This document shows positions 1 to 64,000 of a DNA stretch of 64,000 bases, piece after piece (position 1 is the first letter of the stretch; every line of letters begins with the position of its first letter). The position numbers and the translations under genes are program-made. The stretch lies in IMG/VR virus record IMGVR_UViG_3300009008_000002; one strand, written 5' to 3'. The notes under the pieces are model-generated. The model was not told where the DNA came from, searched no databases, and saw only the letters and a list, made by a program, of their open reading frames with translations. This DNA comes from a virus. Taxonomy: Duplodnaviria; Heunggongvirae; Uroviricota; Caudoviricetes.

Positions 1-284
1 TTTTGGGTTTGCCAAGTATTTTCCTCGATATGTTCCCAATCCAACCCCAATTTTCTTTCATTGTCGCGGTAGAATTCGACGTAGGACAGGTCTTTCGTAT
101 AGGCTACTCTGAGGGGTGTTCCGATACCCCAGTAGGCACCCCCTCTATCGTAGCACCCGTCACTCATCGGCACGAAACAGTCATAGACCCTCACGTTGAG
201 GGGTCTGGTGCCGATATTTCGACGCCCCATTGGTGCGCCGTATCGGGAATTAACGTCGGTGATTATTTGGTCGATGGTTCTCAT
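1..284 (-). CDS. Conserved phage hypothetical protein (3' partial)
   Basis: ATG at 284 just downstream of a motif copy; translates MRTIDQII...GAPMGR...YDRGGAYWG, a motif I recall from phage proteins; runs off the window edge. Confidence 0.65.
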   Translation of the reverse strand, partial: MRTIDQIITDVNSRYGAPMGRRNIGTRPLNVRVYDCFVPMSDGCYDRGGAYWGIGTPLRVAYTKDLSYVEFYRDNERKLGLDWEHIEENTWQTQ

Positions 285-332
285 GGTCGGCACAATCCCC
301 AATTTTAATTCGTCGCCGGTCGAATCGCCTCG

Positions 333-359
333 TTATTAAGGCTTATTAAGGCTTATTAA
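333..359. repeat. 10-bp tandem repeat TTATTAAGGC (about 2.7 copies)
   Basis: ttattaaggc-ttattaaggc-ttattaa, in an intergenic stretch bracketed by the direct repeat ttttaattcgtcgccg (about 303 and 426). Confidence 0.85.
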
Positions 360-455
360 CTATCATAGGGCATGGAAGACAGCAAACACACCTTATACTA
401 CGCGGGCGCGGGCGCGATCATCCTTTTTTAATTCGTCGCCGTCGCCGCTTGCCGG

Positions 456-785
456 TCAGGCATACAATCCCTCTTGCCTTGCATCAGCATCATAGACTAG
501 CCGGTGGCTTGAGTCTTGGTAGCAGAGGTTATATCCACAGTGGGGGCAATCTTCGGCATCATCGCTTACTACCCCATCGCATTGACCGCAGACAACCAGC
601 CCTTCCGGTTCTAGCTCAATGCCAGAGTCATAGCCATCGTGGTCTACCAGGGAGCGATAGACGTAATCCGCTTGGCAATCATCATCGAACCAGACGGTAT
701 CAATGAGTTCACGGGTGGTAGAGGAACCATCGCCGTATTCTTCGGTTCGATTGTTGAGAAAGACATTCCATGCTCGTCCAGGCAT
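456..785 (-). CDS. Hypothetical protein with C-terminal CxxC..CxxC zinc ribbon
   Basis: ORF track; CGQC..CPHC; start chosen at MPGRAW. Confidence 0.65.
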   Translation of the reverse strand: MPGRAWNVFLNNRTEEYGDGSSTTRELIDTVWFDDDCQADYVYRSLVDHDGYDSGIELEPEGLVVCGQCDGVVSDDAEDCPHCGYNLCYQDSSHRLVYDADARQEGLYA

Positions 786-885
786 CGCAGTATCCTCGAT
801 TTTAAGGTCGGTTGATTGACCCACTAACCCCAATTTTAATTTATGGTTCAGCCAGCCCCCGATTACCAGCGAGGGACAGCCACAG

Positions 886-958
886 TACTCCGAGGGGGAA
901 TCGAACCCGCCGCCACCAGATTGAAAGTCTGGTATCCTAACCGTTAGACTACCGGAGC
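886..958 (-). tRNA. tRNA-Glu (TTC)
   Basis: Acceptor GCTCCGG/TCGGAGT plus discriminator A; D arm; anticodon arm CCAGA-CTTTCAA-TCTGG; T loop GGTTCGATTCC; CCA not encoded. Confidence 0.92.
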
Positions 959-1061
959 ATATACGCCTTACGTGTGCGTATGTATCGTATGTCGTGCGCT
1001 TGTAACGCGCTTGTAGGTGCGTTGTAGAAGTTTGTAGACCCCAATTTTAAGATCATCGGGG

Positions 1062-1316
1062 TTATTCTTCCAACATATCCCCGATATATCTCACCAGGGC
1101 AGCAACAGCTTTTGCCGACACTTCCTTGCACCCTTCCCCGTGGGGGGTCACGTCGCCTCTAATTATTTCGCAAGCCAGTCGAATATCGTGGTAGTGTGGC
1201 ACTTCCTGCCTTGCGCTTGGCCCAAAATCGAAGCTAGGAAAGGTCATCGCGCCGCCTAGTGCTTCCAGCTTATCGGCGGCAGCACGGCAGAACGTGGTGA
1301 TTTCTGGTTTGCTCAT
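1062..1316 (-). CDS. Hypothetical protein
   Basis: ORF with a motif copy/GGAG upstream. Confidence 0.7.
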   Translation of the reverse strand: MSKPEITTFCRAAADKLEALGGAMTFPSFDFGPSARQEVPHYHDIRLACEIIRGDVTPHGEGCKEVSAKAVAALVRYIGDMLEE

Positions 1317-1441
1317 GGTCTGGTTGACTCCAATTTTAATCAGAGTGGTAGAACAGGTGCGCCACCCACACCCCTAGTGTGAAGGGGTAGAGTGTCCAGT
1401 GGAAATTAAATCAGCATCCAGGCAATAACGAGTGTCATGGG

Positions 1442-1717
1442 CTAGTAGACTCCGTGCCCGTCGCCGTTGGGGTCTGACGGGTCTGGTTCGTTGGTGCCGG
1501 TGGTGGGGCAGGGGATGATATTAACATCCCACTCACAGTAGTAGTGTTGTCCCCTATCATCCACAATTTTACTTGGGAACACTTGACTGCCCGCAATATC
1601 CTTGATTGTGGCATCAAGTTCTTCGCATTGGTGAAGTTTGGGGTTGCCATCCTCATAGGAGGGGCAATTAAACTCTTGGACTTCGCCATCGGTGAAGGTA
1701 ACGGTGATTTTTCTCAT
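1442..1717 (-). CDS. Hypothetical protein
   Basis: Start MRKITV after TAAAATTGGAGG. Confidence 0.65.
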   Translation of the reverse strand: MRKITVTFTDGEVQEFNCPSYEDGNPKLHQCEELDATIKDIAGSQVFPSKIVDDRGQHYYCEWDVNIIPCPTTGTNEPDPSDPNGDGHGVY

Positions 1718-1719
1718 AC

Positions 1720-2049
1720 CTATGCCGCCTCCAATTTTAATTGGGTTTCTTTCATCAATCGACGGCAATAGCATAATGCTTTGCGGGTTGCGCTTTCTTT
1801 GGTATCGCCGTAGAATGTTTCGGTTCGGGTCGCCCCTACTTGTGCTTGACAGTAAAATTCCCCCGGTTTGGCGGAATATCCCCTTTTTTCGATAGGGGTT
1901 TGTCTATCATCAATGGTTCGTTGGTGTCCGGTTTCCTTGCCTCTTGTGCCCCTTTGTTGGTGTTGGTAAACCCTTCCACGTCTCAGTGAAAAGAATCCCA
2001 CTTGGCAGCGTTCGCCCACCGACAGTTTTTTCCAGATTAGGTTGTTCAT
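1720..2049 (-). CDS. Hypothetical protein
   Basis: ORF between two motif copies. Confidence 0.55.
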   Translation of the reverse strand: MNNLIWKKLSVGERCQVGFFSLRRGRVYQHQQRGTRGKETGHQRTIDDRQTPIEKRGYSAKPGEFYCQAQVGATRTETFYGDTKESATRKALCYCRRLMKETQLKLEAA

Positions 2050-2067
2050 GCCGTGGTCGCCCCAATT

Positions 2068-2331
2068 TTATTTCATACACGCGCCTTCGCTTATCTCAAT
2101 CATCGTCAAAAGGTCGCATAGTCGGCATACACACTCGAATGCGCGGGTTGCTTCCTCTTTCGATGGTTGGGTGGGGATATGTTGCCAGCTATCCCCCATC
2201 AGCATTTCAATCCAGTATTTAGTTTCCCCTTTTAATCGTGGGGTCACTCGGACGAATCTGCCGGTATAGGGGCAATCACAGACGACTACGCCTTTTATGC
2301 CTTCTGTATCTTCGCTCCAAACAACAGGCAT
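2068..2331 (-). CDS. Hypothetical protein
   Basis: Stop is the motif TAA; start follows motif GGAG. Confidence 0.7.
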   Translation of the reverse strand: MPVVWSEDTEGIKGVVVCDCPYTGRFVRVTPRLKGETKYWIEMLMGDSWQHIPTQPSKEEATRAFECVCRLCDLLTMIEISEGACMK

Positions 2332-2344
2332 GGTTGCTCCAATT

Positions 2345-2572
2345 TTAATGATAGTCTACGCCACACCCCTCTACGGTGTGTAGGTATTGCCAGTCCCCTT
2401 CCGATACTTCGGTGGGCAGGTTGGGCTTGTGTCCCGCCTCGAATTTATCTGCCAAGTCTCGGAGAATCTTGGCTAGTTCGTTGGCATTGGTGACGCCTCG
2501 TTGTGGGTCATCGGACACACTAATGTCAATGCGGACATTACTGGTTGTCATCCCGTTGATTTGTCCAGCCAT
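2345..2572 (-). CDS. Hypothetical protein
   Basis: Stop is the motif TAA. Confidence 0.7.
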   Translation of the reverse strand: MAGQINGMTTSNVRIDISVSDDPQRGVTNANELAKILRDLADKFEAGHKPNLPTEVSEGDWQYLHTVEGCGVDYH

Positions 2573-2655
2573 TGGTTTCCCTTTCGTCGTGGGTTGGTTG
2601 TTACCCTTGACGCCCCAATTTTAATTATATGGCGGCAGCAACAGGGCACGACATT

Positions 2656-2874
2656 TTATTGCAAGGTCCGCAACAGTTGGTCGATTTCGTCATCGGTGGG
2701 GGCAGCACCCGGTTCGCCGTTCACGTCTACGGTATCGGGTTTGTCTGCGAGTATAATCGGCGCGTTGGCACACCCTTGACCGTCAGGTTCAAACGCTTCA
2801 CAGGCATCGCTTAGGTTTGCTTGGAGGTAAAGCGCAGCCATACGCAGCAGGAATTTCTCTCGTTCTGTCATCAT
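2656..2874 (-). CDS. Hypothetical protein
   Basis: Start MMTERE after variant motif AAAATTGGAG. Confidence 0.65.
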   Translation of the reverse strand: MMTEREKFLLRMAALYLQANLSDACEAFEPDGQGCANAPIILADKPDTVDVNGEPGAAPTDDEIDQLLRTLQ

Positions 2875-3086
2875 GGCTCCAATTTTGCGAACAGGTCGGG
2901 TCGGAAGCGTTTTAATACCAGTTTGAGAATACCCTGCCCTAGAGTCTGGCAAGTTTCCTCATTCTCGGTATCAGCCGTGAATATCATCGACGCAATATCT
3001 TCCTCAGTGGAGATTTGATCGTCGGCATCCAGGCTATCGTTGTAGGTGTCGTCGTCCAATTTTAATCCCTCGACAGAATTGGTCAA
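2871..3086 (-). CDS. Hypothetical acidic protein
   Basis: ORF overlapping the next start (ATGA coupling). Confidence 0.5.
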   Translation of the reverse strand: MTNSVEGLKLDDDTYNDSLDADDQISTEEDIASMIFTADTENEETCQTLGQGILKLVLKRFRPDLFAKLEP

Positions 3087-3167
3087 AGTTCGGTGGCAAC
3101 CATGCCCACCCTCCAGGGAGCGCCAGGAATATCATCGACGGTGGGCACAAGTCGCGCCCCAATTTTA

Positions 3168-3479
3168 TTACTGAGAATCTTGACCGCATAGTTCACAAGC
3201 CTCATTGGTGGGGGCGACACGCAAGGGTTGCGGCAACGGTTGCGGCTTGCGTTCAAGGATACCACAATTAACTAGGGCATCTTCCACGTCGGCGGGATTC
3301 TGCAAACCTAGTTCCTTGCGGTGAATACCTAGCACGCCTTCCAGCCATTGACGTTCGCTTTCCATCACAGCGTTGCGAAGTCCGTTGTTCTCGTCTTCGG
3401 TCTGCGCCAGCCGGATAAGCAAGAGGCGCACTTTGTTGACGAATTCGATTTCGATGTTGGGGGGGATAGTGCTTTTCAT
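3168..3479 (-). CDS. Hypothetical protein
   Basis: Start MKSTIP after a motif copy. Confidence 0.65.
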   Translation of the reverse strand: MKSTIPPNIEIEFVNKVRLLLIRLAQTEDENNGLRNAVMESERQWLEGVLGIHRKELGLQNPADVEDALVNCGILERKPQPLPQPLRVAPTNEACELCGQDSQ

Positions 3480-3563
3480 GGTTGGTTTGGCTCCAATTTT
3501 AATTGAGAGGGGCGTTCGTGCGGGTTTGCCAGGGCATGGCTTCAAAGTAGAGGTCGGCTAATT

Positions 3564-4109
3564 TTATCCCCATCCTTTTTTCCTTGTCCAGATAGCCTCG
3601 AATCCGTTGGCATGGATTTCTTCAAGCCACAGGTCAAGCAGTTGCTTAATTTCCGGTGGCATGGGTTTTTCCCACCTACCTTTGTAGCACTTATCACTAT
3701 AGGCGAGGATTTCTACCCGTGTGAATTCATGTTCACGGGCGATTTTATCAATGCGGTCAAGGATAGCGTGGTCTAGGGCATCCATCGCTTCCCGTTTGTC
3801 CCACATTGACTGGAACACTTCTGCCCCTACAATTTTAAGTTGGGCGAGTTGTTCGTTAGCTTCCTTGACTATGGCATCCCGTTCGTCGGTCTGGTCTTCG
3901 TTGTAGTAGTTGACGTAGAAGGGGTCGCCGTGGGAATTCCACCAGAATTTACCACCAAAGGCCAGCTTGCCAGAGAATCGCCATTCGCCTCGTTCGTGAA
4001 GTCCATCGGTGAAGTGCGCGACAAAGTTCTCACGCATCGTTGGGTTGGCACCACACACCCTAACCAGGATAGTGTAGATAACTTCGGCGGTTTCGGGTCG
4101 AATGTTCAT
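3564..4109 (-). CDS. Conserved phage hypothetical protein
   Basis: 181 aa; EWRFSGKLAFGGKFW motif recalled from phage proteins. Confidence 0.75.
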   Translation of the reverse strand: MNIRPETAEVIYTILVRVCGANPTMRENFVAHFTDGLHERGEWRFSGKLAFGGKFWWNSHGDPFYVNYYNEDQTDERDAIVKEANEQLAQLKIVGAEVFQSMWDKREAMDALDHAILDRIDKIAREHEFTRVEILAYSDKCYKGRWEKPMPPEIKQLLDLWLEEIHANGFEAIWTRKKGWG

Positions 4110-4214
4110 GGTCTGGTTTCCCCAATTTTAATTAGGCGAGCGAGTGGAGCGTAGGGGTGGCAGTTTTCTAATCCCTCTACTGCTCTTGCCACATATATCA
4201 CTCACAGCCCAATT

Positions 4215-4478
4215 TTAATGTTCTCTGCCGGTCAATACCGAACCACCCAGCGTAGACGGGTCGGGTCGGTCTTCGTCTTCGTGTGTCGCAAAACAGGAGT
4301 CACAAAGGACACTGACGACATTATTCGCCACACTTTGCAGTTCCCCACACTTATCGCAGGGCAACCATTGACGGGGTTCTTTTGTATCACCCCAATCTAC
4401 GGGTGGCGCTTCCAATCGTTCCGTTTGGAGATTGAAAGTAATGGTGACTTCGCCACTTGGACTAATTGTTCCCTTCAT
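4215..4478 (-). CDS. Hypothetical zinc-ribbon protein
   Basis: CDKC..CDSC; bounded by motif copies. Confidence 0.7.
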   Translation of the reverse strand: MKGTISPSGEVTITFNLQTERLEAPPVDWGDTKEPRQWLPCDKCGELQSVANNVVSVLCDSCFATHEDEDRPDPSTLGGSVLTGREH

Positions 4479-4496
4479 GGTCCTACTTCCCCAATT

Positions 4497-4667
4497 TTAA
4501 CTTGTGAAGTTTTCATTCTCGACCAACACGCCTACATCGTCTTTCTCGATTTCGGCATCCCCATCGTCTCGAATGGTTGCCTCGAACACTTCGCCTACCT
4601 CTAACAGTTTGACTTTGTTATCATGCAAGCAATTGTAGTAGCCGGTGGCAAGAATGGTGATTTGCAT
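4497..4667 (-). CDS. Small hypothetical protein (56 aa, below the ORF-track cutoff)
   Basis: MQITILATGYYNCLHDNKVK...ENFTS*; fills the gap between two motif copies. Confidence 0.6.
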   Translation of the reverse strand: MQITILATGYYNCLHDNKVKLLEVGEVFEATIRDDGDAEIEKDDVGVLVENENFTS

Positions 4668-4669
4668 GG

Positions 4670-4825
4670 TCAGTTCGCCCCAATTTTAATTCTTCGAGTG
4701 ATTAGGCACTTGGCAGCGTGAACAGACTTGACCGGGATTTGGTCATAGTCGGGTGTCTGCACTCTCACGGTGCCAGCGTTGAAGTTTTCGTGAATCCACC
4801 AGCCTTTGTAGCCAAACGTGTGCAT
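4670..4825 (-). CDS. Small hypothetical protein
   Basis: Start MHTFGYKG after GGAG. Confidence 0.55.
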   Translation of the reverse strand: MHTFGYKGWWIHENFNAGTVRVQTPDYDQIPVKSVHAAKCLITRRIKIGAN

Positions 4826-4923
4826 TGTGTTCTCCAAACTAAAATCGGGGCGGTTGGTCACTGAGCCGTGGTCATAACGGTGTGACGTGTGGCGAATAAT
4901 ACCTTCCCCGCCCCAATTTTAAT

Positions 4924-5238
4924 TCAGAATACGATGCAAAGGTCTTTGGTCATTTTGACGGTGACGGTGAACCCTTCCCCTAGTCTGGATGATACCATAC
5001 TTTTAATTGTGTCGGGGTGAAGGTGAATCATGCTTTGCGTGGTCATCACTTGGAAGGTGGGTTGTCCTTCCGTTGCGACGTGGGACACCTTGAATTTCGT
5101 TTGGACGGCATCCTTGATAACGGAGGGTGCCATTGTGACGGTGATTTGCCACGTTTGCAGGTAGTGATCGACTTGAACCGTCTTGCCTCTTGGGGGCTTG
5201 GTTCCATCGGCGTATTGGTGCGTCATCATCATGGTCAT
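4924..5238 (-). CDS. Hypothetical protein
   Basis: ORF bounded by motif copies. Confidence 0.65.
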   Translation of the reverse strand: MTMMMTHQYADGTKPPRGKTVQVDHYLQTWQITVTMAPSVIKDAVQTKFKVSHVATEGQPTFQVMTTQSMIHLHPDTIKSMVSSRLGEGFTVTVKMTKDLCIVF

Positions 5239-5355
5239 GGTTGCTCCAATTTTAATTGCAGGCGAAAGGGGAGTCAGAGTATTTCACCACTCGGCTATTT
5301 GTTCTGATTTCCACCGTAGTTGGAAAGGTCACTACTCCCTTCCGCCCCAATTTTA

Positions 5356-5952
5356 TTAGGCGGCTTGTTGCATCCCGTTCCACAATGAACAAGACACTTC
5401 CCAACCATCCCAGTCTGAATAGTCGTAAGCGTAGAAGTTTTGCGGAACTATTTGCGACCACCCCACAAGTGAACCATTAGTCGCATAACAGCGAATTTGT
5501 CGGCTTGCAGGGTAATAAATCGCCGTTCGATAGGTGTTTCGGTTGAAGTGTTGCAACCCCTGTTGAGCCAACACTAAATCTTGCCTTGACGGATACCAAC
5601 CGTCATGTTCGTGTCCTGATTCATAGGTGAATCTATGTATTGCTTGTCGCAATTGGTGGTAGTCACGAATCAAGACGGCATAAGGGTGTCGATTGAAAAA
5701 GTCTTGCAGCACCGCTATGCGAAACGTCCTCAACTCAATCGAACACACTTGGGCGGTAACATCTATGCCTAAATCGCCCCAAACCCAATTTTCAACTTCC
5801 CTTGCCGTAGACGCCGCATTGTTGCCGGTGTAGGAAGGGTGCCCCAACCAGTGGCGCACAGCACTTCGTTGATTGTTCCAAACAACACCAACATAATTAC
5901 CGCCCAACTCTGAATAGACTGCTGCATGGGGTTGACCAACTACTCTTGTCAT
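5356..5952 (-). CDS. Hypothetical protein
   Basis: 198-aa ORF bounded by a motif copy and a variant. Confidence 0.75.
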   Translation of the reverse strand: MTRVVGQPHAAVYSELGGNYVGVVWNNQRSAVRHWLGHPSYTGNNAASTAREVENWVWGDLGIDVTAQVCSIELRTFRIAVLQDFFNRHPYAVLIRDYHQLRQAIHRFTYESGHEHDGWYPSRQDLVLAQQGLQHFNRNTYRTAIYYPASRQIRCYATNGSLVGWSQIVPQNFYAYDYSDWDGWEVSCSLWNGMQQAA

Positions 5953-6065
5953 CTCAGCTACTCCAATTTTTACCTCACAAGTGTTTTGAAAAAATGCAGG
6001 GGGGAAACCTTGGGGCTAGTAGTGCGCCTCGGTTTTAATTTATCGTTGGGTTGGTTGCCCCAATT

Positions 6066-6509
6066 TTATTTCTCGCCCATTTCCCGCAGAATGGTATCGG
6101 CGGTATCGGCGGGAAAGGGTTTCAGGTCATCAACGGGTTTGGGGGCATAGTAGACGTGCCCACAGTTTTTACATTCATCGCCATCAACCGCTACTCGGCA
6201 GATATTTGCACCACAATCGGGGCACTTGCCATCGGGGTAGTGGGTGTGCATGTCCGTAATGACAGTGACTTCTAAAATATCACCATCATGGTCAAGGGTG
6301 AATTCCCCAAGCAGGGATTCGCCTACTTCGGTGCATCCAATTTCATGCCCTTCTGCCGTGAACAGCACGCCTTGCGTCCAACATTCCTCAGTGGCGGGGT
6401 CAGTTGTAGCACAGACTTGGACAGCGAACCGCAACCCACCCGGAAAGGCGACTTCCTCATCGAACACGGTTTCACACTTGCCGTTGTCGCCATCGGGTTC
6501 GTTGCACAT
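6066..6509 (-). CDS. Hypothetical protein with zinc ribbon
   Basis: CPDC..CKNC; stop is the motif TAA; start uncertain. Confidence 0.7.
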   Translation of the reverse strand: MCNEPDGDNGKCETVFDEEVAFPGGLRFAVQVCATTDPATEECWTQGVLFTAEGHEIGCTEVGESLLGEFTLDHDGDILEVTVITDMHTHYPDGKCPDCGANICRVAVDGDECKNCGHVYYAPKPVDDLKPFPADTADTILREMGEK

Positions 6510-6526
6510 ATGGAGTGAACGACCAC

Positions 6527-6766
6527 CTATACCGATTCAAGTACCACACACGCCAACTTGCGAGTCAATAGCCTTCCCCCGACCGTCACATCTTCCGGTT
6601 CGTAACTGTCGCCACGTTCCGAGCAGTTGCACGCTTCCAGGTGAGCGTCAATGCCTTGATTGACAGCTTCGACTACGGCGGCGATTTCGCCGTCATCAGC
6701 TATCGTCATCGGGAACGGCTGGCCGTCCATTTTCTCCCGGATTTGACTGTAAGTGATTGTCAGCAT
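6527..6766 (-). CDS. Hypothetical protein
   Basis: ORF track; AVNQGIDAHLEA. Confidence 0.65.
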   Translation of the reverse strand: MLTITYSQIREKMDGQPFPMTIADDGEIAAVVEAVNQGIDAHLEACNCSERGDSYEPEDVTVGGRLLTRKLACVVLESV

Positions 6767-7112
6767 GTTTCAGCCCTTCCTGCCCATTCCAACAAGATTA
6801 TATCGTCTTCGTCGATTTCGTCGGCCAGAGATTGCAACTCTACAATTTCTCCGTAACTGATACGCTCGGCTTCAATCTCCCCTCGAAGATAATCCAGCCT
6901 TGCCTTGATTTCGTCGGCGGTCATGTTTCATTCCCCTTTCGTCAATTAATTGCAGCGAGAAGGATGGACAGGACGAGTATTAAAATCGCCCAATCAATCC
7001 AGTTGTTACGTGGCGGGTCCAATTTTAATTCCAAGAGAGAGGGGGGATACGGTCGCAATCCCGCCACCCCCATAGGGGGCTGTTTATAGACACAGCACAA
7101 TCCCCCACTCCC

Positions 7113-7388
7113 TTACGCAGCTTCCCTAACAGGTTCGGGGCGCTTGATTGACGTAATGTTATTCCGTGCGGCCAACCAGTAGGGGTCAAAACCGGGCACG
7201 GTCACAATCTGCTTGTCCTTCATGCGATAGAAGCAGGTTTCGGTGACGGTCTGACGATTGACGCGCCGAACACGGACGTATCCCCGCAGGGTGCGGCCCT
7301 TGTAGGTCACAGCATCCCGTCGTTCGGTGCCACGGAAGATACGAAACTTCTTCCGCTTGCCTTCCAAGACTCTTACGAATGGGGTCAT
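7113..7388 (-). CDS. Basic hypothetical protein
   Basis: ORF coupled to the upstream gene. Confidence 0.7.
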   Translation of the reverse strand: MTPFVRVLEGKRKKFRIFRGTERRDAVTYKGRTLRGYVRVRRVNRQTVTETCFYRMKDKQIVTVPGFDPYWLAARNNITSIKRPEPVREAA

Positions 7389-7870
7389 GTTTCTTCTCCA
7401 TCGGAGGTTTCAGGGGTTTCTTTCTGCCCTTCTAACTCCAATTTTAATTGTTCGTGTTGCCGTCTACGATATTCCAAGTTCTTCTCTTGAATCGAGCGAA
7501 CCAACTTGGAATTGTCATTCCCTATCATGCGGGGGTGGAATGGTCGGTCACGTCGGGAAGTGATAATTAAATCTTCCAACTCCGACTTTGTAATTTCCAC
7601 GAATCCAACCGCAGCAATCAAGTGGATTTTATCATCGTAGAGAATCACATCCCCCATACTGAGGGAGTAGGTTGTGTTGTGGGATGGTTGACCACCCGAA
7701 AAATCATTCTGCCCATACTGGAAAGCTAAGTCCAGAATTTCGTGATCAGCTTTCAGGTGTAGCTCGTTCTCGTTGACAGGAATTTCAACGAGGCGCTGAT
7801 ACGGTTGACCGGACGGGTTATCGTCATCATCCGTATGCGACAAAACTAGGCAGCGAATGGTCATGCTCAT
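7385..7870 (-). CDS. Conserved phage protein (SLSxGDV motif, YodL-like)
   Basis: YSLSMGDVI motif. Confidence 0.65.
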   Translation of the reverse strand: MSMTIRCLVLSHTDDDDNPSGQPYQRLVEIPVNENELHLKADHEILDLAFQYGQNDFSGGQPSHNTTYSLSMGDVILYDDKIHLIAAVGFVEITKSELEDLIITSRRDRPFHPRMIGNDNSKLVRSIQEKNLEYRRRQHEQLKLELEGQKETPETSDGEET

Positions 7871-8118
7871 ATCGGGTTGACTCCAATTTTATTTAGCGTT
7901 GCGGATAGCGCCGTTAGCGTAGTAGACTCGCGCCAATCCCGTTTGGTCTTCCCACCACTCGTCGGCTTCCACTACATCGTCGGTAGCCAGGGCGACATAC
8001 CATGTCCAGGTGTCACCCTTCCCAGGTTGATAGCCTAAGCAGCAGAACCCTTTGCCGCAATTGTGAGCGGCAGTCTGTTGTTCCTTGTTGCTCTGAACCA
8101 CCCCAATTTTATTAGCCA

Positions 8119-8628
8119 TCATGCGGCCTCTTTTACGATGGAAAATCCGTGTTCGTCTTTTTCCTTTGCCACACCCAGAACCCAATCGTTCCAGCGTTCC
8201 AGGCAAGGAATGACAACTTGGTGAAGGTGGTCGTCGGGAGTTCGCCGGTTGCCACGGTCGGCAACGGCAGCTACCATCAGGTCGTAGTCGTGATATTCAA
8301 GGATTGCCCAATCGCAGTCTTCCTCGAATTCGTAGACGTAGACGTTGCCGCAGACGGGTTCCTCGACTTTAATTGTAGGTTCCTTGGCCCACTCCAATTT
8401 TGTTTGGGTGACAAGGATATACCCACCGTGACCAGGGGTGCTAACCCACCAGCAGTCCCCAAACTTACATTTGAGCTTGGATGAACCCTGAATCTTGCCC
8501 CACCCTACCATGCTATTAAATGCAAGGTTGCGGGGGTTGAGTAGCTTTCCATCCTCGAAAACCATCGTGACGTAGGTTTTGCGGGCGGAATACATCGTGT
8601 AGCCGTGAAATCTTACTCGTTGTTTCAT
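8119..8628 (-). CDS. Conserved hypothetical protein
   Basis: STPGHGG...FEEDCDWA motif recalled from mobile-element proteins. Confidence 0.7.
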   Translation of the reverse strand: MKQRVRFHGYTMYSARKTYVTMVFEDGKLLNPRNLAFNSMVGWGKIQGSSKLKCKFGDCWWVSTPGHGGYILVTQTKLEWAKEPTIKVEEPVCGNVYVYEFEEDCDWAILEYHDYDLMVAAVADRGNRRTPDDHLHQVVIPCLERWNDWVLGVAKEKDEHGFSIVKEAA

Positions 8629-8676
8629 CGCTAACTCCGTGGGTTTGATTGTTGGAGTTCCCTACCGTCCCCAATT

Positions 8677-8961
8677 TTATTTGCGGGTCAGCTTGGGGTC
8701 CACGTAGTAGAATACCCGTGACTCATCGGGGAACGTATGGTCAGTTCCACCGCTAGGGTCACGAATGATACCAGGGGGATGATTGTTTGGCAATTCCCTT
8801 GCTTCGTAGTAACCGAATCCCGCATAGACACCAGCATCATGCAGGACAGATTCTAACAGAGAATTCCAACCATCCCGCTTGCTTCGTTCGCAAGTGGAGT
8901 GCTTGTTACGCTTGTTGACTTCATCAATCAGCTTACGAATTGGGTGAGTTTTCCTTGCCAT
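8677..8961 (-). CDS. Hypothetical protein
   Basis: Bounded by motif copies; LLESVLHDAGVYAGF. Confidence 0.75.
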   Translation of the reverse strand: MARKTHPIRKLIDEVNKRNKHSTCERSKRDGWNSLLESVLHDAGVYAGFGYYEARELPNNHPPGIIRDPSGGTDHTFPDESRVFYYVDPKLTRK

Positions 8962-9641
8962 GTCCCGTCGCCTCCAATTTTAATGGGTGGTCGTCGCAGG
9001 TTTCGTGTCCCTTGGTGGTCTTATGCCAGATGGGGCATTTTGCGGCATTATCAGTGGAAGTGAGAGAATCCCGCTTCCAGTGTGGACAATTAGAACAGTC
9101 CATAATTCTCGCCTATGCCCATTTTCTCTGCGAATTTAACCGCAGCATCTTGACTGTAGAACCATGCGGCATCTTTCCACTCTACCCATTTCCCTTGCCG
9201 GGTCAGATAGAGGTCTTCGGTCAGACTGCCTTTTCGGATTTTAACTCGATTGCTCATGGCATCCTCACCCCAATTTTAAGAGGCGCTTGATTGACCGCGA
9301 GATAAGTTGGGGGGAGACACGTCCAGGCAAACCGAATTCAGCAACCCACAAAATGGTGAAAACTGCCCCTACGCAGAACACAAAAGGTTCATTCATGGTT
9401 GAATACCTCGTTCCAATCGGGTTCAGGTTTGCGGTTGCGAAGTTCCTGCAATTCACGGTTCGCCCGGTGAATTTTATTTACGGGGCGTTTCCTTCGTTCT
9501 CGCTCATCATGCTCGGCTTGAGCGAAAATCAGGTTAATATCGTCGGTGGTGGGTTCATCGTTCATTAAAATCAGACTCCTACACGTCGCTAACCAGTGTT
9601 CGGTCGTTGACCTACTAACTCTCCGACTGCCCCAATTTTAA

Positions 9642-10031
9642 TTACACCAGGGCATCGAAACCACGTCTGACAGAATCGGGGTGAAACTTGAATCGCTTGC
9701 CATCGTATCGCTTGCCAATCAAGGGGTATTTGTGAGCGCGGAGGTTTGCACCGATAAGTTCAAAGGTGCTACCACCGTGGCGGAATCGTCTGCCTAAGTC
9801 AGACTCTTGCATACCCCAACGGGCACAGGCATGTTTGAATTCGTCGGCTTCTCGGCTATTGGCATCACCATCGGAATTCAATTCGGCCATTTCCACCTTG
9901 AAAACCACGTTGTTATCGGTGAAGTTAGCCGCACCCGTCGTTTTGATTTCCATGCCAAGTTGTTCGCCCAACTCAGCAAGTTTATGGTTCAGCACTTCAC
10001 GCAACGTCTTTACTCGTTGTCTGTCAATCAT
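9642..10031 (-). CDS. Conserved phage hypothetical protein
   Basis: 129-aa ORF in the gene chain. Confidence 0.75.
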   Translation of the reverse strand: MIDRQRVKTLREVLNHKLAELGEQLGMEIKTTGAANFTDNNVVFKVEMAELNSDGDANSREADEFKHACARWGMQESDLGRRFRHGGSTFELIGANLRAHKYPLIGKRYDGKRFKFHPDSVRRGFDALV

Positions 10032-10216
10032 ACCTCACCGCCTCCATAGGAATGTTTGTTTGTTGGTTGGCTCGCCCCAATTTTAATTCAATTCGTAACC
10101 GTAGGGCGTTCCTCTGAATCGCAGCTTGCGCTCCCCCAAGGTTCACCAGGAAAACCAGCGTTCGCCCGATTGCCCAGAATATGAACACGAATGGGGCAAG
10201 TAACGGAGACAAGGCA

Positions 10217-10417
10217 TCATGCTTCGATTCCGTGTTCATCGGGAAGGTAGACTCGCCGGCCGCCTATCCACTCGGTGACACCCGTAGCGTCGATAATATC
10301 CTGAAACTCTACTCCCTCTTGCTCTGCCAAAGTGTAGAGGGTCGTCCAGGCATCCATCGAGATACCATGATCGTCATCCAACAGGTCAAGCGCCAAGTCT
10401 CGTAGTGTTTGTGTCAT
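10217..10417 (-). CDS. Hypothetical protein
   Basis: Start after a motif copy. Confidence 0.65.
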   Translation of the reverse strand: MTQTLRDLALDLLDDDHGISMDAWTTLYTLAEQEGVEFQDIIDATGVTEWIGGRRVYLPDEHGIEA

Positions 10418-10435
10418 GTTCGGATTGCTCCAATT

Positions 10436-10687
10436 TTAACTTTGGACCCAAGGGGGGACAGCGTTGCCCAACCCATCATCGGGGAATAGTTCTGCCCACT
10501 CAGCAGAGATAGCCGCCTTGACTTCCTCTTGGTGGTCAAGGTCTAGCGTATCACAACGGTCGCAAACACGTAGGTCATGGTTATGGAAGTCTAGGAAGTG
10601 ACCACCGCAAACCTTACAGTGTGCGCCATCGCAACTATCATCGAAACACGATTCGATTTCGCCAAGATGGGGGACTTTAATCTTCAT
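10436..10687 (-). CDS. Hypothetical zinc-ribbon protein
   Basis: Motif-bounded; CKVC..CDRC. Confidence 0.7.
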   Translation of the reverse strand: MKIKVPHLGEIESCFDDSCDGAHCKVCGGHFLDFHNHDLRVCDRCDTLDLDHQEEVKAAISAEWAELFPDDGLGNAVPPWVQS

Positions 10688-10812
10688 GGTCGGTTGACTC
10701 CAATTTTAAGACTTGCCGACACCCGCCGCATTTAGTTTCGTTCTTATCTCCGATGTAGGTGATAAAACCACAATCAGGACAAGACACGCAATTCACATAT
10801 ATTCTGCGGGGT

Positions 10813-11064
10813 TTAGTTGGTTTGACCATTTCGTTTAACTGTTCCTGCCCCAATGTTGATTCTTCGCAGGGGGGCAACTAGCCTATCGGGATGAACGTCG
10901 TTCTCCTCGATTCGGAGACAATTACAATCCTCGAAAGCATCGGCCCAGTCTTGCGCCTGTTCGTGGGTGGGGTGAGGTTCAGAGTAGAGATAAAATCGGC
11001 CATTTGGAAACCGACTGCCATCCTTTTTCTGTAGACAGGCGACGTGACCTTTGACATATCTCAT
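10813..11064 (-). CDS. Hypothetical protein
   Basis: ORF in the gene chain. Confidence 0.6.
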   Translation of the reverse strand: MRYVKGHVACLQKKDGSRFPNGRFYLYSEPHPTHEQAQDWADAFEDCNCLRIEENDVHPDRLVAPLRRINIGAGTVKRNGQTN

Positions 11065-11406
11065 TGGTTGTACTCACTGGAAATAAAGACGTGGAATTCG
11101 TATCCTTTGAGCCAGCATTGTGCTTGCTCTAGGGTATCAAACTCCAATTTTATATCCCCACGTTCGAGAATAAATTTCTCTTCGGAGCGGTCGTGCTTGT
11201 AATTATGAGTCAACCGAAACCCAAAAGTTGCGGCAGTTTCGTCATGGACACCCGTTGAGTGAGAATGATTCTGACTCACAGCAGGACGGCAGCAATCGTA
11301 TCGTGACGTGCAATTCATGGGAGTTCCTTGGATGGGAGGGGGAAGCGTTAGTTCGCTGTTTATTCGCCCTTGGGTGAACCTTCGGACGACCCCCAATTTT
11401 AATTGT

Positions 11407-11685
11407 GGGCAGAGCGCGGCAAGGAGTCGAACCTGCGTTAAGTGATTAGGTAATCTGAAGTTTCCATTAAGCCTCGGCCAAGGCTAGATTTCAGGGCAGC
11501 CACGCCCCCTACAGCCCATCACTCGGACACCACACATCCCCCTACCGGATTGGCCCGTGTACTTTGTGCCTTTCCGTTGTTCCCCAACCCGTTTAGTAGC
11601 GAAGTTGGGAAGGGTTACGCGCCCATATTGTTTGGAGCCGAACGTCGGGCTATTAGCCCATAGGTCTACCGGCAACCCGCTCGGC
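11407..11685 (-). ncRNA. Candidate ~275-nt structured RNA with a tRNA-like 3' end
   Basis: Ends GCAGG-TTCGACT-CCTTGC-CGCGCTC; 5' GCCGAGCG can pair with 3' CGCTCTGC; several internal hairpins. Confidence 0.5.
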
Positions 11686-11787
11686 ATGTATTTAAGACTC
11701 ACCTGCCACGGGCCTGTTGTAGTAGCGAACTACTCACCGCAACCAGTCTGTTGTCTTATTTGTTTCGTTGTCTTTCAAACCCCAATT

Positions 11788-12054
11788 TTAACTCAGGAAT
11801 CGTTCCTCATGGGGGGCAGCATAAAAGTCGTTGCTTGCGTGAGTGGCGTTCCACCTTGCGGTTTCAATTAAATCGTCACCACACGGCACAGATTCCAACC
11901 GTTGTTCCAGCCTGATACACTCGGCACGCAAGTTTGCCGCTCTTATATCATCGGGAAACCCGGTGAATTCTCGTTCTAGGGCAAAATGGAGCGCCTCGTA
12001 ATACTTGGCTAGTCCAAGTTTTGTAGTCGGTCGTCTTGTTTGTGTCTCAGTCAT
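11788..12054 (-). CDS. Hypothetical protein
   Basis: Motif-bounded ORF. Confidence 0.7.
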   Translation of the reverse strand: MTETQTRRPTTKLGLAKYYEALHFALEREFTGFPDDIRAANLRAECIRLEQRLESVPCGDDLIETARWNATHASNDFYAAPHEERFLS

Positions 12055-12356
12055 GCCGCCTCTTCTCCAATTTTAATTCGGGCATCGTGAACCACGAATT
12101 CATCAACGGAGGGGTGTTCAACTCGTTCGTATCCCGGCTTGGTTGGGATGGTGCGGCACAACTGCCCACTGGCATCAACCGTAACGTCTTCGGGCAATTG
12201 AACAACTCTTGCCTTGAGTCGTTTTGCTTGTCGCGTTGCCCATCCCACTTGTTGGTAGAGTTTAACGCAACCGTTACCCGTGCCAAACATGGCGAACGTG
12301 CGCCATCTTTTATCTTGGCAGAATCGGTAGCCATCTTCGTTGATAATGTAAATCAT
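12051..12356 (-). CDS. Hypothetical protein
   Basis: Motif-bounded ORF. Confidence 0.7.
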   Translation of the reverse strand: MIYIINEDGYRFCQDKRWRTFAMFGTGNGCVKLYQQVGWATRQAKRLKARVVQLPEDVTVDASGQLCRTIPTKPGYERVEHPSVDEFVVHDARIKIGEEAA

Positions 12357-12448
12357 GGTTGTGCTACCCCAATTTTATTAAAACTGCTTGCAAATCAATT
12401 GCTCGGTAGATGCGAATGGTTGCTTTTTCAGTTTCCACGGTCAATCTC

Positions 12449-13009
12449 TTAGTCGGAGGAATTAACAACAAAGGAATGTCCACACTTCTCGCAGATGTTG
12501 GCATGGTCACAATGGAACAGGTGAATATCACGTTCCGCTATTTCCTCAGCAGTCATCCCCCGGTATTCGTGGACACAACCCAACTGGTAGAATTTAATTG
12601 TCATGTGGTTGGTGGAAGGTCCAACCGGCTTGTCTTCGTGGTTCGGCTTGCCGTCCAGGGTCATGCGTTCATATTTCCAACACCGATGGATACCTACTGC
12701 CGTGCCATCGTTGTAAATATGAACCAGGACGTGAGCGTAACCGAATCCACCGATAGGGGTGCCATCGGGGTTAAGGTAAGGGAGCATCACGTTAGCTTGG
12801 AAGGTAGGAGTATCGTTCAGGTTGCAGTATCCCAAACCCTCTTCGGTCAACTCGGTGACGGGAATTAAATCTTCCTGCGCCACACCCTCACAATTGACAA
12901 CAGAGTGGATTTTGGCGAGTTTTTGAAGCATCGCAACCGCTTCATCGGACACGATACCGTAGTCAGCAGTTTGCGTGTATTCCAGGTCGCCAACAAGTTC
13001 GATTTCCAT
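12449..13009 (-). CDS. Hypothetical protein
   Basis: 186 aa; C-terminal CxH..CEKCGH. Confidence 0.75.
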   Translation of the reverse strand: MEIELVGDLEYTQTADYGIVSDEAVAMLQKLAKIHSVVNCEGVAQEDLIPVTELTEEGLGYCNLNDTPTFQANVMLPYLNPDGTPIGGFGYAHVLVHIYNDGTAVGIHRCWKYERMTLDGKPNHEDKPVGPSTNHMTIKFYQLGCVHEYRGMTAEEIAERDIHLFHCDHANICEKCGHSFVVNSSD

Positions 13010-13092
13010 GATTGCCTCGATTGTAGGGAGTGTCCAGTCTTGGGAGTTTTAACTTCCAAGTAATACTCCACTGACCCAATTTTAATTGAAGG

Positions 13093-13284
13093 TTAGGCAG
13101 CAGCTTTGGTGTTCTCAGCAGCCTCTTGCTCTTTTGCCAGCTTCCAGAGCGCTCGAAGGATTCGTTGCCGGTGCATAGTTCTCGTTTCTTCGGCAAGCAT
13201 TTCTTCTAATTTAGCTTTCTGTTGCGCTGGGGTTCCCTCAATTTTGAGTGGTTCACTATCCATTCCGCAGTATGGGCATAACAT
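13093..13284 (-). CDS. Hypothetical protein
   Basis: AAGGAG SD-like site upstream. Confidence 0.6.
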   Translation of the reverse strand: MLCPYCGMDSEPLKIEGTPAQQKAKLEEMLAEETRTMHRQRILRALWKLAKEQEAAENTKAAA

Positions 13285-13832
13285 GGTTGGCTTCTCCTTT
13301 TAGCCAACTCTATTTAGAGGTAATAACCTCCATGCTACGCCACATTCGCCCCAATTTTAACTTTTTGTTGTTCGTCGGGGCCATTTGCGGGTTGGACATA
13401 CCCGTGGAGCATGAGCCAGTAGTCATACCCCTTCTCTTGGAGGAAGCGAATTAAATTCTGTTTCACTTCATCGGGCATCCACTCTCGGTTATCCAGAACG
13501 GATTGGAGAGAGAAGTAGCCTTGATAACCGTTGCCACGGTCCACACCACAGACTACTTGAAACTTGTGTTGGGGTGAATAGACTGCATCCCCGTGGCATC
13601 CCATGCCACCAGGGATAACTTGAAAGCGATCACGGGACGATTTAGTGTTGTTGAGAATCATAGTCATTCCATTCGAGAAATACCCAACAGGGCATTTTCG
13701 CTGATCGTTTGCGGTTGTCGTCCGTAACACGCAAGACCCAGATTGAGTCTTTCGTCCGGTAATACCACTGACTGTCACCTTCCACTTGAGCCGGTTCGTG
13801 TAGTGGCAAACCTCTTAGTCGTTCAGTTGCCA

Positions 13833-14114
13833 TTACTCCTCCAATTTTAATTCATCGGAAGGTTGTTTGTTTGAGCGCACCCAAGCAGAACCATCGCCCA
13901 TCCATGTTTGACCCCCGCTATCGGGTTTAACTAGCGCGTCTTGCTTGCCAGAGAAGGGGTTTACCCCAACTTTAGCAACTGTTGCAGTCGATGGAAGGTC
14001 GGGGTTATTGTCGGGCGAAAGACGGTCGCCAGCTTGGACAGGTCGCCCCTTTTTATCCATCACCACTTTTGACAGGTAGGTTAGGGCATTAACGGTAGCG
14101 GTTGCGTCGTCCAT
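13833..14114 (-). CDS. Hypothetical protein
   Basis: ORF in the gene chain. Confidence 0.65.
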   Translation of the reverse strand: MDDATATVNALTYLSKVVMDKKGRPVQAGDRLSPDNNPDLPSTATVAKVGVNPFSGKQDALVKPDSGGQTWMGDGSAWVRSNKQPSDELKLEE

Positions 14115-14118
14115 TTAA

Positions 14119-14427
14119 TTATCCAAAATCAGGGGCGGTTTGGGTAGTCTTGCGATTCTCGGTGAATTGCACTTTGCCACAGTCCAGACACACCCGCTTC
14201 CAACGGGGTTTTTGGTCAGTCCCGCTTCGTTCATAGACGGGTTCGGGATCAGAACCTTGACCACGATAACCACGAAATTCCATGCGCGGGGTTTCAATAG
14301 GGTCATAGGTCGTATCGGACCATCGAGTATGCCGACATCGCCGTTCCTCTTGACCAACTTGCTCTTGCAGTCTTTTTAATTCATCCTGCAATTGCTCAAT
14401 TCGTTGTCGCTTCTCGATTGTGTTCAT
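14119..14427 (-). CDS. Hypothetical zinc-ribbon protein
   Basis: Start after a motif copy; CRH..CLDC. Confidence 0.7.
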   Translation of the reverse strand: MNTIEKRQRIEQLQDELKRLQEQVGQEERRCRHTRWSDTTYDPIETPRMEFRGYRGQGSDPEPVYERSGTDQKPRWKRVCLDCGKVQFTENRKTTQTAPDFG

Positions 14428-14449
14428 GGGGTCAACACTCCAATTTTAA

Positions 14450-14701
14450 CTACGCCAGCGCTCCGTCACCCCCAAGCGCCTCGTATAATTGTTGGTCGTT
14501 GTCTTGTTGTGTCTCGAATGAGCTATCTTCACGCAGGGCATGACGGAAGGCAATCATTAAATCCTCTGAGACTGCCGAACCAGCCGCAAACCTTGCCTCT
14601 AGTGCGTGCGCAATTGCCAGCGCCTCACCTTGCGTCAGCTTATCTAATTCAAGTCGGCAAGCGCCGGTTGTGCCGTCCAATCGGGTGAATTTAGCTTTCA
14701 T
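14450..14701 (-). CDS. Hypothetical protein
   Basis: ORF in the gene chain. Confidence 0.65.
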   Translation of the reverse strand: MKAKFTRLDGTTGACRLELDKLTQGEALAIAHALEARFAAGSAVSEDLMIAFRHALREDSSFETQQDNDQQLYEALGGDGALA

Positions 14702-14925
14702 GCCACATCCTTTGGTTTGACTACCGCATAAGGCTTGAGTGCTTCCGCAGTCAAGCCTAGCGGATAGATGGGTTCGTATTCGGGAAAGTAATACTCACCT
14801 TGATCTTGATTCTTTCCACTTGTGTTAGGGAGCCAGCATTGTTCGCCGGTTTGTGGGTGGTGGCAACCAACACAGAGGTCGGTAATCGGGTCAAAGTAGA
14901 GAAAAATGCGTCCGGTGAATTCCAT
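14698..14925 (-). CDS. Hypothetical protein
   Basis: Start after a motif copy. Confidence 0.65.
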   Translation of the reverse strand: MEFTGRIFLYFDPITDLCVGCHHPQTGEQCWLPNTSGKNQDQGEYYFPEYEPIYPLGLTAEALKPYAVVKPKDVA

Positions 14926-14926
14926 G

Positions 14927-15511
14927 TCACCCTTGCTCCAATTTTAATGATTCTGCCGGGCAACCGCCCGCCTTTCGCATCGCCAAACTCTCAGCCTGTT
15001 GTCTTTCCCACTTATCCAACTTGGCTTGAATTCTCTTGCCCAAACTCTCAATGTCACCACCACGGGCAAAATAAATACATATCCCCATAATGGCAAGGTC
15101 TACCGATTCACCTTGACTGCCATCCTTACCCCCCGCTTTGTGGGTGTTGCCGAACACTTGCTCTTCGACATTTAATTCGCGGGCAAGTTCGCCTAGTTCC
15201 TCCCCAGCGGCATAGAACAACTGCGCCACGGTCTTGTTTTGTAGGTCAATCTCTGTTAATTCCCGAATCCGAAAAACCTGTTGGATTATCGCCAGTAGGC
15301 GATTGTCCAGTCCTGGTTGTGGTTCAATTTTGCCGGGGATGGGATTCCGCTTATCAAAATCCCTTAGCCTATCGGGAATGTCACCTACTTGGTCAGCCTC
15401 GACATTTAATTCTGCGCCGTCTGCCGTGCGTCGGTAGGTTGCCGTTAGGAGATTCGAGCCAACGTATTCCCAACCATCAATAGCGGCACTAGCGAGTAGT
15501 CGTTCTAGCAC
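14927..15511 (-). CDS. MazG-like NTP pyrophosphatase domain protein
   Basis: EELGELA...GESVD acidic motifs of all-alpha NTP-PPases; GTG start after a motif copy. Confidence 0.65.
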   Translation of the reverse strand: MLERLLASAAIDGWEYVGSNLLTATYRRTADGAELNVEADQVGDIPDRLRDFDKRNPIPGKIEPQPGLDNRLLAIIQQVFRIRELTEIDLQNKTVAQLFYAAGEELGELARELNVEEQVFGNTHKAGGKDGSQGESVDLAIMGICIYFARGGDIESLGKRIQAKLDKWERQQAESLAMRKAGGCPAESLKLEQG

Positions 15512-15524
15512 GATTGCTCCAATT

Positions 15525-15929
15525 TTATTTGAGGTAGGCAGGACCATACGGGCCGATACTGCCCATACCTTCGTTGTCGTCAAAAATGTTGCCTCTTGCG
15601 TGCTTGGCAGGGGCACGCCAGCTTGCGGGTTTCAGAACGTCGCCGTTCTTATCGACAAATGCCCACACGCTACGGTGTTCGCCGTTCTCAGACTCGACAA
15701 TTTTGAAATATCGTCGTCCCGGTTGAATCACCAGCACCTTGCGGTCCAGGGTCGGGAAGTTCTTTTCCCGGTGAGCATCAAGCACAGCTTGGCAACGGGC
15801 AACGAAAGCCTCAACGTCTTGTAGGGTTGCTTCGGTCGCTTCGGTCATGGTTTCTCCGTAGCCTTGCCCATCATAGTGACGGACAGTATGAGGATTGTGA
15901 AATGCCCAAGGGCCATCTATTCGTGTCAT
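15525..15929 (-). CDS. Conserved phage protein
   Basis: RYFKIV...SVWAFVD..GDVLKPASWRAPAKHARGNI, a family signature I recall as widespread in phages. Confidence 0.8.
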   Translation of the reverse strand: MTRIDGPWAFHNPHTVRHYDGQGYGETMTEATEATLQDVEAFVARCQAVLDAHREKNFPTLDRKVLVIQPGRRYFKIVESENGEHRSVWAFVDKNGDVLKPASWRAPAKHARGNIFDDNEGMGSIGPYGPAYLK

Positions 15930-16139
15930 GGTATTTTAACCCCAATTTTATATCGGGGTGTCTCCAACGATGATGTATTTAAGTTTCATGGGAGTCATGG
16001 CCCCAATTTTAATTTCGTCTTGGGACAATGAGTATGCCCATAGTGCCACGTTTTGCACGATTCACACCAACGGGCGGGTTTGGTGACAGGGCAGCTTACC
16101 CCGTAGTGAAAGGTTCCGCAACTTTTGCAATACCAGCCT

Positions 16140-16454
16140 TTATGCAGCATCTTCTGCCTCATCTAGCTCATCTAGCTCATCTAGCTCGGCTAGTTCATCA
16201 TCAGTCAAAAGAGACTCTTGCTCTTGCGGTTCCTCTGCCTCTGGTTCTGCCTCTGGTTCTTCATTCTCTTCGGCAAAAGGGTCTTCATCGGTGGCGAGCC
16301 GTTGCTCTTCGGTGGCAATGCGCTGAAGGTGAACATAAAACTGAGCATACCTACCAGGGTCATCACAAACCCATTGTAGGACAATATCCGCTAGGGTGCT
16401 GTCAGTCCAACCCTGTTTTTCCGCCAAGTCTCGGATATGCTGATCAGTAACCAT
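16140..16454 (-). CDS. Hypothetical protein with acidic repetitive C-terminus
   Basis: ELDELDELDE and EPEAEPEAE repeats. Confidence 0.7.
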   Translation of the reverse strand: MVTDQHIRDLAEKQGWTDSTLADIVLQWVCDDPGRYAQFYVHLQRIATEEQRLATDEDPFAEENEEPEAEPEAEEPQEQESLLTDDELAELDELDELDEAEDAA

Positions 16455-16872
16455 TTACTTCACCTGTTATTTCGCACATTCGGGAGATTTCAAAATCCGT
16501 TGCGTTAGTCAAAACTGTTTCCTTCCAGTCCATACGCAAGGTTAGGCACGCCGCTTTCAATTGTGCCATTTCCATACGCACCCCAATTTTAACTCGTTCG
16601 GCCAAATCACGGGAGGTTTCGTCAACAGCAAAACCATTGGGGTCGTCGTAGAGCGCAGCTACTTGCGCATCCAACAGGCAACGGAGCAAACTCAACACGG
16701 GTTCGCTCATTGGCACAATGCAGTCCACGGGTTCAACAATGGGTGAATCCGCTTCTTCAAGCGCCGCCTTTGCCGCATCTTTTGCATATTCTGCGAAAGC
16801 AGTCCCCATAGTATCTGCCGCCCCAATTAAATCATTGAGTGCGTTAGCTAGGACTTCTTTTCCTCTATCCAT
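16444..16872 (-). CDS. Hypothetical protein
   Basis: ORF in the gene chain; internal motif copy (VKIG). Confidence 0.7.
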   Translation of the reverse strand: MDRGKEVLANALNDLIGAADTMGTAFAEYAKDAAKAALEEADSPIVEPVDCIVPMSEPVLSLLRCLLDAQVAALYDDPNGFAVDETSRDLAERVKIGVRMEMAQLKAACLTLRMDWKETVLTNATDFEISRMCEITGEVNGY

Positions 16873-17054
16873 TTTCCCGCCTCTAAATGAGGTTCAAGTG
16901 CTTGTAGGTCTTCCAGGTGAATCGCAACCACGGCAGCTAGTTTCTCGGAAGTGATATTATCATCTTCCCAGTTTGACCAATGCCCCTCTAATGACGAACG
17001 GAGCGCCGTTAGTTGCATCACGGGAGTCGGTTGTTTGAATTTATCTGGTTTCAA
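16848..17054 (-). CDS. Hypothetical protein
   Basis: ORF in the gene chain. Confidence 0.55.
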   Translation of the reverse strand: MKPDKFKQPTPVMQLTALRSSLEGHWSNWEDDNITSEKLAAVVAIHLEDLQALEPHLEAGKWIEEKKS

Positions 17055-17268
17055 AATCCCAGCCTACTTCCTCATACAATGCGTCCCGTTCAGTTTCGCA
17101 GAAGGGGCACAACCCTTCATTATTTAACATTCCGGGGGTGAAGTCGTCACATGCCCTACAATGAACACTTCGGTAGGACATTTCCAAAAACCATCTTGAG
17201 AATCGGGGTCCAATTTTAACTAAAATAAAAATCCCGATTGCGATTGCGACAATATATGGGAACATCAC
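17041..17268 (-). CDS. Membrane-anchored small protein
   Basis: N-terminal hydrophobic helix; CxxC pairs. Confidence 0.65.
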   Translation of the reverse strand: MMFPYIVAIAIGIFILVKIGPRFSRWFLEMSYRSVHCRACDDFTPGMLNNEGLCPFCETERDALYEEVGWDFETR

Positions 17269-17618
17269 ACCACCATAGCGCGGGGGTATTTAGTTTCGGT
17301 TTCTGCGAGTCGGGTATCGCCGTCCAAGTCTCGGTGCGCCTCTCTTGTCCACTCTGCCATCACTTCACCATCACGTTGACGGATGATTGTAGCAGACAGT
17401 ATAGGGCAGTAACCGAATCCTTCATAGACTTGGGCATTGACACCACCAGGGAGACAGGACATTTCCAGTCCAACCACCCATTCGTGGAGGTTTGGCAAGG
17501 TCGGCTTACCGTATCCCTTTGCCCCATATTGGCCTCGAACATGCCATGCTTGGGGGGTCTGTTGAGCGCCGTGGACTCTCAACTCTACTCGGTATGTGGG
17601 GGTAGTGCTTCGTCCCAT
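17265..17618 (-). CDS. Hypothetical protein
   Basis: MGRSTTPTYRVE...; ORF in the gene chain. Confidence 0.7.
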   Translation of the reverse strand: MGRSTTPTYRVELRVHGAQQTPQAWHVRGQYGAKGYGKPTLPNLHEWVVGLEMSCLPGGVNAQVYEGFGYCPILSATIIRQRDGEVMAEWTREAHRDLDGDTRLAETETKYPRAMVV

Positions 17619-17619
17619 T

Positions 17620-17877
17620 TTAATTCATCCTTGGTGGGTGCATGATGAAGGTGTTGGTGTCACCAATCGCTGCGCAATCTCGACATTGAATTACTTGACC
17701 CCACCGATCAACCGTGCCCGTATGACACACTCTACACTCACACACGTTTGGCACAAAAGCGCCATCCAGTTCGTTTTGTAAAACGAACCTCTTGGGATCA
17801 TCCAGGCCCAGCCGGTCAATCTGTTTCGCCAGCCTTGCAGCGTCTTGCTGCGATACGTGCCGGGGTTCACCACTCAT
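17620..17877 (-). CDS. Hypothetical protein
   Basis: ORF in the gene chain. Confidence 0.6.
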   Translation of the reverse strand: MSGEPRHVSQQDAARLAKQIDRLGLDDPKRFVLQNELDGAFVPNVCECRVCHTGTVDRWGQVIQCRDCAAIGDTNTFIMHPPRMN

Positions 17878-18077
17878 TATGCCGCTTTCCGTTGTTGGAC
17901 TTCAATTGCTTTGGGAATGATGGTCACAGTGATCAACTCTGTCCGTTCTGTCACACCATTTAATGCGACCGCTTCGACTACAAGACACTCGCCCCGTTTT
18001 CCTATGACAGCAACGGGAGTGCCTTTGTAAATCCAGTAGCGTCCGAATTTATAGTGGGCAGCTAGAACAGTGTGCAT
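17877..18077 (-). CDS. Hypothetical protein
   Basis: Start after a motif copy. Confidence 0.65.
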   Translation of the reverse strand: MHTVLAAHYKFGRYWIYKGTPVAVIGKRGECLVVEAVALNGVTERTELITVTIIPKAIEVQQRKAA

Positions 18078-18255
18078 GTTGGTTCACACTCCAATTTTAT
18101 TTAACCCAACAGATAGCCAACAACAAAGGCTATGAATACCGATGGGAAGGGGTTTTCAACATCAATGTTGCCTTGACCGGACCAATTTATTATGGCAGTC
18201 ACGAACACCATGAAAACCAAATATGACTGCCCCAACTGCTAATCGGTCTTTTGTT

Positions 18256-18555
18256 TTATCTTTCACGCCAACTCGCCTCAATAATACGTTCCAACTCTTG
18301 ACCCTTTGCAGGGTTAGATGGAACAAAGGTGTGTTCGTAGACAAGCCTTGAACCACACTCTAGGTCACGAATCGAGTTTGGCACAGACTCAATCTTGCCA
18401 GTGAACAGCTTACGCCGTCTGCCAATTTTAATTGACAGAGCGCAGCGACCAATAGGTAGGTCAACAGGGGGATAGCCAGGATGAACCTCAATTCCCGCAA
18501 TCGTCACACTGAGATTTTCGAGTGAGATTTTAATTACGGGGCGCTTGCGTGTCAT
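18256..18555 (-). CDS. Hypothetical protein
   Basis: ORF in the gene chain. Confidence 0.65.
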   Translation of the reverse strand: MTRKRPVIKISLENLSVTIAGIEVHPGYPPVDLPIGRCALSIKIGRRRKLFTGKIESVPNSIRDLECGSRLVYEHTFVPSNPAKGQELERIIEASWRER

Positions 18556-19007
18556 CTGTCTGGAATCCCTAGCTTGCGTTTAATACTTTGCCAATGTGGG
18601 GAGCGAAACTCATTAACATTTCGCCACTGTTTGACAAGATACGCCATTTCCTCATCAGTAAATTCTGGTTGTGCCGGTTCATCACCGTGATAGTGCGCCC
18701 CAATTTTAATTCCCCATTCGAGGTCTTCGGGCACGTCACAGGTAAATGTATCGGGTTTTACCAGTCCACCAGTGAATCCGATTTTGCGACCCCTGAATCC
18801 CATCACCATCGCTATGCCAGCTTCGTTCACGTCGGGAATGTCTTGTTGGTCCCGCCCGTAACCACAGAGAGGGCCATCGTCAACCGTGCGTGCATCTTCA
18901 TAATCTCTGCGTAGGTCTACATTGACCCATGACCCGCCATCGGATTTCACTTCGCTTGAGATACGAATTTCAGCACCGATGATTTTACAAAATTCGAGAA
19001 TGTTCAT
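18552..19007 (-). CDS. Hypothetical protein
   Basis: 151-aa ORF. Confidence 0.7.
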   Translation of the reverse strand: MNILEFCKIIGAEIRISSEVKSDGGSWVNVDLRRDYEDARTVDDGPLCGYGRDQQDIPDVNEAGIAMVMGFRGRKIGFTGGLVKPDTFTCDVPEDLEWGIKIGAHYHGDEPAQPEFTDEEMAYLVKQWRNVNEFRSPHWQSIKRKLGIPDR

Positions 19008-19121
19008 CTTTTAATCACCATACCCACCACAACCAGCGGTGGATTCGTGGGTTGGATTTGAGGGTCAAGCGCCTCGGTATTAAATACCGATACCAAATGC
19101 GTTTGTTGCTATGCAGTTTCA

Positions 19122-19610
19122 TCAGCAGCACCGGGGTTCGGCGTATGCGTGTCGCTTGCCAGTGTCAGTCTGAGTCAGCACGTTGCAAAGACGTTGGGAG
19201 TCTGGTTGGCGGTCGTGACTGAGGGATTGCGAACCCGTGCAAGTCACGTCAACAGGTGTCGTGAAGTAGACCGAAAGAATACGGTTTTGACCACTTCTCT
19301 CGCCATGCTGAGCGAAGTTGCCGTTGCCCGTTGTTGTGGCAGCACACCACAATTTTACTTCTTCGATGTTCCCGATGTAGGCGGGATTCTGGAAAATGAC
19401 TCGCTTGGACACGGGCAGCGTGATTTTAACTTGGCCCATGTCACTTTCAAGACTTCCCTCTTTTGGGCGGGTAATCTTACCATAGACAATGAGTTGACTA
19501 CCACCCATGCCACCGCCACCGTTAATGACGATGCGTTTCACTTTACCAAGACATTTAACTTGGAAATCGGAACAAGGGGACGCTTCGGGAGATAGGTGTA
19601 TTGTGTTCAT
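19122..19610 (-). CDS. Hypothetical protein
   Basis: Start MNTIHL after variant motif TAAAATTGTAG. Confidence 0.7.
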   Translation of the reverse strand: MNTIHLSPEASPCSDFQVKCLGKVKRIVINGGGGMGGSQLIVYGKITRPKEGSLESDMGQVKITLPVSKRVIFQNPAYIGNIEEVKLWCAATTTGNGNFAQHGERSGQNRILSVYFTTPVDVTCTGSQSLSHDRQPDSQRLCNVLTQTDTGKRHAYAEPRCC

Positions 19611-20006
19611 GGTTCTCTGAGCTACAATTTTAATTGAGGCGGGAAAAATGACCCTTGCTGAGTCATTCGCGTTGACCACCGGCCTTTTAACTCCGGTTGT
19701 TCAAGCAATCGTTCCTTCTACCCACAGGGGTAGTCTCTAAAAGGCGGGGAATCGAACCCCACACGCGCCATGCCAACGGCCCGCCGCAATTAAAAGTGTG
19801 CAAGTAGAGGGTTTTGGTGCCTGCTCGGATGCAAACCCTGCCGGGTGGCTCACGAAGCCTTACGTTTTCTACCATACTTGCAGAAAAAAGGAAGCTAGTG
19901 CGTTCAGGCTACTGACCGTTCACTCGACTTATTGGCGTTGCGCTTCTATGGTAACGGGCCGTCATCGACTGACCTAGCTTCCCCAATTTTAATCGCCACT
20001 CATCCA

Positions 20007-20038
20007 CCCCCCGGTAGGCGGGGCGACCTACCGGGGGG
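20007..20038. terminator. Perfect 12-bp GC hairpin downstream of 20056-20364
   Basis: ccccccggtagg-N8-cctaccgggggg; no adjacent U tract. Confidence 0.55.
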
Positions 20039-20055
20039 ACGGGACGGGGACTGTC

Positions 20056-20364
20056 TTACGCAGCCTTCGCAGCCAAGCGGGCCTCAATCAGTTCACGCTC
20101 GGTCGTGGTATATCGACCACGATCCTGCCGTTCCACGCCGGTCTGGTCCTTGACCATCTTGGACCGCACCTGAGCGATCTTGACGTTGATTGCGTTACCT
20201 TCCAGGCAAATCGGCTGAACCGACACCTTATTACGGCCACGCAAGACTCTCTTGACCTTGGCGGTCGGGAACGTGACGCCATACTGGTTCAGCACCTTAC
20301 GGATGCGTTCAGCGTCGGAAGTCTTTTTGGCGGTGCCCTTGGGGCGACCAACAGTGTTACTCAT
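20056..20364 (-). CDS. Basic putative DNA-binding protein (GRP/AT-hook-like N-terminus)
   Basis: VGRPKG; strong GAGGAG SD; paralogue at 63906-64000. Confidence 0.75.
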   Translation of the reverse strand: MSNTVGRPKGTAKKTSDAERIRKVLNQYGVTFPTAKVKRVLRGRNKVSVQPICLEGNAINVKIAQVRSKMVKDQTGVERQDRGRYTTTERELIEARLAAKAA

Positions 20365-20485
20365 TAGTAACTCCTCACAGGGTTTGGGGAACAGGGTTTC
20401 GTTTGTTGCGGTTTTAACTCCAATTTTAAGTCAACCGCTCTTTCCGTTTCACTCGCGTCTCTCGACTGAGCATTTAACTCCAATT

Positions 20486-20716
20486 TTAACCGTGTTTGAA
20501 ACTTTGCAGCAAAACATGCTTTGATTTTCTCACACTGGTTCCGACTTTACGGCACGATGCAACCAGGGGGGTTGTCCAAGTATCAGGGCCTTCATCGCCA
20601 CACTCATTGGCAGCAAGTTCTCGCGCCTCTTTACCATTTGGGGCAACGAGAATAAAGCCTGCGACTTCATCGTAGCCGACTTCATCATCCGGTCGTTTCA
20701 GAAGGTAAATGTTCAT
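20486..20716 (-). CDS. Conserved phage hypothetical protein
   Basis: Motif-bounded; YDEVAGFILVA. Confidence 0.75.
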   Translation of the reverse strand: MNIYLLKRPDDEVGYDEVAGFILVAPNGKEARELAANECGDEGPDTWTTPLVASCRKVGTSVRKSKHVLLQSFKHG

Positions 20717-20897
20717 GTCGTTTTAACTCCAATTTTAAGTCAATGTCCTCGGTCCAGCATCCGATTCAGTTTCGCCAACAGGATAGCGGGCATGTTGTAA
20801 AATCGTTCAGTCTTCGCCACGCCCGTAACATGACCCAAGGCAAAACCAACACAGAGGCATAATGCCATGCCTAGAAGATACCAACCGTGAATGTTCA

Positions 20898-21281
20898 TCA
20901 TTGTCTTGACCTGATTGCTTCTCTTATTAGAATCTCAACTTGCTCTTGGCACCAATCAATACATTGTTCCCACTGTTCGTCAGTGAGTCCATTTTGTGCA
21001 TCCAACATGGTGTAGGGAGTGACAGAAATAAAAATCTGCCCTTCGTCGTGGTCGTAGTAGACACCACCAACGTAATCCCTTGGATGATTCAGTGTGCCTT
21101 GTGTGGGTTCTCTCCAAAATTCCGGCTTGTCTTCTGGTGAACACCAAAAATTAACAACACCTGAACGGGCATCCCATAGCCCACCGTCATTTATATCATG
21201 CTTCCTACCAGCATCCAACAATAGCTGGAATGTAGACAAAGGCATTTCGGACAGATACTTTTTGACTTCTCGTTTTTGCAT
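20898..21281 (-). CDS. Hypothetical protein
   Basis: Start after a motif copy. Confidence 0.75.
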   Translation of the reverse strand: MQKREVKKYLSEMPLSTFQLLLDAGRKHDINDGGLWDARSGVVNFWCSPEDKPEFWREPTQGTLNHPRDYVGGVYYDHDEGQIFISVTPYTMLDAQNGLTDEQWEQCIDWCQEQVEILIREAIRSRQ

Positions 21282-21306
21282 GGAATTTAACCCCCAATTT
21301 TAAGTC

Positions 21307-21682
21307 AAAAAAAAAGCGAGCGCCCTAACAGTGGGTAGAATCCACCTGGGCCACTCGCTTCCCCACCCTTGCGGGGGCAGGTAATTATTATTTGAGTGAG
21401 TCTAGTTCAGTTTGACTTTGTAAGGTTTGCCCTACGTGCGTCAAACACTATTTGCCTCAAATTTCAAACTTCGCTTCAAAGCAACACAGCTCCACCGCCA
21501 TTGCGGTTTCATCGCCTCGGCTCCACTAATTCAAAATTATTTTGACAAATTACCACTCCCCGCTATTGCGCTATAGCATCGGTGGGCGCTCTAGTCCTCC
21601 TCGTCTACGATAAGACAAACCACCTGCCGGTGGCTTAACGCCTTACAGCTTACTTTCGCAAGCAAGCGCGGTCGCAGCACCG
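21307..21682 (-). ncRNA. Candidate ~370-nt structured ncRNA ending in an intrinsic terminator
   Basis: No ORF; GNRA-capped hairpins, long-range helices, 3' stem plus U9. Confidence 0.55.
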
Positions 21683-21982
21683 CTAAGTTTTTTTTCCCTT
21701 CCTATGCACCACCAACCAACTAGCATCCAACGTCCAATTTCTCGGATGAATGGACAAGTGGCCTAATGGTCTTGGGTCGGGTATATCCATTACGACAAGA
21801 GTGTGAGTCCTTCGTTGTCGCCAATCATAACGCGACGAAACTTCAACCACTCTTGCGATCACTGGCTTGCCACGGAATCGTTTGTAGGGTGGCGAGTATC
21901 GAGAACGAGTGAATGGCGACATAAAATTGTCTGCCTTCAAATGCTTGTTCTTAACCCGCACCAAGTCTCCGACTTCGATCAC
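21683..21982 (-). CDS. Hypothetical protein (SH3/KOW-like start)
   Basis: IEVGDLVRVK. Confidence 0.65.
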   Translation of the reverse strand: MIEVGDLVRVKNKHLKADNFMSPFTRSRYSPPYKRFRGKPVIARVVEVSSRYDWRQRRTHTLVVMDIPDPRPLGHLSIHPRNWTLDASWLVVHRKGKKT

Positions 21983-21984
21983 GG

Positions 21985-22239
21985 TTACTTCCCTTCAAAC
22001 TGCTGTTGAACTTCTCGAACAAACGCCCGTGCCGCCTTGTCATCAAAGTTGTCGTGGGTGTATTGCAGCTTCGTGGCGATTGACTCGGCAACCGTCTTTG
22101 CTACCCATCGCTGAATTGTTTTCATGTCACCACCCTCTTTCAGTTGCCTTGCGATAGCTGGACAAGACGGAAGTGCGGTAACGGCTTCCTTGACTGCATC
22201 GGCAATCATTCTGTGGTGTCTCTTGTTCATATCTGCCAT
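21985..22239 (-). CDS. Hypothetical protein
   Basis: Start MADMNK after GGAG. Confidence 0.7.
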   Translation of the reverse strand: MADMNKRHHRMIADAVKEAVTALPSCPAIARQLKEGGDMKTIQRWVAKTVAESIATKLQYTHDNFDDKAARAFVREVQQQFEGK

Positions 22240-22327
22240 TTTGATTCTCCAAAAATGTCGCTTCTTCCCGACCAAAAATCACAATCTAGTGAATACATAT
22301 CATAGACTACAATTTTTAGGAGGAAAA

Positions 22328-22921
22328 ATGGATAAGAAATGTTCCTTATGTAAACAGTTTAAGCACGTTGATCAATTCAGAGTGGATAAACACCAAAAAA
22401 GCGGCTACACCTGTCGATGTAAAAAATGCCTCACTCTCAGTTACAAACACTGTCCTGAAACACAACGGCGTTATCGAAACTCACCATCTGGTAGAGCTAC
22501 AGTTATGTGGGGTGATATTAACCGTAGAGCTAAACAAAAACCCGCCTACCAAAATGTTAAAGTTAAAATGACGCGAAAAGAATTCCTAGAGTGGGCTATT
22601 CCAGCAATCAAGGAATTCAAATCCAAACATCCAAACAAATCCCCTTCTATTGATCGCATTGATCGCAAAGGTGACTACAAATTACAAAACCTGCGAATTA
22701 TCAGCCAGCCCCTCAATTATGCACGTTCAGGTTATCCCCTACTCGGCTTACAATTAACAAGTGACAGCCCACCAGAAAAAATACATGAATCGGTAATTTA
22801 TATGGTAAATTGTCTTTACAACAACACCAATACCCCCATGCCTTTTTTCTTAAAAGATGCCATCAATAGGTTGTCAGAACAATGCGATTGTGAAGCAGAG
22901 TGTTTTAGTCCCCAATTTTAA
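22328..22921 (+). CDS. HNH-type homing endonuclease-like protein
   Basis: N-terminal KKCSLC..CRCKKC zinc module; PSIDRID.KGDY..QNLRII; AGGA SD; AT-richer than the flanks; the only convincing + strand gene. Confidence 0.75.
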   Translation: MDKKCSLCKQFKHVDQFRVDKHQKSGYTCRCKKCLTLSYKHCPETQRRYRNSPSGRATVMWGDINRRAKQKPAYQNVKVKMTRKEFLEWAIPAIKEFKSKHPNKSPSIDRIDRKGDYKLQNLRIISQPLNYARSGYPLLGLQLTSDSPPEKIHESVIYMVNCLYNNTNTPMPFFLKDAINRLSEQCDCEAECFSPQF

Positions 22922-23345
22922 GCGAATCGTAGTATTCGTCATACATCCTATGGAATGGGTGTTCTGACTCGCCAGGGCATAACATCCAACACTGTAAGGA
23001 ATAGTCAGTGTGCCCATCTGATCCAAATTCGCCCCAAATTTCATAGAGGCGCACTTGGATTTCCTTTGACGTTCCCTCAAATGTTGGCAGGGTTCGCAAG
23101 GTGTCATAGGGAATTAAAACTGCATCTTCCCATGAGAGGGGAGTGGAAGACAACCATTTGTCTTCGCTAATTGAGAGGTCATCCCCCCACCGAACATAAA
23201 GGTCAATCTCATAACTCCTACCTACTTGGGGAGTTACAATTTTAGGTTCGGTCACTACCACTTCGGTCGGAAGGTAATGCTCAATTACTCTTGACCGCAC
23301 TAACCATGTGGGATCTGGATTGTCAATGCGAGTAAATAACTTCAT
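22905..23345 (-). CDS. Hypothetical protein
   Basis: Start MKLFTR coupled to the upstream stop. Confidence 0.7.
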   Translation of the reverse strand: MKLFTRIDNPDPTWLVRSRVIEHYLPTEVVVTEPKIVTPQVGRSYEIDLYVRWGDDLSISEDKWLSSTPLSWEDAVLIPYDTLRTLPTFEGTSKEIQVRLYEIWGEFGSDGHTDYSLQCWMLCPGESEHPFHRMYDEYYDSLKIGD

Positions 23346-23555
23346 GCCAAACCTGCGTCTTTGAGTGTTGGTTCCAAGCCGGTCAACTGCCCGGCGTCGA
23401 TTTTTTCGATGGTGTCTTCGTAGACTCTGTGACAAGCCTTATGCATACGTTTGCCACCACCAATATCGACGGGTGCGCCTCTATGACCTGTTCCCTCAAA
23501 GGGTTCTTCACACCATGCACAAGTATTCCAGTTTTGTTCTGCACTAGCCACAATT

Positions 23556-23936
23556 TTAATCCTCTTCCCGGTAGTGGTTGGGCAAGTAAATCTCACAGAT
23601 TGCGAGAATGAGTTTCGACAACTGTTCTGCCGTCACAGTTTCACGGGTCAAATCGGTCAACATTTCGTAGACCGTCATCTTCGCAGCGCCAGGAACCGAG
23701 AATTGCTGCTTTCCGAAGAAACCAATTGACTTGCCGATTGCGTGAAGTGCCTCAGCAATATCATCAACAGCACCATCGAATTGAATTCGGGGCGGTTCAT
23801 CATCCTCGGCATCACCATAGCCGGTATACCACGAATCATATTCATCGGTGCCTTCGTAGCAGCAACAGACGCCAGGACCATCAACCCCGCCCTCTTTTTG
23901 AAAGAGGTATCCTTCGATGTATTGTAAAACCTTCAT
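23556..23936 (-). CDS. Hypothetical protein
   Basis: Stop is the TAA of a motif variant. Confidence 0.7.
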   Translation of the reverse strand: MKVLQYIEGYLFQKEGGVDGPGVCCCYEGTDEYDSWYTGYGDAEDDEPPRIQFDGAVDDIAEALHAIGKSIGFFGKQQFSVPGAAKMTVYEMLTDLTRETVTAEQLSKLILAICEIYLPNHYREED

Positions 23937-24065
23937 GGCGAGTTTTCTTCCAAGAGGATTTTAATTGCTTTAACCAAAATGGGATAGTTCTCTTCTAGTT
24001 TCCCATTTTTGTAGGCTTCCACAATTTCTTCTGGAGTTTCGTAATAGGTGTCGTCCACGTCAACT

Positions 24066-24392
24066 TTACATTCCTGCGATGGGAACTAGACAATCAAATC
24101 CATAACCATCAATCAATTCATGGACAGAATCGGTATCGTAATCGTGACGAGACAAGGCGACCAGCAAATGTCCCAACTCTGCCAACTGTTGTGAGTCTAT
24201 TGATACTGTAGGGGAAGGGAAACAAACCTTCGTAGGTTCACCACGAACCAAGTCGCAAAAGTTAATTTCAACACGCCGCTCTGCGCCGGTTTCGGCATCA
24301 ACCACCGTGAAGAAAATATCTTGCCTACTCTTTTTGGCTTCTTCGACGTTCATCTTTTTTCCTCTAGCTAGGTCTGCCATTGATTCAGTCAT
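24066..24392 (-). CDS. Hypothetical protein
   Basis: Start after a motif copy. Confidence 0.7.
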   Translation of the reverse strand: MTESMADLARGKKMNVEEAKKSRQDIFFTVVDAETGAERRVEINFCDLVRGEPTKVCFPSPTVSIDSQQLAELGHLLVALSRHDYDTDSVHELIDGYGFDCLVPIAGM

Positions 24393-24454
24393 GGGTGTGA
24401 CGCCCCAATTTTATTTCCTTTGGCCTGAAAGTATCGCCTTATTATTTGTCTTTC

Positions 24455-24527
24455 AAAAAAAAGAGGCGGGGAGTAAGATTCGACTTGTAACGACCCGTTG
24501 CCGCCAAGACTGTTCTTAGACTCCCCG
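24455..24527 (-). terminator. Putative intrinsic terminator with a large loop
   Basis: cggggagt...actccccg stem followed by a U tract on the minus strand. Confidence 0.45.
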
Positions 24528-24547
24528 TGTTTCGTTTGACCCCAATT

Positions 24548-24844
24548 TTAATCCGGTTCCGTTTCGGAATCAGAGTTAAATTCGTCAATTTGTCCTGCCC
24601 AATCAGCACCAAACAGGAATTCCGCCCCTTCATCTGTGAGGCAACCATTCTCCATCAACAGCACGGGATTTTTGACGTATGGAGACTGGTAAATATCACA
24701 GTGGCGAGCCTCAGTAAAGAAGGCAAACAGCGTCTCGCCGTTCAATCCCTCATACTGAAAGATTAAATTCCACTGTAGACCGTCTTCGTAGCCTCTCGAC
24801 TGCAAAAGCCCACGAGCAATGTTTGCGTTTTGTATTGTAGCCAT
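24548..24844 (-). CDS. Hypothetical protein
   Basis: Stop is the motif TAA. Confidence 0.7.
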   Translation of the reverse strand: MATIQNANIARGLLQSRGYEDGLQWNLIFQYEGLNGETLFAFFTEARHCDIYQSPYVKNPVLLMENGCLTDEGAEFLFGADWAGQIDEFNSDSETEPD

Positions 24845-24850
24845 AATTCC

Positions 24851-25102
24851 CTAGCAGATGTTTTCAACGTAGACAGGACGCTTCGGTTTGGGTTCGGGCT
24901 TGACGGGAGGGAGCCGCTTTAATATCGGTGTGGCTTCCGGTTCGGTTGCCATCGGCGGCATCGTCACTTCCACTTCGGGAAGCAACAACTCGATGATTCG
25001 GTCATTGGTTTCGTTCGTGTGACTGTTCTCTGCCAGCCCAATTTTATATCCGGCTACCAGTCCAACACACAACAACGCTACACACAACAAGGTCGTCTTC
25101 AT
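24851..25102 (-). CDS. Secreted or membrane hypothetical protein
   Basis: Signal-peptide-like N-terminus. Confidence 0.65.
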   Translation of the reverse strand: MKTTLLCVALLCVGLVAGYKIGLAENSHTNETNDRIIELLLPEVEVTMPPMATEPEATPILKRLPPVKPEPKPKRPVYVENIC

Positions 25103-25341
25103 TGACTTTCTTCTCCATCAGTGGAATCAACTTGTTTAACTTCAACTTCCGACTCTGCTCCAATTTTATCTAAATTTGAGGCGATAGTTCCTGCCACAAT
25201 CAGACAACCGACACAAGCGCAAATGGCAATGAAACCCAGAATTGATAGACCAGCGTTTCCGTCATGCGAGCCTTCGTGCCGGTGACAAAATGCCTACCAC
25301 TAAGGCAAGCAATCCGCACGCACAAAGGAAATAGAAATAAA

Positions 25342-25668
25342 TCACAGTCTACTCCGGTTGTAGATTACGTCATCGTGGAACGGGGGCCACGGTAACATTG
25401 TTGTGGTGCCATCCGGCAATCTAATGTCGATCAGCTTTTTGACCTTTTTATATTCATATCGGTCACGAATTGACTTCGGGACTTGTTGCCAATCCTTAAA
25501 TGCCACTCGACCGTAAGGACCAACACCCTGATTCGGGCGGATACCTTTAATTTGATCCCAACTCAACCCATGTTCCTCTAGCCACTCATAGTATTTGAGC
25601 ATGTCTAAGAGGCGCTCGGATTCGGCACGCTTTGCCTGTATATCATCAACAAGGGTAGTTACGCTCAT
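25342..25668 (-). CDS. Hypothetical protein
   Basis: ORF in the gene chain. Confidence 0.7.
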   Translation of the reverse strand: MSVTTLVDDIQAKRAESERLLDMLKYYEWLEEHGLSWDQIKGIRPNQGVGPYGRVAFKDWQQVPKSIRDRYEYKKVKKLIDIRLPDGTTTMLPWPPFHDDVIYNRSRL

Positions 25669-25863
25669 TTGGCCCGAAACTCCGGTTCGTGTTCGTCAGT
25701 CCACTCGCCAAATTCGTTGTCCACCAGAAGTTGTGCAATCTGACGTTCAGCTTGGCTTAGGTCATCACGCATAATATGACTGAGACGACGAGCAATTTCC
25801 TGCAATAATCCCGAAAGACCCAAGGACTGTCTCTGTAACTTAGATACCAAGTCTTCAGGCATT

Positions 25864-26124
25864 TTAATTCCTTTCAGGGTCAAGGGGTTGGGGTCGGGAA
25901 GCCATAAGTAAATATCCCCCTTCATGGACAGGGGAAATGTCGCCACATTCAGCACACTCGCCTTCATCGTAGAGGGTGTTTGCTTCTGCAAACGTGCAGC
26001 GTGCGCCACATGCTGGACAGGTGAACTTAAAATATACCTGTGCGTTGCCGCCCATGCTTCGCATAGCAGCCTCAGCATGTTCGACCAACTCTTGTCGTGG
26101 TAAATCCCGTGGTTTGTCGCTCAT
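25864..26124 (-). CDS. Zinc-ribbon protein
   Basis: FKFTCPACG..CAECG; start after a motif copy. Confidence 0.7.
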   Translation of the reverse strand: MSDKPRDLPRQELVEHAEAAMRSMGGNAQVYFKFTCPACGARCTFAEANTLYDEGECAECGDISPVHEGGYLLMASRPQPLDPERN

Positions 26125-26205
26125 AGCCCGATAGCTCCAATTTTAACAAGTTGCAAATCCAGACCCAATTTTAATTGGGGAATCATGCTGGCGTTGTGAA
26201 GTCGT

Positions 26206-26664
26206 TTAATTGTCATAGTTCCTTGTCCCGTTGCAATCGGGGTAGTTCATGCAACCCCAAAACTTGCTCTTTTTATTTTTACGCTGACTGCGCAATGCCA
26301 TCAACTTGCTACACTTCGGACACGTTGGACCCAACATTTCCCGCCAAGTCTCAAGGCGATTTTCCAGATTCTTGCGCCAACCCTTGACACGATGAACCCG
26401 TTTCATCAAGCCTACAATCTTCGGCTTGCCATCAGGACCACGAACAAATAAAACGAGGCGAATAGCATCCTTGCCCTTGGCACGGCTATTGCCATCCGGG
26501 TTGATTCCCGTGTAGACTCGCAGACTGACTTTAATTCCATTGTAGTCGTAGAGTCTGCCATAGACTAGCTCGGTTGTCCCGTCGATTTCCATGCGCTGAA
26601 ACTTGTGGCGCAGAGTGAGGAACGGCCCCATTTCTTCGGAAGTTACATTGACGTATTCAGGCAT
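26206..26664 (-). CDS. Protein with C-terminal topoisomerase-type C4 zinc finger
   Basis: CPKCSKLMALR...FWGCMNYPDC. Confidence 0.75.
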   Translation of the reverse strand: MPEYVNVTSEEMGPFLTLRHKFQRMEIDGTTELVYGRLYDYNGIKVSLRVYTGINPDGNSRAKGKDAIRLVLFVRGPDGKPKIVGLMKRVHRVKGWRKNLENRLETWREMLGPTCPKCSKLMALRSQRKNKKSKFWGCMNYPDCNGTRNYDN

Positions 26665-26665
26665 C

Positions 26666-26929
26666 TTAGTGCATCCGTTTGTCGTTACCGGGATCGGCAA
26701 TTGGAAGAAACTGGTTTGGTCTGTCGCTGATTATCCCACCATCGCTTAGGCTCATCAGGCACGGATATTTACTATCACCATCATCGTGCATTGTGAGCCG
26801 CGCAACTACAAATCTATCGCCCTCTGGAAACTCCAAGAGAAAACAGGGACAGCCGCCTCTGTATTTTTCCCATTTTTCAAGGTCGATATTTAAGTCTATT
26901 GGCGAACCAGAAATCCACTCTTGATTCAT
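26666..26929 (-). CDS. Hypothetical protein
   Basis: ORF in the gene chain. Confidence 0.65.
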   Translation of the reverse strand: MNQEWISGSPIDLNIDLEKWEKYRGGCPCFLLEFPEGDRFVVARLTMHDDGDSKYPCLMSLSDGGIISDRPNQFLPIADPGNDKRMH

Positions 26930-27207
26930 TGGTTAGACCCCAATTTTAATAGTTCCCGGTGTGTCGGGAACCGGGGTGTAATTTCTTCGGCAATCGCTCG
27001 ATGCGCCGCTTGTCCCTCTTCCCTACTGTGATCAGGGTGGGCATTTGACCAGTCAGTATATCGTCGGGACAATTCCCTACCAAAACCAGGGCGAGCATCG
27101 GGATTAAATGGGCCAGGGTCACGCCCGAACATGGGGTGGTGTGGGCCAGTCCAGGGTTCGCGTTTGCGTCGTTTTGTTTTCATGGTCAACCATCCCCAAT
27201 TTTATTT

Positions 27208-27717
27208 CTAATACCCAAAGGTGCCACTGACGCCAATCCTTACATGAGTGGGACGACGGTAGGAAGATTGACCCCCAAGACTTCTAAATTCGGAATCCCA
27301 ACGGGAGAATTCAGATTGTCGGGGACGATACGGTTGAACGACATTGATTGCCTTAATAGGAAGATGAAGACCGGCATAATACCGCCCGTCAATTCCTCTT
27401 GTCCATTGTGGGTATCGTTGGACCTTCCAAGTGTTAATGTCGTGCCAATAGGGATGAATCCGAACAATCCACCCTAGCTTATTGTGGATTATTTCGAGTT
27501 CTTTATGGCGATTGAATCGACTGTAAATGTCATTGGAAACCACATAGTTTCCACGTAACCAACAGCCACCACTTGAATCGACCACCAATGCCTCTTTGTA
27601 GACTCTTGCGCTGGCCCCAACGGGCATGTCGCGCAGATACAAGGTGGATTTATCCAAATGGGATGGGATGGGGGCTTGCCCGCAGACAAGCATAGTAGCT
27701 AGGATTATTGTGTTCAT
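27208..27717 (-). CDS. Secreted hypothetical protein
   Basis: Signal-like N-terminus; start after a motif variant. Confidence 0.7.
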   Translation of the reverse strand: MNTIILATMLVCGQAPIPSHLDKSTLYLRDMPVGASARVYKEALVVDSSGGCWLRGNYVVSNDIYSRFNRHKELEIIHNKLGWIVRIHPYWHDINTWKVQRYPQWTRGIDGRYYAGLHLPIKAINVVQPYRPRQSEFSRWDSEFRSLGGQSSYRRPTHVRIGVSGTFGY

Positions 27718-27792
27718 GGTCCTTACAGCTACAATTTTAAGTAGCCAACGTCAGCCCAATGGCGAGCGACCCACTTTTTAATTGCGAATCGT

Positions 27793-28008
27793 TCACTCAT
27801 CGAATTCATCCTCTTCAAGTTCGTCAAAGTCACCCGCACGGATCTTTTGACGGACCTGTTGACGGCTTTTTTTGCCAGTTTTAACTTTGGGACGGTTGCC
27901 ATCCTCAAAGTCATCTTCCCAACGCCAGTTGCTACTGCCACGTTTGTTTTTGCGTTCCATTTCTCGAAACTTAAAAAGAGGGATCTTGATACTTCTCACG
28001 GTGTCCAA
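27793..28008 (-). CDS. Small charged hypothetical protein
   Basis: Basic/acidic composition; start uncertain. Confidence 0.5.
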   Translation of the reverse strand: MDTVRSIKIPLFKFREMERKNKRGSSNWRWEDDFEDGNRPKVKTGKKSRQQVRQKIRAGDFDELEEDEFDE

Positions 28009-28432
28009 GAGCGAATGTTTGACGACTGGTAAGGGGTTCGCCTTTTCGTCGCCAACATCCGTCCTTACGCCGGGTAACTACAATTTTAGCAGCATCCGGC
28101 ATCGGACTATATTCGTAAGTTTGACTCTCGGAGAAACCATTGTTGTCCGTCCGAACGGCATTGTCCGGTTGAACAACGATTTTCCTCTCGCTGCAAACTT
28201 CAACAATGGTAAATGGGTAACGGTCAGAACCTACTCCCTGAGTAGCACCATCACCAACTTTGGGAACGTAAGCAGTCACTTCTTTTTCCTTGACCTTTCG
28301 GGCGTATAGGATTTTGGAATCAGGAGCGGTAAGTGTCCATGTTACTTTTGCAATTGCCGCTTCCGAATCAGAAGCCTCAACTATATCTCTACAAACGAAA
28401 CCGTTTGCCTGATAAGCAACCTCGAATTGCAT
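27971..28432 (-). CDS. Conserved phage protein
   Basis: PKVGDGAT...SDRYPFTIVEV...REKYQDPSF. Confidence 0.75.
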   Translation of the reverse strand: MQFEVAYQANGFVCRDIVEASDSEAAIAKVTWTLTAPDSKILYARKVKEKEVTAYVPKVGDGATQGVGSDRYPFTIVEVCSERKIVVQPDNAVRTDNNGFSESQTYEYSPMPDAAKIVVTRRKDGCWRRKGEPLTSRQTFALGHREKYQDPSF

Positions 28433-28447
28433 TGTCCCATCCCAATT

Positions 28448-28828
28448 TTAAGCGGCCACTTCGGCACGCTCTAACACTCGTTTTTCTGTTACATACCAGC
28501 CGGGGCCATCCTTTCGCCACCGATGATAAACGATTTTCAAGTATTTATCGCCCTTTTTAACTTTGCCATCCTTGTGATCACGTCGGGCGACGTGCGTTTT
28601 CCTACTTTTGACCACTTCGCCACCCTCAACCACTTCGGCACCACAGCACGGAGAACACACCACCCATTCGTGGTGGGTGCCACGAGCGCCCCAGTATTCG
28701 TAAGAACCGATACCGTGATCTTGTAGCTCACCCCTACAACCTGCGCCACAATCTCCGCAGATACCATCGGGTAGGTCTTCTGGTTCGATTTTCGGCTTGG
28801 AACTAAGCATCTTGTGCCATCGCCTCAA
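28448..28828 (-). CDS. Hypothetical protein
   Basis: DHGIGSYEYWGA; stop is the motif TAA. Confidence 0.7.
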   Translation of the reverse strand: MRRWHKMLSSKPKIEPEDLPDGICGDCGAGCRGELQDHGIGSYEYWGARGTHHEWVVCSPCCGAEVVEGGEVVKSRKTHVARRDHKDGKVKKGDKYLKIVYHRWRKDGPGWYVTEKRVLERAEVAA

Positions 28829-29399
28829 AAACTTGTTTCGTTTGTGTGACCCGTTGACCGGACTGTTTCATGGACTCCAATTTTAACAGCACGGTCTTTG
28901 CCTCGTTAATTGCTGTCTTCAGGGTGTCAAGTTCACCAACGTCCCAATAAGCAGGGCCATTCTGGCTAATTTTAACATTCTTTTCCTTGTAGTGACCCCA
29001 TCCATCGGTAAACCCAACCAGACTCACCACAATTAAACTCCGAGATTCGTTCAAACAAATCAATGTCTGCATCAGCCTTCCGGTCGGCGGCTATCTGTTC
29101 GGGAGTTCTTTTTCTACTTCTTTTTCTACTAGGCGACATTTTAATCCTCGAATGGATCTTCGTTCATCGGGAAACTACCCTGAATCTTGCCACATTGCAG
29201 GCACCACGTAAATTCAACGTAGTCACCCCCGCCGATACCACAATCACGGGGAACATAACCATCCAAGTCACGATGCGGTTCATTCACCTCCGCAACATGA
29301 CACAAATCACTACACTTGGCGCTCGCAGCCAAAAGACGGGTAGAACCACACTGGTCGCATGTTTTCATTTTGCCCTCTACAATTTTAAGTAGGGTGTTT

Positions 29400-29924
29400 T
29401 TATCCATGACATTCGGGAAATAAATTTCCCCACTCTTGGTCAAGTGCCTCTTGTTCTTTCCTCTGCTCTTGGAATTCTGTCGTTATCTTCTCTACGTCTG
29501 TAGTGATAAACGGCCAACCATCTTGTCTCGCCCAAGACAAGTCAACGTCACCGTAGGCTTTTTCCTTGCCTACTTCATTCTCGAATTCCTGTAGCCGTTC
29601 GGTGCGTTCAGCATCAAAAGCAGCAGCACACACACGGCAAGGAAACTCCCAGTAGCCCGCAAAGTCCAGCCCACCATGACCGAAAGTTAAACCACCGTGG
29701 ATTCCTGTAGAACAAGAGCATTGAGGGTTGCCACACAACCGCGCATTCTCCATGTCATTCGCGGAATACTTATTAAATAAGTGGGTGCGTCCCGCCTCAT
29801 TATCCTCGACCTGTTCAATGAGTCCATGCGTATTTAATACTGAAGGTTTCTTATCCTCCACTACGCAAAGGGTAGAATGCGCAACACCATCGGCATCATA
29901 CTCAATATGGTGGACGACTCTCAT
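29400..29924 (-). CDS. Hypothetical protein
   Basis: 174-aa ORF. Confidence 0.7.
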   Translation of the reverse strand: MRVVHHIEYDADGVAHSTLCVVEDKKPSVLNTHGLIEQVEDNEAGRTHLFNKYSANDMENARLCGNPQCSCSTGIHGGLTFGHGGLDFAGYWEFPCRVCAAAFDAERTERLQEFENEVGKEKAYGDVDLSWARQDGWPFITTDVEKITTEFQEQRKEQEALDQEWGNLFPECHG

Positions 29925-30109
29925 CGCTTACCTCTACAGTGTGACGTGGAATTTCAGCTTCCCCGCAGGGGAACGAGGCGGCTACATGCCAGGGTTTACA
30001 ATCACACTGGCTACACCGAAAATCTAAACCCTCAACATCTTCGGGGACAAAGCAATGCGTATTAAAATTCGCTTTACGCTCTTCTTCTGTCCCGTCAAAC
30101 GGGATTGGC

Positions 30110-30535
30110 TTATTCACCAACACTGGGATTCTCCGGTCGGTATTCACGGTAGGAAATTAAAAGTCGCCAGACTTCGTGCGGGATTCGCTCTCGGCAACCC
30201 GTTTCCATTGCGTTAGCATAGTCGTGGGCTTGCCTGAGACAACCATCTTCCAACAGATTGGCCAGGAACTTCAATCGTTCAACGTCGGCGTCGTAATCCG
30301 TGATTTTATCGGCAACACCAACCACCAAAACCGCAGCTTCGGTGTGATTTAATTCTCGACCACCCTGCAAGACAATGCGCAGACTATCGCAATCGACGTG
30401 GAAGTGTAGACCGTGTTTCTCCAAGAGATCGCCCAGAGCGTTTCCAAGGTCTAGTGTTTCCTGATTGATTTCACCATCGCCACCACGAATCACAGACAGG
30501 TCTTCAAGAAACCTCTTCGTCGCTGACATTTTCAT
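30110..30535 (-). CDS. Hypothetical protein
   Basis: ORF in the gene chain. Confidence 0.7.
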   Translation of the reverse strand: MKMSATKRFLEDLSVIRGGDGEINQETLDLGNALGDLLEKHGLHFHVDCDSLRIVLQGGRELNHTEAAVLVVGVADKITDYDADVERLKFLANLLEDGCLRQAHDYANAMETGCRERIPHEVWRLLISYREYRPENPSVGE

Positions 30536-31250
30536 CTTCCTTATCAGGCGGGGCAGCTTGCCCAGAATTAAGTGCGGTTACGGCAGCAGCAAGGTCTTGC
30601 TTTTTATCTGCCATTGAAACATCGGTTTCAACTGGTCGGGAACGACTCCAACCATGACTTTCCTCATGGCCGGGTTCATACGGAGCATTAGGGTCGGCAG
30701 GGTCAAATAAAAGTCCCATGCCAGCCGCCATGCTCACTTGTTCCGGTGATACGCCTTCACCCCCAATTTTATCAAGCGTCGGTTTTACATTTCGTTCAAA
30801 CCGCTCTTGGAATCGGTCGCCAAATCCCGCTACCTCTTTTAGCACCGCTTTCATGCCCCCCTCTTCAAAGTGTTTGTCTAGTTCTAGCTCGACAAACATG
30901 CAAAAAGGATATGCCATAAGGGGGCTTAACTTGCTTGCTACCACAGTTGTTAAATGTTTTTTGTAGCGTTCGTAATACTTGCGCTGATATTTAATTGGCA
31001 AGTGAACGATGATTGCTCCCTTGCACCACGTAAAGACTCCCCAACATACCAAAAATGGCAGCGCAATCAGAAACAGAACCAACCACAAGACAAAAATGCC
31101 AATGGCAAGCGGCACACGAATGGGCATGGGAAATCGCTGTAGAAATACACCCACCTTTTGCTGAATCTTGATATTGAGAGGAATTTCCTGATCAGGAATT
31201 TCCGGTTCAGCACCAGTTTCGTGTCGATTGACGGCAATTTTATCTGTCAT
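30504..31250 (-). CDS. Membrane protein
   Basis: Long hydrophobic segment around aa 45-80. Confidence 0.75.
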   Translation of the reverse strand: MTDKIAVNRHETGAEPEIPDQEIPLNIKIQQKVGVFLQRFPMPIRVPLAIGIFVLWLVLFLIALPFLVCWGVFTWCKGAIIVHLPIKYQRKYYERYKKHLTTVVASKLSPLMAYPFCMFVELELDKHFEEGGMKAVLKEVAGFGDRFQERFERNVKPTLDKIGGEGVSPEQVSMAAGMGLLFDPADPNAPYEPGHEESHGWSRSRPVETDVSMADKKQDLAAAVTALNSGQAAPPDKEDENVSDEEVS

Positions 31251-31270
31251 TCCCTCGATACTCCAATTTC

Positions 31271-31309
31271 AAAAAAAAAGCCCCCGCCGCTTGTGGCGGT
31301 CGGGGGCTT
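31271..31309 (-). terminator. Rho-independent terminator
   Basis: AAGCCCCCG-ACCGCC..GGCGG-GGGCTT stem plus U9 after gene 31329. Confidence 0.85.
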
Positions 31310-31328
31310 GGCTTGGAACGGATGGGAT

Positions 31329-32216
31329 TTACGCCGCTTCCTCACCCATGAGGATTTCGGTGAAAGCGGCCAAAACCTGTTTGTTTCGCTCGTTCTCGGA
31401 CTGAGCCGCAGCGAACTTGACGTGGGACAACGCGCGTTGTGGCTTAACCACCGTGAGCAACGCCCGCAACTGGTCGGCGTCTTCGCAGTAGTTTGCAGCA
31501 CGTTCCATGAAACCAGCCTTGACCTGATAGACGAGTTTCTTCGTAATGCAAGCCGCTCGTTCATCGGCGGTCAGAGGTTCCGGTTGACTGGCACCCGTGG
31601 CAACAGCCAAGAGTTTCTGTGCAGCCGATTTCTCTTCATCGCTTGCCGGGACAAATTCACGGCCACCTTTGCCGCTAATCCACTTGCCCTGGATAAGCTC
31701 ATTGAACGGTTTCAGTTCCGTAACCATTTCCGCTTCGACGTTTTCATCCATGAGTTGTTCGGCGGTTTCCTGATCGAAACCAACCGCCATGAATGCGCCG
31801 GTGACAGCACCACGGGCAGAGTTGTTTGCTTCATCCAACGGCAGACTTTGAACCTTGAAGGTAGCCTTCAACTGGAAGATGGCGCTGGTATCGACCTTGC
31901 CACCCTTCTTAATCTGCATCTTGGGATTGGATGGCTTCGTGCGGTTCGCAAACCACTGGTCGGTCAAATGCTGCCAGACCTGTTCCTTGAGTTGAGCGCC
32001 CACAAGGTCTTTGCGCTCGGTCGTAATCTTGGAGCAAATGTGCGCCCCGGCAAATTCCACCATCAATTCGGTGTCGGCCTCGATGGTCGGTCGGTCGTCG
32101 TGAGCATCTTTCGCCGGTTTCTTCTCCGGTACAGCATCACCTAGCATACCAAGCATGTCCATGCCGGATGGTGCGGGAGCCTCTTCGACCTTTTTCTTCG
32201 CTCTGCGTTTTGCCAT
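31329..32216 (-). CDS. Hypothetical protein, probably highly expressed
   Basis: About 295 aa; GC3-biased codons; AAGGA SD; own terminator. Confidence 0.8.
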   Translation of the reverse strand: MAKRRAKKKVEEAPAPSGMDMLGMLGDAVPEKKPAKDAHDDRPTIEADTELMVEFAGAHICSKITTERKDLVGAQLKEQVWQHLTDQWFANRTKPSNPKMQIKKGGKVDTSAIFQLKATFKVQSLPLDEANNSARGAVTGAFMAVGFDQETAEQLMDENVEAEMVTELKPFNELIQGKWISGKGGREFVPASDEEKSAAQKLLAVATGASQPEPLTADERAACITKKLVYQVKAGFMERAANYCEDADQLRALLTVVKPQRALSHVKFAAAQSENERNKQVLAAFTEILMGEEAA

Positions 32217-32493
32217 TACTTCGTCCTTTCTGAAGGGTTTTTCTGGCATACTCGAAACTGTGAAACCGCTCAAACTACAATTTTATCTCGAATTTAATTC
32301 GCCCCTCTGCTGGCTGAATTGAGGTTGTCATGCCCAATTTTTTCAACCCTCACTAGCGGGGGCCGATCAGAATCGTTTTACTTCATCATCGTCGCTGTTG
32401 CCATCCCATACCCCTTATACCCTGCATGGTTCGTGCGTGCGCGGGCGGGCGCGGTATACAATAATGTTGAATCGGCGGTTTCAATATATTAAG

Positions 32494-32781
32494 TCACGCC
32501 CAACTTGGCATATCGTGTGCCGCCCGCCTATCATAAACGGGTTTGCCTTTTTCGCAATATACCTTCAAACCAGCATGAAACCCTGCCAACCATTGCCTTG
32601 TGTTCGCAGCACTCTCGGCATCCCCAGCAAAAGACAACCCAAATCGCATTAAACCACGTTCTGATCGGTTGCCTTGCATACCAGCATCATAGCCTTTCCG
32701 GTATGCCCAGTGGCTAGTGTCAGCAGCATCTAGGTAATGCTGGTGTTCTTTATCGGCGGATTGCCATTCGTGTTCAGCCAT
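32494..32781 (-). CDS. Hypothetical protein
   Basis: AYRKGYDAG..WLAGF, weakly RMF-like. Confidence 0.65.
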   Translation of the reverse strand: MAEHEWQSADKEHQHYLDAADTSHWAYRKGYDAGMQGNRSERGLMRFGLSFAGDAESAANTRQWLAGFHAGLKVYCEKGKPVYDRRAAHDMPSWA

Positions 32782-33102
32782 TTATGCTTCGTTCTCTGAG
32801 AGGACGTATTGAACAACAGTGTCATCGTCGGGGTCGTCAATAGAAACCGTGAAGATTAAATCTCTGTTATTGACACCCACCCTAACCTCATCAAGGTTCT
32901 TCAAGGTGATGGTCGCAGTGCTAACATCAGGAATGACCCTGACAATCTCACCATCTGCGATCTCAACAGAGAATTTAATAGAACTGGGGTCGGGAGCTTC
33001 AAACTCAGCATGATCAAGGAAAATACCAAAGGCTTTTTCCAAGAACTGGCATTGCTCAGAATTTTCCACCACGAACGTCACGTTGGCTTCTTCCAGTTTC
33101 AT
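32782..33102 (-). CDS. Hypothetical protein
   Basis: Start MKLEEA after GGGAGAAGGGA. Confidence 0.7.
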   Translation of the reverse strand: MKLEEANVTFVVENSEQCQFLEKAFGIFLDHAEFEAPDPSSIKFSVEIADGEIVRVIPDVSTATITLKNLDEVRVGVNNRDLIFTVSIDDPDDDTVVQYVLSENEA

Positions 33103-33191
33103 TCCCTTCTCCCGTATGCGTATACGTGTGTCTCGCATGTATTATACATGCAGTGCGTATGTAGAAGTTTGTAGACCCAATTTTACCAAAG

Positions 33192-33300
33192 ACCCCGGTA
33201 GGCTGCGGGAAATCGCTCTCTCCAAGCACTCATCGAAAGTTTAACCTTCGATAAATGGCGATTCTCGACCCGTGGGTTTTTACAGCAACCTACCTTGGGT
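33192..33300 (-). ncRNA. Candidate ~110-nt structured RNA
   Basis: Closing helix GGTAGGTTGC/GCAGCCTACC; nested AATCGC/GCGATT and ATCGAAGG/CTTTCGAT. Confidence 0.45.
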
Positions 33301-33310
33301 GTTTTAATAT

Positions 33311-33390
33311 GATTACGGTGTGGGAGTTGAACCCACAATCGGCTTAGTCCATAGGCCACCTACTCTGACAAGAGCATTGTGCCCGCAATC
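33311..33390 (-). ncRNA. Degenerate tRNA-like element
   Basis: 8-bp closing stem GATTGCGG/CCGTAATC; T arm GTGGG-TTCAACT-CCCAC; two internal hairpins; non-canonical D and anticodon arms. Confidence 0.45.
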
Positions 33391-33591
33391 ATTGTGGAAT
33401 CTTACGAGGCGCACGCCTCACTTTTTTTCTTTCTGGTTTATCGCTTTCACAAGACTTGCAATACCTATGATCCCTACCGGCATAGAACTTCGATTGCTTA
33501 AACTTGCCGCAGCCGACGCAATACCACAAGTCTTTTTGTTTGCTCATAGCAGCCCTACTCCAATTTTAGCATATTTCGGGCCATTGTGAAG

Positions 33592-34017
33592 TCAAAGTAC
33601 GGATGCCAATACAGCCCAAATTGCCAAAAGGAAGATGAATCCCACCCCCAGAATGGCAGCAAACTTTCGCAGATCAACTTGACTGCCGTGATTTACGTTG
33701 TCTTCGTAAATATAGAGAATAGGGTCGTCTTTGAAATGTCTGGTCAGTCGTTCCTCTTGACATACTGGATGGGGCCAATTGTGATCAGTCAGTTTATGTG
33801 TCCAAGCATAAACTGGTTTTTCATAGCTAGTTTCCTTTGGGCTGCACCATTTCACTTCACAGGTTCGATCATCCAAATCCAAAGGCTCAACCACATTATC
33901 GCTTCCCAGCCAATCCATGATCAACTTGTGGCGTCCTTTTGCTTTTTCCCCCCTCTGGCCATCATCGTATGAAGGAAGTGCATTTTTGAATTTAACAATG
34001 AGTGTTTTCACGGTCAA
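33592..34017 (-). CDS. Hypothetical protein with C-terminal TM helix
   Basis: ORF track. Confidence 0.7.
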   Translation of the reverse strand: MTVKTLIVKFKNALPSYDDGQRGEKAKGRHKLIMDWLGSDNVVEPLDLDDRTCEVKWCSPKETSYEKPVYAWTHKLTDHNWPHPVCQEERLTRHFKDDPILYIYEDNVNHGSQVDLRKFAAILGVGFIFLLAIWAVLASVL

Positions 34018-34256
34018 CTCTCCGGGTTATAATTAAACTCAAGCGCCTCTTTGTCCCAGCCCAACTCTTTAGCCTTCTCTTCTGTGACTGGCGCACCTTG
34101 TCCAACTACAATTTCATGTCCGCAAGTTGGACACTGGAATTTATCCCCAGACCAGTATGTAGAACTGAAACCAGCAGCCGCCGGATCACGAACGATAAAT
34201 TCGTTCTTGGCACACCGCATTGTGACTCTACATTTGCAGCAAATTGGCACTTTCAT
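34014..34256 (-). CDS. Zinc-ribbon protein
   Basis: CCKC..CPTC. Confidence 0.7.
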   Translation of the reverse strand: MKVPICCKCRVTMRCAKNEFIVRDPAAAGFSSTYWSGDKFQCPTCGHEIVVGQGAPVTEEKAKELGWDKEALEFNYNPES

Positions 34257-34621
34257 TAGATTCTCAATTCGATTCTGATGCCACTACCCGGCAACAATTG
34301 AACGTGTGTGAAAGCATTCCCGTCTTCATCCCACCGAATTTGCAGTCGTTTACCAGTCCAATCAACAGTAGGTGTCAAATTAAATGGGGCGAACAATTCA
34401 AAATCAAGACAACAGTGATACCCCAATTCTATTGCATCCTCTTGGAAGTAAACGCACTCCCCATCCATTGAAACTTGCGCAATGTCTCCCTCAATGATGC
34501 CATCAAGGTATTCGTCTGTTACATCAAATGGATGAATGCGTTCCATGCGACTTCTAGTATGCACGGCCACTTGTTTTCCTTGGTCAAACCATTCCCATAT
34601 TTTCAATTCGGTCCATTTCAT
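34256..34621 (-). CDS. Hypothetical protein
   Basis: ORF in the gene chain. Confidence 0.7.
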   Translation of the reverse strand: MKWTELKIWEWFDQGKQVAVHTRSRMERIHPFDVTDEYLDGIIEGDIAQVSMDGECVYFQEDAIELGYHCCLDFELFAPFNLTPTVDWTGKRLQIRWDEDGNAFTHVQLLPGSGIRIELRI

Positions 34622-34786
34622 CCCGAATTTCGCTCAGTGTAGCGAAGTCTTTAACGTCGATTGGGAACACAGTCCAGTCTTGCCCATTCCAATATAAATC
34701 TCGCTTGAAATTTCTTGTAGCGGGTGCTGTAATTTGAAAAGGGCCTTTTCCAACAAACGTCATGCGATTTGCTACAATTTTAACCA

Positions 34787-35110
34787 TTATGAACCCCTCT
34801 TGGCTCTTTTTCCCCAATTTGAAATACACCTACGGTTAGGACACACCCAACCGGGATCAGGTTCGTAATCCCTCTCGCCACAATTGGGGCACTCATTTGT
34901 CCGATATAAATACCAGTTGGTGCGCCAAGCATGGACTTTATCTTCTGTTGAACCGAACGTGCGGGCAATATCCTCATCAGACTTTCCAGCCTGCAAGTAT
35001 TCCACCAGCTTGTTGAGTAAACCGGATCTCTCCAAGTAGGATTGACCATCAGCCATCGGTTCCCACAACCATTCGGGGAATTCAATTATTGGATTGTTGT
35101 TGTCAGTCAC
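34787..35110 (-). CDS. Hypothetical HTH/zinc-ribbon protein
   Basis: GKSDEDIARTFG; CPNC..CPNRRC. Confidence 0.6.
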   Translation of the reverse strand: MTDNNNPIIEFPEWLWEPMADGQSYLERSGLLNKLVEYLQAGKSDEDIARTFGSTEDKVHAWRTNWYLYRTNECPNCGERDYEPDPGWVCPNRRCISNWGKRAKRGS

Positions 35111-35129
35111 GCCTCATTTTTTTCTCCTA

Positions 35130-35194
35130 GAATATCATCGAGGAATATCATCGAGGAATATCATCGAGGAATATCATCGAGGAATATCATCGAG
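35130..35194. repeat. Perfect 13-bp tandem repeat GAATATCATCGAG x5
   Basis: Five exact contiguous copies, intergenic. Confidence 0.95.
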
Positions 35195-35515
35195 GGGTTT
35201 TAGCATCCATTCAGCAGTATCAGCACTACTCCACCGACTACTGCCAGCCACAGGATTTTTTCTAAATCCTTATCCATTACTGCTCCATTCTTCTCAACGC
35301 CCAAATCACAATCGTTGTGAGCGTGCCAGCAGTCATAGGCGCTTCCAATCCGCCACCTATTAAAACTGCTACCGTTGCGATACTTGCCCACACACCACAC
35401 GTTGAAACCGTGGCGGCAATATCCCCCGATACTTTGGCGTGTCGGCGGAACTGGTAACGCATTTCCTCTCTCTTCACTTCCATGTCGTCCATTGTATTCC
35501 TTCTTGGAATAGGGT

Positions 35516-35764
35516 TCAATCGGGTTCCGGTCCTATGTCCGGTGTAGTTATGCTCAGCACCCCAATTTTTTCTGGCAACATGTCACGCCAACTAAAACAG
35601 CCAGCAGGAATGGGGTTAGCTTGAGTCTGGCGAAAATGAGACGCATCCATTGATTCTAATTCACCAAAATGCCCAACCGTCCCTATCGGCAAGTCATCTG
35701 ACAAATCAGCGAGCAATTCTTTTAATTGCCCAACTGTGAAATAATCAGGCAATTTATCACGCAT
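35516..35764 (-). CDS. Hypothetical protein
   Basis: TVGQLKELL phage-type N-terminus. Confidence 0.65.
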   Translation of the reverse strand: MRDKLPDYFTVGQLKELLADLSDDLPIGTVGHFGELESMDASHFRQTQANPIPAGCFSWRDMLPEKIGVLSITTPDIGPEPD

Positions 35765-36440
35765 GATAAGTCCTATCGAATTTGCGCCTCAAATATCTGA
35801 CACAATGAATACAAACGGGGCGCAAGTTTGTAAGGTCGTGTTCCTGATCGTTGTCAGCTTCAGCGATAAACTGTTCCATGCATTCAGGGCAAAGCCAATC
35901 GTGATCCACTTCTGGATTGTCGCTATCAAGCGATTGCCACGTCCTAGACTGCCCGTACATTAAATGAGTGCAGACAATTGACCAAGGTGCAAAACTGTGA
36001 TCCCCACATTCGATAAGGTTAGGATTGTCTTTGTTCATAGCATCATCAATCCTATGGCTACGCCCCAAATAACAGAGATCAAAGACCACTCGATGGTTCG
36101 CACAAAACGTCGCGCACTCTGTTCGGCATCTTCCTCAATCCTAGCCATGAGTTCATCGACTGTGATTTCGGAATTTAAGAGTGCTTCGGTGAGTTTATTT
36201 ATATTTGTCATACCACTCTGCTTTCACACCTGTCCAATTTTAGCTCTGGTGGCACATACCGATCATCAATACTTTCGATATTGACCATCAATCCACAAGC
36301 ATCGCAAACAAGGTAGTGTTCCCACGGACAACCACCAGACAGAACTTCATCCCACAAGTGCATTTCCCGTTTGCACATGAGTCTGCGCCACAATTTTAAG
36401 CCCCACTCCCAAGGCAACCAGCAAATGATCTTGGGGTAGG

Positions 36441-36890
36441 TTATTCCTCTGTATTTTTCGTGCAAGGTTCGTCTCCCCAAAAATGGTTATCAGGCAACCG
36501 CAACTTTCCTTTGAATAAACAAGCCGGTTGAATTTCCGCTTTCCAACCAAATTGCTCAAATAAAATTCGAGCGGTGGGTTTGTCTATTGACTCTATGAAC
36601 GTGGCATTCCAGGGATTGTGTCTATGAGCAAACTCACAAAAGCTAATGAACCAATCCCTGCCAAACACTTCCCAGTCATCAGGGTTGAAATACTCTACGC
36701 TACATATATTGAGGCGAGGGCCATCAACCCACTGTTCCTGGTGAGTCTGCCCCAATTCTTTGCACTGTGAGGCTTCCATGCGAACATAAATTCGCATTTT
36801 AATTCCGTCCAACCAAAGGCGGTCGAACATTTTAGCTACTTCAAAAAATGCAAGTAGCTCATTCCCCATCTTCTGTTGCGGTGTCGTCAT
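36441..36890 (-). CDS. Hypothetical protein
   Basis: ORF in the gene chain. Confidence 0.65.
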   Translation of the reverse strand: MTTPQQKMGNELLAFFEVAKMFDRLWLDGIKMRIYVRMEASQCKELGQTHQEQWVDGPRLNICSVEYFNPDDWEVFGRDWFISFCEFAHRHNPWNATFIESIDKPTARILFEQFGWKAEIQPACLFKGKLRLPDNHFWGDEPCTKNTEE

Positions 36891-37146
36891 CCCGATACCT
36901 GATTTTCAATAGTTCAAGGATTGCAGCCCGATACTCTGGTGAAATCTGAGGCTGAGTAATTAAAATCGCCTCCAAGTGATCGGTGTCACAATCGGCTAGA
37001 GTTTTGACTTCCTTATCACAATCACCATCAGGGCCATAATTGCCCCAACGCAATGTTTCCCACACCTTCTCCGCAGCCACACGGTTCTTTAACTGCTTCA
37101 CTTCTATGGCAGTCATAGGCTGGAAACTGACTTCTATGATTCGCAT
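36859..37146 (-). CDS. Conserved phage protein
   Basis: WGNYGPDG...LADCDTDHLEAIL. Confidence 0.7.
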   Translation of the reverse strand: MRIIEVSFQPMTAIEVKQLKNRVAAEKVWETLRWGNYGPDGDCDKEVKTLADCDTDHLEAILITQPQISPEYRAAILELLKIRYRDDDTATEDGE

Positions 37147-37796
37147 TGTTCCCTTTCGTTTTCTTCCAACACCAATTTTAACCTCTCGTCTTCTTCCGCC
37201 CTTTTTCTAAGCTCGTCCAGCCACCATTTTGTCTTAACCTTGGCCATCCACAAACTGTGCTGAGGATGCCCGCCCGGCTTCAAACCCTTGGCAACCACAC
37301 CCTCTTTAACATCAAACTCGCCCTCTCTCACAGCACGCATGAAGTCTCTATTAAAATTGCCTTCATACACCACTTCGGGAATGTGTAGATGCCCAAACTT
37401 CTTTAGGAAAGTGCGGGGCACGACAATCCCCTTCTTATGAGGGTTTACATCCAAGAGAATTAAATCTTTTGGCTCGTCTGGATCGTGGTAGCCTGCGAAA
37501 CTACTTGGACCCTCATATTCACAGAACACCAAACAACTCCGAACGCCTCGATAATCTTTGTCGTCTTTAATTATCTTGGCGATAGCATCGGCGTATTTAT
37601 TTTGGAAGATTTCGATAGCACCACCGAAATCTGGATCAGTGTGATCAAAGAGGCGACGGCGCGTGCCGAAACGAAACCAACCTTGCTTCTTACTCCAATC
37701 AAATCTTAAATTGGAACCATCATGCTTGTAGAAAGCTATGCAAGGTCGGCCAATAGGACAGTCACGGGGACCGGGTATAGATAAATAAGACTTCAA
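37134..37796 (-). CDS. RNA ligase (Rnl2-like nucleotidyltransferase domain)
   Basis: Motif I KHDGSN; FCEY, LLDV, EGVVAK and AKVK match ligase motifs III-V. Confidence 0.7.
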   Translation of the reverse strand: MKSYLSIPGPRDCPIGRPCIAFYKHDGSNLRFDWSKKQGWFRFGTRRRLFDHTDPDFGGAIEIFQNKYADAIAKIIKDDKDYRGVRSCLVFCEYEGPSSFAGYHDPDEPKDLILLDVNPHKKGIVVPRTFLKKFGHLHIPEVVYEGNFNRDFMRAVREGEFDVKEGVVAKGLKPGGHPQHSLWMAKVKTKWWLDELRKRAEEDERLKLVLEENEREQCES

Positions 37797-38674
37797 TCTA
37801 CACCCCCGAAGTTTTCATTTGAACAACAATCGTCACATTGAAATTGTCTTGTGAATTCCTGCCATGTTAATTCGGCCCGTTCACCACACTCACATTCCAC
37901 CACCCATATTGGGGCCTTACCTCTTTTGAAATGAGCCAATTTAATTACTGTCCATTTCCCGTATTTCCTGCCACTTAAATCAGTAATTCGCTTCAATGAT
38001 CTGCAATCTTGACATTGAATGCTGGAGCCAGCTAAAAGCAATGATGCGATAACTTTTGTTTCATTTCCACATTTACACCGACACAACCATCGCAATGGTT
38101 GCGTGTCTGCCACCTCTTCTATCGCCGTCCACTGTCCGTATTTTCGACCAGCAATCACTTTTGGTTGGCTTAGCAGTGCTTTTATTACTTGATGCCGACT
38201 ACAATTTAATTGCTCGCTAATCGCTCGTTGTGATAGACCTTCTCTTTTCAAACGATGCACTTTCAGCCACAATTCATTTGTTGGCGGCGACTGACTTGCC
38301 AAGGCTTGTCTTACTGTGTGCCGACTGCAATTTAATTGCTCGCCAATCGCAGTTTGCGATAAACCATCTCTCCTCAAACTGAGAATTTCTGCCCGTTGTT
38401 CCCTTTTTCTCCTTCGTTCTCTCTCGCCTTTTCTTTTGCTTCTTTTCTTCGCCTCTAGCTCTGGCTCTTCAATTCTAGGGCCAAATCTTACATCATTCGT
38501 CAATGGCGTATGACTGTAGAACGAATCATTCCGTGCCGTTTGCACAATCCAAATGTCGTCTTTCTTAAAACGAGTGACGGAACAAGGCATTACTGCCAAG
38601 CCATGTTTGGTGCGGTATTTAATCCAATACCACCCTTCGTCAGCAGGAACGGTTTTAGTCCACTTGACTTTCAT
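37793..38674 (-). CDS. Fusion protein: two HTH repeats plus two homing-endonuclease-type zinc modules
   Basis: GLSQTAIGEQLNCSR and GLSQRAISEQLNCSR; GRKYGxW..W.C.C.CG twice. Confidence 0.7.
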   Translation of the reverse strand: MKVKWTKTVPADEGWYWIKYRTKHGLAVMPCSVTRFKKDDIWIVQTARNDSFYSHTPLTNDVRFGPRIEEPELEAKKRSKRKGERERRRKREQRAEILSLRRDGLSQTAIGEQLNCSRHTVRQALASQSPPTNELWLKVHRLKREGLSQRAISEQLNCSRHQVIKALLSQPKVIAGRKYGQWTAIEEVADTQPLRWLCRCKCGNETKVIASLLLAGSSIQCQDCRSLKRITDLSGRKYGKWTVIKLAHFKRGKAPIWVVECECGERAELTWQEFTRQFQCDDCCSNENFGGVD

Positions 38675-39425
38675 TTCAAAGACCCTCTTCAAGACGTTCA
38701 ATTCCATCGTGAATGTCTCTTACTGCTTGCTGATAAGCAGCCCACATTAAATCAATGCGGTCCAAGCCATCCAATTCGTTTTCGAGTTTCTCTTCGACCC
38801 ACGCCTCAAATTCTTTGTAGCTTTTCACTTCTTCTCTCGAATAATTATTTTTGAGGAACTGAATTGCAGGTAGACCGCAATGACTACCACCGCACCGAAA
38901 GTGACCAACGCTCGTTGCCACGACGGCCATTCATAGCCGAACAGAGCCAGTGCATGACCTTGAAACACCCAGAACCCAAGACCACTCAGGCAAAGGACGA
39001 TTCCGTTCATCAACGCTTTAATTATGAACATCGAATGCTCCAAATGAATGACATTTGCCATGCCGGATCAGCACCAAAATCGTAGTGATACAGCTTGTAG
39101 AGCCATGCTTTCCACCACGAATCAAAAGTGGCAATTGTCACGTTGTCTTCGGATGGCAGAACCGGCTTGCCATTTCTATGCCACCCGTAATTTTGAACGA
39201 TTGACCACTTCATCACTTCCCCTCTGATCACTTCCCCTCTGTCCAAACCATGACGCCTCCAAACACGCAAAACACTCCCCAGAACAGCGCCACAACGCAT
39301 TCGATCATTACACAGACCAGCCGTTGCCAGAACGTCTCTGGACCGAACACCCACCATACGAACCACAGACCTGCGCACCACAAGATGAACAGGATAAGGG
39401 TTGCAATACTTTTAAGGAAAACCAT

Positions 39426-39704
39426 TTAATTCTCCTTCAAGTGTTCTTCGGGACACCAAGCGTGTTTATTGCTTGCCAGAAATTGTTTCCACGCAGATTG
39501 ATAGGTGACGCTATGACACACAACCACGTCTTCATACGAAACCTTTTTCATGCGTCCACACTGATCAACTGGACCCCTCGTAATTTCCACCAGAAGGTAA
39601 AGATAATCCTGGGGCGGTTGCACCAACGCACGAACATTACCTTCGCAACCAATGCACTCGCCTAACATCAAGACTTTTTCGCCATTCAGATCAGTCTGAA
39701 GCAT
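39426..39704 (-). CDS. Hypothetical protein
   Basis: ORF in the gene chain. Confidence 0.6.
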   Translation of the reverse strand: MLQTDLNGEKVLMLGECIGCEGNVRALVQPPQDYLYLLVEITRGPVDQCGRMKKVSYEDVVVCHSVTYQSAWKQFLASNKHAWCPEEHLKEN

Positions 39705-40149
39705 TCTGAAGTTCCTCTCGAATACGCATTAAACGACCACAAAACTCGGACGTTGTAAGAACCGTCTCTCTGACCTTCCTACGCCCAATTTTATGTGTCA
39801 AATTCGCATCCCCAGAATCCAATAAAGCCTTGCGGGCCTTGGCGTTATTCTTAAACAGCGCCTCAAAAGCCTCATCTAGCAATTGTTGGTATTCGTCTGA
39901 CTCACGGGCAATCGGTTGGCCTTGCCACCATAGAGTCTGCGTGCGTTGCCAGTTTTTCCCCTTCCCTCTATTTTTTGCAGCCCTACCAGCCAGTTTGAAC
40001 ACTTCCTGTTGCATGTCAGCCGACTTAAATTTTAAGCCTTGGACAAAACCTTCCATTGAAGTGACGGGGATTCCCCTCACTTCAAAGGGGCGCGGGCAGA
40101 AATTAGAAAGTGCCCCAGCAGGATACGGTTTTCCTGATTTAATGTCCAT
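39691..40149 (-). CDS. NADAR (YbiA-like, T4 gp30.3-like) protein
   Basis: ALSNF...SMEGFVQGLKF...ALLDSG..LTH...ETVLT. Confidence 0.75.
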   Translation of the reverse strand: MDIKSGKPYPAGALSNFCPRPFEVRGIPVTSMEGFVQGLKFKSADMQQEVFKLAGRAAKNRGKGKNWQRTQTLWWQGQPIARESDEYQQLLDEAFEALFKNNAKARKALLDSGDANLTHKIGRRKVRETVLTTSEFCGRLMRIREELQNASD

Positions 40150-40442
40150 CGTAATTTATTTTTTCCCCATCACCAACCGTCAACTCATTGAAAGGTGTAG
40201 GCACAAAAATAAATGTGCCATTTTCCCAACACGGGTGTTTCGCTTTCAGGTGAGCTACAATTTTTTCTCGGTCATGCCCCGTTTCCATTTCGACATAACC
40301 CAAGGGTTTGAAAGCGTGACTTGAACCCACTTTCACAACAATTACTTCACGGGTAAAGTGAGCCTCTACAGCCCGACACTCTGCGCAATTCTCGCTACCG
40401 CTACCCCACTCCCGCATGTGAGCATCACAACCGTATTCCATT

Positions 40443-41048
40443 TTACCACACCTTCCAGAATGGTTTGTCTGAAGGGTCTTTCCACTCTTTGACTTCGTGT
40501 TCTTCCTCAGTGCAAGCTACGTGTGCGCCGTCATGCCCTTCCTCACGGCTACACTCAAAACCATCAACCGATTCAGCACCACAAACCTTGTCAGCCTTGA
40601 CTTTGCCGCAATAGTCGCACAAGCCATCGTCAGGACCAACGATGCCTTCATACACGCCACCAGCCGCACCCTTCAAACCCTCTGTCATCCAACGTGCAGC
40701 CATTCGAGCGCGATATTTCTTCTCGTATTTCGCCACCATGTCGTCATCAGTATTAAATTCACCATCAGGTCCAGCCGACCGGGCAGTGTAAGTAACAATC
40801 TCTGACGTGACTTTGATCTCGCCTCGTAAATTCTTGTCCCACCCATCCTGCCGATTTAATTCTTCAACAGAACCCTCTTCCGGGTTCTCGTTGCTCTTGA
40901 CTTCCTCAAGAGCCTTCTCCAACTGCGACGTGGTTTTGGTGAACGGAGCCTCTGCCCAAAATAAATATGCAATCCCTACAACAACAACAATGACACCAAA
41001 AGCACAGAACATTGTGAAAAGTTTCGCATCTCGCACATCGCTACTCAT
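40443..41048 (-). CDS. Membrane-anchored protein with a GspG/pseudopilin-like segment
   Basis: TM helix, then DGW...SAGPDGEFNTDDD (T2SS G signature). Confidence 0.6.
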   Translation of the reverse strand: MSSDVRDAKLFTMFCAFGVIVVVVGIAYLFWAEAPFTKTTSQLEKALEEVKSNENPEEGSVEELNRQDGWDKNLRGEIKVTSEIVTYTARSAGPDGEFNTDDDMVAKYEKKYRARMAARWMTEGLKGAAGGVYEGIVGPDDGLCDYCGKVKADKVCGAESVDGFECSREEGHDGAHVACTEEEHEVKEWKDPSDKPFWKVW

Positions 41049-41719
41049 TTTTCCGCTTCCTTCTTCTGAAAACCTGTGCCTTGACAAGTTTTACAAGTTT
41101 CATAATCAGGACCGTGATCCACAACAACTTCTACCGCTACATAATTTCCTTCTTCCACCCTTTCACTCTCAGTAGGAACGAAAGAATCTTCACCGAAAAT
41201 GTGTATGCGGTATTTTCCATCCAACCGTTGAATTATAATATCGCCATATTTGTGATGATCTGGCCACGGTTGACTGCCAGCAAAATGACGAATCTGTTGA
41301 TTTTCTTCAAGCCACACCGACCCATCGGCTAATACCTCAACATTATGGTAACTAGCCCACGCATATTCCCCTTCCCGCAAGTCTTTGAACGTAGGTCGCA
41401 GACGTTGACGCGGAATGACAGTTGTGATTCGTGGTTGTTCACTCATGTTGCTCTCGCCAATCTTCCCCCAGCCAAACCTCTTCCACATAGCCACGGGGAT
41501 TTAATATAACCGCATTCCACTCCCCAGGATAGACCTCATGCGATCCCAAGTGAACAAAAACCCGTTCGTCCTCGAACACCAGAACGTCCATGCCGTTCTC
41601 TTGTTCAACACTGACCAACACACCCTCTACGCCCCAATTTTGAGGTTCGTATTCTATTTCCACTGTTGGGGAACACCCCAAGGCTAGGACAAAATACATA
41701 AAGCAGACGGCAACGTAAT

Positions 41720-41914
41720 TCATGCTTCCCACCACTCTCGCAAAAGGTCACGATTTAATTCGAGGTATTTCTTATCTCCACTGAAAACCTCCAATGTTAT
41801 TGTCCCATCGTAGCCAAGTGATTTCAATTGCTGAATACGACCGGGCCAATTCCAATCCCACTTTGTAACCCCTAGCGGCAAGTGTTGGTCCGATGAACCA
41901 TCGTTCTCACACAC
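41720..41914 (-). pseudogene. C-terminal fragment of a sugar-phosphate isomerase/AP endonuclease 2 TIM barrel
   Basis: DQHLPLG...LKSLGYDGTITLEVFS; N-terminal ~200 aa absent. Confidence 0.6.
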
Positions 41915-41954
41915 AATAAAATTATGACGCCAGATTTCCAGTCGATTTCGATCA

Positions 41955-42437
41955 TCAGTCTATCTCGTCATAAAATTGGCCAACATCAATCATGTTCAAC
42001 GAATGAGCGGCTTCAACCAAATCCATCGTGCCACCCTCAATCACGTCTACCCATGACCCGTTAATTCGAGGCGCGTAAGTGCGAACAAATAAATATCCCT
42101 CTTGCTCCATCGCCCACACCGGGACATTCAAATTATTCCACTCTGGGGCCGTGCCAGTTTCCCACAACCGAATCTCCATCTGATTGCGGTGTTTCCAGCC
42201 ACCATTGGGGTCTTCCCCATTTCGATACCAACCCGGTTTATGGAAGCCCTTTGGAAGCCCTAACGCAACAGGATTCCCCAAACCCATGTGCGTTCCCAAA
42301 ACATGTCCAACACATTGACAAGCGCCATCGTTAATGTCGTCTGCCAACTTAAATGAACCACATTCAATGTCCATGCCAGCTACGCAACCAGGACATTGAA
42401 ACTTCTCGACCAACTCTTTAATTTTTGCTTCGTCCAT
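41955..42437 (-). CDS. Hypothetical protein
   Basis: 160-aa ORF. Confidence 0.75.
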   Translation of the reverse strand: MDEAKIKELVEKFQCPGCVAGMDIECGSFKLADDINDGACQCVGHVLGTHMGLGNPVALGLPKGFHKPGWYRNGEDPNGGWKHRNQMEIRLWETGTAPEWNNLNVPVWAMEQEGYLFVRTYAPRINGSWVDVIEGGTMDLVEAAHSLNMIDVGQFYDEID

Positions 42438-42831
42438 GTTTCCCTCTCAGTGGTATGAGCCAGTGCCGACCACGCGGTTGCTTAGGATCGTCCGGTAGCC
42501 GTTGGCACTTTGTCCCAAAAAACTCGAAAATTATTTCCTCGCCTTCCGCCTCAATACTTTGCAACAATTGCGATTGAGTTAAATCGGGGCGCAGAGTACA
42601 CATAGGCAGAATCGTGATATGGATTCCTACAATGGTTCCCTTATCACTTTCAAAATCTTTGGTTGTAGCGAGAAGTTGCATCCCTTTCTCGCTATTTAGA
42701 AAGCCAACCGTATCGTCACCGGGTCTGGCCATGAGCAAGTTGGAAGGTAGTTTGTCCCAACCGTGAGGGGCATCGCAATAAGACGAAACGAAACGATTGC
42801 TGTTAGCTACCACGTTCAAGTCTCCCTGCAT
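42418..42831 (-). CDS. Hypothetical protein
   Basis: ORF in the gene chain. Confidence 0.65.
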   Translation of the reverse strand: MQGDLNVVANSNRFVSSYCDAPHGWDKLPSNLLMARPGDDTVGFLNSEKGMQLLATTKDFESDKGTIVGIHITILPMCTLRPDLTQSQLLQSIEAEGEEIIFEFFGTKCQRLPDDPKQPRGRHWLIPLRGKHGRSKN

Positions 42832-43283
42832 CTTGCATGATTTTATTAACTTCCTCTGGCAATCCTTCCGGCGCAGGCCAACAGTAGTTGGGGTTTTTCT
42901 GTAGTCGCAACCACATCACCAGCGCAGTACCAGCCACTTCTCTGCCGAACTTCTGACAACAGGAGAAATAACCTTCGCAACCGTCATCTTCGATCATCTT
43001 GGCGGCTTGGTGAAATCGCTCTGCGTCATCCAACCTCATCAACACGTCGGGGAACGCCATCTTCTTTTTCCTCCCATCGACCCTCGAATGGATTTTCAAC
43101 AAAAAACCATGCGTAAAGAATGGAAAGGCCGGTCCATTTAGGATAAAAACGAGCCACAACTGGATCAGAACCTTCTGCGCCACACTTGGGACACACTTCT
43201 ATTGCTGTGAAGTCGAAATGCTCACAATTTTTACACTTGTAGGCACGTCTCCAATCAGGCTCTTTCATGTGTGTCTCCCAATT

Positions 43284-43472
43284 AAAAAAAAGACTGAGGG
43301 TTCTCCCGTGCATTCAGGAGAACCCCCAATGAACCATAGCCTCTGCAATCAGCTACAGTTCCCTTTGACCGCACAAAGCGACAGGTCTTGCCGCGACTTA
43401 TCCCGCGTGCGTCACCCCACTAAGCCAATGGGCACTTGTGAAGCATTAGGACGGGCCGAAGTCAAAGGTTCG
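43284..43472 (-). ncRNA. Candidate structured RNA or 3' UTR ending in an intrinsic terminator
   Basis: CCTTTGAC/GTCAAAGG closing helix; internal hairpins; GGGTTCTCC/GGAGAACCC stem plus U8. Confidence 0.5.
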
Positions 43473-43475
43473 TCT

Positions 43476-44087
43476 TTATTCGTTCTCGTAAGTCGCATCG
43501 TAAAATGCACGGGCGACTCGGTAGGTGTCAACATTGTCGTTCTGCTTTTGCAGCACCATATCCCCAGCAACACCGTAATGGAGATATAATTTAACGTGTT
43601 CTCCCGGCTTCAAGCCGCACGCTTCCGGGTCCACTCCAGCTTCCGCCAGAATCGACATGGGAACCAAACGCTCATCACCCCACCACGGGTTGATAATGCT
43701 GAATCCACCTTCCGAGCCAAGAGCGTGATTGCCTGACATGACTTCGTAGGCATTCATCAAGGCATCATCGCCCTCTTTCGGTTCGTAGGTAGTCCAACCG
43801 TCTTTATCCACTTCGGTCGGGGTATATTTTTCGTGCAACTTTTTGTGCGTCTGTTGCCACACGTCATTGTTGCAACCCCAACAAATAAATGCATTCCGTC
43901 TCAACGATTCCTGGCCTTCCAACGTGGCCAGCAACAGTTTTTCCCAAACGGAAAACTCGCCATCGTCTTTGTCGAGAATCGTATTGATTGGTCGCGCCTT
44001 AATCGGCTTGACCTTTCTTCCCACACCAAAGGGGAAGTTTTGCGCATTGAGAAGGGGGTGAAACTGGAGAACTTCCTCCAGGGCCAA
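43476..44087 (-). CDS. Hypothetical protein
   Basis: 203-aa ORF. Confidence 0.7.
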   Translation of the reverse strand: MALEEVLQFHPLLNAQNFPFGVGRKVKPIKARPINTILDKDDGEFSVWEKLLLATLEGQESLRRNAFICWGCNNDVWQQTHKKLHEKYTPTEVDKDGWTTYEPKEGDDALMNAYEVMSGNHALGSEGGFSIINPWWGDERLVPMSILAEAGVDPEACGLKPGEHVKLYLHYGVAGDMVLQKQNDNVDTYRVARAFYDATYENE

Positions 44088-44424
44088 ATCCTTCCTGGAT
44101 AATCAATATGATCCTGATCAGCCCGATAAGCACGACTCGCTTCTCGACTTATTGACTCTGCGTTTCGCCTTGCTTGTCTCAACTGACGCCTCAAAGACTC
44201 CAATTTTGGTCCGTCTAGGAGAACTTCCACTTCCTCTGAAAGCGCCTCTATGGTGTCTTCATCAGCAAAGCTACAAACTTTCTGCCCTACCCAATCGACA
44301 AGAGCATTCTCTTCGGTTTCGTCCCATTCCGCAATTAAATTGACGTGGATTTTCACCCATATCTGTGAAGTTGTATGGGTGTAGCGGAATTTAACTCCAA
44401 GGGCGAGTTTGTTAAATGGGGCTT

Positions 44425-44817
44425 TCATGCTACTTCCTCTGTGTATTTAATGTTGGCAATCGTGATGTGATAGCGGTCAAAACCAGGACGATATGGTTCC
44501 AAACCCAATTCCTTCCTGATTTCTCCAATTTCCTCACTCCACGCATCCAGGTAAAAGTAAGGGAACCGAAATTGCACCAATCCATCATACCGGAAGGTGA
44601 TTTCTCGCCCCTCATACTTACCCCACGGCTCTCTGTTCTCTACAATTTCAATGGGGTGTGATCTGACAACCGTTATGTGCGGCGGATACATTTGCCGCAT
44701 GGGATACTTGGCCTTGGGAATCAAACTGAAATAATAGCGCGCAATCTGGTCGTCAATCCAGGCGACGACTCTCGACCGGATACTGTATTCCAGTATTGCC
44801 TTTCCCTCGTATCTCAT
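44425..44817 (-). CDS. 2H phosphoesterase family protein
   Basis: Two HxT motifs: PHITV and YHITI. Confidence 0.75.
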   Translation of the reverse strand: MRYEGKAILEYSIRSRVVAWIDDQIARYYFSLIPKAKYPMRQMYPPHITVVRSHPIEIVENREPWGKYEGREITFRYDGLVQFRFPYFYLDAWSEEIGEIRKELGLEPYRPGFDRYHITIANIKYTEEVA

Positions 44818-44849
44818 TGCAACCCTTGACTATACCATATAAGCTAATG

Positions 44850-45482
44850 CTATGCCGAAGTATTGCATTTGAAGATAAACTCCGCTACTTCAATGTCACG
44901 TTTTGAGTCAATATCCACGACTTCTTCCGAGTTCATTATGTATGCTACAATTTTAGTGCCCGTCATCGAACCCCCCCAAATGGTGGTGGGCTTCGTAACG
45001 TCAATTACACAGTTGTAGTAATAAACATCCGGTAAGTCTTGCCTCCTAAATACATGAGGCGCAGGATGCTCATGTTTCATCAAAGGGACAAGATAATCCC
45101 CCTCCACTCGGAACATTCTGTAAGGATGCTGATAAGGCGCAGAAACAGACTTCACTGAATCCGCTTCAGGATTATCAATTAAAAGTTGTATCGCCTCATC
45201 TATCCACCCCAATTTTCTGTAAGGTGCCGTAGGTCGTAAATGAACAACTATGTCCGGTTTGTAATACTCGAACTTCTCCAACCAATGTAAAGCATGTTCA
45301 AATACTGGTAAATCTAATGTCTCGTCCTGAGCTAACTCTTTCGGCCTCAAAAATGGGACTTCCGCCCCATTTTTTTGAGCAGTATCCATGATTTCAATAT
45401 CATCTGTTGAAACAACAATCCTGTTTATTAAATCAGACTCCTGAGCATGTTGAATAGCTGGTATGAGTGCGAGTATATTCAT
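44850..45482 (-). CDS. Acylneuraminate cytidylyltransferase (NeuA)-like protein with an N-terminal internal deletion
   Basis: ILALIPA..VVSTDD..GAEVPFLRP.ELA.D..LRPTAP..RRQDLP..DID; RGGSK/KN loop missing. Confidence 0.8.
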   Translation of the reverse strand: MNILALIPAIQHAQESDLINRIVVSTDDIEIMDTAQKNGAEVPFLRPKELAQDETLDLPVFEHALHWLEKFEYYKPDIVVHLRPTAPYRKLGWIDEAIQLLIDNPEADSVKSVSAPYQHPYRMFRVEGDYLVPLMKHEHPAPHVFRRQDLPDVYYYNCVIDVTKPTTIWGGSMTGTKIVAYIMNSEEVVDIDSKRDIEVAEFIFKCNTSA

Positions 45483-45485
45483 ACC

Positions 45486-46058
45486 CTATATAAGAATGTC
45501 AGTCAGCAATCTCCCATACGCATCCCTCTCGCATTGGGACCACAAAGGACTACCATCATATAATTTGACAATTTGCCAAAGCCTGTAATGACTGCCCATC
45601 CTACGATTATAACCCTGTATTCGTGCCTTGGTGGGGGCCTTGAGGCATAAATGCAACTGGTGATTAGTTAATTTGTAATAATGCCTTAATACCCGAATTA
45701 AATCCCGCCTCAAAAACTCAGACCGAATATAATACTTGGGCCGCACACCAAATGACAAATGCTTCTCTAGCTCCCGCTCTCCATCCAATTGCTCCAGTAT
45801 CCAACGAACACCCTTGTCTCGCCACTTCTTGCCATATTTCTTGTGGTGCATCAACCAGCTAATTTCACGCCTCGGTAATTGACGAATAGGGAGAACTAAA
45901 TCTCGACCTTGGGGGTCTACTGGCCAATGCTTAGAAGGCTTGTTGACACCTATCAACTGCTGAATATCAGGTAAATTGAGGCGGGCTACAATTAATTTAA
46001 TTGCGTCACCACCAGTTTTACCAATGTGAGGTATTACAAAACGAGAAGTCTTGATCAT
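45486..46058 (-). CDS. Sulfotransferase-like protein
   Basis: FVIPHIGKTGG resembles the 5'-PAPS-binding HIPKTGG motif. Confidence 0.5.
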   Translation of the reverse strand: MIKTSRFVIPHIGKTGGDAIKLIVARLNLPDIQQLIGVNKPSKHWPVDPQGRDLVLPIRQLPRREISWLMHHKKYGKKWRDKGVRWILEQLDGERELEKHLSFGVRPKYYIRSEFLRRDLIRVLRHYYKLTNHQLHLCLKAPTKARIQGYNRRMGSHYRLWQIVKLYDGSPLWSQCERDAYGRLLTDILI

Positions 46059-46065
46059 GCCCTAT

Positions 46066-46539
46066 TTAGCCGTAACGCATGTCGTTTCCACACTCACACT
46101 TGGGGGGATTGTCGAAATCTAAATAATCACAAGTCGAAGATGGGTAGCCACACGTTTCGCAAACTACTAAATACTTCCCATCTTCCAAAGTGGCGATAGT
46201 CTTCGGATATTGAACAACTAACTCACGAAAGTGTTCAATTCTCTCTGGCGTGAAGTATTCGTCAAATTTTCCTTCGCCCCGATTAAATCGATCAACAATG
46301 TCTTGGTATGTTTTTAACCCCCGCTGAAGTTCCTCAATTTTAAATTCTCGAATCGCTACCGCAGCAACTTCAAGAGATTCATAGGCAGCATTGCCCGAAT
46401 ACCAGTGACAACCACCACTCGGCATAAGAGCGATTTCCTCACCATATATCAACAACTGACGCCATGTGGCCTCTTCAGCCTCGGCTTGTTTCACTATCTC
46501 AGCACACTCACTGCGAGTTAATTTTAGAGGCGCATTCAT
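46066..46539 (-). CDS. Hypothetical protein
   Basis: ORF coupled to the upstream gene. Confidence 0.65.
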   Translation of the reverse strand: MNAPLKLTRSECAEIVKQAEAEEATWRQLLIYGEEIALMPSGGCHWYSGNAAYESLEVAAVAIREFKIEELQRGLKTYQDIVDRFNRGEGKFDEYFTPERIEHFRELVVQYPKTIATLEDGKYLVVCETCGYPSSTCDYLDFDNPPKCECGNDMRYG

Positions 46540-47399
46540 TCCCAACTCCCCCATAATTCGTCGTAATCAATGTCAACGAGAATTAAATCAGAACCAAATG
46601 AGTCTTCTCTTTTCTCAGTTGTCCACCCGCTCTCCATTTTAACTGTCTTGCCGGGCATCCATATTCCTATTTCTGGATGTAGATAGCAACAAGCAGCCGT
46701 TGGGTCATGGAATTTCTTTCCACCATGACGGGCCAAATAGAGTCTTGCGCCCTCACAGAATAGCTCAGCAGCACGATTCGGTGGTGCTATAAACTCACGG
46801 AACCTGTCACCATTAAATTCCACTGTATGACAGATATTTTTGCCCACCATAAATCTGTGGTAGCGATTCTTGAACTCATGTCCCAAAAAATGCATCGCAC
46901 CCTTACGATTACCATTCAAATTAAATGTTTGAACGAATTCCTTACCCTCGAATTTGTCAAGAGGTTTTTTGGGGCGATATAAACTGTAGGGACAGAAACC
47001 GCCCTGCATGACTGGTCTACCGAATTTAGCTTCTGGGTTGTCTCTGAGGTAGGCACCGATACTGGTCAGAGGACCAATGATAAATAAATCATTGCCTTCA
47101 AATTCACCAACATGCTCTCGCCCCAAACCATCTGGTTCTGCCTCTAGTGGCCTGCCATACCCTTTGAGTAGTTCGTGATGAATCGAACCAGAAGAATTCT
47201 TGGTTCTGTTAGCTTTGCCAGCATAGATGGGAATATTTAATCCCACTTCATCGCAAATCAGACGTGCTATCGCTATCTGATCTGGGTCGCCCGGTGTGAT
47301 AAACAAAGCACGAACGTCCACACCTGCTGCTATTAAATATAAAATAGCAAAATAGTCGTCTGGGTCGTGTCCAAGGTCAGTCTCAATTACCAGTCCCAT
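46536..47399 (-). CDS. Nucleoside hydrolase (IU-NH family)
   Basis: ETDLGHDPDD N-terminal Asp motif; GPLT; MQGG; FN; HDP. Confidence 0.8.
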   Translation of the reverse strand: MGLVIETDLGHDPDDYFAILYLIAAGVDVRALFITPGDPDQIAIARLICDEVGLNIPIYAGKANRTKNSSGSIHHELLKGYGRPLEAEPDGLGREHVGEFEGNDLFIIGPLTSIGAYLRDNPEAKFGRPVMQGGFCPYSLYRPKKPLDKFEGKEFVQTFNLNGNRKGAMHFLGHEFKNRYHRFMVGKNICHTVEFNGDRFREFIAPPNRAAELFCEGARLYLARHGGKKFHDPTAACCYLHPEIGIWMPGKTVKMESGWTTEKREDSFGSDLILVDIDYDELWGSWE

Positions 47400-47594
47400 C
47401 CCGATTCCCTATTAAATAAATTGAATCTAGCTGTCCGCAATCTCCAACCCATACCCACCCTGGAAAATGTCCGTCTAACCGTATCGGAGCATAAGGCCCG
47501 ATCTACCAAGCCAAATCCCACGCAGAGCGGTTGATCTCTACGCTTTGTTCCCAGGTCGCGGAACGAAACCATCAACTAGATTCACTCAACCTCT

Positions 47595-47960
47595 CTACTT
47601 GCCCATTCCAGCACGGTCGGCGGCGGTGAGCAGCGCTCGCAGCCTCGCATCACTCAACGTTTTTACAATCCAGTTAGCCCTTGCCTTCCTTTGCTCCAAT
47701 GAACCATGTCTCGCACAACAATGGCAAGCATGGGAACTATGGGGCATAACACACGGACAACGGGGATTACATGGTTCGTCTGCCAAGGTGCATGGGCAAT
47801 CTGTAGGATTCCTTTTAAGAATCGCATCAAGATTTAATTCAAACTGCGCTAGGAATTCAACATTTGGATTCCCTTTAGCGTCGATACATGCAGTCTGCCA
47901 CCCTTCCAAGGCGGAAGTCAACGCTTCAACAGCAGCACGAATTAATTTGGGATTGTCCAC
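47595..47960 (-). CDS. Cys-rich hypothetical protein
   Basis: ORF in the gene chain. Confidence 0.65.
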   Translation of the reverse strand: MDNPKLIRAAVEALTSALEGWQTACIDAKGNPNVEFLAQFELNLDAILKRNPTDCPCTLADEPCNPRCPCVMPHSSHACHCCARHGSLEQRKARANWIVKTLSDARLRALLTAADRAGMGK

Positions 47961-48308
47961 TTAATCATCCTTCTCCGGTGGATTTTCAATCGTGCGCATC
48001 ATGTGACTGCGGGCATCTTCATACCCACACCGATCACGCAAGGCTTGCAAGTCATCAAATTCACAATTGCTGATTTTCCCGTCTGAATTTGCTTCCGCAA
48101 TCGCCTCTTTTAATTCAGGATAAGCACCAGTCCAGCCGCCTTCTGCCCATTTAGTTATCTCACCATACTGCTCTGTCTGAATCTCACAGTTTCGACAACT
48201 ATTGACAAGAAGACTAATGAGAAAAATTATAACTAAAGCAGCGCAGACTGCACCAATCCCAACAAAAAGCGGCTTCCACCTATTCCAATTAATGGGTGGC
48301 TTCCTCAT
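47961..48308 (-). CDS. Membrane-anchored hypothetical protein
   Basis: N-terminal TM helix. Confidence 0.7.
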   Translation of the reverse strand: MRKPPINWNRWKPLFVGIGAVCAALVIIFLISLLVNSCRNCEIQTEQYGEITKWAEGGWTGAYPELKEAIAEANSDGKISNCEFDDLQALRDRCGYEDARSHMMRTIENPPEKDD

Positions 48309-48671
48309 TTATTCATCCTCATTCAAATCAGGACGATTAAATACTGCGATGATGCTTTCGCATGGAATCACAAACCAATCGTCGCGTCCCGAACCCGGTT
48401 CAAAGTCCACGGGGATTGCGCCGTTAGGACTTACCAATACCTTGTCGTATTTCTTAAATGGATACTCGTCGTCGGCATAGTCTTCCCTCTTGACTCCCGT
48501 GCCCAACTCGATGATGCGACCTGTCCACTGAGGAATCTTGACAGAATCCGGCAACGCAATCCCGCCCTTCGTCTCGGTCTTGTCGTCATCCTTCTTGACC
48601 AGAACACGCTTGCCAATGGGAGTCACGGTATCCAAATCAGTCGCCTTCTCGGTTTCCGTCTTCTTGGTCAT
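48309..48671 (-). CDS. groES: Co-chaperonin GroES (Cpn10)
   Basis: PIGKRVLVK...TKGGIALPD...GRIIELGTG...IIAV. Confidence 0.85.
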   Translation of the reverse strand: MTKKTETEKATDLDTVTPIGKRVLVKKDDDKTETKGGIALPDSVKIPQWTGRIIELGTGVKREDYADDEYPFKKYDKVLVSPNGAIPVDFEPGSGRDDWFVIPCESIIAVFNRPDLNEDE

Positions 48672-49660
48672 GCTATTTTCCTTTCGCACTTGGCACAGGA
48701 GGCGCATTTATTATTGTAGTCAATACAAACATCCAAGCAGTTCTTACGGCAAATCGGATCAGCAAATGAATCGTGCCGCTCAAACCACGCCATTCTTTCC
48801 TCTCGCATGTTCGGACCAACCTTGCCTATCGGCTGACCGCCCTCTCGCATATTAATTACACACGGAAAGTGCCACTCGCCAGCTACAACGCTGTCGTCAC
48901 GAACCAAATAACACTTGTGAGTATCCGACTCCTGAATCCCTCGGACGTTCCGACCCTCATTAAAGTGATTGACACGATAATTTAAAATCGGGTGCGCCTC
49001 TAAAATCTCTGAGCTAATACCAGACAAACCATCCACCAACTCATTATACTGCGCAGCAGAGATAATGCGAATATCGGCTACGCCTAATTCGTGGGCAAAC
49101 TCAACGATTTTACGCACATCCCCTACGTTCTGCGGAGTCAACACAACACCCACAGTCACGTAAGTCTGGGCAGAAATACGACGAATGTTCTCAACAACGG
49201 TATCCCATTGCCCTGCTATCCCTGCCATTTCGTTGCCAAAGGTAGCACAGCAAGCATCCAAGCTAATTGAGAAATCGTTTACACCCCGATCAATCAACTC
49301 TTCATAAATATTAAAGGGGCGCGAACCATTTGTAGAAATGGCGATTCGTTCGACACCTTGAGTCTTGCACTTAGAAACTAATTTTCCCAAGTCAGAATAC
49401 AATGTCGGTTCGCCACCACTGAATCGGATGTTTTTCAATCCGGCTTCGGTCCACACGTCAAGAGTCTGGTGCGCAATTGCCACGTCCATGTCCGCAGTGC
49501 AGTCCTCGCTCAACACTTTCAAGCCACGACAATACGGGCACTTGAAGTTGCAGCGATTTGTTAAAATCATTTCACAACGCCACATCGGAGATTCCCCGTT
49601 CGCCTGAGAGGCGCGGTGATCCGATAACGTGTAAAATCCGATTTTATCCAGACTTTGCAT
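48668..49660 (-). CDS. Radical SAM protein
   Basis: CNFKCPYC; FSGGEPT; STNG; C-terminal Cys cluster. Confidence 0.9.
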   Translation of the reverse strand: MQSLDKIGFYTLSDHRASQANGESPMWRCEMILTNRCNFKCPYCRGLKVLSEDCTADMDVAIAHQTLDVWTEAGLKNIRFSGGEPTLYSDLGKLVSKCKTQGVERIAISTNGSRPFNIYEELIDRGVNDFSISLDACCATFGNEMAGIAGQWDTVVENIRRISAQTYVTVGVVLTPQNVGDVRKIVEFAHELGVADIRIISAAQYNELVDGLSGISSEILEAHPILNYRVNHFNEGRNVRGIQESDTHKCYLVRDDSVVAGEWHFPCVINMREGGQPIGKVGPNMREERMAWFERHDSFADPICRKNCLDVCIDYNNKCASCAKCERKIA

Positions 49661-49661
49661 C

Positions 49662-50717
49662 CTAGCTCCCATTTTTATAAACAATCTGTCCCAATGTGGC
49701 GTCAGTTATGTCGCAATCTCCCCTTTTGGCTAGATAAGTCGGCTGGAAGATTGCCCCGCCTTTGTAAGCATATAAGTATCTAACCTCAACGAAATCCCCA
49801 ATTTTAGGAACATCTTTGTTCGGAGGTATAGTTACCTTGCCCATGAATACCATTTTGCCGTTATCATCTAATTCAAGTCCTACGCTTCTCTTTCCGGTAG
49901 TCATATCTGCAACGACAAACGTTGCAGTTTTATAAAACTTGAACTTCACTTGTGCCCCACCGCTATTTGGTCTCCCCGGCGTATATGGTGCGTTCTTCTT
50001 TTTGAAAACAATCCCCTCTCTGTTTTCCTTTTCAAGTTGGCGGAATAATTTTAGCTTTTCTTCTCTTGTAAAAGCTGTAGGTACAATTACTATCCCACCG
50101 TTTCCAAAACTTAACGTATTTAACGTCTGAACTCTCTCTATGCACGAAAGACCTTCTAAGTCTTCTCCGCCCAAAGAAAGCAGATCAAACACATGTAGCA
50201 AGTCTTGGATGATTTCTCCGTCAAGAATGCAATCCCCGCTTATAACATCCACTACAGTTGAAGGCAAAGGAACTTCTTGACCCTTTTTATTTAAGCCTAT
50301 AGGAGATCCAGAAGAAACAACCATCCTTCTCTCCCCGTCCATTTTCTCTTGAGCTAGATAGGAGTCATCGTCAATAAACTCCATAGCTGAATCAACCATA
50401 TTTAGAAGCTGTGGTAATTTCACTACTTCTTTGGGGGCGGTTGCATTACCAACATATTGAGCAGAAGAAGATTCGCCTTCGATATATCCCTTAGCGCGCT
50501 TAGAATGCACTAATTTGTGATATATTTTTTCTGCCTGTTCTAAAGAAACTGGAGAAGCTGTCTTTGTTCCGCTTTTTAGCGCACTGCCCCTGCGGCCATA
50601 TTGGAAATTAACGACGTATCCATCGCCTTTTTCCTCCAACTGAGCATGATACTCTTTGTCTGAACTTCCTTGTTGGAAATAAAGAGAAACCTGATTTATT
50701 ATCATTGTTGTTGTCAT
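49662..50717 (-). CDS. WGR-domain ATP-dependent DNA ligase
   Basis: SSDKEY..YGRRG..K..KGY (WGR); EKMDG, LDGE, FDLL, EGIVFK, KFK; OB-fold tail. Confidence 0.85.
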   Translation of the reverse strand: MTTTMIINQVSLYFQQGSSDKEYHAQLEEKGDGYVVNFQYGRRGSALKSGTKTASPVSLEQAEKIYHKLVHSKRAKGYIEGESSSAQYVGNATAPKEVVKLPQLLNMVDSAMEFIDDDSYLAQEKMDGERRMVVSSGSPIGLNKKGQEVPLPSTVVDVISGDCILDGEIIQDLLHVFDLLSLGGEDLEGLSCIERVQTLNTLSFGNGGIVIVPTAFTREEKLKLFRQLEKENREGIVFKKKNAPYTPGRPNSGGAQVKFKFYKTATFVVADMTTGKRSVGLELDDNGKMVFMGKVTIPPNKDVPKIGDFVEVRYLYAYKGGAIFQPTYLAKRGDCDITDATLGQIVYKNGS

Positions 50718-51157
50718 CCTAATTCCCTCAATCGTCTTTCAAGGTCGGCTCTCTGTCTCTCTAAGTGTCGTCGCTGGCTGTTGTCCCGCCTCTTTTTTTT
50801 CGCCTCTTTTGATTTTTGAACCCGGTCGTCTTCTTTTAGCACTTCGACCACTTCACCACTGATCACTAGAATTTCCGGCACACCATATTGGGCAGCATCG
50901 CTTCGCTTACTCCAATACGTTACGGCAGAACGTGCTGGCCCGATTCTGGCATATATTCTCGCCTTTTGAATGTCATCCACCCAACTATTGCCGTATCCGC
51001 CGTAGCCCTTTGCACGAAAGAATTTACCTTCCGAATTGCGGACCACGTAAACAGTCAATTGCTGCGCTGGGACATTAAATTCTTCTTCAGCTTCTACCAG
51101 TGGTTCGTCTGACATTTTATATCCACTCTCCACAATGGGGACAACGTTTCTTTCCAC
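50714..51157 (-). CDS. Hypothetical protein
   Basis: ORF in the gene chain. Confidence 0.65.
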   Translation of the reverse strand: MERNVVPIVESGYKMSDEPLVEAEEEFNVPAQQLTVYVVRNSEGKFFRAKGYGGYGNSWVDDIQKARIYARIGPARSAVTYWSKRSDAAQYGVPEILVISGEVVEVLKEDDRVQKSKEAKKKRRDNSQRRHLERQRADLERRLRELG

Positions 51158-51264
51158 ACTGCGCCTTCATCATATTAATTGCGTGACGCTCTTCTGCTTT
51201 TGTCATGGGCCGATTCATTTCAGCCCACCAATTGCGACACCAATTACGAATCCAAGTCAACATG

Positions 51265-51564
51265 CTATTGTCTCTTTCGCTCAACTCCCCCACCTGCCAT
51301 TTCGTGGGTAGCAACTTCGGTCAACACTTGTTCGTAGGCTACAATTTCAAAATCAGCCGGATCGCGTTCGGGCCGGTTTGGGCGACGTGTGCTAGTGCCA
51401 GCATCCCTTGTGTTGGCGATAAAAGAATTCTTTGCAGCACCCATGCTTGTGAATTCCTTACCCTTCTCGTCAAACACAACATCAGATTGATACCTGTGTG
51501 GCTCCGATGCTCGCCTTGGTTTCCAGAATAAACCGTCACTCTTGCGGCGGATTTTGTATATCAC
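51265..51564 (-). CDS. Hypothetical protein
   Basis: IYKIRRKSDGLF phage-type N-terminus. Confidence 0.65.
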   Translation of the reverse strand: MIYKIRRKSDGLFWKPRRASEPHRYQSDVVFDEKGKEFTSMGAAKNSFIANTRDAGTSTRRPNRPERDPADFEIVAYEQVLTEVATHEMAGGGVERKRQ

Positions 51565-51566
51565 TC

Positions 51567-52571
51567 TTAACTCCCTGTGCTGAATTCATAGACCGGAACA
51601 CCATCAATTTCCTTGTCGGCTTTATGGGCACCTTCAAGGAAGCTGTGGTGATAATCCTTCGTGGCTTGCATACAACGCTCGAAGTGGTAACACAACTCCA
51701 ACCACGTCGGACTCTCCAACACTTCCGACTGGAAAGGTTCAGATTTTTCGTCTTCGTCACCACCCCAATAGTCATCAGCATGACCTATGAAAATACAGGG
51801 GCCTTCGACCGCAACCTCATCCAAGTTGTCTTGCGGAACGTCTTCAACTGTCTGGTAGGCGGAATAAAAACAGGCTGGGTTTTTAATCTCCAAACCCGCC
51901 TCAGCATATCGCTGTTTAATATACGTGTTCGTTCGCTCACCCAAGGCATCGCCAGCCTCTCGTGATTCATCCCACTTCACTTTGCGGGCATCAATCTCTT
52001 CGGGAGTGTTGAAACTTCCTCGAATGAAATTGTCCGCAACATCCGGCCCACCCATGCAAGGGCGAACAATCGTGTCGGCTTTAATTTTCTCCGTCTTGCC
52101 GCTTGTGCCGTCGTAAGCATGAGTCACCTTGCCCGCAATCATGCCATCGACAACATCCGGTCCAAAGGGATTCTCAATTCGACGCCACTGCTTGGGAACA
52201 CCAGCACCACCACTGACACCATCAATCTCAAACTTCCAACCTACCGGAAGTTCCTGTGCCTGCATGTGGGTTTTAATTCCCGTGCCATTGGCTTCGTAGA
52301 GAATTTCGGTGGGATACGTGTCACCAAATGAGGCATGAAGTGAAGCAAGTTCTCGCCTCAATTCTTCGTAGCCATTCTGATCAAGCGGGAAGCTGTCATA
52401 GCCACTCATGGTTGTGTTCAATTGAGCTACGCTGTCATCCTCATCAGCAATAGCCAACATCAAACCCATTACGTCCTGCAACTCAGCCCTATCTCGATTG
52501 GCTGGATTATAGGAACCAATATAGGCGACCAATGACAAAAGCGGGCCGCTCATTTCCACGGGACCATTCAT
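51567..52571 (-). CDS. Hypothetical protein
   Basis: About 334 aa; start after GGAG. Confidence 0.8.
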   Translation of the reverse strand: MNGPVEMSGPLLSLVAYIGSYNPANRDRAELQDVMGLMLAIADEDDSVAQLNTTMSGYDSFPLDQNGYEELRRELASLHASFGDTYPTEILYEANGTGIKTHMQAQELPVGWKFEIDGVSGGAGVPKQWRRIENPFGPDVVDGMIAGKVTHAYDGTSGKTEKIKADTIVRPCMGGPDVADNFIRGSFNTPEEIDARKVKWDESREAGDALGERTNTYIKQRYAEAGLEIKNPACFYSAYQTVEDVPQDNLDEVAVEGPCIFIGHADDYWGGDEDEKSEPFQSEVLESPTWLELCYHFERCMQATKDYHHSFLEGAHKADKEIDGVPVYEFSTGS

Positions 52572-52625
52572 GTTTTTTCTCCGAAACGAGGTTTTGTTTG
52601 GGTATCGTTTCGGCCCCAATTTTAG

Positions 52626-52799
52626 ATGAAAAACGATGCTGGCCTCAACAATTTAGCCAGCGCGGCCGCTTATGGCTTTGGTTCGGCTTACCTCCGTTGG
52701 CCTTCTCCTACGGAATGTAGACGCATTTGTTGGTGCCAAGCCACCTACCCCCTGCATCGCGCCGCCAGCAGAGGGAACCCCACGGGGATTCTTGGTTCA
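52626..52799 (-). ncRNA. Candidate structured intergenic RNA
   Basis: Hairpins GAATCCC/GGGGTTC, CCTCTGC/GCAGGGG, TGGCTT/AAGCCA, GCTGGCT/GGCCAGC. Confidence 0.35.
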
Positions 52800-53084
52800 C
52801 TAAAGTTCCGGGTGTGTCGATTGATGGTTTAATGCCAACTTGTAGGCATCCTCAATCCCATCTAAAGAGTCAAATCCAAACTTGTAGTCCGTCGTCATTA
52901 TAGCACCGATCAGCTTCTCAACTGGCTTGTCTGCATCGGTGCATTGAACCTCGACAATAAACTTACCTGATCCGTCATCAAATAATGACAAATGACAAGC
53001 GGCTATCTGCTTGCCTGGACCCCAATCCGCATTCTCAATCTCTTTGATCATGCGAATTAAATCATTTGCTGTAATCTCTTGCAT
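52800..53084 (-). CDS. Hypothetical protein
   Basis: ORF in the gene chain. Confidence 0.65.
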   Translation of the reverse strand: MQEITANDLIRMIKEIENADWGPGKQIAACHLSLFDDGSGKFIVEVQCTDADKPVEKLIGAIMTTDYKFGFDSLDGIEDAYKLALNHQSTHPEL

Positions 53085-53274
53085 ACGTCTTCGCCTCTTC
53101 TTCTAATTTCACCTTCATCAAGAAACCACAGAGGCTTTATATTAAAGCCACCCATAGGAATGCCATCAACAACCCACTCGCCTTGATCCCATATTTCCTC
53201 GTTGTCGCTGGTCATTATTACATGTTGGCCATGCGTTGAATATTCGGGTTTTAATGAAACGTATTTCAACACAT

Positions 53275-53829
53275 CTAATTCCTTAACACGTCTTCGTCCC
53301 CAGGCTTCATTTTGAATACACCAGAAGACTTGCCATCCGTTTTTAGGTCTTCTACAATTTTATTCACCGTTTCCTTGAAACCCGGCTCCTCGGCAAGTTT
53401 GGCAGTAGCTTCATCAAACCCAGGTGGATGCTCATATTTAAATGGCACCTTCTTTTCCTCGGTGAATTCTTCATCCAGTAAATGCTCATATTTAAATGGC
53501 ACCTTCTTTTCCTCGGTGAATTCTTCATCCAGTAAATTAAGTTCTGCCATCACACGACAACCCACTTCAATTAAAACATCCCAGTGTTCACCAACACCCT
53601 CCGCATCCTCTGGAATGTAGGCTTCCAATGCCTTCCGTGTGATTACTTGATCCTGATGCTGCACTAAGAATTTAGATAAATTCAAAATGAACATGTCGGC
53701 TGTTGAAAATACTCCATAACACAAAGGTGGGGCATAATTGTGCGCCCTAATGCCCTGTGCAATCGCCGCAATTGGAGCATTGTCAATCGGATCTGTTACT
53801 ACCCAAGTGTTTCCCGTATGAAACGTCAT
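53275..53829 (-). CDS. Hypothetical protein with an exact 18-aa tandem duplication
   Basis: LLDEEFTEEKKVPFKYEH twice. Confidence 0.7.
   Translation of the reverse strand: MTFHTGNTWVVTDPIDNAPIAAIAQGIRAHNYAPPLCYGVFSTADMFILNLSKFLVQHQDQVITRKALEAYIPEDAEGVGEHWDVLIEVGCRVMAELNLLDEEFTEEKKVPFKYEHLLDEEFTEEKKVPFKYEHPPGFDEATAKLAEEPGFKETVNKIVEDLKTDGKSSGVFKMKPGDEDVLRN
53428..53535. repeat. Exact 54-bp tandem duplication (in frame)
   Basis: 53428-53481 is identical to 53482-53535. Confidence 0.95.
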
Positions 53830-54046
53830 CCCGTCATCCTTTTAATTTTGAATCCATATTGTTCCGCAACTGCGGGTACGTCACCCGCAATTACCCCGTG
53901 AAGTGCTATGTAATGTCTCGGCACTTCATACACACAGTCACCAATCGTAATGTCGATGCACTCCCCAAGTTCATCAACTAATTTCTGAATCGTCGCCTCC
54001 ATTTCGGGGCTACTGTAGTGAAGCGGCTCGCCACAAGCGCACATCT

Positions 54047-54331
54047 TCATAGCTTTGTCTTCTCCTGCCATTCGGCAGCTAAGGTTTCCCTATCCATCCC
54101 CAGTTTTTCCAATGCGAAATTTAACAAATTCTCGTCAGTTACTTCATCCCCATTGCAAAAAGGACAAACATCACTATCTTCTTCACCATCCATACTTAAA
54201 CTGTGACTCAACCCCCTCTCGTCAGCACAACCAGTGCAAAGATGCACCCCGCAATCTTGACAAGATGTGTAACCACCACAATCAGGAAATGTCTCGCCAC
54301 AAGTTTCGCAAGCAATAAAATCAACTCCCAT
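54047..54331 (-). CDS. Cys-rich zinc-finger protein
   Basis: CETC, CQDC, CTGC, CPFC. Confidence 0.7.
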   Translation of the reverse strand: MGVDFIACETCGETFPDCGGYTSCQDCGVHLCTGCADERGLSHSLSMDGEEDSDVCPFCNGDEVTDENLLNFALEKLGMDRETLAAEWQEKTKL

Positions 54332-55322
54332 TGGCCAACCCCCTAAATACGTCGTAATAATGATTGAGCATGTTCCACATGCGCTGCTTCGGAAGTTCCG
54401 AACGTAATGATGCCCGTCTTAAATTCTGCCACCGTTCAAGAAACTGGTGCATAGCCAACTTCATTTGTAGACCGCTTAAATAGCTGATCCAATCCGCTCC
54501 ATCTTCCACTTGACACGAATTGTAATCGTGAATCCCTACCCCATAAGGCACCATTTCAGGAACCCCACCACTGTTCGCATATAAAACCGGCAAGCCACAA
54601 CTCACTGCCTCAGCAACCACCTTCGGTGAAGCATCACGATATGATAAATTAACTAATGCATCATGGTGCCTCATTAAATCTGCAAGCTCTTCAGGACTCT
54701 CAACGTAATCCACGATTTTAACTAATCGCTCGTTCCTCAAAAACTCGCTGTCGTCACCGAAACACTCCGCTACGTCATTCCCCACAATCGTTATGCAATG
54801 ATTAAATTGCATGACCGCCGTGCGGAAATACTCCAATAAATGACCCCGCTTCTCGTCTCGCTTCCACGATGTAGCTACCGCTAACCATCGCTGTGGCCCG
54901 TCATTGCTAAAATCGAACCTTGGATAAAATGTATCCGTGTCCACCCAATTTAATGCGACCGACTCCGACTTCAATGGCTCACCACACAACTGATAGTAAC
55001 TGCGCCTCGAAAACTCTGAGACAAAAATTACATGGGCAGCTTGATAGGCAGCATCATTTAACGGCTCATTGCGTTCCTGTAAATCCAACTGAAAGAATAC
55101 GCCATCCATCCTCTTGACTCGCGGAACGTCATATTCAAACACGTAGGAAGGAAATACATCATTCGTGAAGATTACGTCAGCCAAATCAGGGTCAGTTACC
55201 CACTCAGCTTGAAAGTGATCAGCGTATTTCTTCAAAAGAGATACGCACGCATTCTCCACGGGTCCACCGTAACCACGGTGGACGGGGCGCTCGGTCGAGT
55301 TGGAACAGTCATATATTCTCAT
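54321..55322 (-). CDS. Glycosyltransferase family 4 (GT-B)
   Basis: IFVSEFS; VDTDTFYP; KRG; DASPKVVAEAVSCGLPV...SGGVPEMV. Confidence 0.85.
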   Translation of the reverse strand: MRIYDCSNSTERPVHRGYGGPVENACVSLLKKYADHFQAEWVTDPDLADVIFTNDVFPSYVFEYDVPRVKRMDGVFFQLDLQERNEPLNDAAYQAAHVIFVSEFSRRSYYQLCGEPLKSESVALNWVDTDTFYPRFDFSNDGPQRWLAVATSWKRDEKRGHLLEYFRTAVMQFNHCITIVGNDVAECFGDDSEFLRNERLVKIVDYVESPEELADLMRHHDALVNLSYRDASPKVVAEAVSCGLPVLYANSGGVPEMVPYGVGIHDYNSCQVEDGADWISYLSGLQMKLAMHQFLERWQNLRRASLRSELPKQRMWNMLNHYYDVFRGLANGS

Positions 55323-55648
55323 GTTATATGAATTTTCCAGCCGCTATTCACCAACCATTCGATATGAACCCTGGCTCTCTCATAGTCGTCAGCTATCTCT
55401 TGAAACGTCTCTTCAAACTCAGTGAAACATCCTGCGTGAACATACCTGTTGGGAACACCAACTTGATTGGAAATTATAAACCAAATGTCAGTTGTATTCT
55501 GTGGTGTGATTGGCTCTTTGCAAATAGGGCAGACTTCCTGCATACGACCACGCCAACCCCCTGTTTTCTTAAAGAAATCAGACTTAAAGAAATCAGAGTA
55601 GAAATAAAATACAACCGTCTTGTCGCCCCATTTAATTGATTTTTTCAT
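55319..55648 (-). CDS. Hypothetical protein
   Basis: ORF in the gene chain. Confidence 0.6.
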   Translation of the reverse strand: MKKSIKWGDKTVVFYFYSDFFKSDFFKKTGGWRGRMQEVCPICKEPITPQNTTDIWFIISNQVGVPNRYVHAGCFTEFEETFQEIADDYERARVHIEWLVNSGWKIHIT

Positions 55649-56453
55649 AAAAATGCGGCACGAATCCGCCCTGGTTGCAACCTACTACTGGAACCATTAA
55701 ATCACCAGTCTGATCACACTCCATAGTGCGACAGACGATGGGGTGCCAGTTGCGAGTTTCGCTTACCACCAATTTCGGATCAATTAAAACGTGAACGCCA
55801 CCACGGGTTTCAATGATGGTCACTGCCTCTTGACCCACCACTTCCACTACCCGCTTATAAATTGCAGGAGTGCTTAAATCGCACTTGGGCGAATTGTCAT
55901 CGGTATCTTTCCCGGTCGGACGGTCCACGTCAAAATGCACAAAGGTAGACCGCGACTTAGCCTTGTGAATCTGAGTCAGCGCCTCGGAATGAGGGTTCAA
56001 ATCCATGTCGGGCTGGGTATCTTGCTTCCGAATCATCCCAATTAAAGATTGGGCGGCGGCAAAAGTCGCCTTCCGCATATCTCTCGGATTGAGAGTGATA
56101 TAGAGCGCCATTGCTTCATCGGGAATTGCTACGCCCTCTTTCGTGGTGTAGCTGCCAACAGAACACTCTAACTGGCGGATTTTCTCCAACATCCGTTCCT
56201 TGTCAGAAACAAATCGCCTCAGTTGAGTCTTGTCAGAAGATTTAAGAAATGGCGCATACTTCTTCCGTGCCTGCAAGCAGAAATAAAACCGCTCGTTGGG
56301 GCGCAGTTCGGGTAGCCATTCAATGAATTGCAGCAAAAGGCTTTCGTCCTGAATGACTCGATGCCTTTGAGGACAACACCGTGCCGCTTCATCAATGGTC
56401 AAACCGTCTCGGTGACACACGCTGCAAGTTGAATTATTCTGGTTCTGGTTCAT
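55632..56453 (-). CDS. Putative AEP (primase-polymerase) superfamily protein
   Basis: hhDhD (HFDVD) and TRGGVH resemble AEP motifs I and II; LYITLNPR. Confidence 0.45.
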   Translation of the reverse strand: MNQNQNNSTCSVCHRDGLTIDEAARCCPQRHRVIQDESLLLQFIEWLPELRPNERFYFCLQARKKYAPFLKSSDKTQLRRFVSDKERMLEKIRQLECSVGSYTTKEGVAIPDEAMALYITLNPRDMRKATFAAAQSLIGMIRKQDTQPDMDLNPHSEALTQIHKAKSRSTFVHFDVDRPTGKDTDDNSPKCDLSTPAIYKRVVEVVGQEAVTIIETRGGVHVLIDPKLVVSETRNWHPIVCRTMECDQTGDLMVPVVGCNQGGFVPHFYEKIN

Positions 56454-56519
56454 CTGTGTCTAATTTCTCGAAAAAAGCATTGTCAATGTCCACTTCAAGT
56501 TGCACACCCTGCCAATGCA

Positions 56520-56813
56520 TTATCGACTCCTCGGTATATTCAAAGCGTCCATCGCCCGTTCAACATCCTCTTTCGCAGTCCGTAAATCGCAACCCTTGCG
56601 ATCCTTATACATTTTAACTGCGTGAATCTTCCTTGGTGGATTCTCACGTAAGCAATCAATTTCATCCTTCAACAACCCGTGTGTCTCTTTCTTCGGATCA
56701 CGGGTGTAGCTCACCACCCCAACACGCAAAGCCTTTTTCAAATGGTGCGAAACATCCTTGTCGTCCGTCTCTTCCATCAATTGCACCAATTTTATCAGTT
56801 GGTCTGCGTTCAT
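56520..56813 (-). CDS. Ribosomal protein L7/L12 C-terminal-like domain protein
   Basis: KIHAVKMYKDRKGCDLRTAKEDVE resembles KIxxIKxxRxxxGLxLxEAKxxVE. Confidence 0.65.
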   Translation of the reverse strand: MNADQLIKLVQLMEETDDKDVSHHLKKALRVGVVSYTRDPKKETHGLLKDEIDCLRENPPRKIHAVKMYKDRKGCDLRTAKEDVERAMDALNIPRSR

Positions 56814-57069
56814 TCATCACCGGGTAATAAGTCTAGGATTTCTTCGTCGCTCAAGTCTTCTTTCCACTGGTAGATTACCAGCACCTTCTCGCCACTGTCC
56901 TTTTCTACAATTTTATATCGTCCCTCTGGGTGTTGCGCCTCGTTTAATAGGTCGCAAATGTCTGGAAGCTCCCAAGACTCTTTGAGTTCGTATTCCCCAA
57001 CCCATAAAGCAAGATGCGGCTTTTCATCCGAAACAAGATCAGCTATGTCTGGATGAATGGTAATTCCCT

Positions 57070-57357
57070 TCATATCGCCACTCCTATCGCAAGGCCCAAC
57101 AACAGGCCAGTTATGAAGACAACAACGAACGCCGCTATCTCTAACAGCCTTTTCTTTGAATGCTCTCCCCACCATAGAGGAACAAAAGATCGACTTTTTC
57201 TAACACAAGTTTCAACTTCCCGCTTACGCCCAATTTTAGTCACAAAATAACCCATCTGGCGTATTGTGGCCTGCGCCTCTACCTCACTCTCCGCAGTGAT
57301 GGTGTCTTTAATTTCCATCCCCGTCGCATCCATCGCCTCAAATTGAAATGTGGGCAT
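57070..57357 (-). CDS. PilC/GspF N-terminal fragment fused to a TM helix
   Basis: MPTFQFEAMDATG..IKDTITAESEVEAQATIRQMGYFVTKI, then one TM helix; no T2SSF domains. Confidence 0.7.
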   Translation of the reverse strand: MPTFQFEAMDATGMEIKDTITAESEVEAQATIRQMGYFVTKIGRKREVETCVRKSRSFVPLWWGEHSKKRLLEIAAFVVVFITGLLLGLAIGVAI

Positions 57358-57358
57358 T

Positions 57359-57619
57359 TTAATTCCTTTGTGCCAACCAAGGGAATAATATATTGTCACG
57401 ATAAAGAAATGGTTTGCCCCCATCAATCTCGTCAACAGGATTCCCATGTCCATCACGAAGGAACCCCCCCGTCCATGCGTAATTGTCTTTGTCTGCAACT
57501 TCTGTGTCTTCCTCAGAAGCAACACCAGGATTCGCATTTCGGAATTGTTCTAACACTTCATCCGATACCTGATCTGAATGGTCCCTCAATAATTCGGCGT
57601 GACTTGAAAAATTTCCCAT
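57359..57619 (-). CDS. Hypothetical protein
   Basis: ORF in the gene chain. Confidence 0.6.
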   Translation of the reverse strand: MGNFSSHAELLRDHSDQVSDEVLEQFRNANPGVASEEDTEVADKDNYAWTGGFLRDGHGNPVDEIDGGKPFLYRDNILFPWLAQRN

Positions 57620-58227
57620 TTTATTTTTCCTCTAAATGAAGTTCAAAAACGGTTCGGGTGTCATACGGGTAATTTTCCGTTGGAAGTGACCCGTCTGTGA
57701 TTTTAACAATGTAGCCGACTCCCAAAATTGGGAGTCCCGTGGTCGAAACACCTACGACAACACCTTCGCCGGGAACATCCGTGTCGGTGTAACGCACTTC
57801 CTGATCCATTTTAAATTTGAACATATCAATCAATCTCGTTTGCTGCGTCTGCAATCATCTGCGATAACTCCATTGCATGAGGCTTGCAGAGCATTAATTT
57901 ACCTGTGGGACCGCCGTTGGCAATAATTTCGACTACGTGTTCTGGATTCTCCACGCCACCTTCGTTGCCCTCTTTACAGGCACGACATTGCGTTCGCTTG
58001 TGCCTTGTAACCTTGTTGACAATGCCGTAAGCATCGCCGTAGCCGTTATACCAACTCATTGCCATAGCGATTCTCCTAAGATAGATTTGCCCACAACATT
58101 AAAACCACCCCCACGGTGCATACTGCTGTGCCAATACCACCAGGGACTACCGCAAAACCTAAAACCATCAAAATGATTCCACCAATGGCAACTTGTTTCT
58201 TTTTTTTGGACATTGTTTATTTAACTC

Positions 58228-58476
58228 CTAAATAAACTCCGTGTTTCCCACCATTAAAGCCACTGATTCCTGCTTGAACTTCTTGCGTAAAGCCGTTAGT
58301 TGCTCCGTCAGTTGCAATAAGTTGACAGCAGGAAACTCAATTACCCAACACGCATTCTGGTGAGGTTGATCCCCAGATGAACAACCGTAAAAATGAACAT
58401 TTACGGCAGTGCTGCCAATCAACCCCTGAAGCTCCATGATGAACAAAGACCATCGAGCCAATTGTTCCGCTTGCAC
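58228..58476 (-). CDS. Hypothetical protein
   Basis: KFKQESVA C-terminal motif; start uncertain. Confidence 0.55.
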   Translation of the reverse strand: MQAEQLARWSLFIMELQGLIGSTAVNVHFYGCSSGDQPHQNACWVIEFPAVNLLQLTEQLTALRKKFKQESVALMVGNTEFI

Positions 58477-58616
58477 GGCACTTTTTTAGTTAATTTCATT
58501 TCGTTCTCCGCTGATAAAGCGCGAGTAAAACCTAGCCACAAATCAATCGAATAATTAAACGAATGAACATCAAAAGCGCAAAGACACACGCTATAATCCC
58601 TGCGGTATTGGCGGCT

Positions 58617-59441
58617 TTATTCTTCATTTAATTGCTCATTGATTTTATCCACAATTTCTCGACATAGGACTACATCATCCTGTCCGTTGGGAAGGTCATC
58701 GGGATGCATTGCAAGCTGGGCAAGAGCATCACGTAGCCTTACCCCAACATCACGGGGTAATTCAATTATTAAATCATTACCCAAATGTTCCCTGAGAATC
58801 CCCCTAGCCATATCTGCGCCAATATATTCTGCCAAACTGTCTGGAGACGGAGGCGTTGATTCATATTCATCGTCTTCATCGTCGTCATACATTTCTTCAT
58901 ATCCATAAGGGTCTGGACCGAACGGGAAGCCATCTGGTTTGGTTTCCCATGTATGTGTTTTCTCTTCAACTTCGTTATTCGTTACTGTCAAAGTGCCAAT
59001 GTCGTCGGGTTGCTCCCCTTGCCAATGAATGGTCCCATTTAATTTGTAGCCCCACGGATCAAGGAATCGTTCGATGACGTAGTTCAACCAATCGGTATAA
59101 TTATAAAACTTCTCGCCACCATCCCAACCAAGTTCGGTTCGACCTTCATCAATCACCCACTGACACCAAAGGCCCGGCTGGGATTCCGCTGGATTGTTGT
59201 AATCAAGGATAGATGCATCCCTATCTTGTCCCGCTATACCCTCTGCCCCAACGTAATAATCCCCCTCAAGCCCTATAGGAAGCCCTACCGCCTGCCGAAT
59301 AGGATCAGGGAAATCCATGCAAGCCGAAGCGTTACGCCTCATACGCCTCGTCTCTGCGAATTTATTAATATAAGCCGCATGTTCCTCTGAAACTTGCGGC
59401 TCAATCTTCAAAACACCATCAAAATTTGTGGTATAGCCCAT
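58617..59441 (-). CDS. Conserved phage protein
   Basis: MGYTTNF..QPGLWCQW..WDGGEKFYNY..WQGE. Confidence 0.8.
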   Translation of the reverse strand: MGYTTNFDGVLKIEPQVSEEHAAYINKFAETRRMRRNASACMDFPDPIRQAVGLPIGLEGDYYVGAEGIAGQDRDASILDYNNPAESQPGLWCQWVIDEGRTELGWDGGEKFYNYTDWLNYVIERFLDPWGYKLNGTIHWQGEQPDDIGTLTVTNNEVEEKTHTWETKPDGFPFGPDPYGYEEMYDDDEDDEYESTPPSPDSLAEYIGADMARGILREHLGNDLIIELPRDVGVRLRDALAQLAMHPDDLPNGQDDVVLCREIVDKINEQLNEE

Positions 59442-59705
59442 TTAATCCCCCGTTGCCCCGTAATTTAACCATTCATTGTCATCTGCGTGCATTGCCAAGC
59501 GGAAACTATCATCCGACATTTCCCTTAGCCGATACACTTGATCTTTGAGTGGTTGGAAACGATAACCTTCAATGCTGTCACCAGCATCTTGCGCAAACTC
59601 TCGACAAAACACCTGTAGCTCTTCGTAGGTGAAAGGTTGGCCCGTAGACCGATTTAAAATAACCCCACCACCGGGAGCTAAAACAATCCATCTGTCATCC
59701 ATCAT
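59442..59705 (-). CDS. Hypothetical protein
   Basis: ORF in the gene chain. Confidence 0.65.
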   Translation of the reverse strand: MMDDRWIVLAPGGGVILNRSTGQPFTYEELQVFCREFAQDAGDSIEGYRFQPLKDQVYRLREMSDDSFRLAMHADDNEWLNYGATGD

Positions 59706-60396
59706 CCTCGTCCCTTTTAAATGCGATTGCTGGGTCTTGAATCATGTCTTCCGGTGGCGGCGGCGGATCATCCCCCTCATGTTCTACCTTCCACGCTTCC
59801 GGGTCGGACTCGTAATACTGCCACGCCTCTAAATCCTCCATTGTCGCTTCCATGACCTTGTGAAGCGGAAATGTGGCAATTAGGGCGACTGGGTAATACT
59901 CTTTTTTCACCGAACGAGTATCTTCCCTCTCCATTGTAGCATAACGACCGCAATTGTGACGCGAAGTTTGGAATCCACGATAAACTTCAAGGGTTCCATT
60001 ATCGAGATTGACAACGTATGCCCACTCACAGAATAGGCTATCGAGCATAAAACTGGCGTTGTCAATATACACGCCCAGATCAAGCATGTTCGCCAAATGA
60101 CCTTGGGATTCACGCAAAAGACAATACCAATCGTCCACGCTTTGCTCGCCCACGCCAAGATTGGCTTGGTCCCGAAGCCGCTCAATATCCTCTTCGGTGG
60201 GTTTTTCTCCCTCTTGCACCGCACGTAGCGCAGCCCCTTTGGCACGCCATTCTTCAAACCCCCCAACATCGGATAGCTGCCCTGCAATGTCTTTAGCAAT
60301 AGCCTTGCCAAGACCACTGGGGTATGAATCGAAGTGGTTGTAGGTTACTCGATCTGTTCCATCAACTCGGACACCAAATGCTCCGCGCGTTCCCAT
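59695..60396 (-). CDS. Conserved phage protein
   Basis: MGTRG..YNHFDSYPSGLG..EWAYVVNLD. Confidence 0.8.
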   Translation of the reverse strand: MGTRGAFGVRVDGTDRVTYNHFDSYPSGLGKAIAKDIAGQLSDVGGFEEWRAKGAALRAVQEGEKPTEEDIERLRDQANLGVGEQSVDDWYCLLRESQGHLANMLDLGVYIDNASFMLDSLFCEWAYVVNLDNGTLEVYRGFQTSRHNCGRYATMEREDTRSVKKEYYPVALIATFPLHKVMEATMEDLEAWQYYESDPEAWKVEHEGDDPPPPPEDMIQDPAIAFKRDEDDG

Positions 60397-60474
60397 GTCT
60401 TCTTCTCCAAATACTGTTGCAGGGCTGTAATTAAAACTCCAGCCACTATTGACACCACGATGATAATTAAAAGT

Positions 60475-60744
60475 TTACCCAATAAAATCATCGCCTCGAT
60501 CCTCCTCGCTCTCTTTCGTGAGCGCCTCTTTTAATTCATTTGCTGTTTCATCACTAATCCAGCCACCCACTACCAGCAAAAACAACGCTGGCAGACACCA
60601 TAGCAGAAACAATTCTGGACACATCATTAAAAGCGCAAGTCCCATCACTGAGAGTGTTGCAAACAACAACATGACCATTGTACAAATCAACCAGACAAAT
60701 AGAAGGATGCCTGATATGATTAATTTCAATGCACGAATTACCAT
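60475..60744 (-). CDS. Membrane protein
   Basis: Two hydrophobic helices. Confidence 0.65.
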   Translation of the reverse strand: MVIRALKLIISGILLFVWLICTMVMLLFATLSVMGLALLMMCPELFLLWCLPALFLLVVGGWISDETANELKEALTKESEEDRGDDFIG

Positions 60745-61304
60745 TTCTTCCCCTTGAACTCTGTAGGCTTAAAAGCCATAACCTCTTCTTTGGTCATTCC
60801 CAACCTATCCCAATGCACAGTCGGTTCGTAATTATCGGAACAAGACGGACAGCACCGTGTATTCCAACATACAATTTTACCGGGTGTAACCCCCTTACAC
60901 TTGGCACAATAACAGCCAAGCATCATGTCGGGGTCTTTGGGGTTTCTTTCCGCTTGCTCCCAATCAATGGGTTCCCCATCATCTTCATCATCTGGATCAG
61001 AATGAAGCCATCCAGCTTCCAGACAATAATTTAATGTGTGCGCCCCCTTTTCACTTTGTTTGAAGCCAAAGGTTTCGAGGCGCTGAATAATATCTTTTAA
61101 TTCCCATTTTTCAGGGACAAGATAGACCCATTCAACTACCTCGGACAGCCCTTCGGTAGCGACACGAATCATAGTTTGTGCTGCGCCTTGTGGTTCACAG
61201 GGTTCGCCTTCCATCGGCCCGAAACCGATATACCCTTTACCATCGACGGACATGGGCCAGAATGCCCAATCAGCCGGATTTCCACTTGCTTCATTTGGGT
61301 TCAT
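60738..61304 (-). CDS. Hypothetical protein
   Basis: 188-aa ORF. Confidence 0.7.
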   Translation of the reverse strand: MNPNEASGNPADWAFWPMSVDGKGYIGFGPMEGEPCEPQGAAQTMIRVATEGLSEVVEWVYLVPEKWELKDIIQRLETFGFKQSEKGAHTLNYCLEAGWLHSDPDDEDDGEPIDWEQAERNPKDPDMMLGCYCAKCKGVTPGKIVCWNTRCCPSCSDNYEPTVHWDRLGMTKEEVMAFKPTEFKGKKW

Positions 61305-61930
61305 AATTCTAAATCCCAGTCAAAGTATTCTTCATCGTCTTCACCCATAGGCCATTCTTCTCTGGTTTCTTCACCGCTTTTAAATACGGATTTACCAGCA
61401 GCCATCATACCGGGTTCTGCCCAACGGCAGGTAAATTCTAACTCTGGAAAGTCAGCGCTAACTTTTTCAAGGAATTTGAGGGGTGGTCCCCAAGGTGTAT
61501 TAAATCTGTATTTAAGACCACCATCACTTGACAATTGGGCATTAGAACAGCCCCACTTGACGCCCCAGTTTTGAACTTCCCATTGGTATCCATCAGGGTC
61601 ATATCTCCCCTCTAGGATTTCATCTGGGACAGGAAAGAGTTGGTGGAAAGACAGAATAGGATCAGGTTCAGGTTCGGTGCTGTGCTTTTTAATTACTTCT
61701 GCGAGACGTGGATCGCCTTCAGTGAGAAGTTTTTTGAGGCGGGCTTGTTGGAATTCATCTTTTATGTCGATGACTTCATCGTTATCTGCCATCAACGCCC
61801 GTGCAGCATCCATCAACTCGAATAATTGTGGTCCGTAGTGTTGATCTGGCCCTTGTGCTTTCTCAGCGAATGCGCATAGAGATTCCGATGAACCTTCTAC
61901 GATGAGCATGTTGTTACACCAATTGGGCAT
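61301..61930 (-). CDS. DUF1281/YubB ferredoxin-like domain protein
   Basis: MPNWCNN..NWGVKW..FNTPWGPP..FPEL..EPG. Confidence 0.75.
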   Translation of the reverse strand: MPNWCNNMLIVEGSSESLCAFAEKAQGPDQHYGPQLFELMDAARALMADNDEVIDIKDEFQQARLKKLLTEGDPRLAEVIKKHSTEPEPDPILSFHQLFPVPDEILEGRYDPDGYQWEVQNWGVKWGCSNAQLSSDGGLKYRFNTPWGPPLKFLEKVSADFPELEFTCRWAEPGMMAAGKSVFKSGEETREEWPMGEDDEEYFDWDLEL

Positions 61931-62195
61931 AGGGATTTCTCCTGTTGAAAATCCCAGCCCCAATTTTTAGTCGGGCAACTGCGACATAATGTGGCTGGGA
62001 ATTTGGGCACGCTTGATTTCGACAATAGAAGGTGCCCCCATGATACTGCATTCAGGACATTTGCAGTAGTAGGGTGGGAGAGAATGCCCAACATCATCGA
62101 CTTGAATATCGTTTACTGTGATGCCCAACAGGGCATTACAATGAGGGCATTGAACTTGGATTTCAGATTGGCGGATTGTTCGCATTTGATCACCT

Positions 62196-62447
62196 TTATG
62201 CGGCAAGCAATTCTTTTTCAGCTTCAAACCAGAATTTTTGATCTTCGCCTTGGGGGCGACCCGCCCGCTCCCATTTCAGATACGCTCGATAGCGTATAGT
62301 TTCCTCATCTTTTTTGCAGGTTATCTCACACTCACAGAAAAAATGACCGCACCAAAAGGTTTGTGACCAGCGCCTTGCACGATGGTCAGCATACCATTTG
62401 CGGCGGATTTTGTCTTTGTAACGCCTTTTTCTAGTCCCGTCTGACAT
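62196..62447 (-). CDS. DUF2934-like protein
   Basis: IRYRAYLKWERAGRPQG...WFEAEKEL. Confidence 0.7.
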   Translation of the reverse strand: MSDGTRKRRYKDKIRRKWYADHRARRWSQTFWCGHFFCECEITCKKDEETIRYRAYLKWERAGRPQGEDQKFWFEAEKELLAA

Positions 62448-62485
62448 CCTTCCTTCCTCTTGGAAAGCGTCTTGCCCCCTATTTA

Positions 62486-62908
62486 CTATGTATCCTTATT
62501 AATTTCATTTGATTCAAGTATTCCCGATGCCACTTCTATTGCAACGGGCAAGGATTTTGGATCGTCTTCAATCCTCTCTTTCATTTCTCTCAACATTATA
62601 ATACCCTGACCCACACTTTCTTCAGCAATTTTTGCCATTTTTCCGCAAATTTCGCCGCCCTTTTTCATATCACACGATTTCATGGCGGTGTCCCACGCCT
62701 CAATTAATTCATACGTCTGAATTAACTGCTCGCCAGTCAATGAAGTAATTACTGTGTCAGCAACCTCTTCTTCATAGGTGTCGGTTGGTTGGATTCTCTG
62801 TCGAATCCATGCCGAACCTTCAGCATAGGTCAAATCGGTCTTGAAAATGACGCCATCCCTGATCACGTCATACGCTTGTTCTGCGACCTTCTTCAGTTGC
62901 CAAATCAT
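62486..62908 (-). CDS. Hypothetical protein
   Basis: ORF coupled to the upstream gene. Confidence 0.7.
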   Translation of the reverse strand: MIWQLKKVAEQAYDVIRDGVIFKTDLTYAEGSAWIRQRIQPTDTYEEEVADTVITSLTGEQLIQTYELIEAWDTAMKSCDMKKGGEICGKMAKIAEESVGQGIIMLREMKERIEDDPKSLPVAIEVASGILESNEINKDT

Positions 62909-63513
62909 TCTTCATCTTCCTCGACAACTTCGCCTTTACTTTGACGCATCCACATATCCAGATGCCCCACCACAACATGCCAGTCTTCACTGAACATGTC
63001 GTAGAAGTGACGCACGAAGTATTTAACTGCGTTGAAGGTGAAGTTCCGGTTGTCCTTGTAACCAGCTTCCACGACGGCTTCCGCCCATGTGCGAACCTCT
63101 TCCTTGGTGGTGCCAGTCAATTTAACTGGACACTTGCCAGCAGGAGTTAAAATATTGAGCATACGCCGGAAATCAGGACGAGTATCTTCCTGTTCGGGCT
63201 TGGGCTTGGGCTTGGGTTCTTTCGGAACCTTTGCTCCAGGTGTAGACTTGGCAGGCTTGTCAGGACGTGCCGCATTAGGAACGCCGCTCGGTCGGCCTCG
63301 CTTGCCCTTTTTCGTCTTCAATTCAAAGGCGAATTCTTTGAGGCGCAGACCAACCACTTGCGGGTTAAGAGGCTCTTCGGGATTGTCAGCATTGTAGATT
63401 TCGGATACAGCCACGGTGAGTGCGCTGATATTTTTCAGAGGGCCGTTCTCTTCTGCCTTGCGGACAGCCTGTTCCAACTTATCACGGTCAACTTTGATCT
63501 TTCGACGTGCCAT
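62905..63513 (-). CDS. Putative DNA-binding protein with an AT-hook-like motif
   Basis: KKGKRGRPSG; Pro/Lys-rich linker. Confidence 0.7.
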   Translation of the reverse strand: MARRKIKVDRDKLEQAVRKAEENGPLKNISALTVAVSEIYNADNPEEPLNPQVVGLRLKEFAFELKTKKGKRGRPSGVPNAARPDKPAKSTPGAKVPKEPKPKPKPEQEDTRPDFRRMLNILTPAGKCPVKLTGTTKEEVRTWAEAVVEAGYKDNRNFTFNAVKYFVRHFYDMFSEDWHVVVGHLDMWMRQSKGEVVEEDEE

Positions 63514-63564
63514 TGTTTGTCTCTCTCTTACAGGGTTTGGTTTGGGACAAACCTACACACTACA

Positions 63565-63593
63565 ATTTTACCGCACGTTGGTTTGTAGGTCTA
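63565..63593 (-). promoter_or_regulatory. Sigma70-like promoter
   Basis: TAGACC-N17-TAAAAT about 50 nt upstream of the ATG at 63513; the -10 lies in motif variant TAAAATTGTAG. Confidence 0.55.
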
Positions 63594-63818
63594 CTAGAAT
63601 GGGCGGTTTTTTGGTCGATCTTCCACGGGAATTTTATCCCAAAGGTGGAAAATTTCATCATCCAAGGCTTTTGCCTTATCGCTTAATTCACGACCATCAT
63701 CATCCACATTAGAACATCGCTCGTATTGCTCAAATAACACGTCGATTCGAGCTAATACCCGTTCTGTAGTCCTGGGAGTCCAGTTTTCCGGCTTGGGGAG
63801 TCGCATAATTAACTCCAA
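63594..63818 (-). CDS. Hypothetical protein
   Basis: ORF track; start probably MRLPKP. Confidence 0.6.
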   Translation of the reverse strand: MELIMRLPKPENWTPRTTERVLARIDVLFEQYERCSNVDDDGRELSDKAKALDDEIFHLWDKIPVEDRPKNRPF

Positions 63819-63820
63819 TT

Positions 63821-63895
63821 AAAAAAGCCCGGCCCGGTGCCCCCCTACGATTCGGTGGAGTGCCACCTACAATTCGGGGGGATAGCGGGCCGGGC
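63821..63895 (-). terminator. Intrinsic terminator with a large internal loop
   Basis: GCCCGGCCCG/CGGGCCGGGC stem plus U6; loop holds two near-identical 18-mers (gtgccccctacgattcgg, gtgccacctacaattcgg). Confidence 0.6.
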
Positions 63896-63905
63896 AATCC
63901 GGGGC

Positions 63906-64000
63906 TTACGCATCCAGACGGGCCTCAATCAGTTGAGTCTCGGTTTCGGTAAACCGGCCTCGACCCTTGCGCTCCACGCCGGTCTGTTCCTTGACCAAAG
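63906..64000 (-). CDS. Paralogue of the 20056-20364 protein (5' partial)
   Basis: LVKEQTGVERKGRGRFTETETQLIEARLDA* vs MVKDQTGVERQDRGRYTTTERELIEARLAA: 21/30 identical. Confidence 0.8.
   Translation of the reverse strand, partial: LVKEQTGVERKGRGRFTETETQLIEARLDA

Follow-up and report, generated by a model that had tools for sequence, protein, structure and literature searches.

Several phages transcribe part of their genes from promoters that consist of a single short box. The late promoters of T4 (gp55) and the middle and late promoters of phiEco32 (gp36) are of this kind, and are read by phage-encoded minimal sigma factors. The T7-type promoters of single-subunit phage polymerases span ~20 bp and have a G-rich transcript start, GGGAGA. 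A composite unit has been described in the T4-type phages RB49 and phi1 under the name of PeSL (promoter-early stem-loop) cassette (Arbiol et al. 2010, PMC2839356). PeSLs extend over ~100 bp and comprise an upstream AT-rich tract, -35 and -10 elements of the sigma-70 type, a G/C stem-loop terminator, a Shine-Dalgarno (SD) sequence and an ATG; both their recombination and the formation of mini-circles were shown experimentally (PMC2839356). The Mimivirus early promoter AAAATTGA, or "MEGA-box" of the NCLDVs, lies upstream of about half of one giant virus's genes, at most 150 nt from the start and at no fixed spacing, in a eukaryotic virus that has its own polymerase (PMC5294985). Planctomycetota phages and their gene-expression signals are almost unknown.

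The window analysed here, a stretch of 64,000 nucleotides, derives from an uncultured giant marine tailed phage whose hosts are probably planctomycetes. Its host marker is a 155-aa ORF (Table 1), a segment of which is 60-86% identical to a Planctomycetota protein; there are 372 genomic matches, and the best 80 are all from Planctomycetota. A short motif recurs before many of the small genes of this phage. We infer that it acts on DNA, and consider it probable that it represents a compact, single-box, orientation-specific promoter of a clade of huge phages whose hosts are probably Planctomycetota. Neither five Planctomycetota genomes nor three unrelated huge phages show an enrichment of the motif, which is therefore clade-specific.

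On the minus strand, which bears the genes, there are 74 exact copies of TAAAATTGG, and the opposite strand has a single one, at 41971-41979; on the plus strand, the minus-strand TAAAATTGG is written CCAATTTTA. This recount agrees with the sequence-only reading that preceded this analysis, which had reported about 74 exact copies on + and one opposite near 41971. In 100 dinucleotide-preserving shuffles the mean was 1.03 copies and the maximum 4. The enrichment also survives a codon-aware null in which synonymous codons are permuted inside each called gene and intergenic bases are shuffled, as new positions then gain 0.6 copies per shuffle and the total stays at 12 or below. The genes joined by the motif had been described as unrelated, and indeed no two of the 155 called ORFs match each other at E<1e-5; since there are no paralogues among them, the enrichment is not carried by gene duplication. 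The logo of the 74 copies reads aaT-TAAAATTGG-RG, with G in 43 and A in 28 copies at position 10 and G in 61 of the 74 at position 11. It displays no conservation or information content from -45 to -4, no -35 hexamer 16-18 bp upstream, and no dyad or hairpin. The variants mentioned in the earlier reading do exist, one-mismatch forms being present 46 times on the gene strand versus 10 on the other (the commonest is TAAAATTGT, n=17). In addition, a second class with the same core, AAATTGTAG, mostly in the form tAAAATTGTAG, is found 18 times on the minus strand and never on the plus strand, against 0.56 expected, and its copies span the entire window.

Table 1. Coordinates of the motif copies and associated features in the window.
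Feature	Coordinates	Strand	Remarks
Array of 67 of the 74 exact copies, TAAAATTGG(R)G	299..33568	minus	~1 per 500 bp, among ~88 small, mostly ORFan genes
Seven further exact copies (36234, 37172, 39785, 49798, 52616, 56786, 57230)	36234..57238	minus	A gene start follows each within 125 nt
Copy with hairpin leader	52616..52624	minus	Followed by a 44-nt leader with a 9-bp hairpin and its own SD, then a 334-aa gene
AAATTGTAG class, 18 copies	3827..63568	minus	None on the plus strand
Copy (1041-1049), 82-nt leader, tRNA-Glu(UUC) (885-958)	885..1049	minus	Next copy (830-838) lies after the tRNA
Copy and ~85-nt ATG-free unit	24450..24550	minus	Ends in a long hairpin and 8-T run; MFE -29.8 kcal/mol, z = -2.05
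Copy and ~97-nt unit	19880..19991	minus	First bases, from the motif's second G, pair with the last bases before a 6-T run; 10-bp closing stem, z = -1.74
Terminator-like T-run, 4 nt, copy (21294-21302), 12 nt, ATG of a 127-aa gene	21281..21330	minus	
Anchor gene, 306 aa, conserved	31329..32285	minus	No Pfam family; TA-type copy 34 nt upstream of its start
Host-marker ORF, 155 aa	57070..57537	minus	Motif copy inside and upstream (57230-57238)

The copies are clearly positioned relative to genes. At most 120 nt separate 76% of them from an independently called downstream start, versus 32% of random positions, and for 38% a called start is no more than 15 nt away, versus 4% of random positions. 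Conversely, 46 of the 88 called genes of the array carry the exact 9-mer within ~120 nt upstream, and 55 of 88 carry AAATTG[GT]. Two arrangements can be distinguished. In 35 copies an ATG follows the GG after 4-14 nt, in 20 of these after exactly 12 nt, with the GGRG ending 10 nt before the ATG; most of the 35 have no other SD-like sequence, and the GGRG probably serves as their SD. The other 39 copies have no start at that distance. About 39 copies stand 40-110 nt upstream of genes with their own GGAG-type SD, or before tRNA-Glu or ATG-free units with terminators. The proposal that GGAG or GGGG sits 5-12 nt before the next ATG was thus roughly right for the first group and does not extend to the second. 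Ordinary genes of the window possess SDs at a broad spacing of 5-10 nt, with an A/T preference over just 2-3 nt upstream and no TAAAATT part. As for the upstream side, the motif TAA is the stop codon of the preceding gene at the same 13 junctions that had been listed before; these are 13 of the ~41 copies into which an upstream reading frame extends, about one third, which is what the frame alone would give by chance.

Some of the copies that precede no nearby start delimit short units. The one at 24450..24550 is a candidate small RNA or attenuator, and the next copy after it (24405-24413), which would restart expression, sits 12 nt before an ATG. The terminal pairing of the unit at 19880..19991 offers a weak hint that its 5′ end lies at the motif GG. 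Where a terminator directly precedes the motif, nothing but the motif is available to restart transcription. This order of terminator, motif and ATG is observed in the window at 21294-21302, in the relatives L132 and L140 (sites 7990 and 19990) and also in the complete relative G001, and variant copies are arranged alike before the window genes starting at 31250 and 63806.

The relatives were found with the 306-aa anchor gene as query, at 40-51% amino-acid identity, and they carry AATTGTAC on the gene strand. In L132 the distribution of AATTGTAC between strands is 23:0 in 20.8 kb, where 0.75 would be expected. G001, a complete phage of 527 kb, has 59 copies versus 17 for a control pattern, an enrichment of only ~3.5-fold; they are co-directional with the gene blocks, and the motif switches strand along with them. 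In each relative, AATTGTAC stands 35-80 nt ahead of the anchor-gene orthologue and is followed by an unrelated leader, in the place where the window has its TA-type copy. Upstream of 4 of the 12 genes conserved in relatives, the window likewise has AAATTGTAG. Only AATTG(T/G)AC is kept among the relatives; the core shared with the window is AATTG(T/G). The relatives' copies lack SD-like bases and are followed by separate purine-rich SDs; even so, the ATG stands 13 nt after AATTG, a distance fixed in three lineages. G001 copies are also encountered at the heads of gene blocks at divergent junctions (82992, 7038, 40676), as is a window copy at 22307-22317, and one G001 copy lies ahead of the terminase gene. 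Only 2 nt separate the end of one L132 copy from an amber-suppressor tRNA, an arrangement that limits where transcription can start and rules out a function in translation at that site.

The conservation of the core without SD-like bases is best read as that of a phage-specific promoter. In such a model the clade-wide recognition core would be AATTG followed by T or G, and the transcription start would fall within the motif or immediately behind it, at some point from its 8th to its 14th base, bounded by the tRNA-abutting copy of L132 and by the SD positions. The resulting leaders would be very short, with the start codon fixed 13 nt after the core. In the window phage, a lineage-specific version, TAAAATTGG(R)G, would have spread before about half to two thirds of the small ORFan genes of a 33-kb block, its GGRG tail doubling as an SD 10 nt before the ATG, and promoter, ribosome site and start codon would then form one unit of ~24 nt. 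The same box may also drive tRNA-Glu, a few short non-coding units, and longer-leader genes with their own SD. The single short conserved box, the missing -35 and the specificity to the phage are all features of single-box promoters. Of the four readings proposed earlier, that of a short-leader promoter is the best supported, although the register then assigned to it is not kept in the relatives: the supposed -10 hexamer is TAAAAT in the window copies, and its counterpart upstream of AATTG in G001 is an A-run plus G/A. A directional protein-binding site, another of the four, would be true in a trivial sense if the box is bound by RNA polymerase or a sigma factor.

A housekeeping sigma-70-type promoter with a -35 was considered and rejected, given the absence of signal from -45 to -4 and a sigma-70 consensus scan of the window whose 29 promoter-like pairs are at shuffle level (20 +/- 4.5). 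As there is no -35, no extended -10 (no upstream TG in the window) and no TAAAAT in G001, recognition would have to be non-canonical. The likeliest reader would be the host core polymerase together with a phage-encoded or phage-modified specificity factor. G001 encodes two ORFs of the sigma-70 family (sigma70_r2), one of 357 aa with only region 2 detected and an ECF-like one of 190 aa. No sigma factor or polymerase family was detected among the ORFs of the 64-kb window, and the homologue search linked no sigma factor to its phage. Neither a canonical beta/beta′ polymerase nor Rpb1/Rpb2 domains were detected in G001; it gave no T7-like polymerase family match either, in a search whose controls could not register one. 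The modest enrichment in G001 and its copy before the terminase gene, which blurs the temporal class, weigh against the promoter model. Two further objections bear on it. On one hand, translational signals, more than promoters, typically keep so rigid a distance (13 nt) to the ATG. On the other hand, there are few terminators between neighbouring copies over 1-20 kb, and 67 promoters would therefore give heavily nested transcripts.

Both objections have a natural place in a model where the element acts on RNA, either as a site at which a phage endoribonuclease cuts long early transcripts or as an operator to which a translational regulator binds immediately 5′ of the ribosome site; T4 RegB and RegA would be the respective models. 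RegB cleaves early SDs at GGAG, and the ligand selected for RegA starts with AAAAUUGU. Cutting would release mRNAs with 13-nt leaders, tRNA and small RNAs; the motif strictly follows the orientation of the transcripts, the AUG distance is constant across the three lineages, and the scarcity of terminators fits long precursors. We nevertheless regard an RNA-acting element as rather unlikely, because copies placed right after terminators or at block heads at divergent junctions would have no transcript to act on, and a translational operator has no role before tRNAs. No RegA family match was obtained in G001 or the window, in a search whose control genomes were uninformative. A purely translational element, that is, an extended ribosome-binding module in which an A/U-rich enhancer is joined to the SD and the TAA couples the stop of one gene to the start of its neighbour, would account for the placement of GGRG at the start-proximal copies and for the 13 shared stop codons. 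It is very improbable, since the motif is not merely a ribosome-binding site: 39 of the 74 copies lack a nearby start, many precede long leaders with a separate SD downstream, others precede ATG-free units, and the copy before tRNA-Glu, a non-coding gene, argues against such a signal. Moreover, the relatives keep the core and not the SD-like bases, stop use is at the one-in-three frame expectation, and the ordinary SDs of the window do without TAAAATT. From the stop-plus-SD coupling originally envisaged, what stands is the probable SD function of the GGRG in ~35 copies.

Recombination as the primary role is also quite improbable. Here the motif would be a joint for gaining, losing and shuffling ORFan cassettes, through microhomology or a site-specific enzyme, as proposed for PeSL. 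Unrelated ORFans do flank the motif, and every small gene between syntenic anchors differs between genomes, the block between the same two anchors measuring 5.6 kb in one and 1.6 kb in another; the gene list of a 71%-identical relative places side by side two genes that lie 16 kb apart in the window, and one local cluster of copies (20.4-21.3 kb) shares up to 24 nt. Yet identity between copies is typically only 11-14 nt, there is no dyad or hairpin, and the ten population contigs, all 99.9-100% identical, contain no structural variant and no indels. An HNH/HTH homing-endonuclease-like ORF is present in the window, which holds no other integrase or recombinase family. A fixed distance to the ATG and a copy kept ahead of a conserved orthologue are marks of an expression signal, and a role in recombination would be at best secondary to that of a promoter. 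Integron attC cassettes were considered separately and rejected, the motif having no dyad and the 150 ORFs including no integrase family. Least probable of all is an oriented DNA signal with some function other than expression, for example a Chi-like recombination hotspot, a primase site, or a mark of packaging or replication polarity. The extreme strand bias and the co-orientation over tens of kb would suit it, but a signal of this type would be neither phased to gene starts nor conserved upstream of one orthologous gene, and in G001 the motif changes strand wherever the gene blocks do. Finally, the promoter idea may be taken further, to an initiator-like element read by an unrecognised phage-encoded transcription machine, a polymerase or specificity factor without recognisable similarity to those known, with RNA starting inside the motif to give uniform 13-nt leaders and with the same 24-nt promoter-SD-ATG unit acting as the joint for the capture and expression of new ORFans. 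We hold this extended version to be unlikely; if true, it would amount to a minimal "plug-and-play" gene cassette system, with a logic comparable to that of giant-virus early promoters.

The core AATTG(T/G) is a candidate clade-wide promoter. In contigs of huge phages it would mark the transcription units, and it can be used as a signature when fragments of such phages are binned; it also offers a minimal candidate expression cassette for planctomycete genetics. The lineage-specific change of the three bases after the core, from TAC/TAG to GRG, by which the putative first transcribed bases become a ribosome site, goes together with a large increase in ORFan genes and, being compact, lends itself to the study of how new genes are connected to the early programme of phages. 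The finding alone reveals no new principle.

Among the known systems, PeSL resembles the window array in being a repeated regulatory unit that ends in an SD and a start codon before many small ORFans, in a hyperplastic region where the genes between conserved anchors differ completely between relatives. The composite PeSL unit itself was rejected: SD, ATG and ORFan context are present here, but the conserved part covers 9-14 nt, with no -35 and no built-in, conserved stem-loop, copies share only 11-14 nt, and recombination is at most a putative property here. The Mimivirus promoter is a near-identical string (7/8 bases), which is a resemblance only. An NCLDV early promoter was discarded because the relative G001 has Terminase_6N, as a tailed phage would, and gave no match to Rpb1/Rpb2 domains, and because the window shows bacterial-type SDs, terminators, tRNAs, the planctomycete host marker, and PHROG and T4 gp30.3 matches. 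With T7-type promoters the box would share conservation up to and into the first transcribed bases, as well as a G-rich start (GGRG here, GGGAGA in T7) that offers purines to the ribosome; it is shorter than their ~20 bp. The T4 gp55 and phiEco32 gp36 promoters are likewise phage-specific elements of 8-9 bp near the start site that lack a -35. Their sequence is unrelated, conservation in the window runs further downstream, to about the presumed start, and the box stands once per gene in an ORFan block rather than before late structural operons. The earlier description as an undescribed expression system was overstated, as phage-specific promoter regulons and the promoter-SD cassettes of T4-type phages are known; the kind of signal is a known one, and its sequence and layout are new.

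Almost all genes of the window lie on the minus strand, and on this strand the exact 9-mer TAAAATTGG (which reads CCAATTTTA on the plus strand) occurs 74 times, against a single copy on the opposite strand. About one copy is expected from dinucleotide-preserving shuffles of the window. Under a codon-preserving null, in which synonymous codons were permuted inside genes and intergenic bases were shuffled, 0.6 new copies arose per shuffle and the total never exceeded 12, so that the strand-biased enrichment claimed in the sequence-only reading is borne out by both comparisons. Sixty-seven of the exact copies fall between 299 and 33568, and seven more between 36 and 57 kb. In a logo of all 74 copies the motif reads aaT-TAAAATTGG-RG, and positions -45 to -4 carry no information, so that neither a -35 box nor an extended -10 accompanies it. 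One-mismatch variants, most frequently TAAAATTGT, show the same orientation (46 on the gene strand versus 10 on the other). A second class of the same core, AAATTGTAG, here called TA-type, was found 18 times, on the gene strand only (0.56 expected) and scattered across the whole window. Enrichment of the base following AAATTG is limited to G (94:4) and T (30:5).

The genes punctuated by the motif have little in common. No paralogues were detected among the 155 called ORFs, and only about 20 of 150 matched a Pfam family; the genes linked by the motif are therefore unrelated ORFans, as had been proposed. It had also been suggested that the TAA of the motif serves as the upstream stop codon. The 13 junctions listed for this are correct, but they represent one third of the approximately 41 copies into which an upstream frame reads, which is the chance expectation, and a stop-codon role is thus not supported. 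As for the downstream gene, an independently called start follows within 120 nt for 76% of the copies, versus 32% of random positions, and within 15 nt for 38% versus 4%. For around 35 copies, the GG is followed 4-14 nt later by a start codon, in 20 cases at exactly 12 nt, with 10 nt between the end of GGRG and the ATG, and most of these lack any other sequence resembling a Shine-Dalgarno (SD) site. Many of the remaining 39 copies head a leader of 40-110 nt, frequently C/A-rich, with a GGAG-type SD of its own 6-9 nt ahead of the ATG. Ordinary genes of the window display SD-like cores with a broad spacing of 5-10 nt and an upstream A/T preference of just 2-3 nt; ribosome-binding sites in the window therefore do not generally include the TAAAATT part.

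Coordinates of motif copies and associated features in the window
Feature	Position	Strand	Remarks
Copies heading long leaders with their own SD	10077, 8671, 7438, 9632, 13351, 20420, 25160, 52616	-	Examples
Copy 82 nt ahead of tRNA-Glu		-	One non-proximal copy
Copy heading an ATG-free unit of ~85 nt	24450-24550	-	Ends in hairpin and T8
Copy heading a ~97-nt unit	19880-19991	-	Ends of the unit pair directly before a T-run
Terminator-like T-run, 4 nt, motif, 12 nt, ATG	21294-21302	-	Position is that of the motif
Variant copies in the same terminator-motif-ATG order	Before genes starting 31250 and 63806	-	
Motif pairs spaced 28-61 nt	15942-16011, 20420-20488, 26137-26173	-	Between the copies of the first pair lies a 13-codon mini-ORF that ends on the TAA of the next motif
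Only convincing opposite-strand gene	22328-22921	+	197-265 aa, strong SD
304-aa ORF	37793-38707	-	HTH/sigma-70 region-4-like domain and HNH-endonuclease-like C-terminus (PHROG 374)
Candidate host-marker ORF, 155 aa	57070-57537	-	Residues ~55-119 are 60-86% identical to a Planctomycetota protein segment

Terminators between copies are otherwise few in the window. At its sole divergent junction, a TA-type variant faces the minus-strand gene; this variant (22307-22317) overlaps the complement of the SD of the plus-strand gene, and a minus-strand copy at 22912-22920 points into the antisense of that same gene. Two ORF-poor stretches on the minus strand (21307-21682 and 11407-11685), which had been flagged as structured RNAs, each lie between motif copies and had no Rfam match; an Rfam scan of the window returned tRNA only. 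The former has a terminator at its end, immediately ahead of the copy at 21294-21302. The copies preceding tRNA-Glu (950-1060) and the gene starting at 33138 (33090-33196), both on the minus strand, have the same 18 nt of leader and then ACGCA-rich repeats, which may constitute a shared regulatory leader. The longest identity between any two copies, 24 nt, is that of 20420 and 20729.

Megablast against the deposited phages of INPHARED gave no DNA match for the window, and an exact 40-mer taken from it was absent in IMG/VR. Contigs identical to the window are present in several marine metagenomes. Its proteins include a T4 gp30.3-family member, a GroES-like protein, a WGR-domain DNA ligase, a radical-SAM enzyme, a nucleoside hydrolase and a glycosyltransferase. 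The 155-aa ORF is likely a host-derived fragment and host marker. Since the best 80 of its 372 genomic matches are all Planctomycetota, the likely host is a marine planctomycete. A motif copy (57230-57238) lies inside the region of this ORF. Divergent relatives were retrieved via a conserved 306-aa protein, while a 334-aa window protein used as IMG/VR query yielded none. Several of the sequences retrieved from different databases proved to be identical (L132=L140, L134=L144=L146, L135=L145). The relatives include the complete IMG/VR phage G001, whose size (527,112 bp), terminase and 59 tRNAs identify the clade as huge tailed phages. Suppressor tRNAs with anticodon CUA were observed in L132 (2619-2693) and L133 (11020-11091), and CUA and UUA suppressors lie side by side in G001 (167265-167425), making stop-codon recoding possible in part of the clade; the standard code reads well in the window itself.

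The relatives do not carry TAAAATTGG and have instead a related oriented motif, AATTGTAC(C/G). In L132 it occurs 23 times on the gene strand and never on the other within 20.8 kb (0.75 expected), and L133, L135 and L142 share this bias with smaller numbers. In G001, 59 occurrences were counted versus 17 for a control pattern; they follow the direction of the gene blocks and are densest in the first 55 kb. The core common to window and relatives is AATTG(T/G). The bases 5′ of it vary by lineage (TAA in the window, an A-run plus G/A in G001), so a canonical -10 hexamer reading is not conserved. The relatives' motif lacks SD-like bases, and purine-rich SDs come after it. A 13-nt distance from AATTG to the ATG, as seen in the window, nevertheless recurs at five L132 sites and at three to five G001 sites. 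Every lineage has a copy 34-80 nt upstream of the gene for the 306-aa protein, within unrelated leaders; the terminator, motif, ATG order recurs, and one copy in L132 ends 2 nt before an amber-suppressor tRNA. No enrichment of the motif was detected in five Planctomycetota genomes, nor of either form in huge phages sharing the radical-SAM gene (LR756501, LR745208) or in the ligase-sharing Tunturi_5, and viral contigs scanned with a 14-base version gave single chance matches only, among the matches listed. In the tRNA region of G001 (134-166 kb), GGGAGAAT(A/T)A-like sequences stand in front of many tRNA genes and may represent another class of promoter, and relative L136 has dense oriented TCTTGGTCTAGGTCT-like repeats in place of many AATTGTAC copies.

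The motif is probably a promoter consisting of a single box without a -35 element. This is the best explanation because the box is oriented, because its core, position and geometry are conserved at 40-50% protein identity, and because it is found directly after terminators and before protein genes, tRNAs and non-coding units alike. The promoter option of the sequence-only reading is thereby upheld in substance by the terminator-adjacent, tRNA-preceding and clade-conserved copies. The RNA start would lie at motif bases 8-14, bounded by the abutting tRNA and the SD positions, and conservation would reach to within a few bases of it; the closing stem of the 19.9-kb unit weakly points to base 8-9. 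The box seems to resemble single-box promoters of phage sigma factors or initiator-proximal phage-polymerase promoters more closely than host housekeeping promoters. In the window lineage, the three bases after the core switched from TAC/TAG to GRG, which would put an SD right at the 5′ end of the transcript, and it is this GRG version that has multiplied across the ORFan block. The TA version, present upstream of 4 of 12 anchors conserved in the relatives, tentatively leans towards such conserved genes. A reading of the motif as a -35 box was rejected, as no conserved -10 exists 17 bp downstream, within the first codons; likewise, nothing is conserved downstream of GGAAT in G001 that would make it an ECF-type two-box signal.

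A signal acting on RNA, whether for processing or as a translational operator, would account for the orientation and the fixed distance to the AUG, but it is unlikely, as it leaves unexplained the copies located right after terminators, at divergent junctions and against tRNAs. The RegA family was not found in G001, in a search whose controls were uninformative. Less probable still is a purely translational module: the SD option put forward from the sequence is partly supported, as it fits the start-proximal copies, with GGRG 10 nt before the ATG, but such a module cannot explain the 39 non-proximal copies or the relatives, whose motif has no SD-like bases. As a secondary role, the motif might serve as a recombination joint, given that the small genes between syntenic anchors are wholly different among relatives and that a 71% relative, a contig of SRR28370465, puts side by side genes located 16 kb apart in the window. 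This role is not supported, however, since only 11-14 nt are common to the copies, no recombinase lies nearby, and the close contigs examined, from four samples, are identical to the window and contain no structural variant.

If the motif is a promoter, a polymerase or sigma factor should read it. G001 encodes sigma-70-family proteins, one of them with region 2 alone detectable, and no recognisable T7-like or canonical multisubunit polymerase. A word-based search with the sigma-like lead returned only the query itself, while a full HMMER search recovered homologues of 27-35% identity; a 221-kb contig carrying one of them lacks the motif in 21 kb, and these searches tied no candidate reader to the motif or to the phage of the window. 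The 304-aa ORF of the window probably encodes a homing endonuclease and not a sigma factor.

String searches of the literature for the motif retrieved primers and barcodes only, and no planctomycete promoter consensus was found there. The mimivirus early promoter, AAAATTGA (PMC5294985), has a similar string, a likeness that we regard as coincidence. Among described systems, the nearest counterpart is the PeSL cassette of T4-type phages, in which a promoter plus SD precedes ORFans in a hyperplastic region (PMC2839356). Both systems share this logic, but their anatomy differs, and for the window motif a recombination role is only hypothetical. What is new here is the motif sequence and its architecture, a single box at a rigid 13 nt from the ATG, the conservation and divergence of the box across a clade of likely planctomycete huge phages, and a density of approximately one box per gene.
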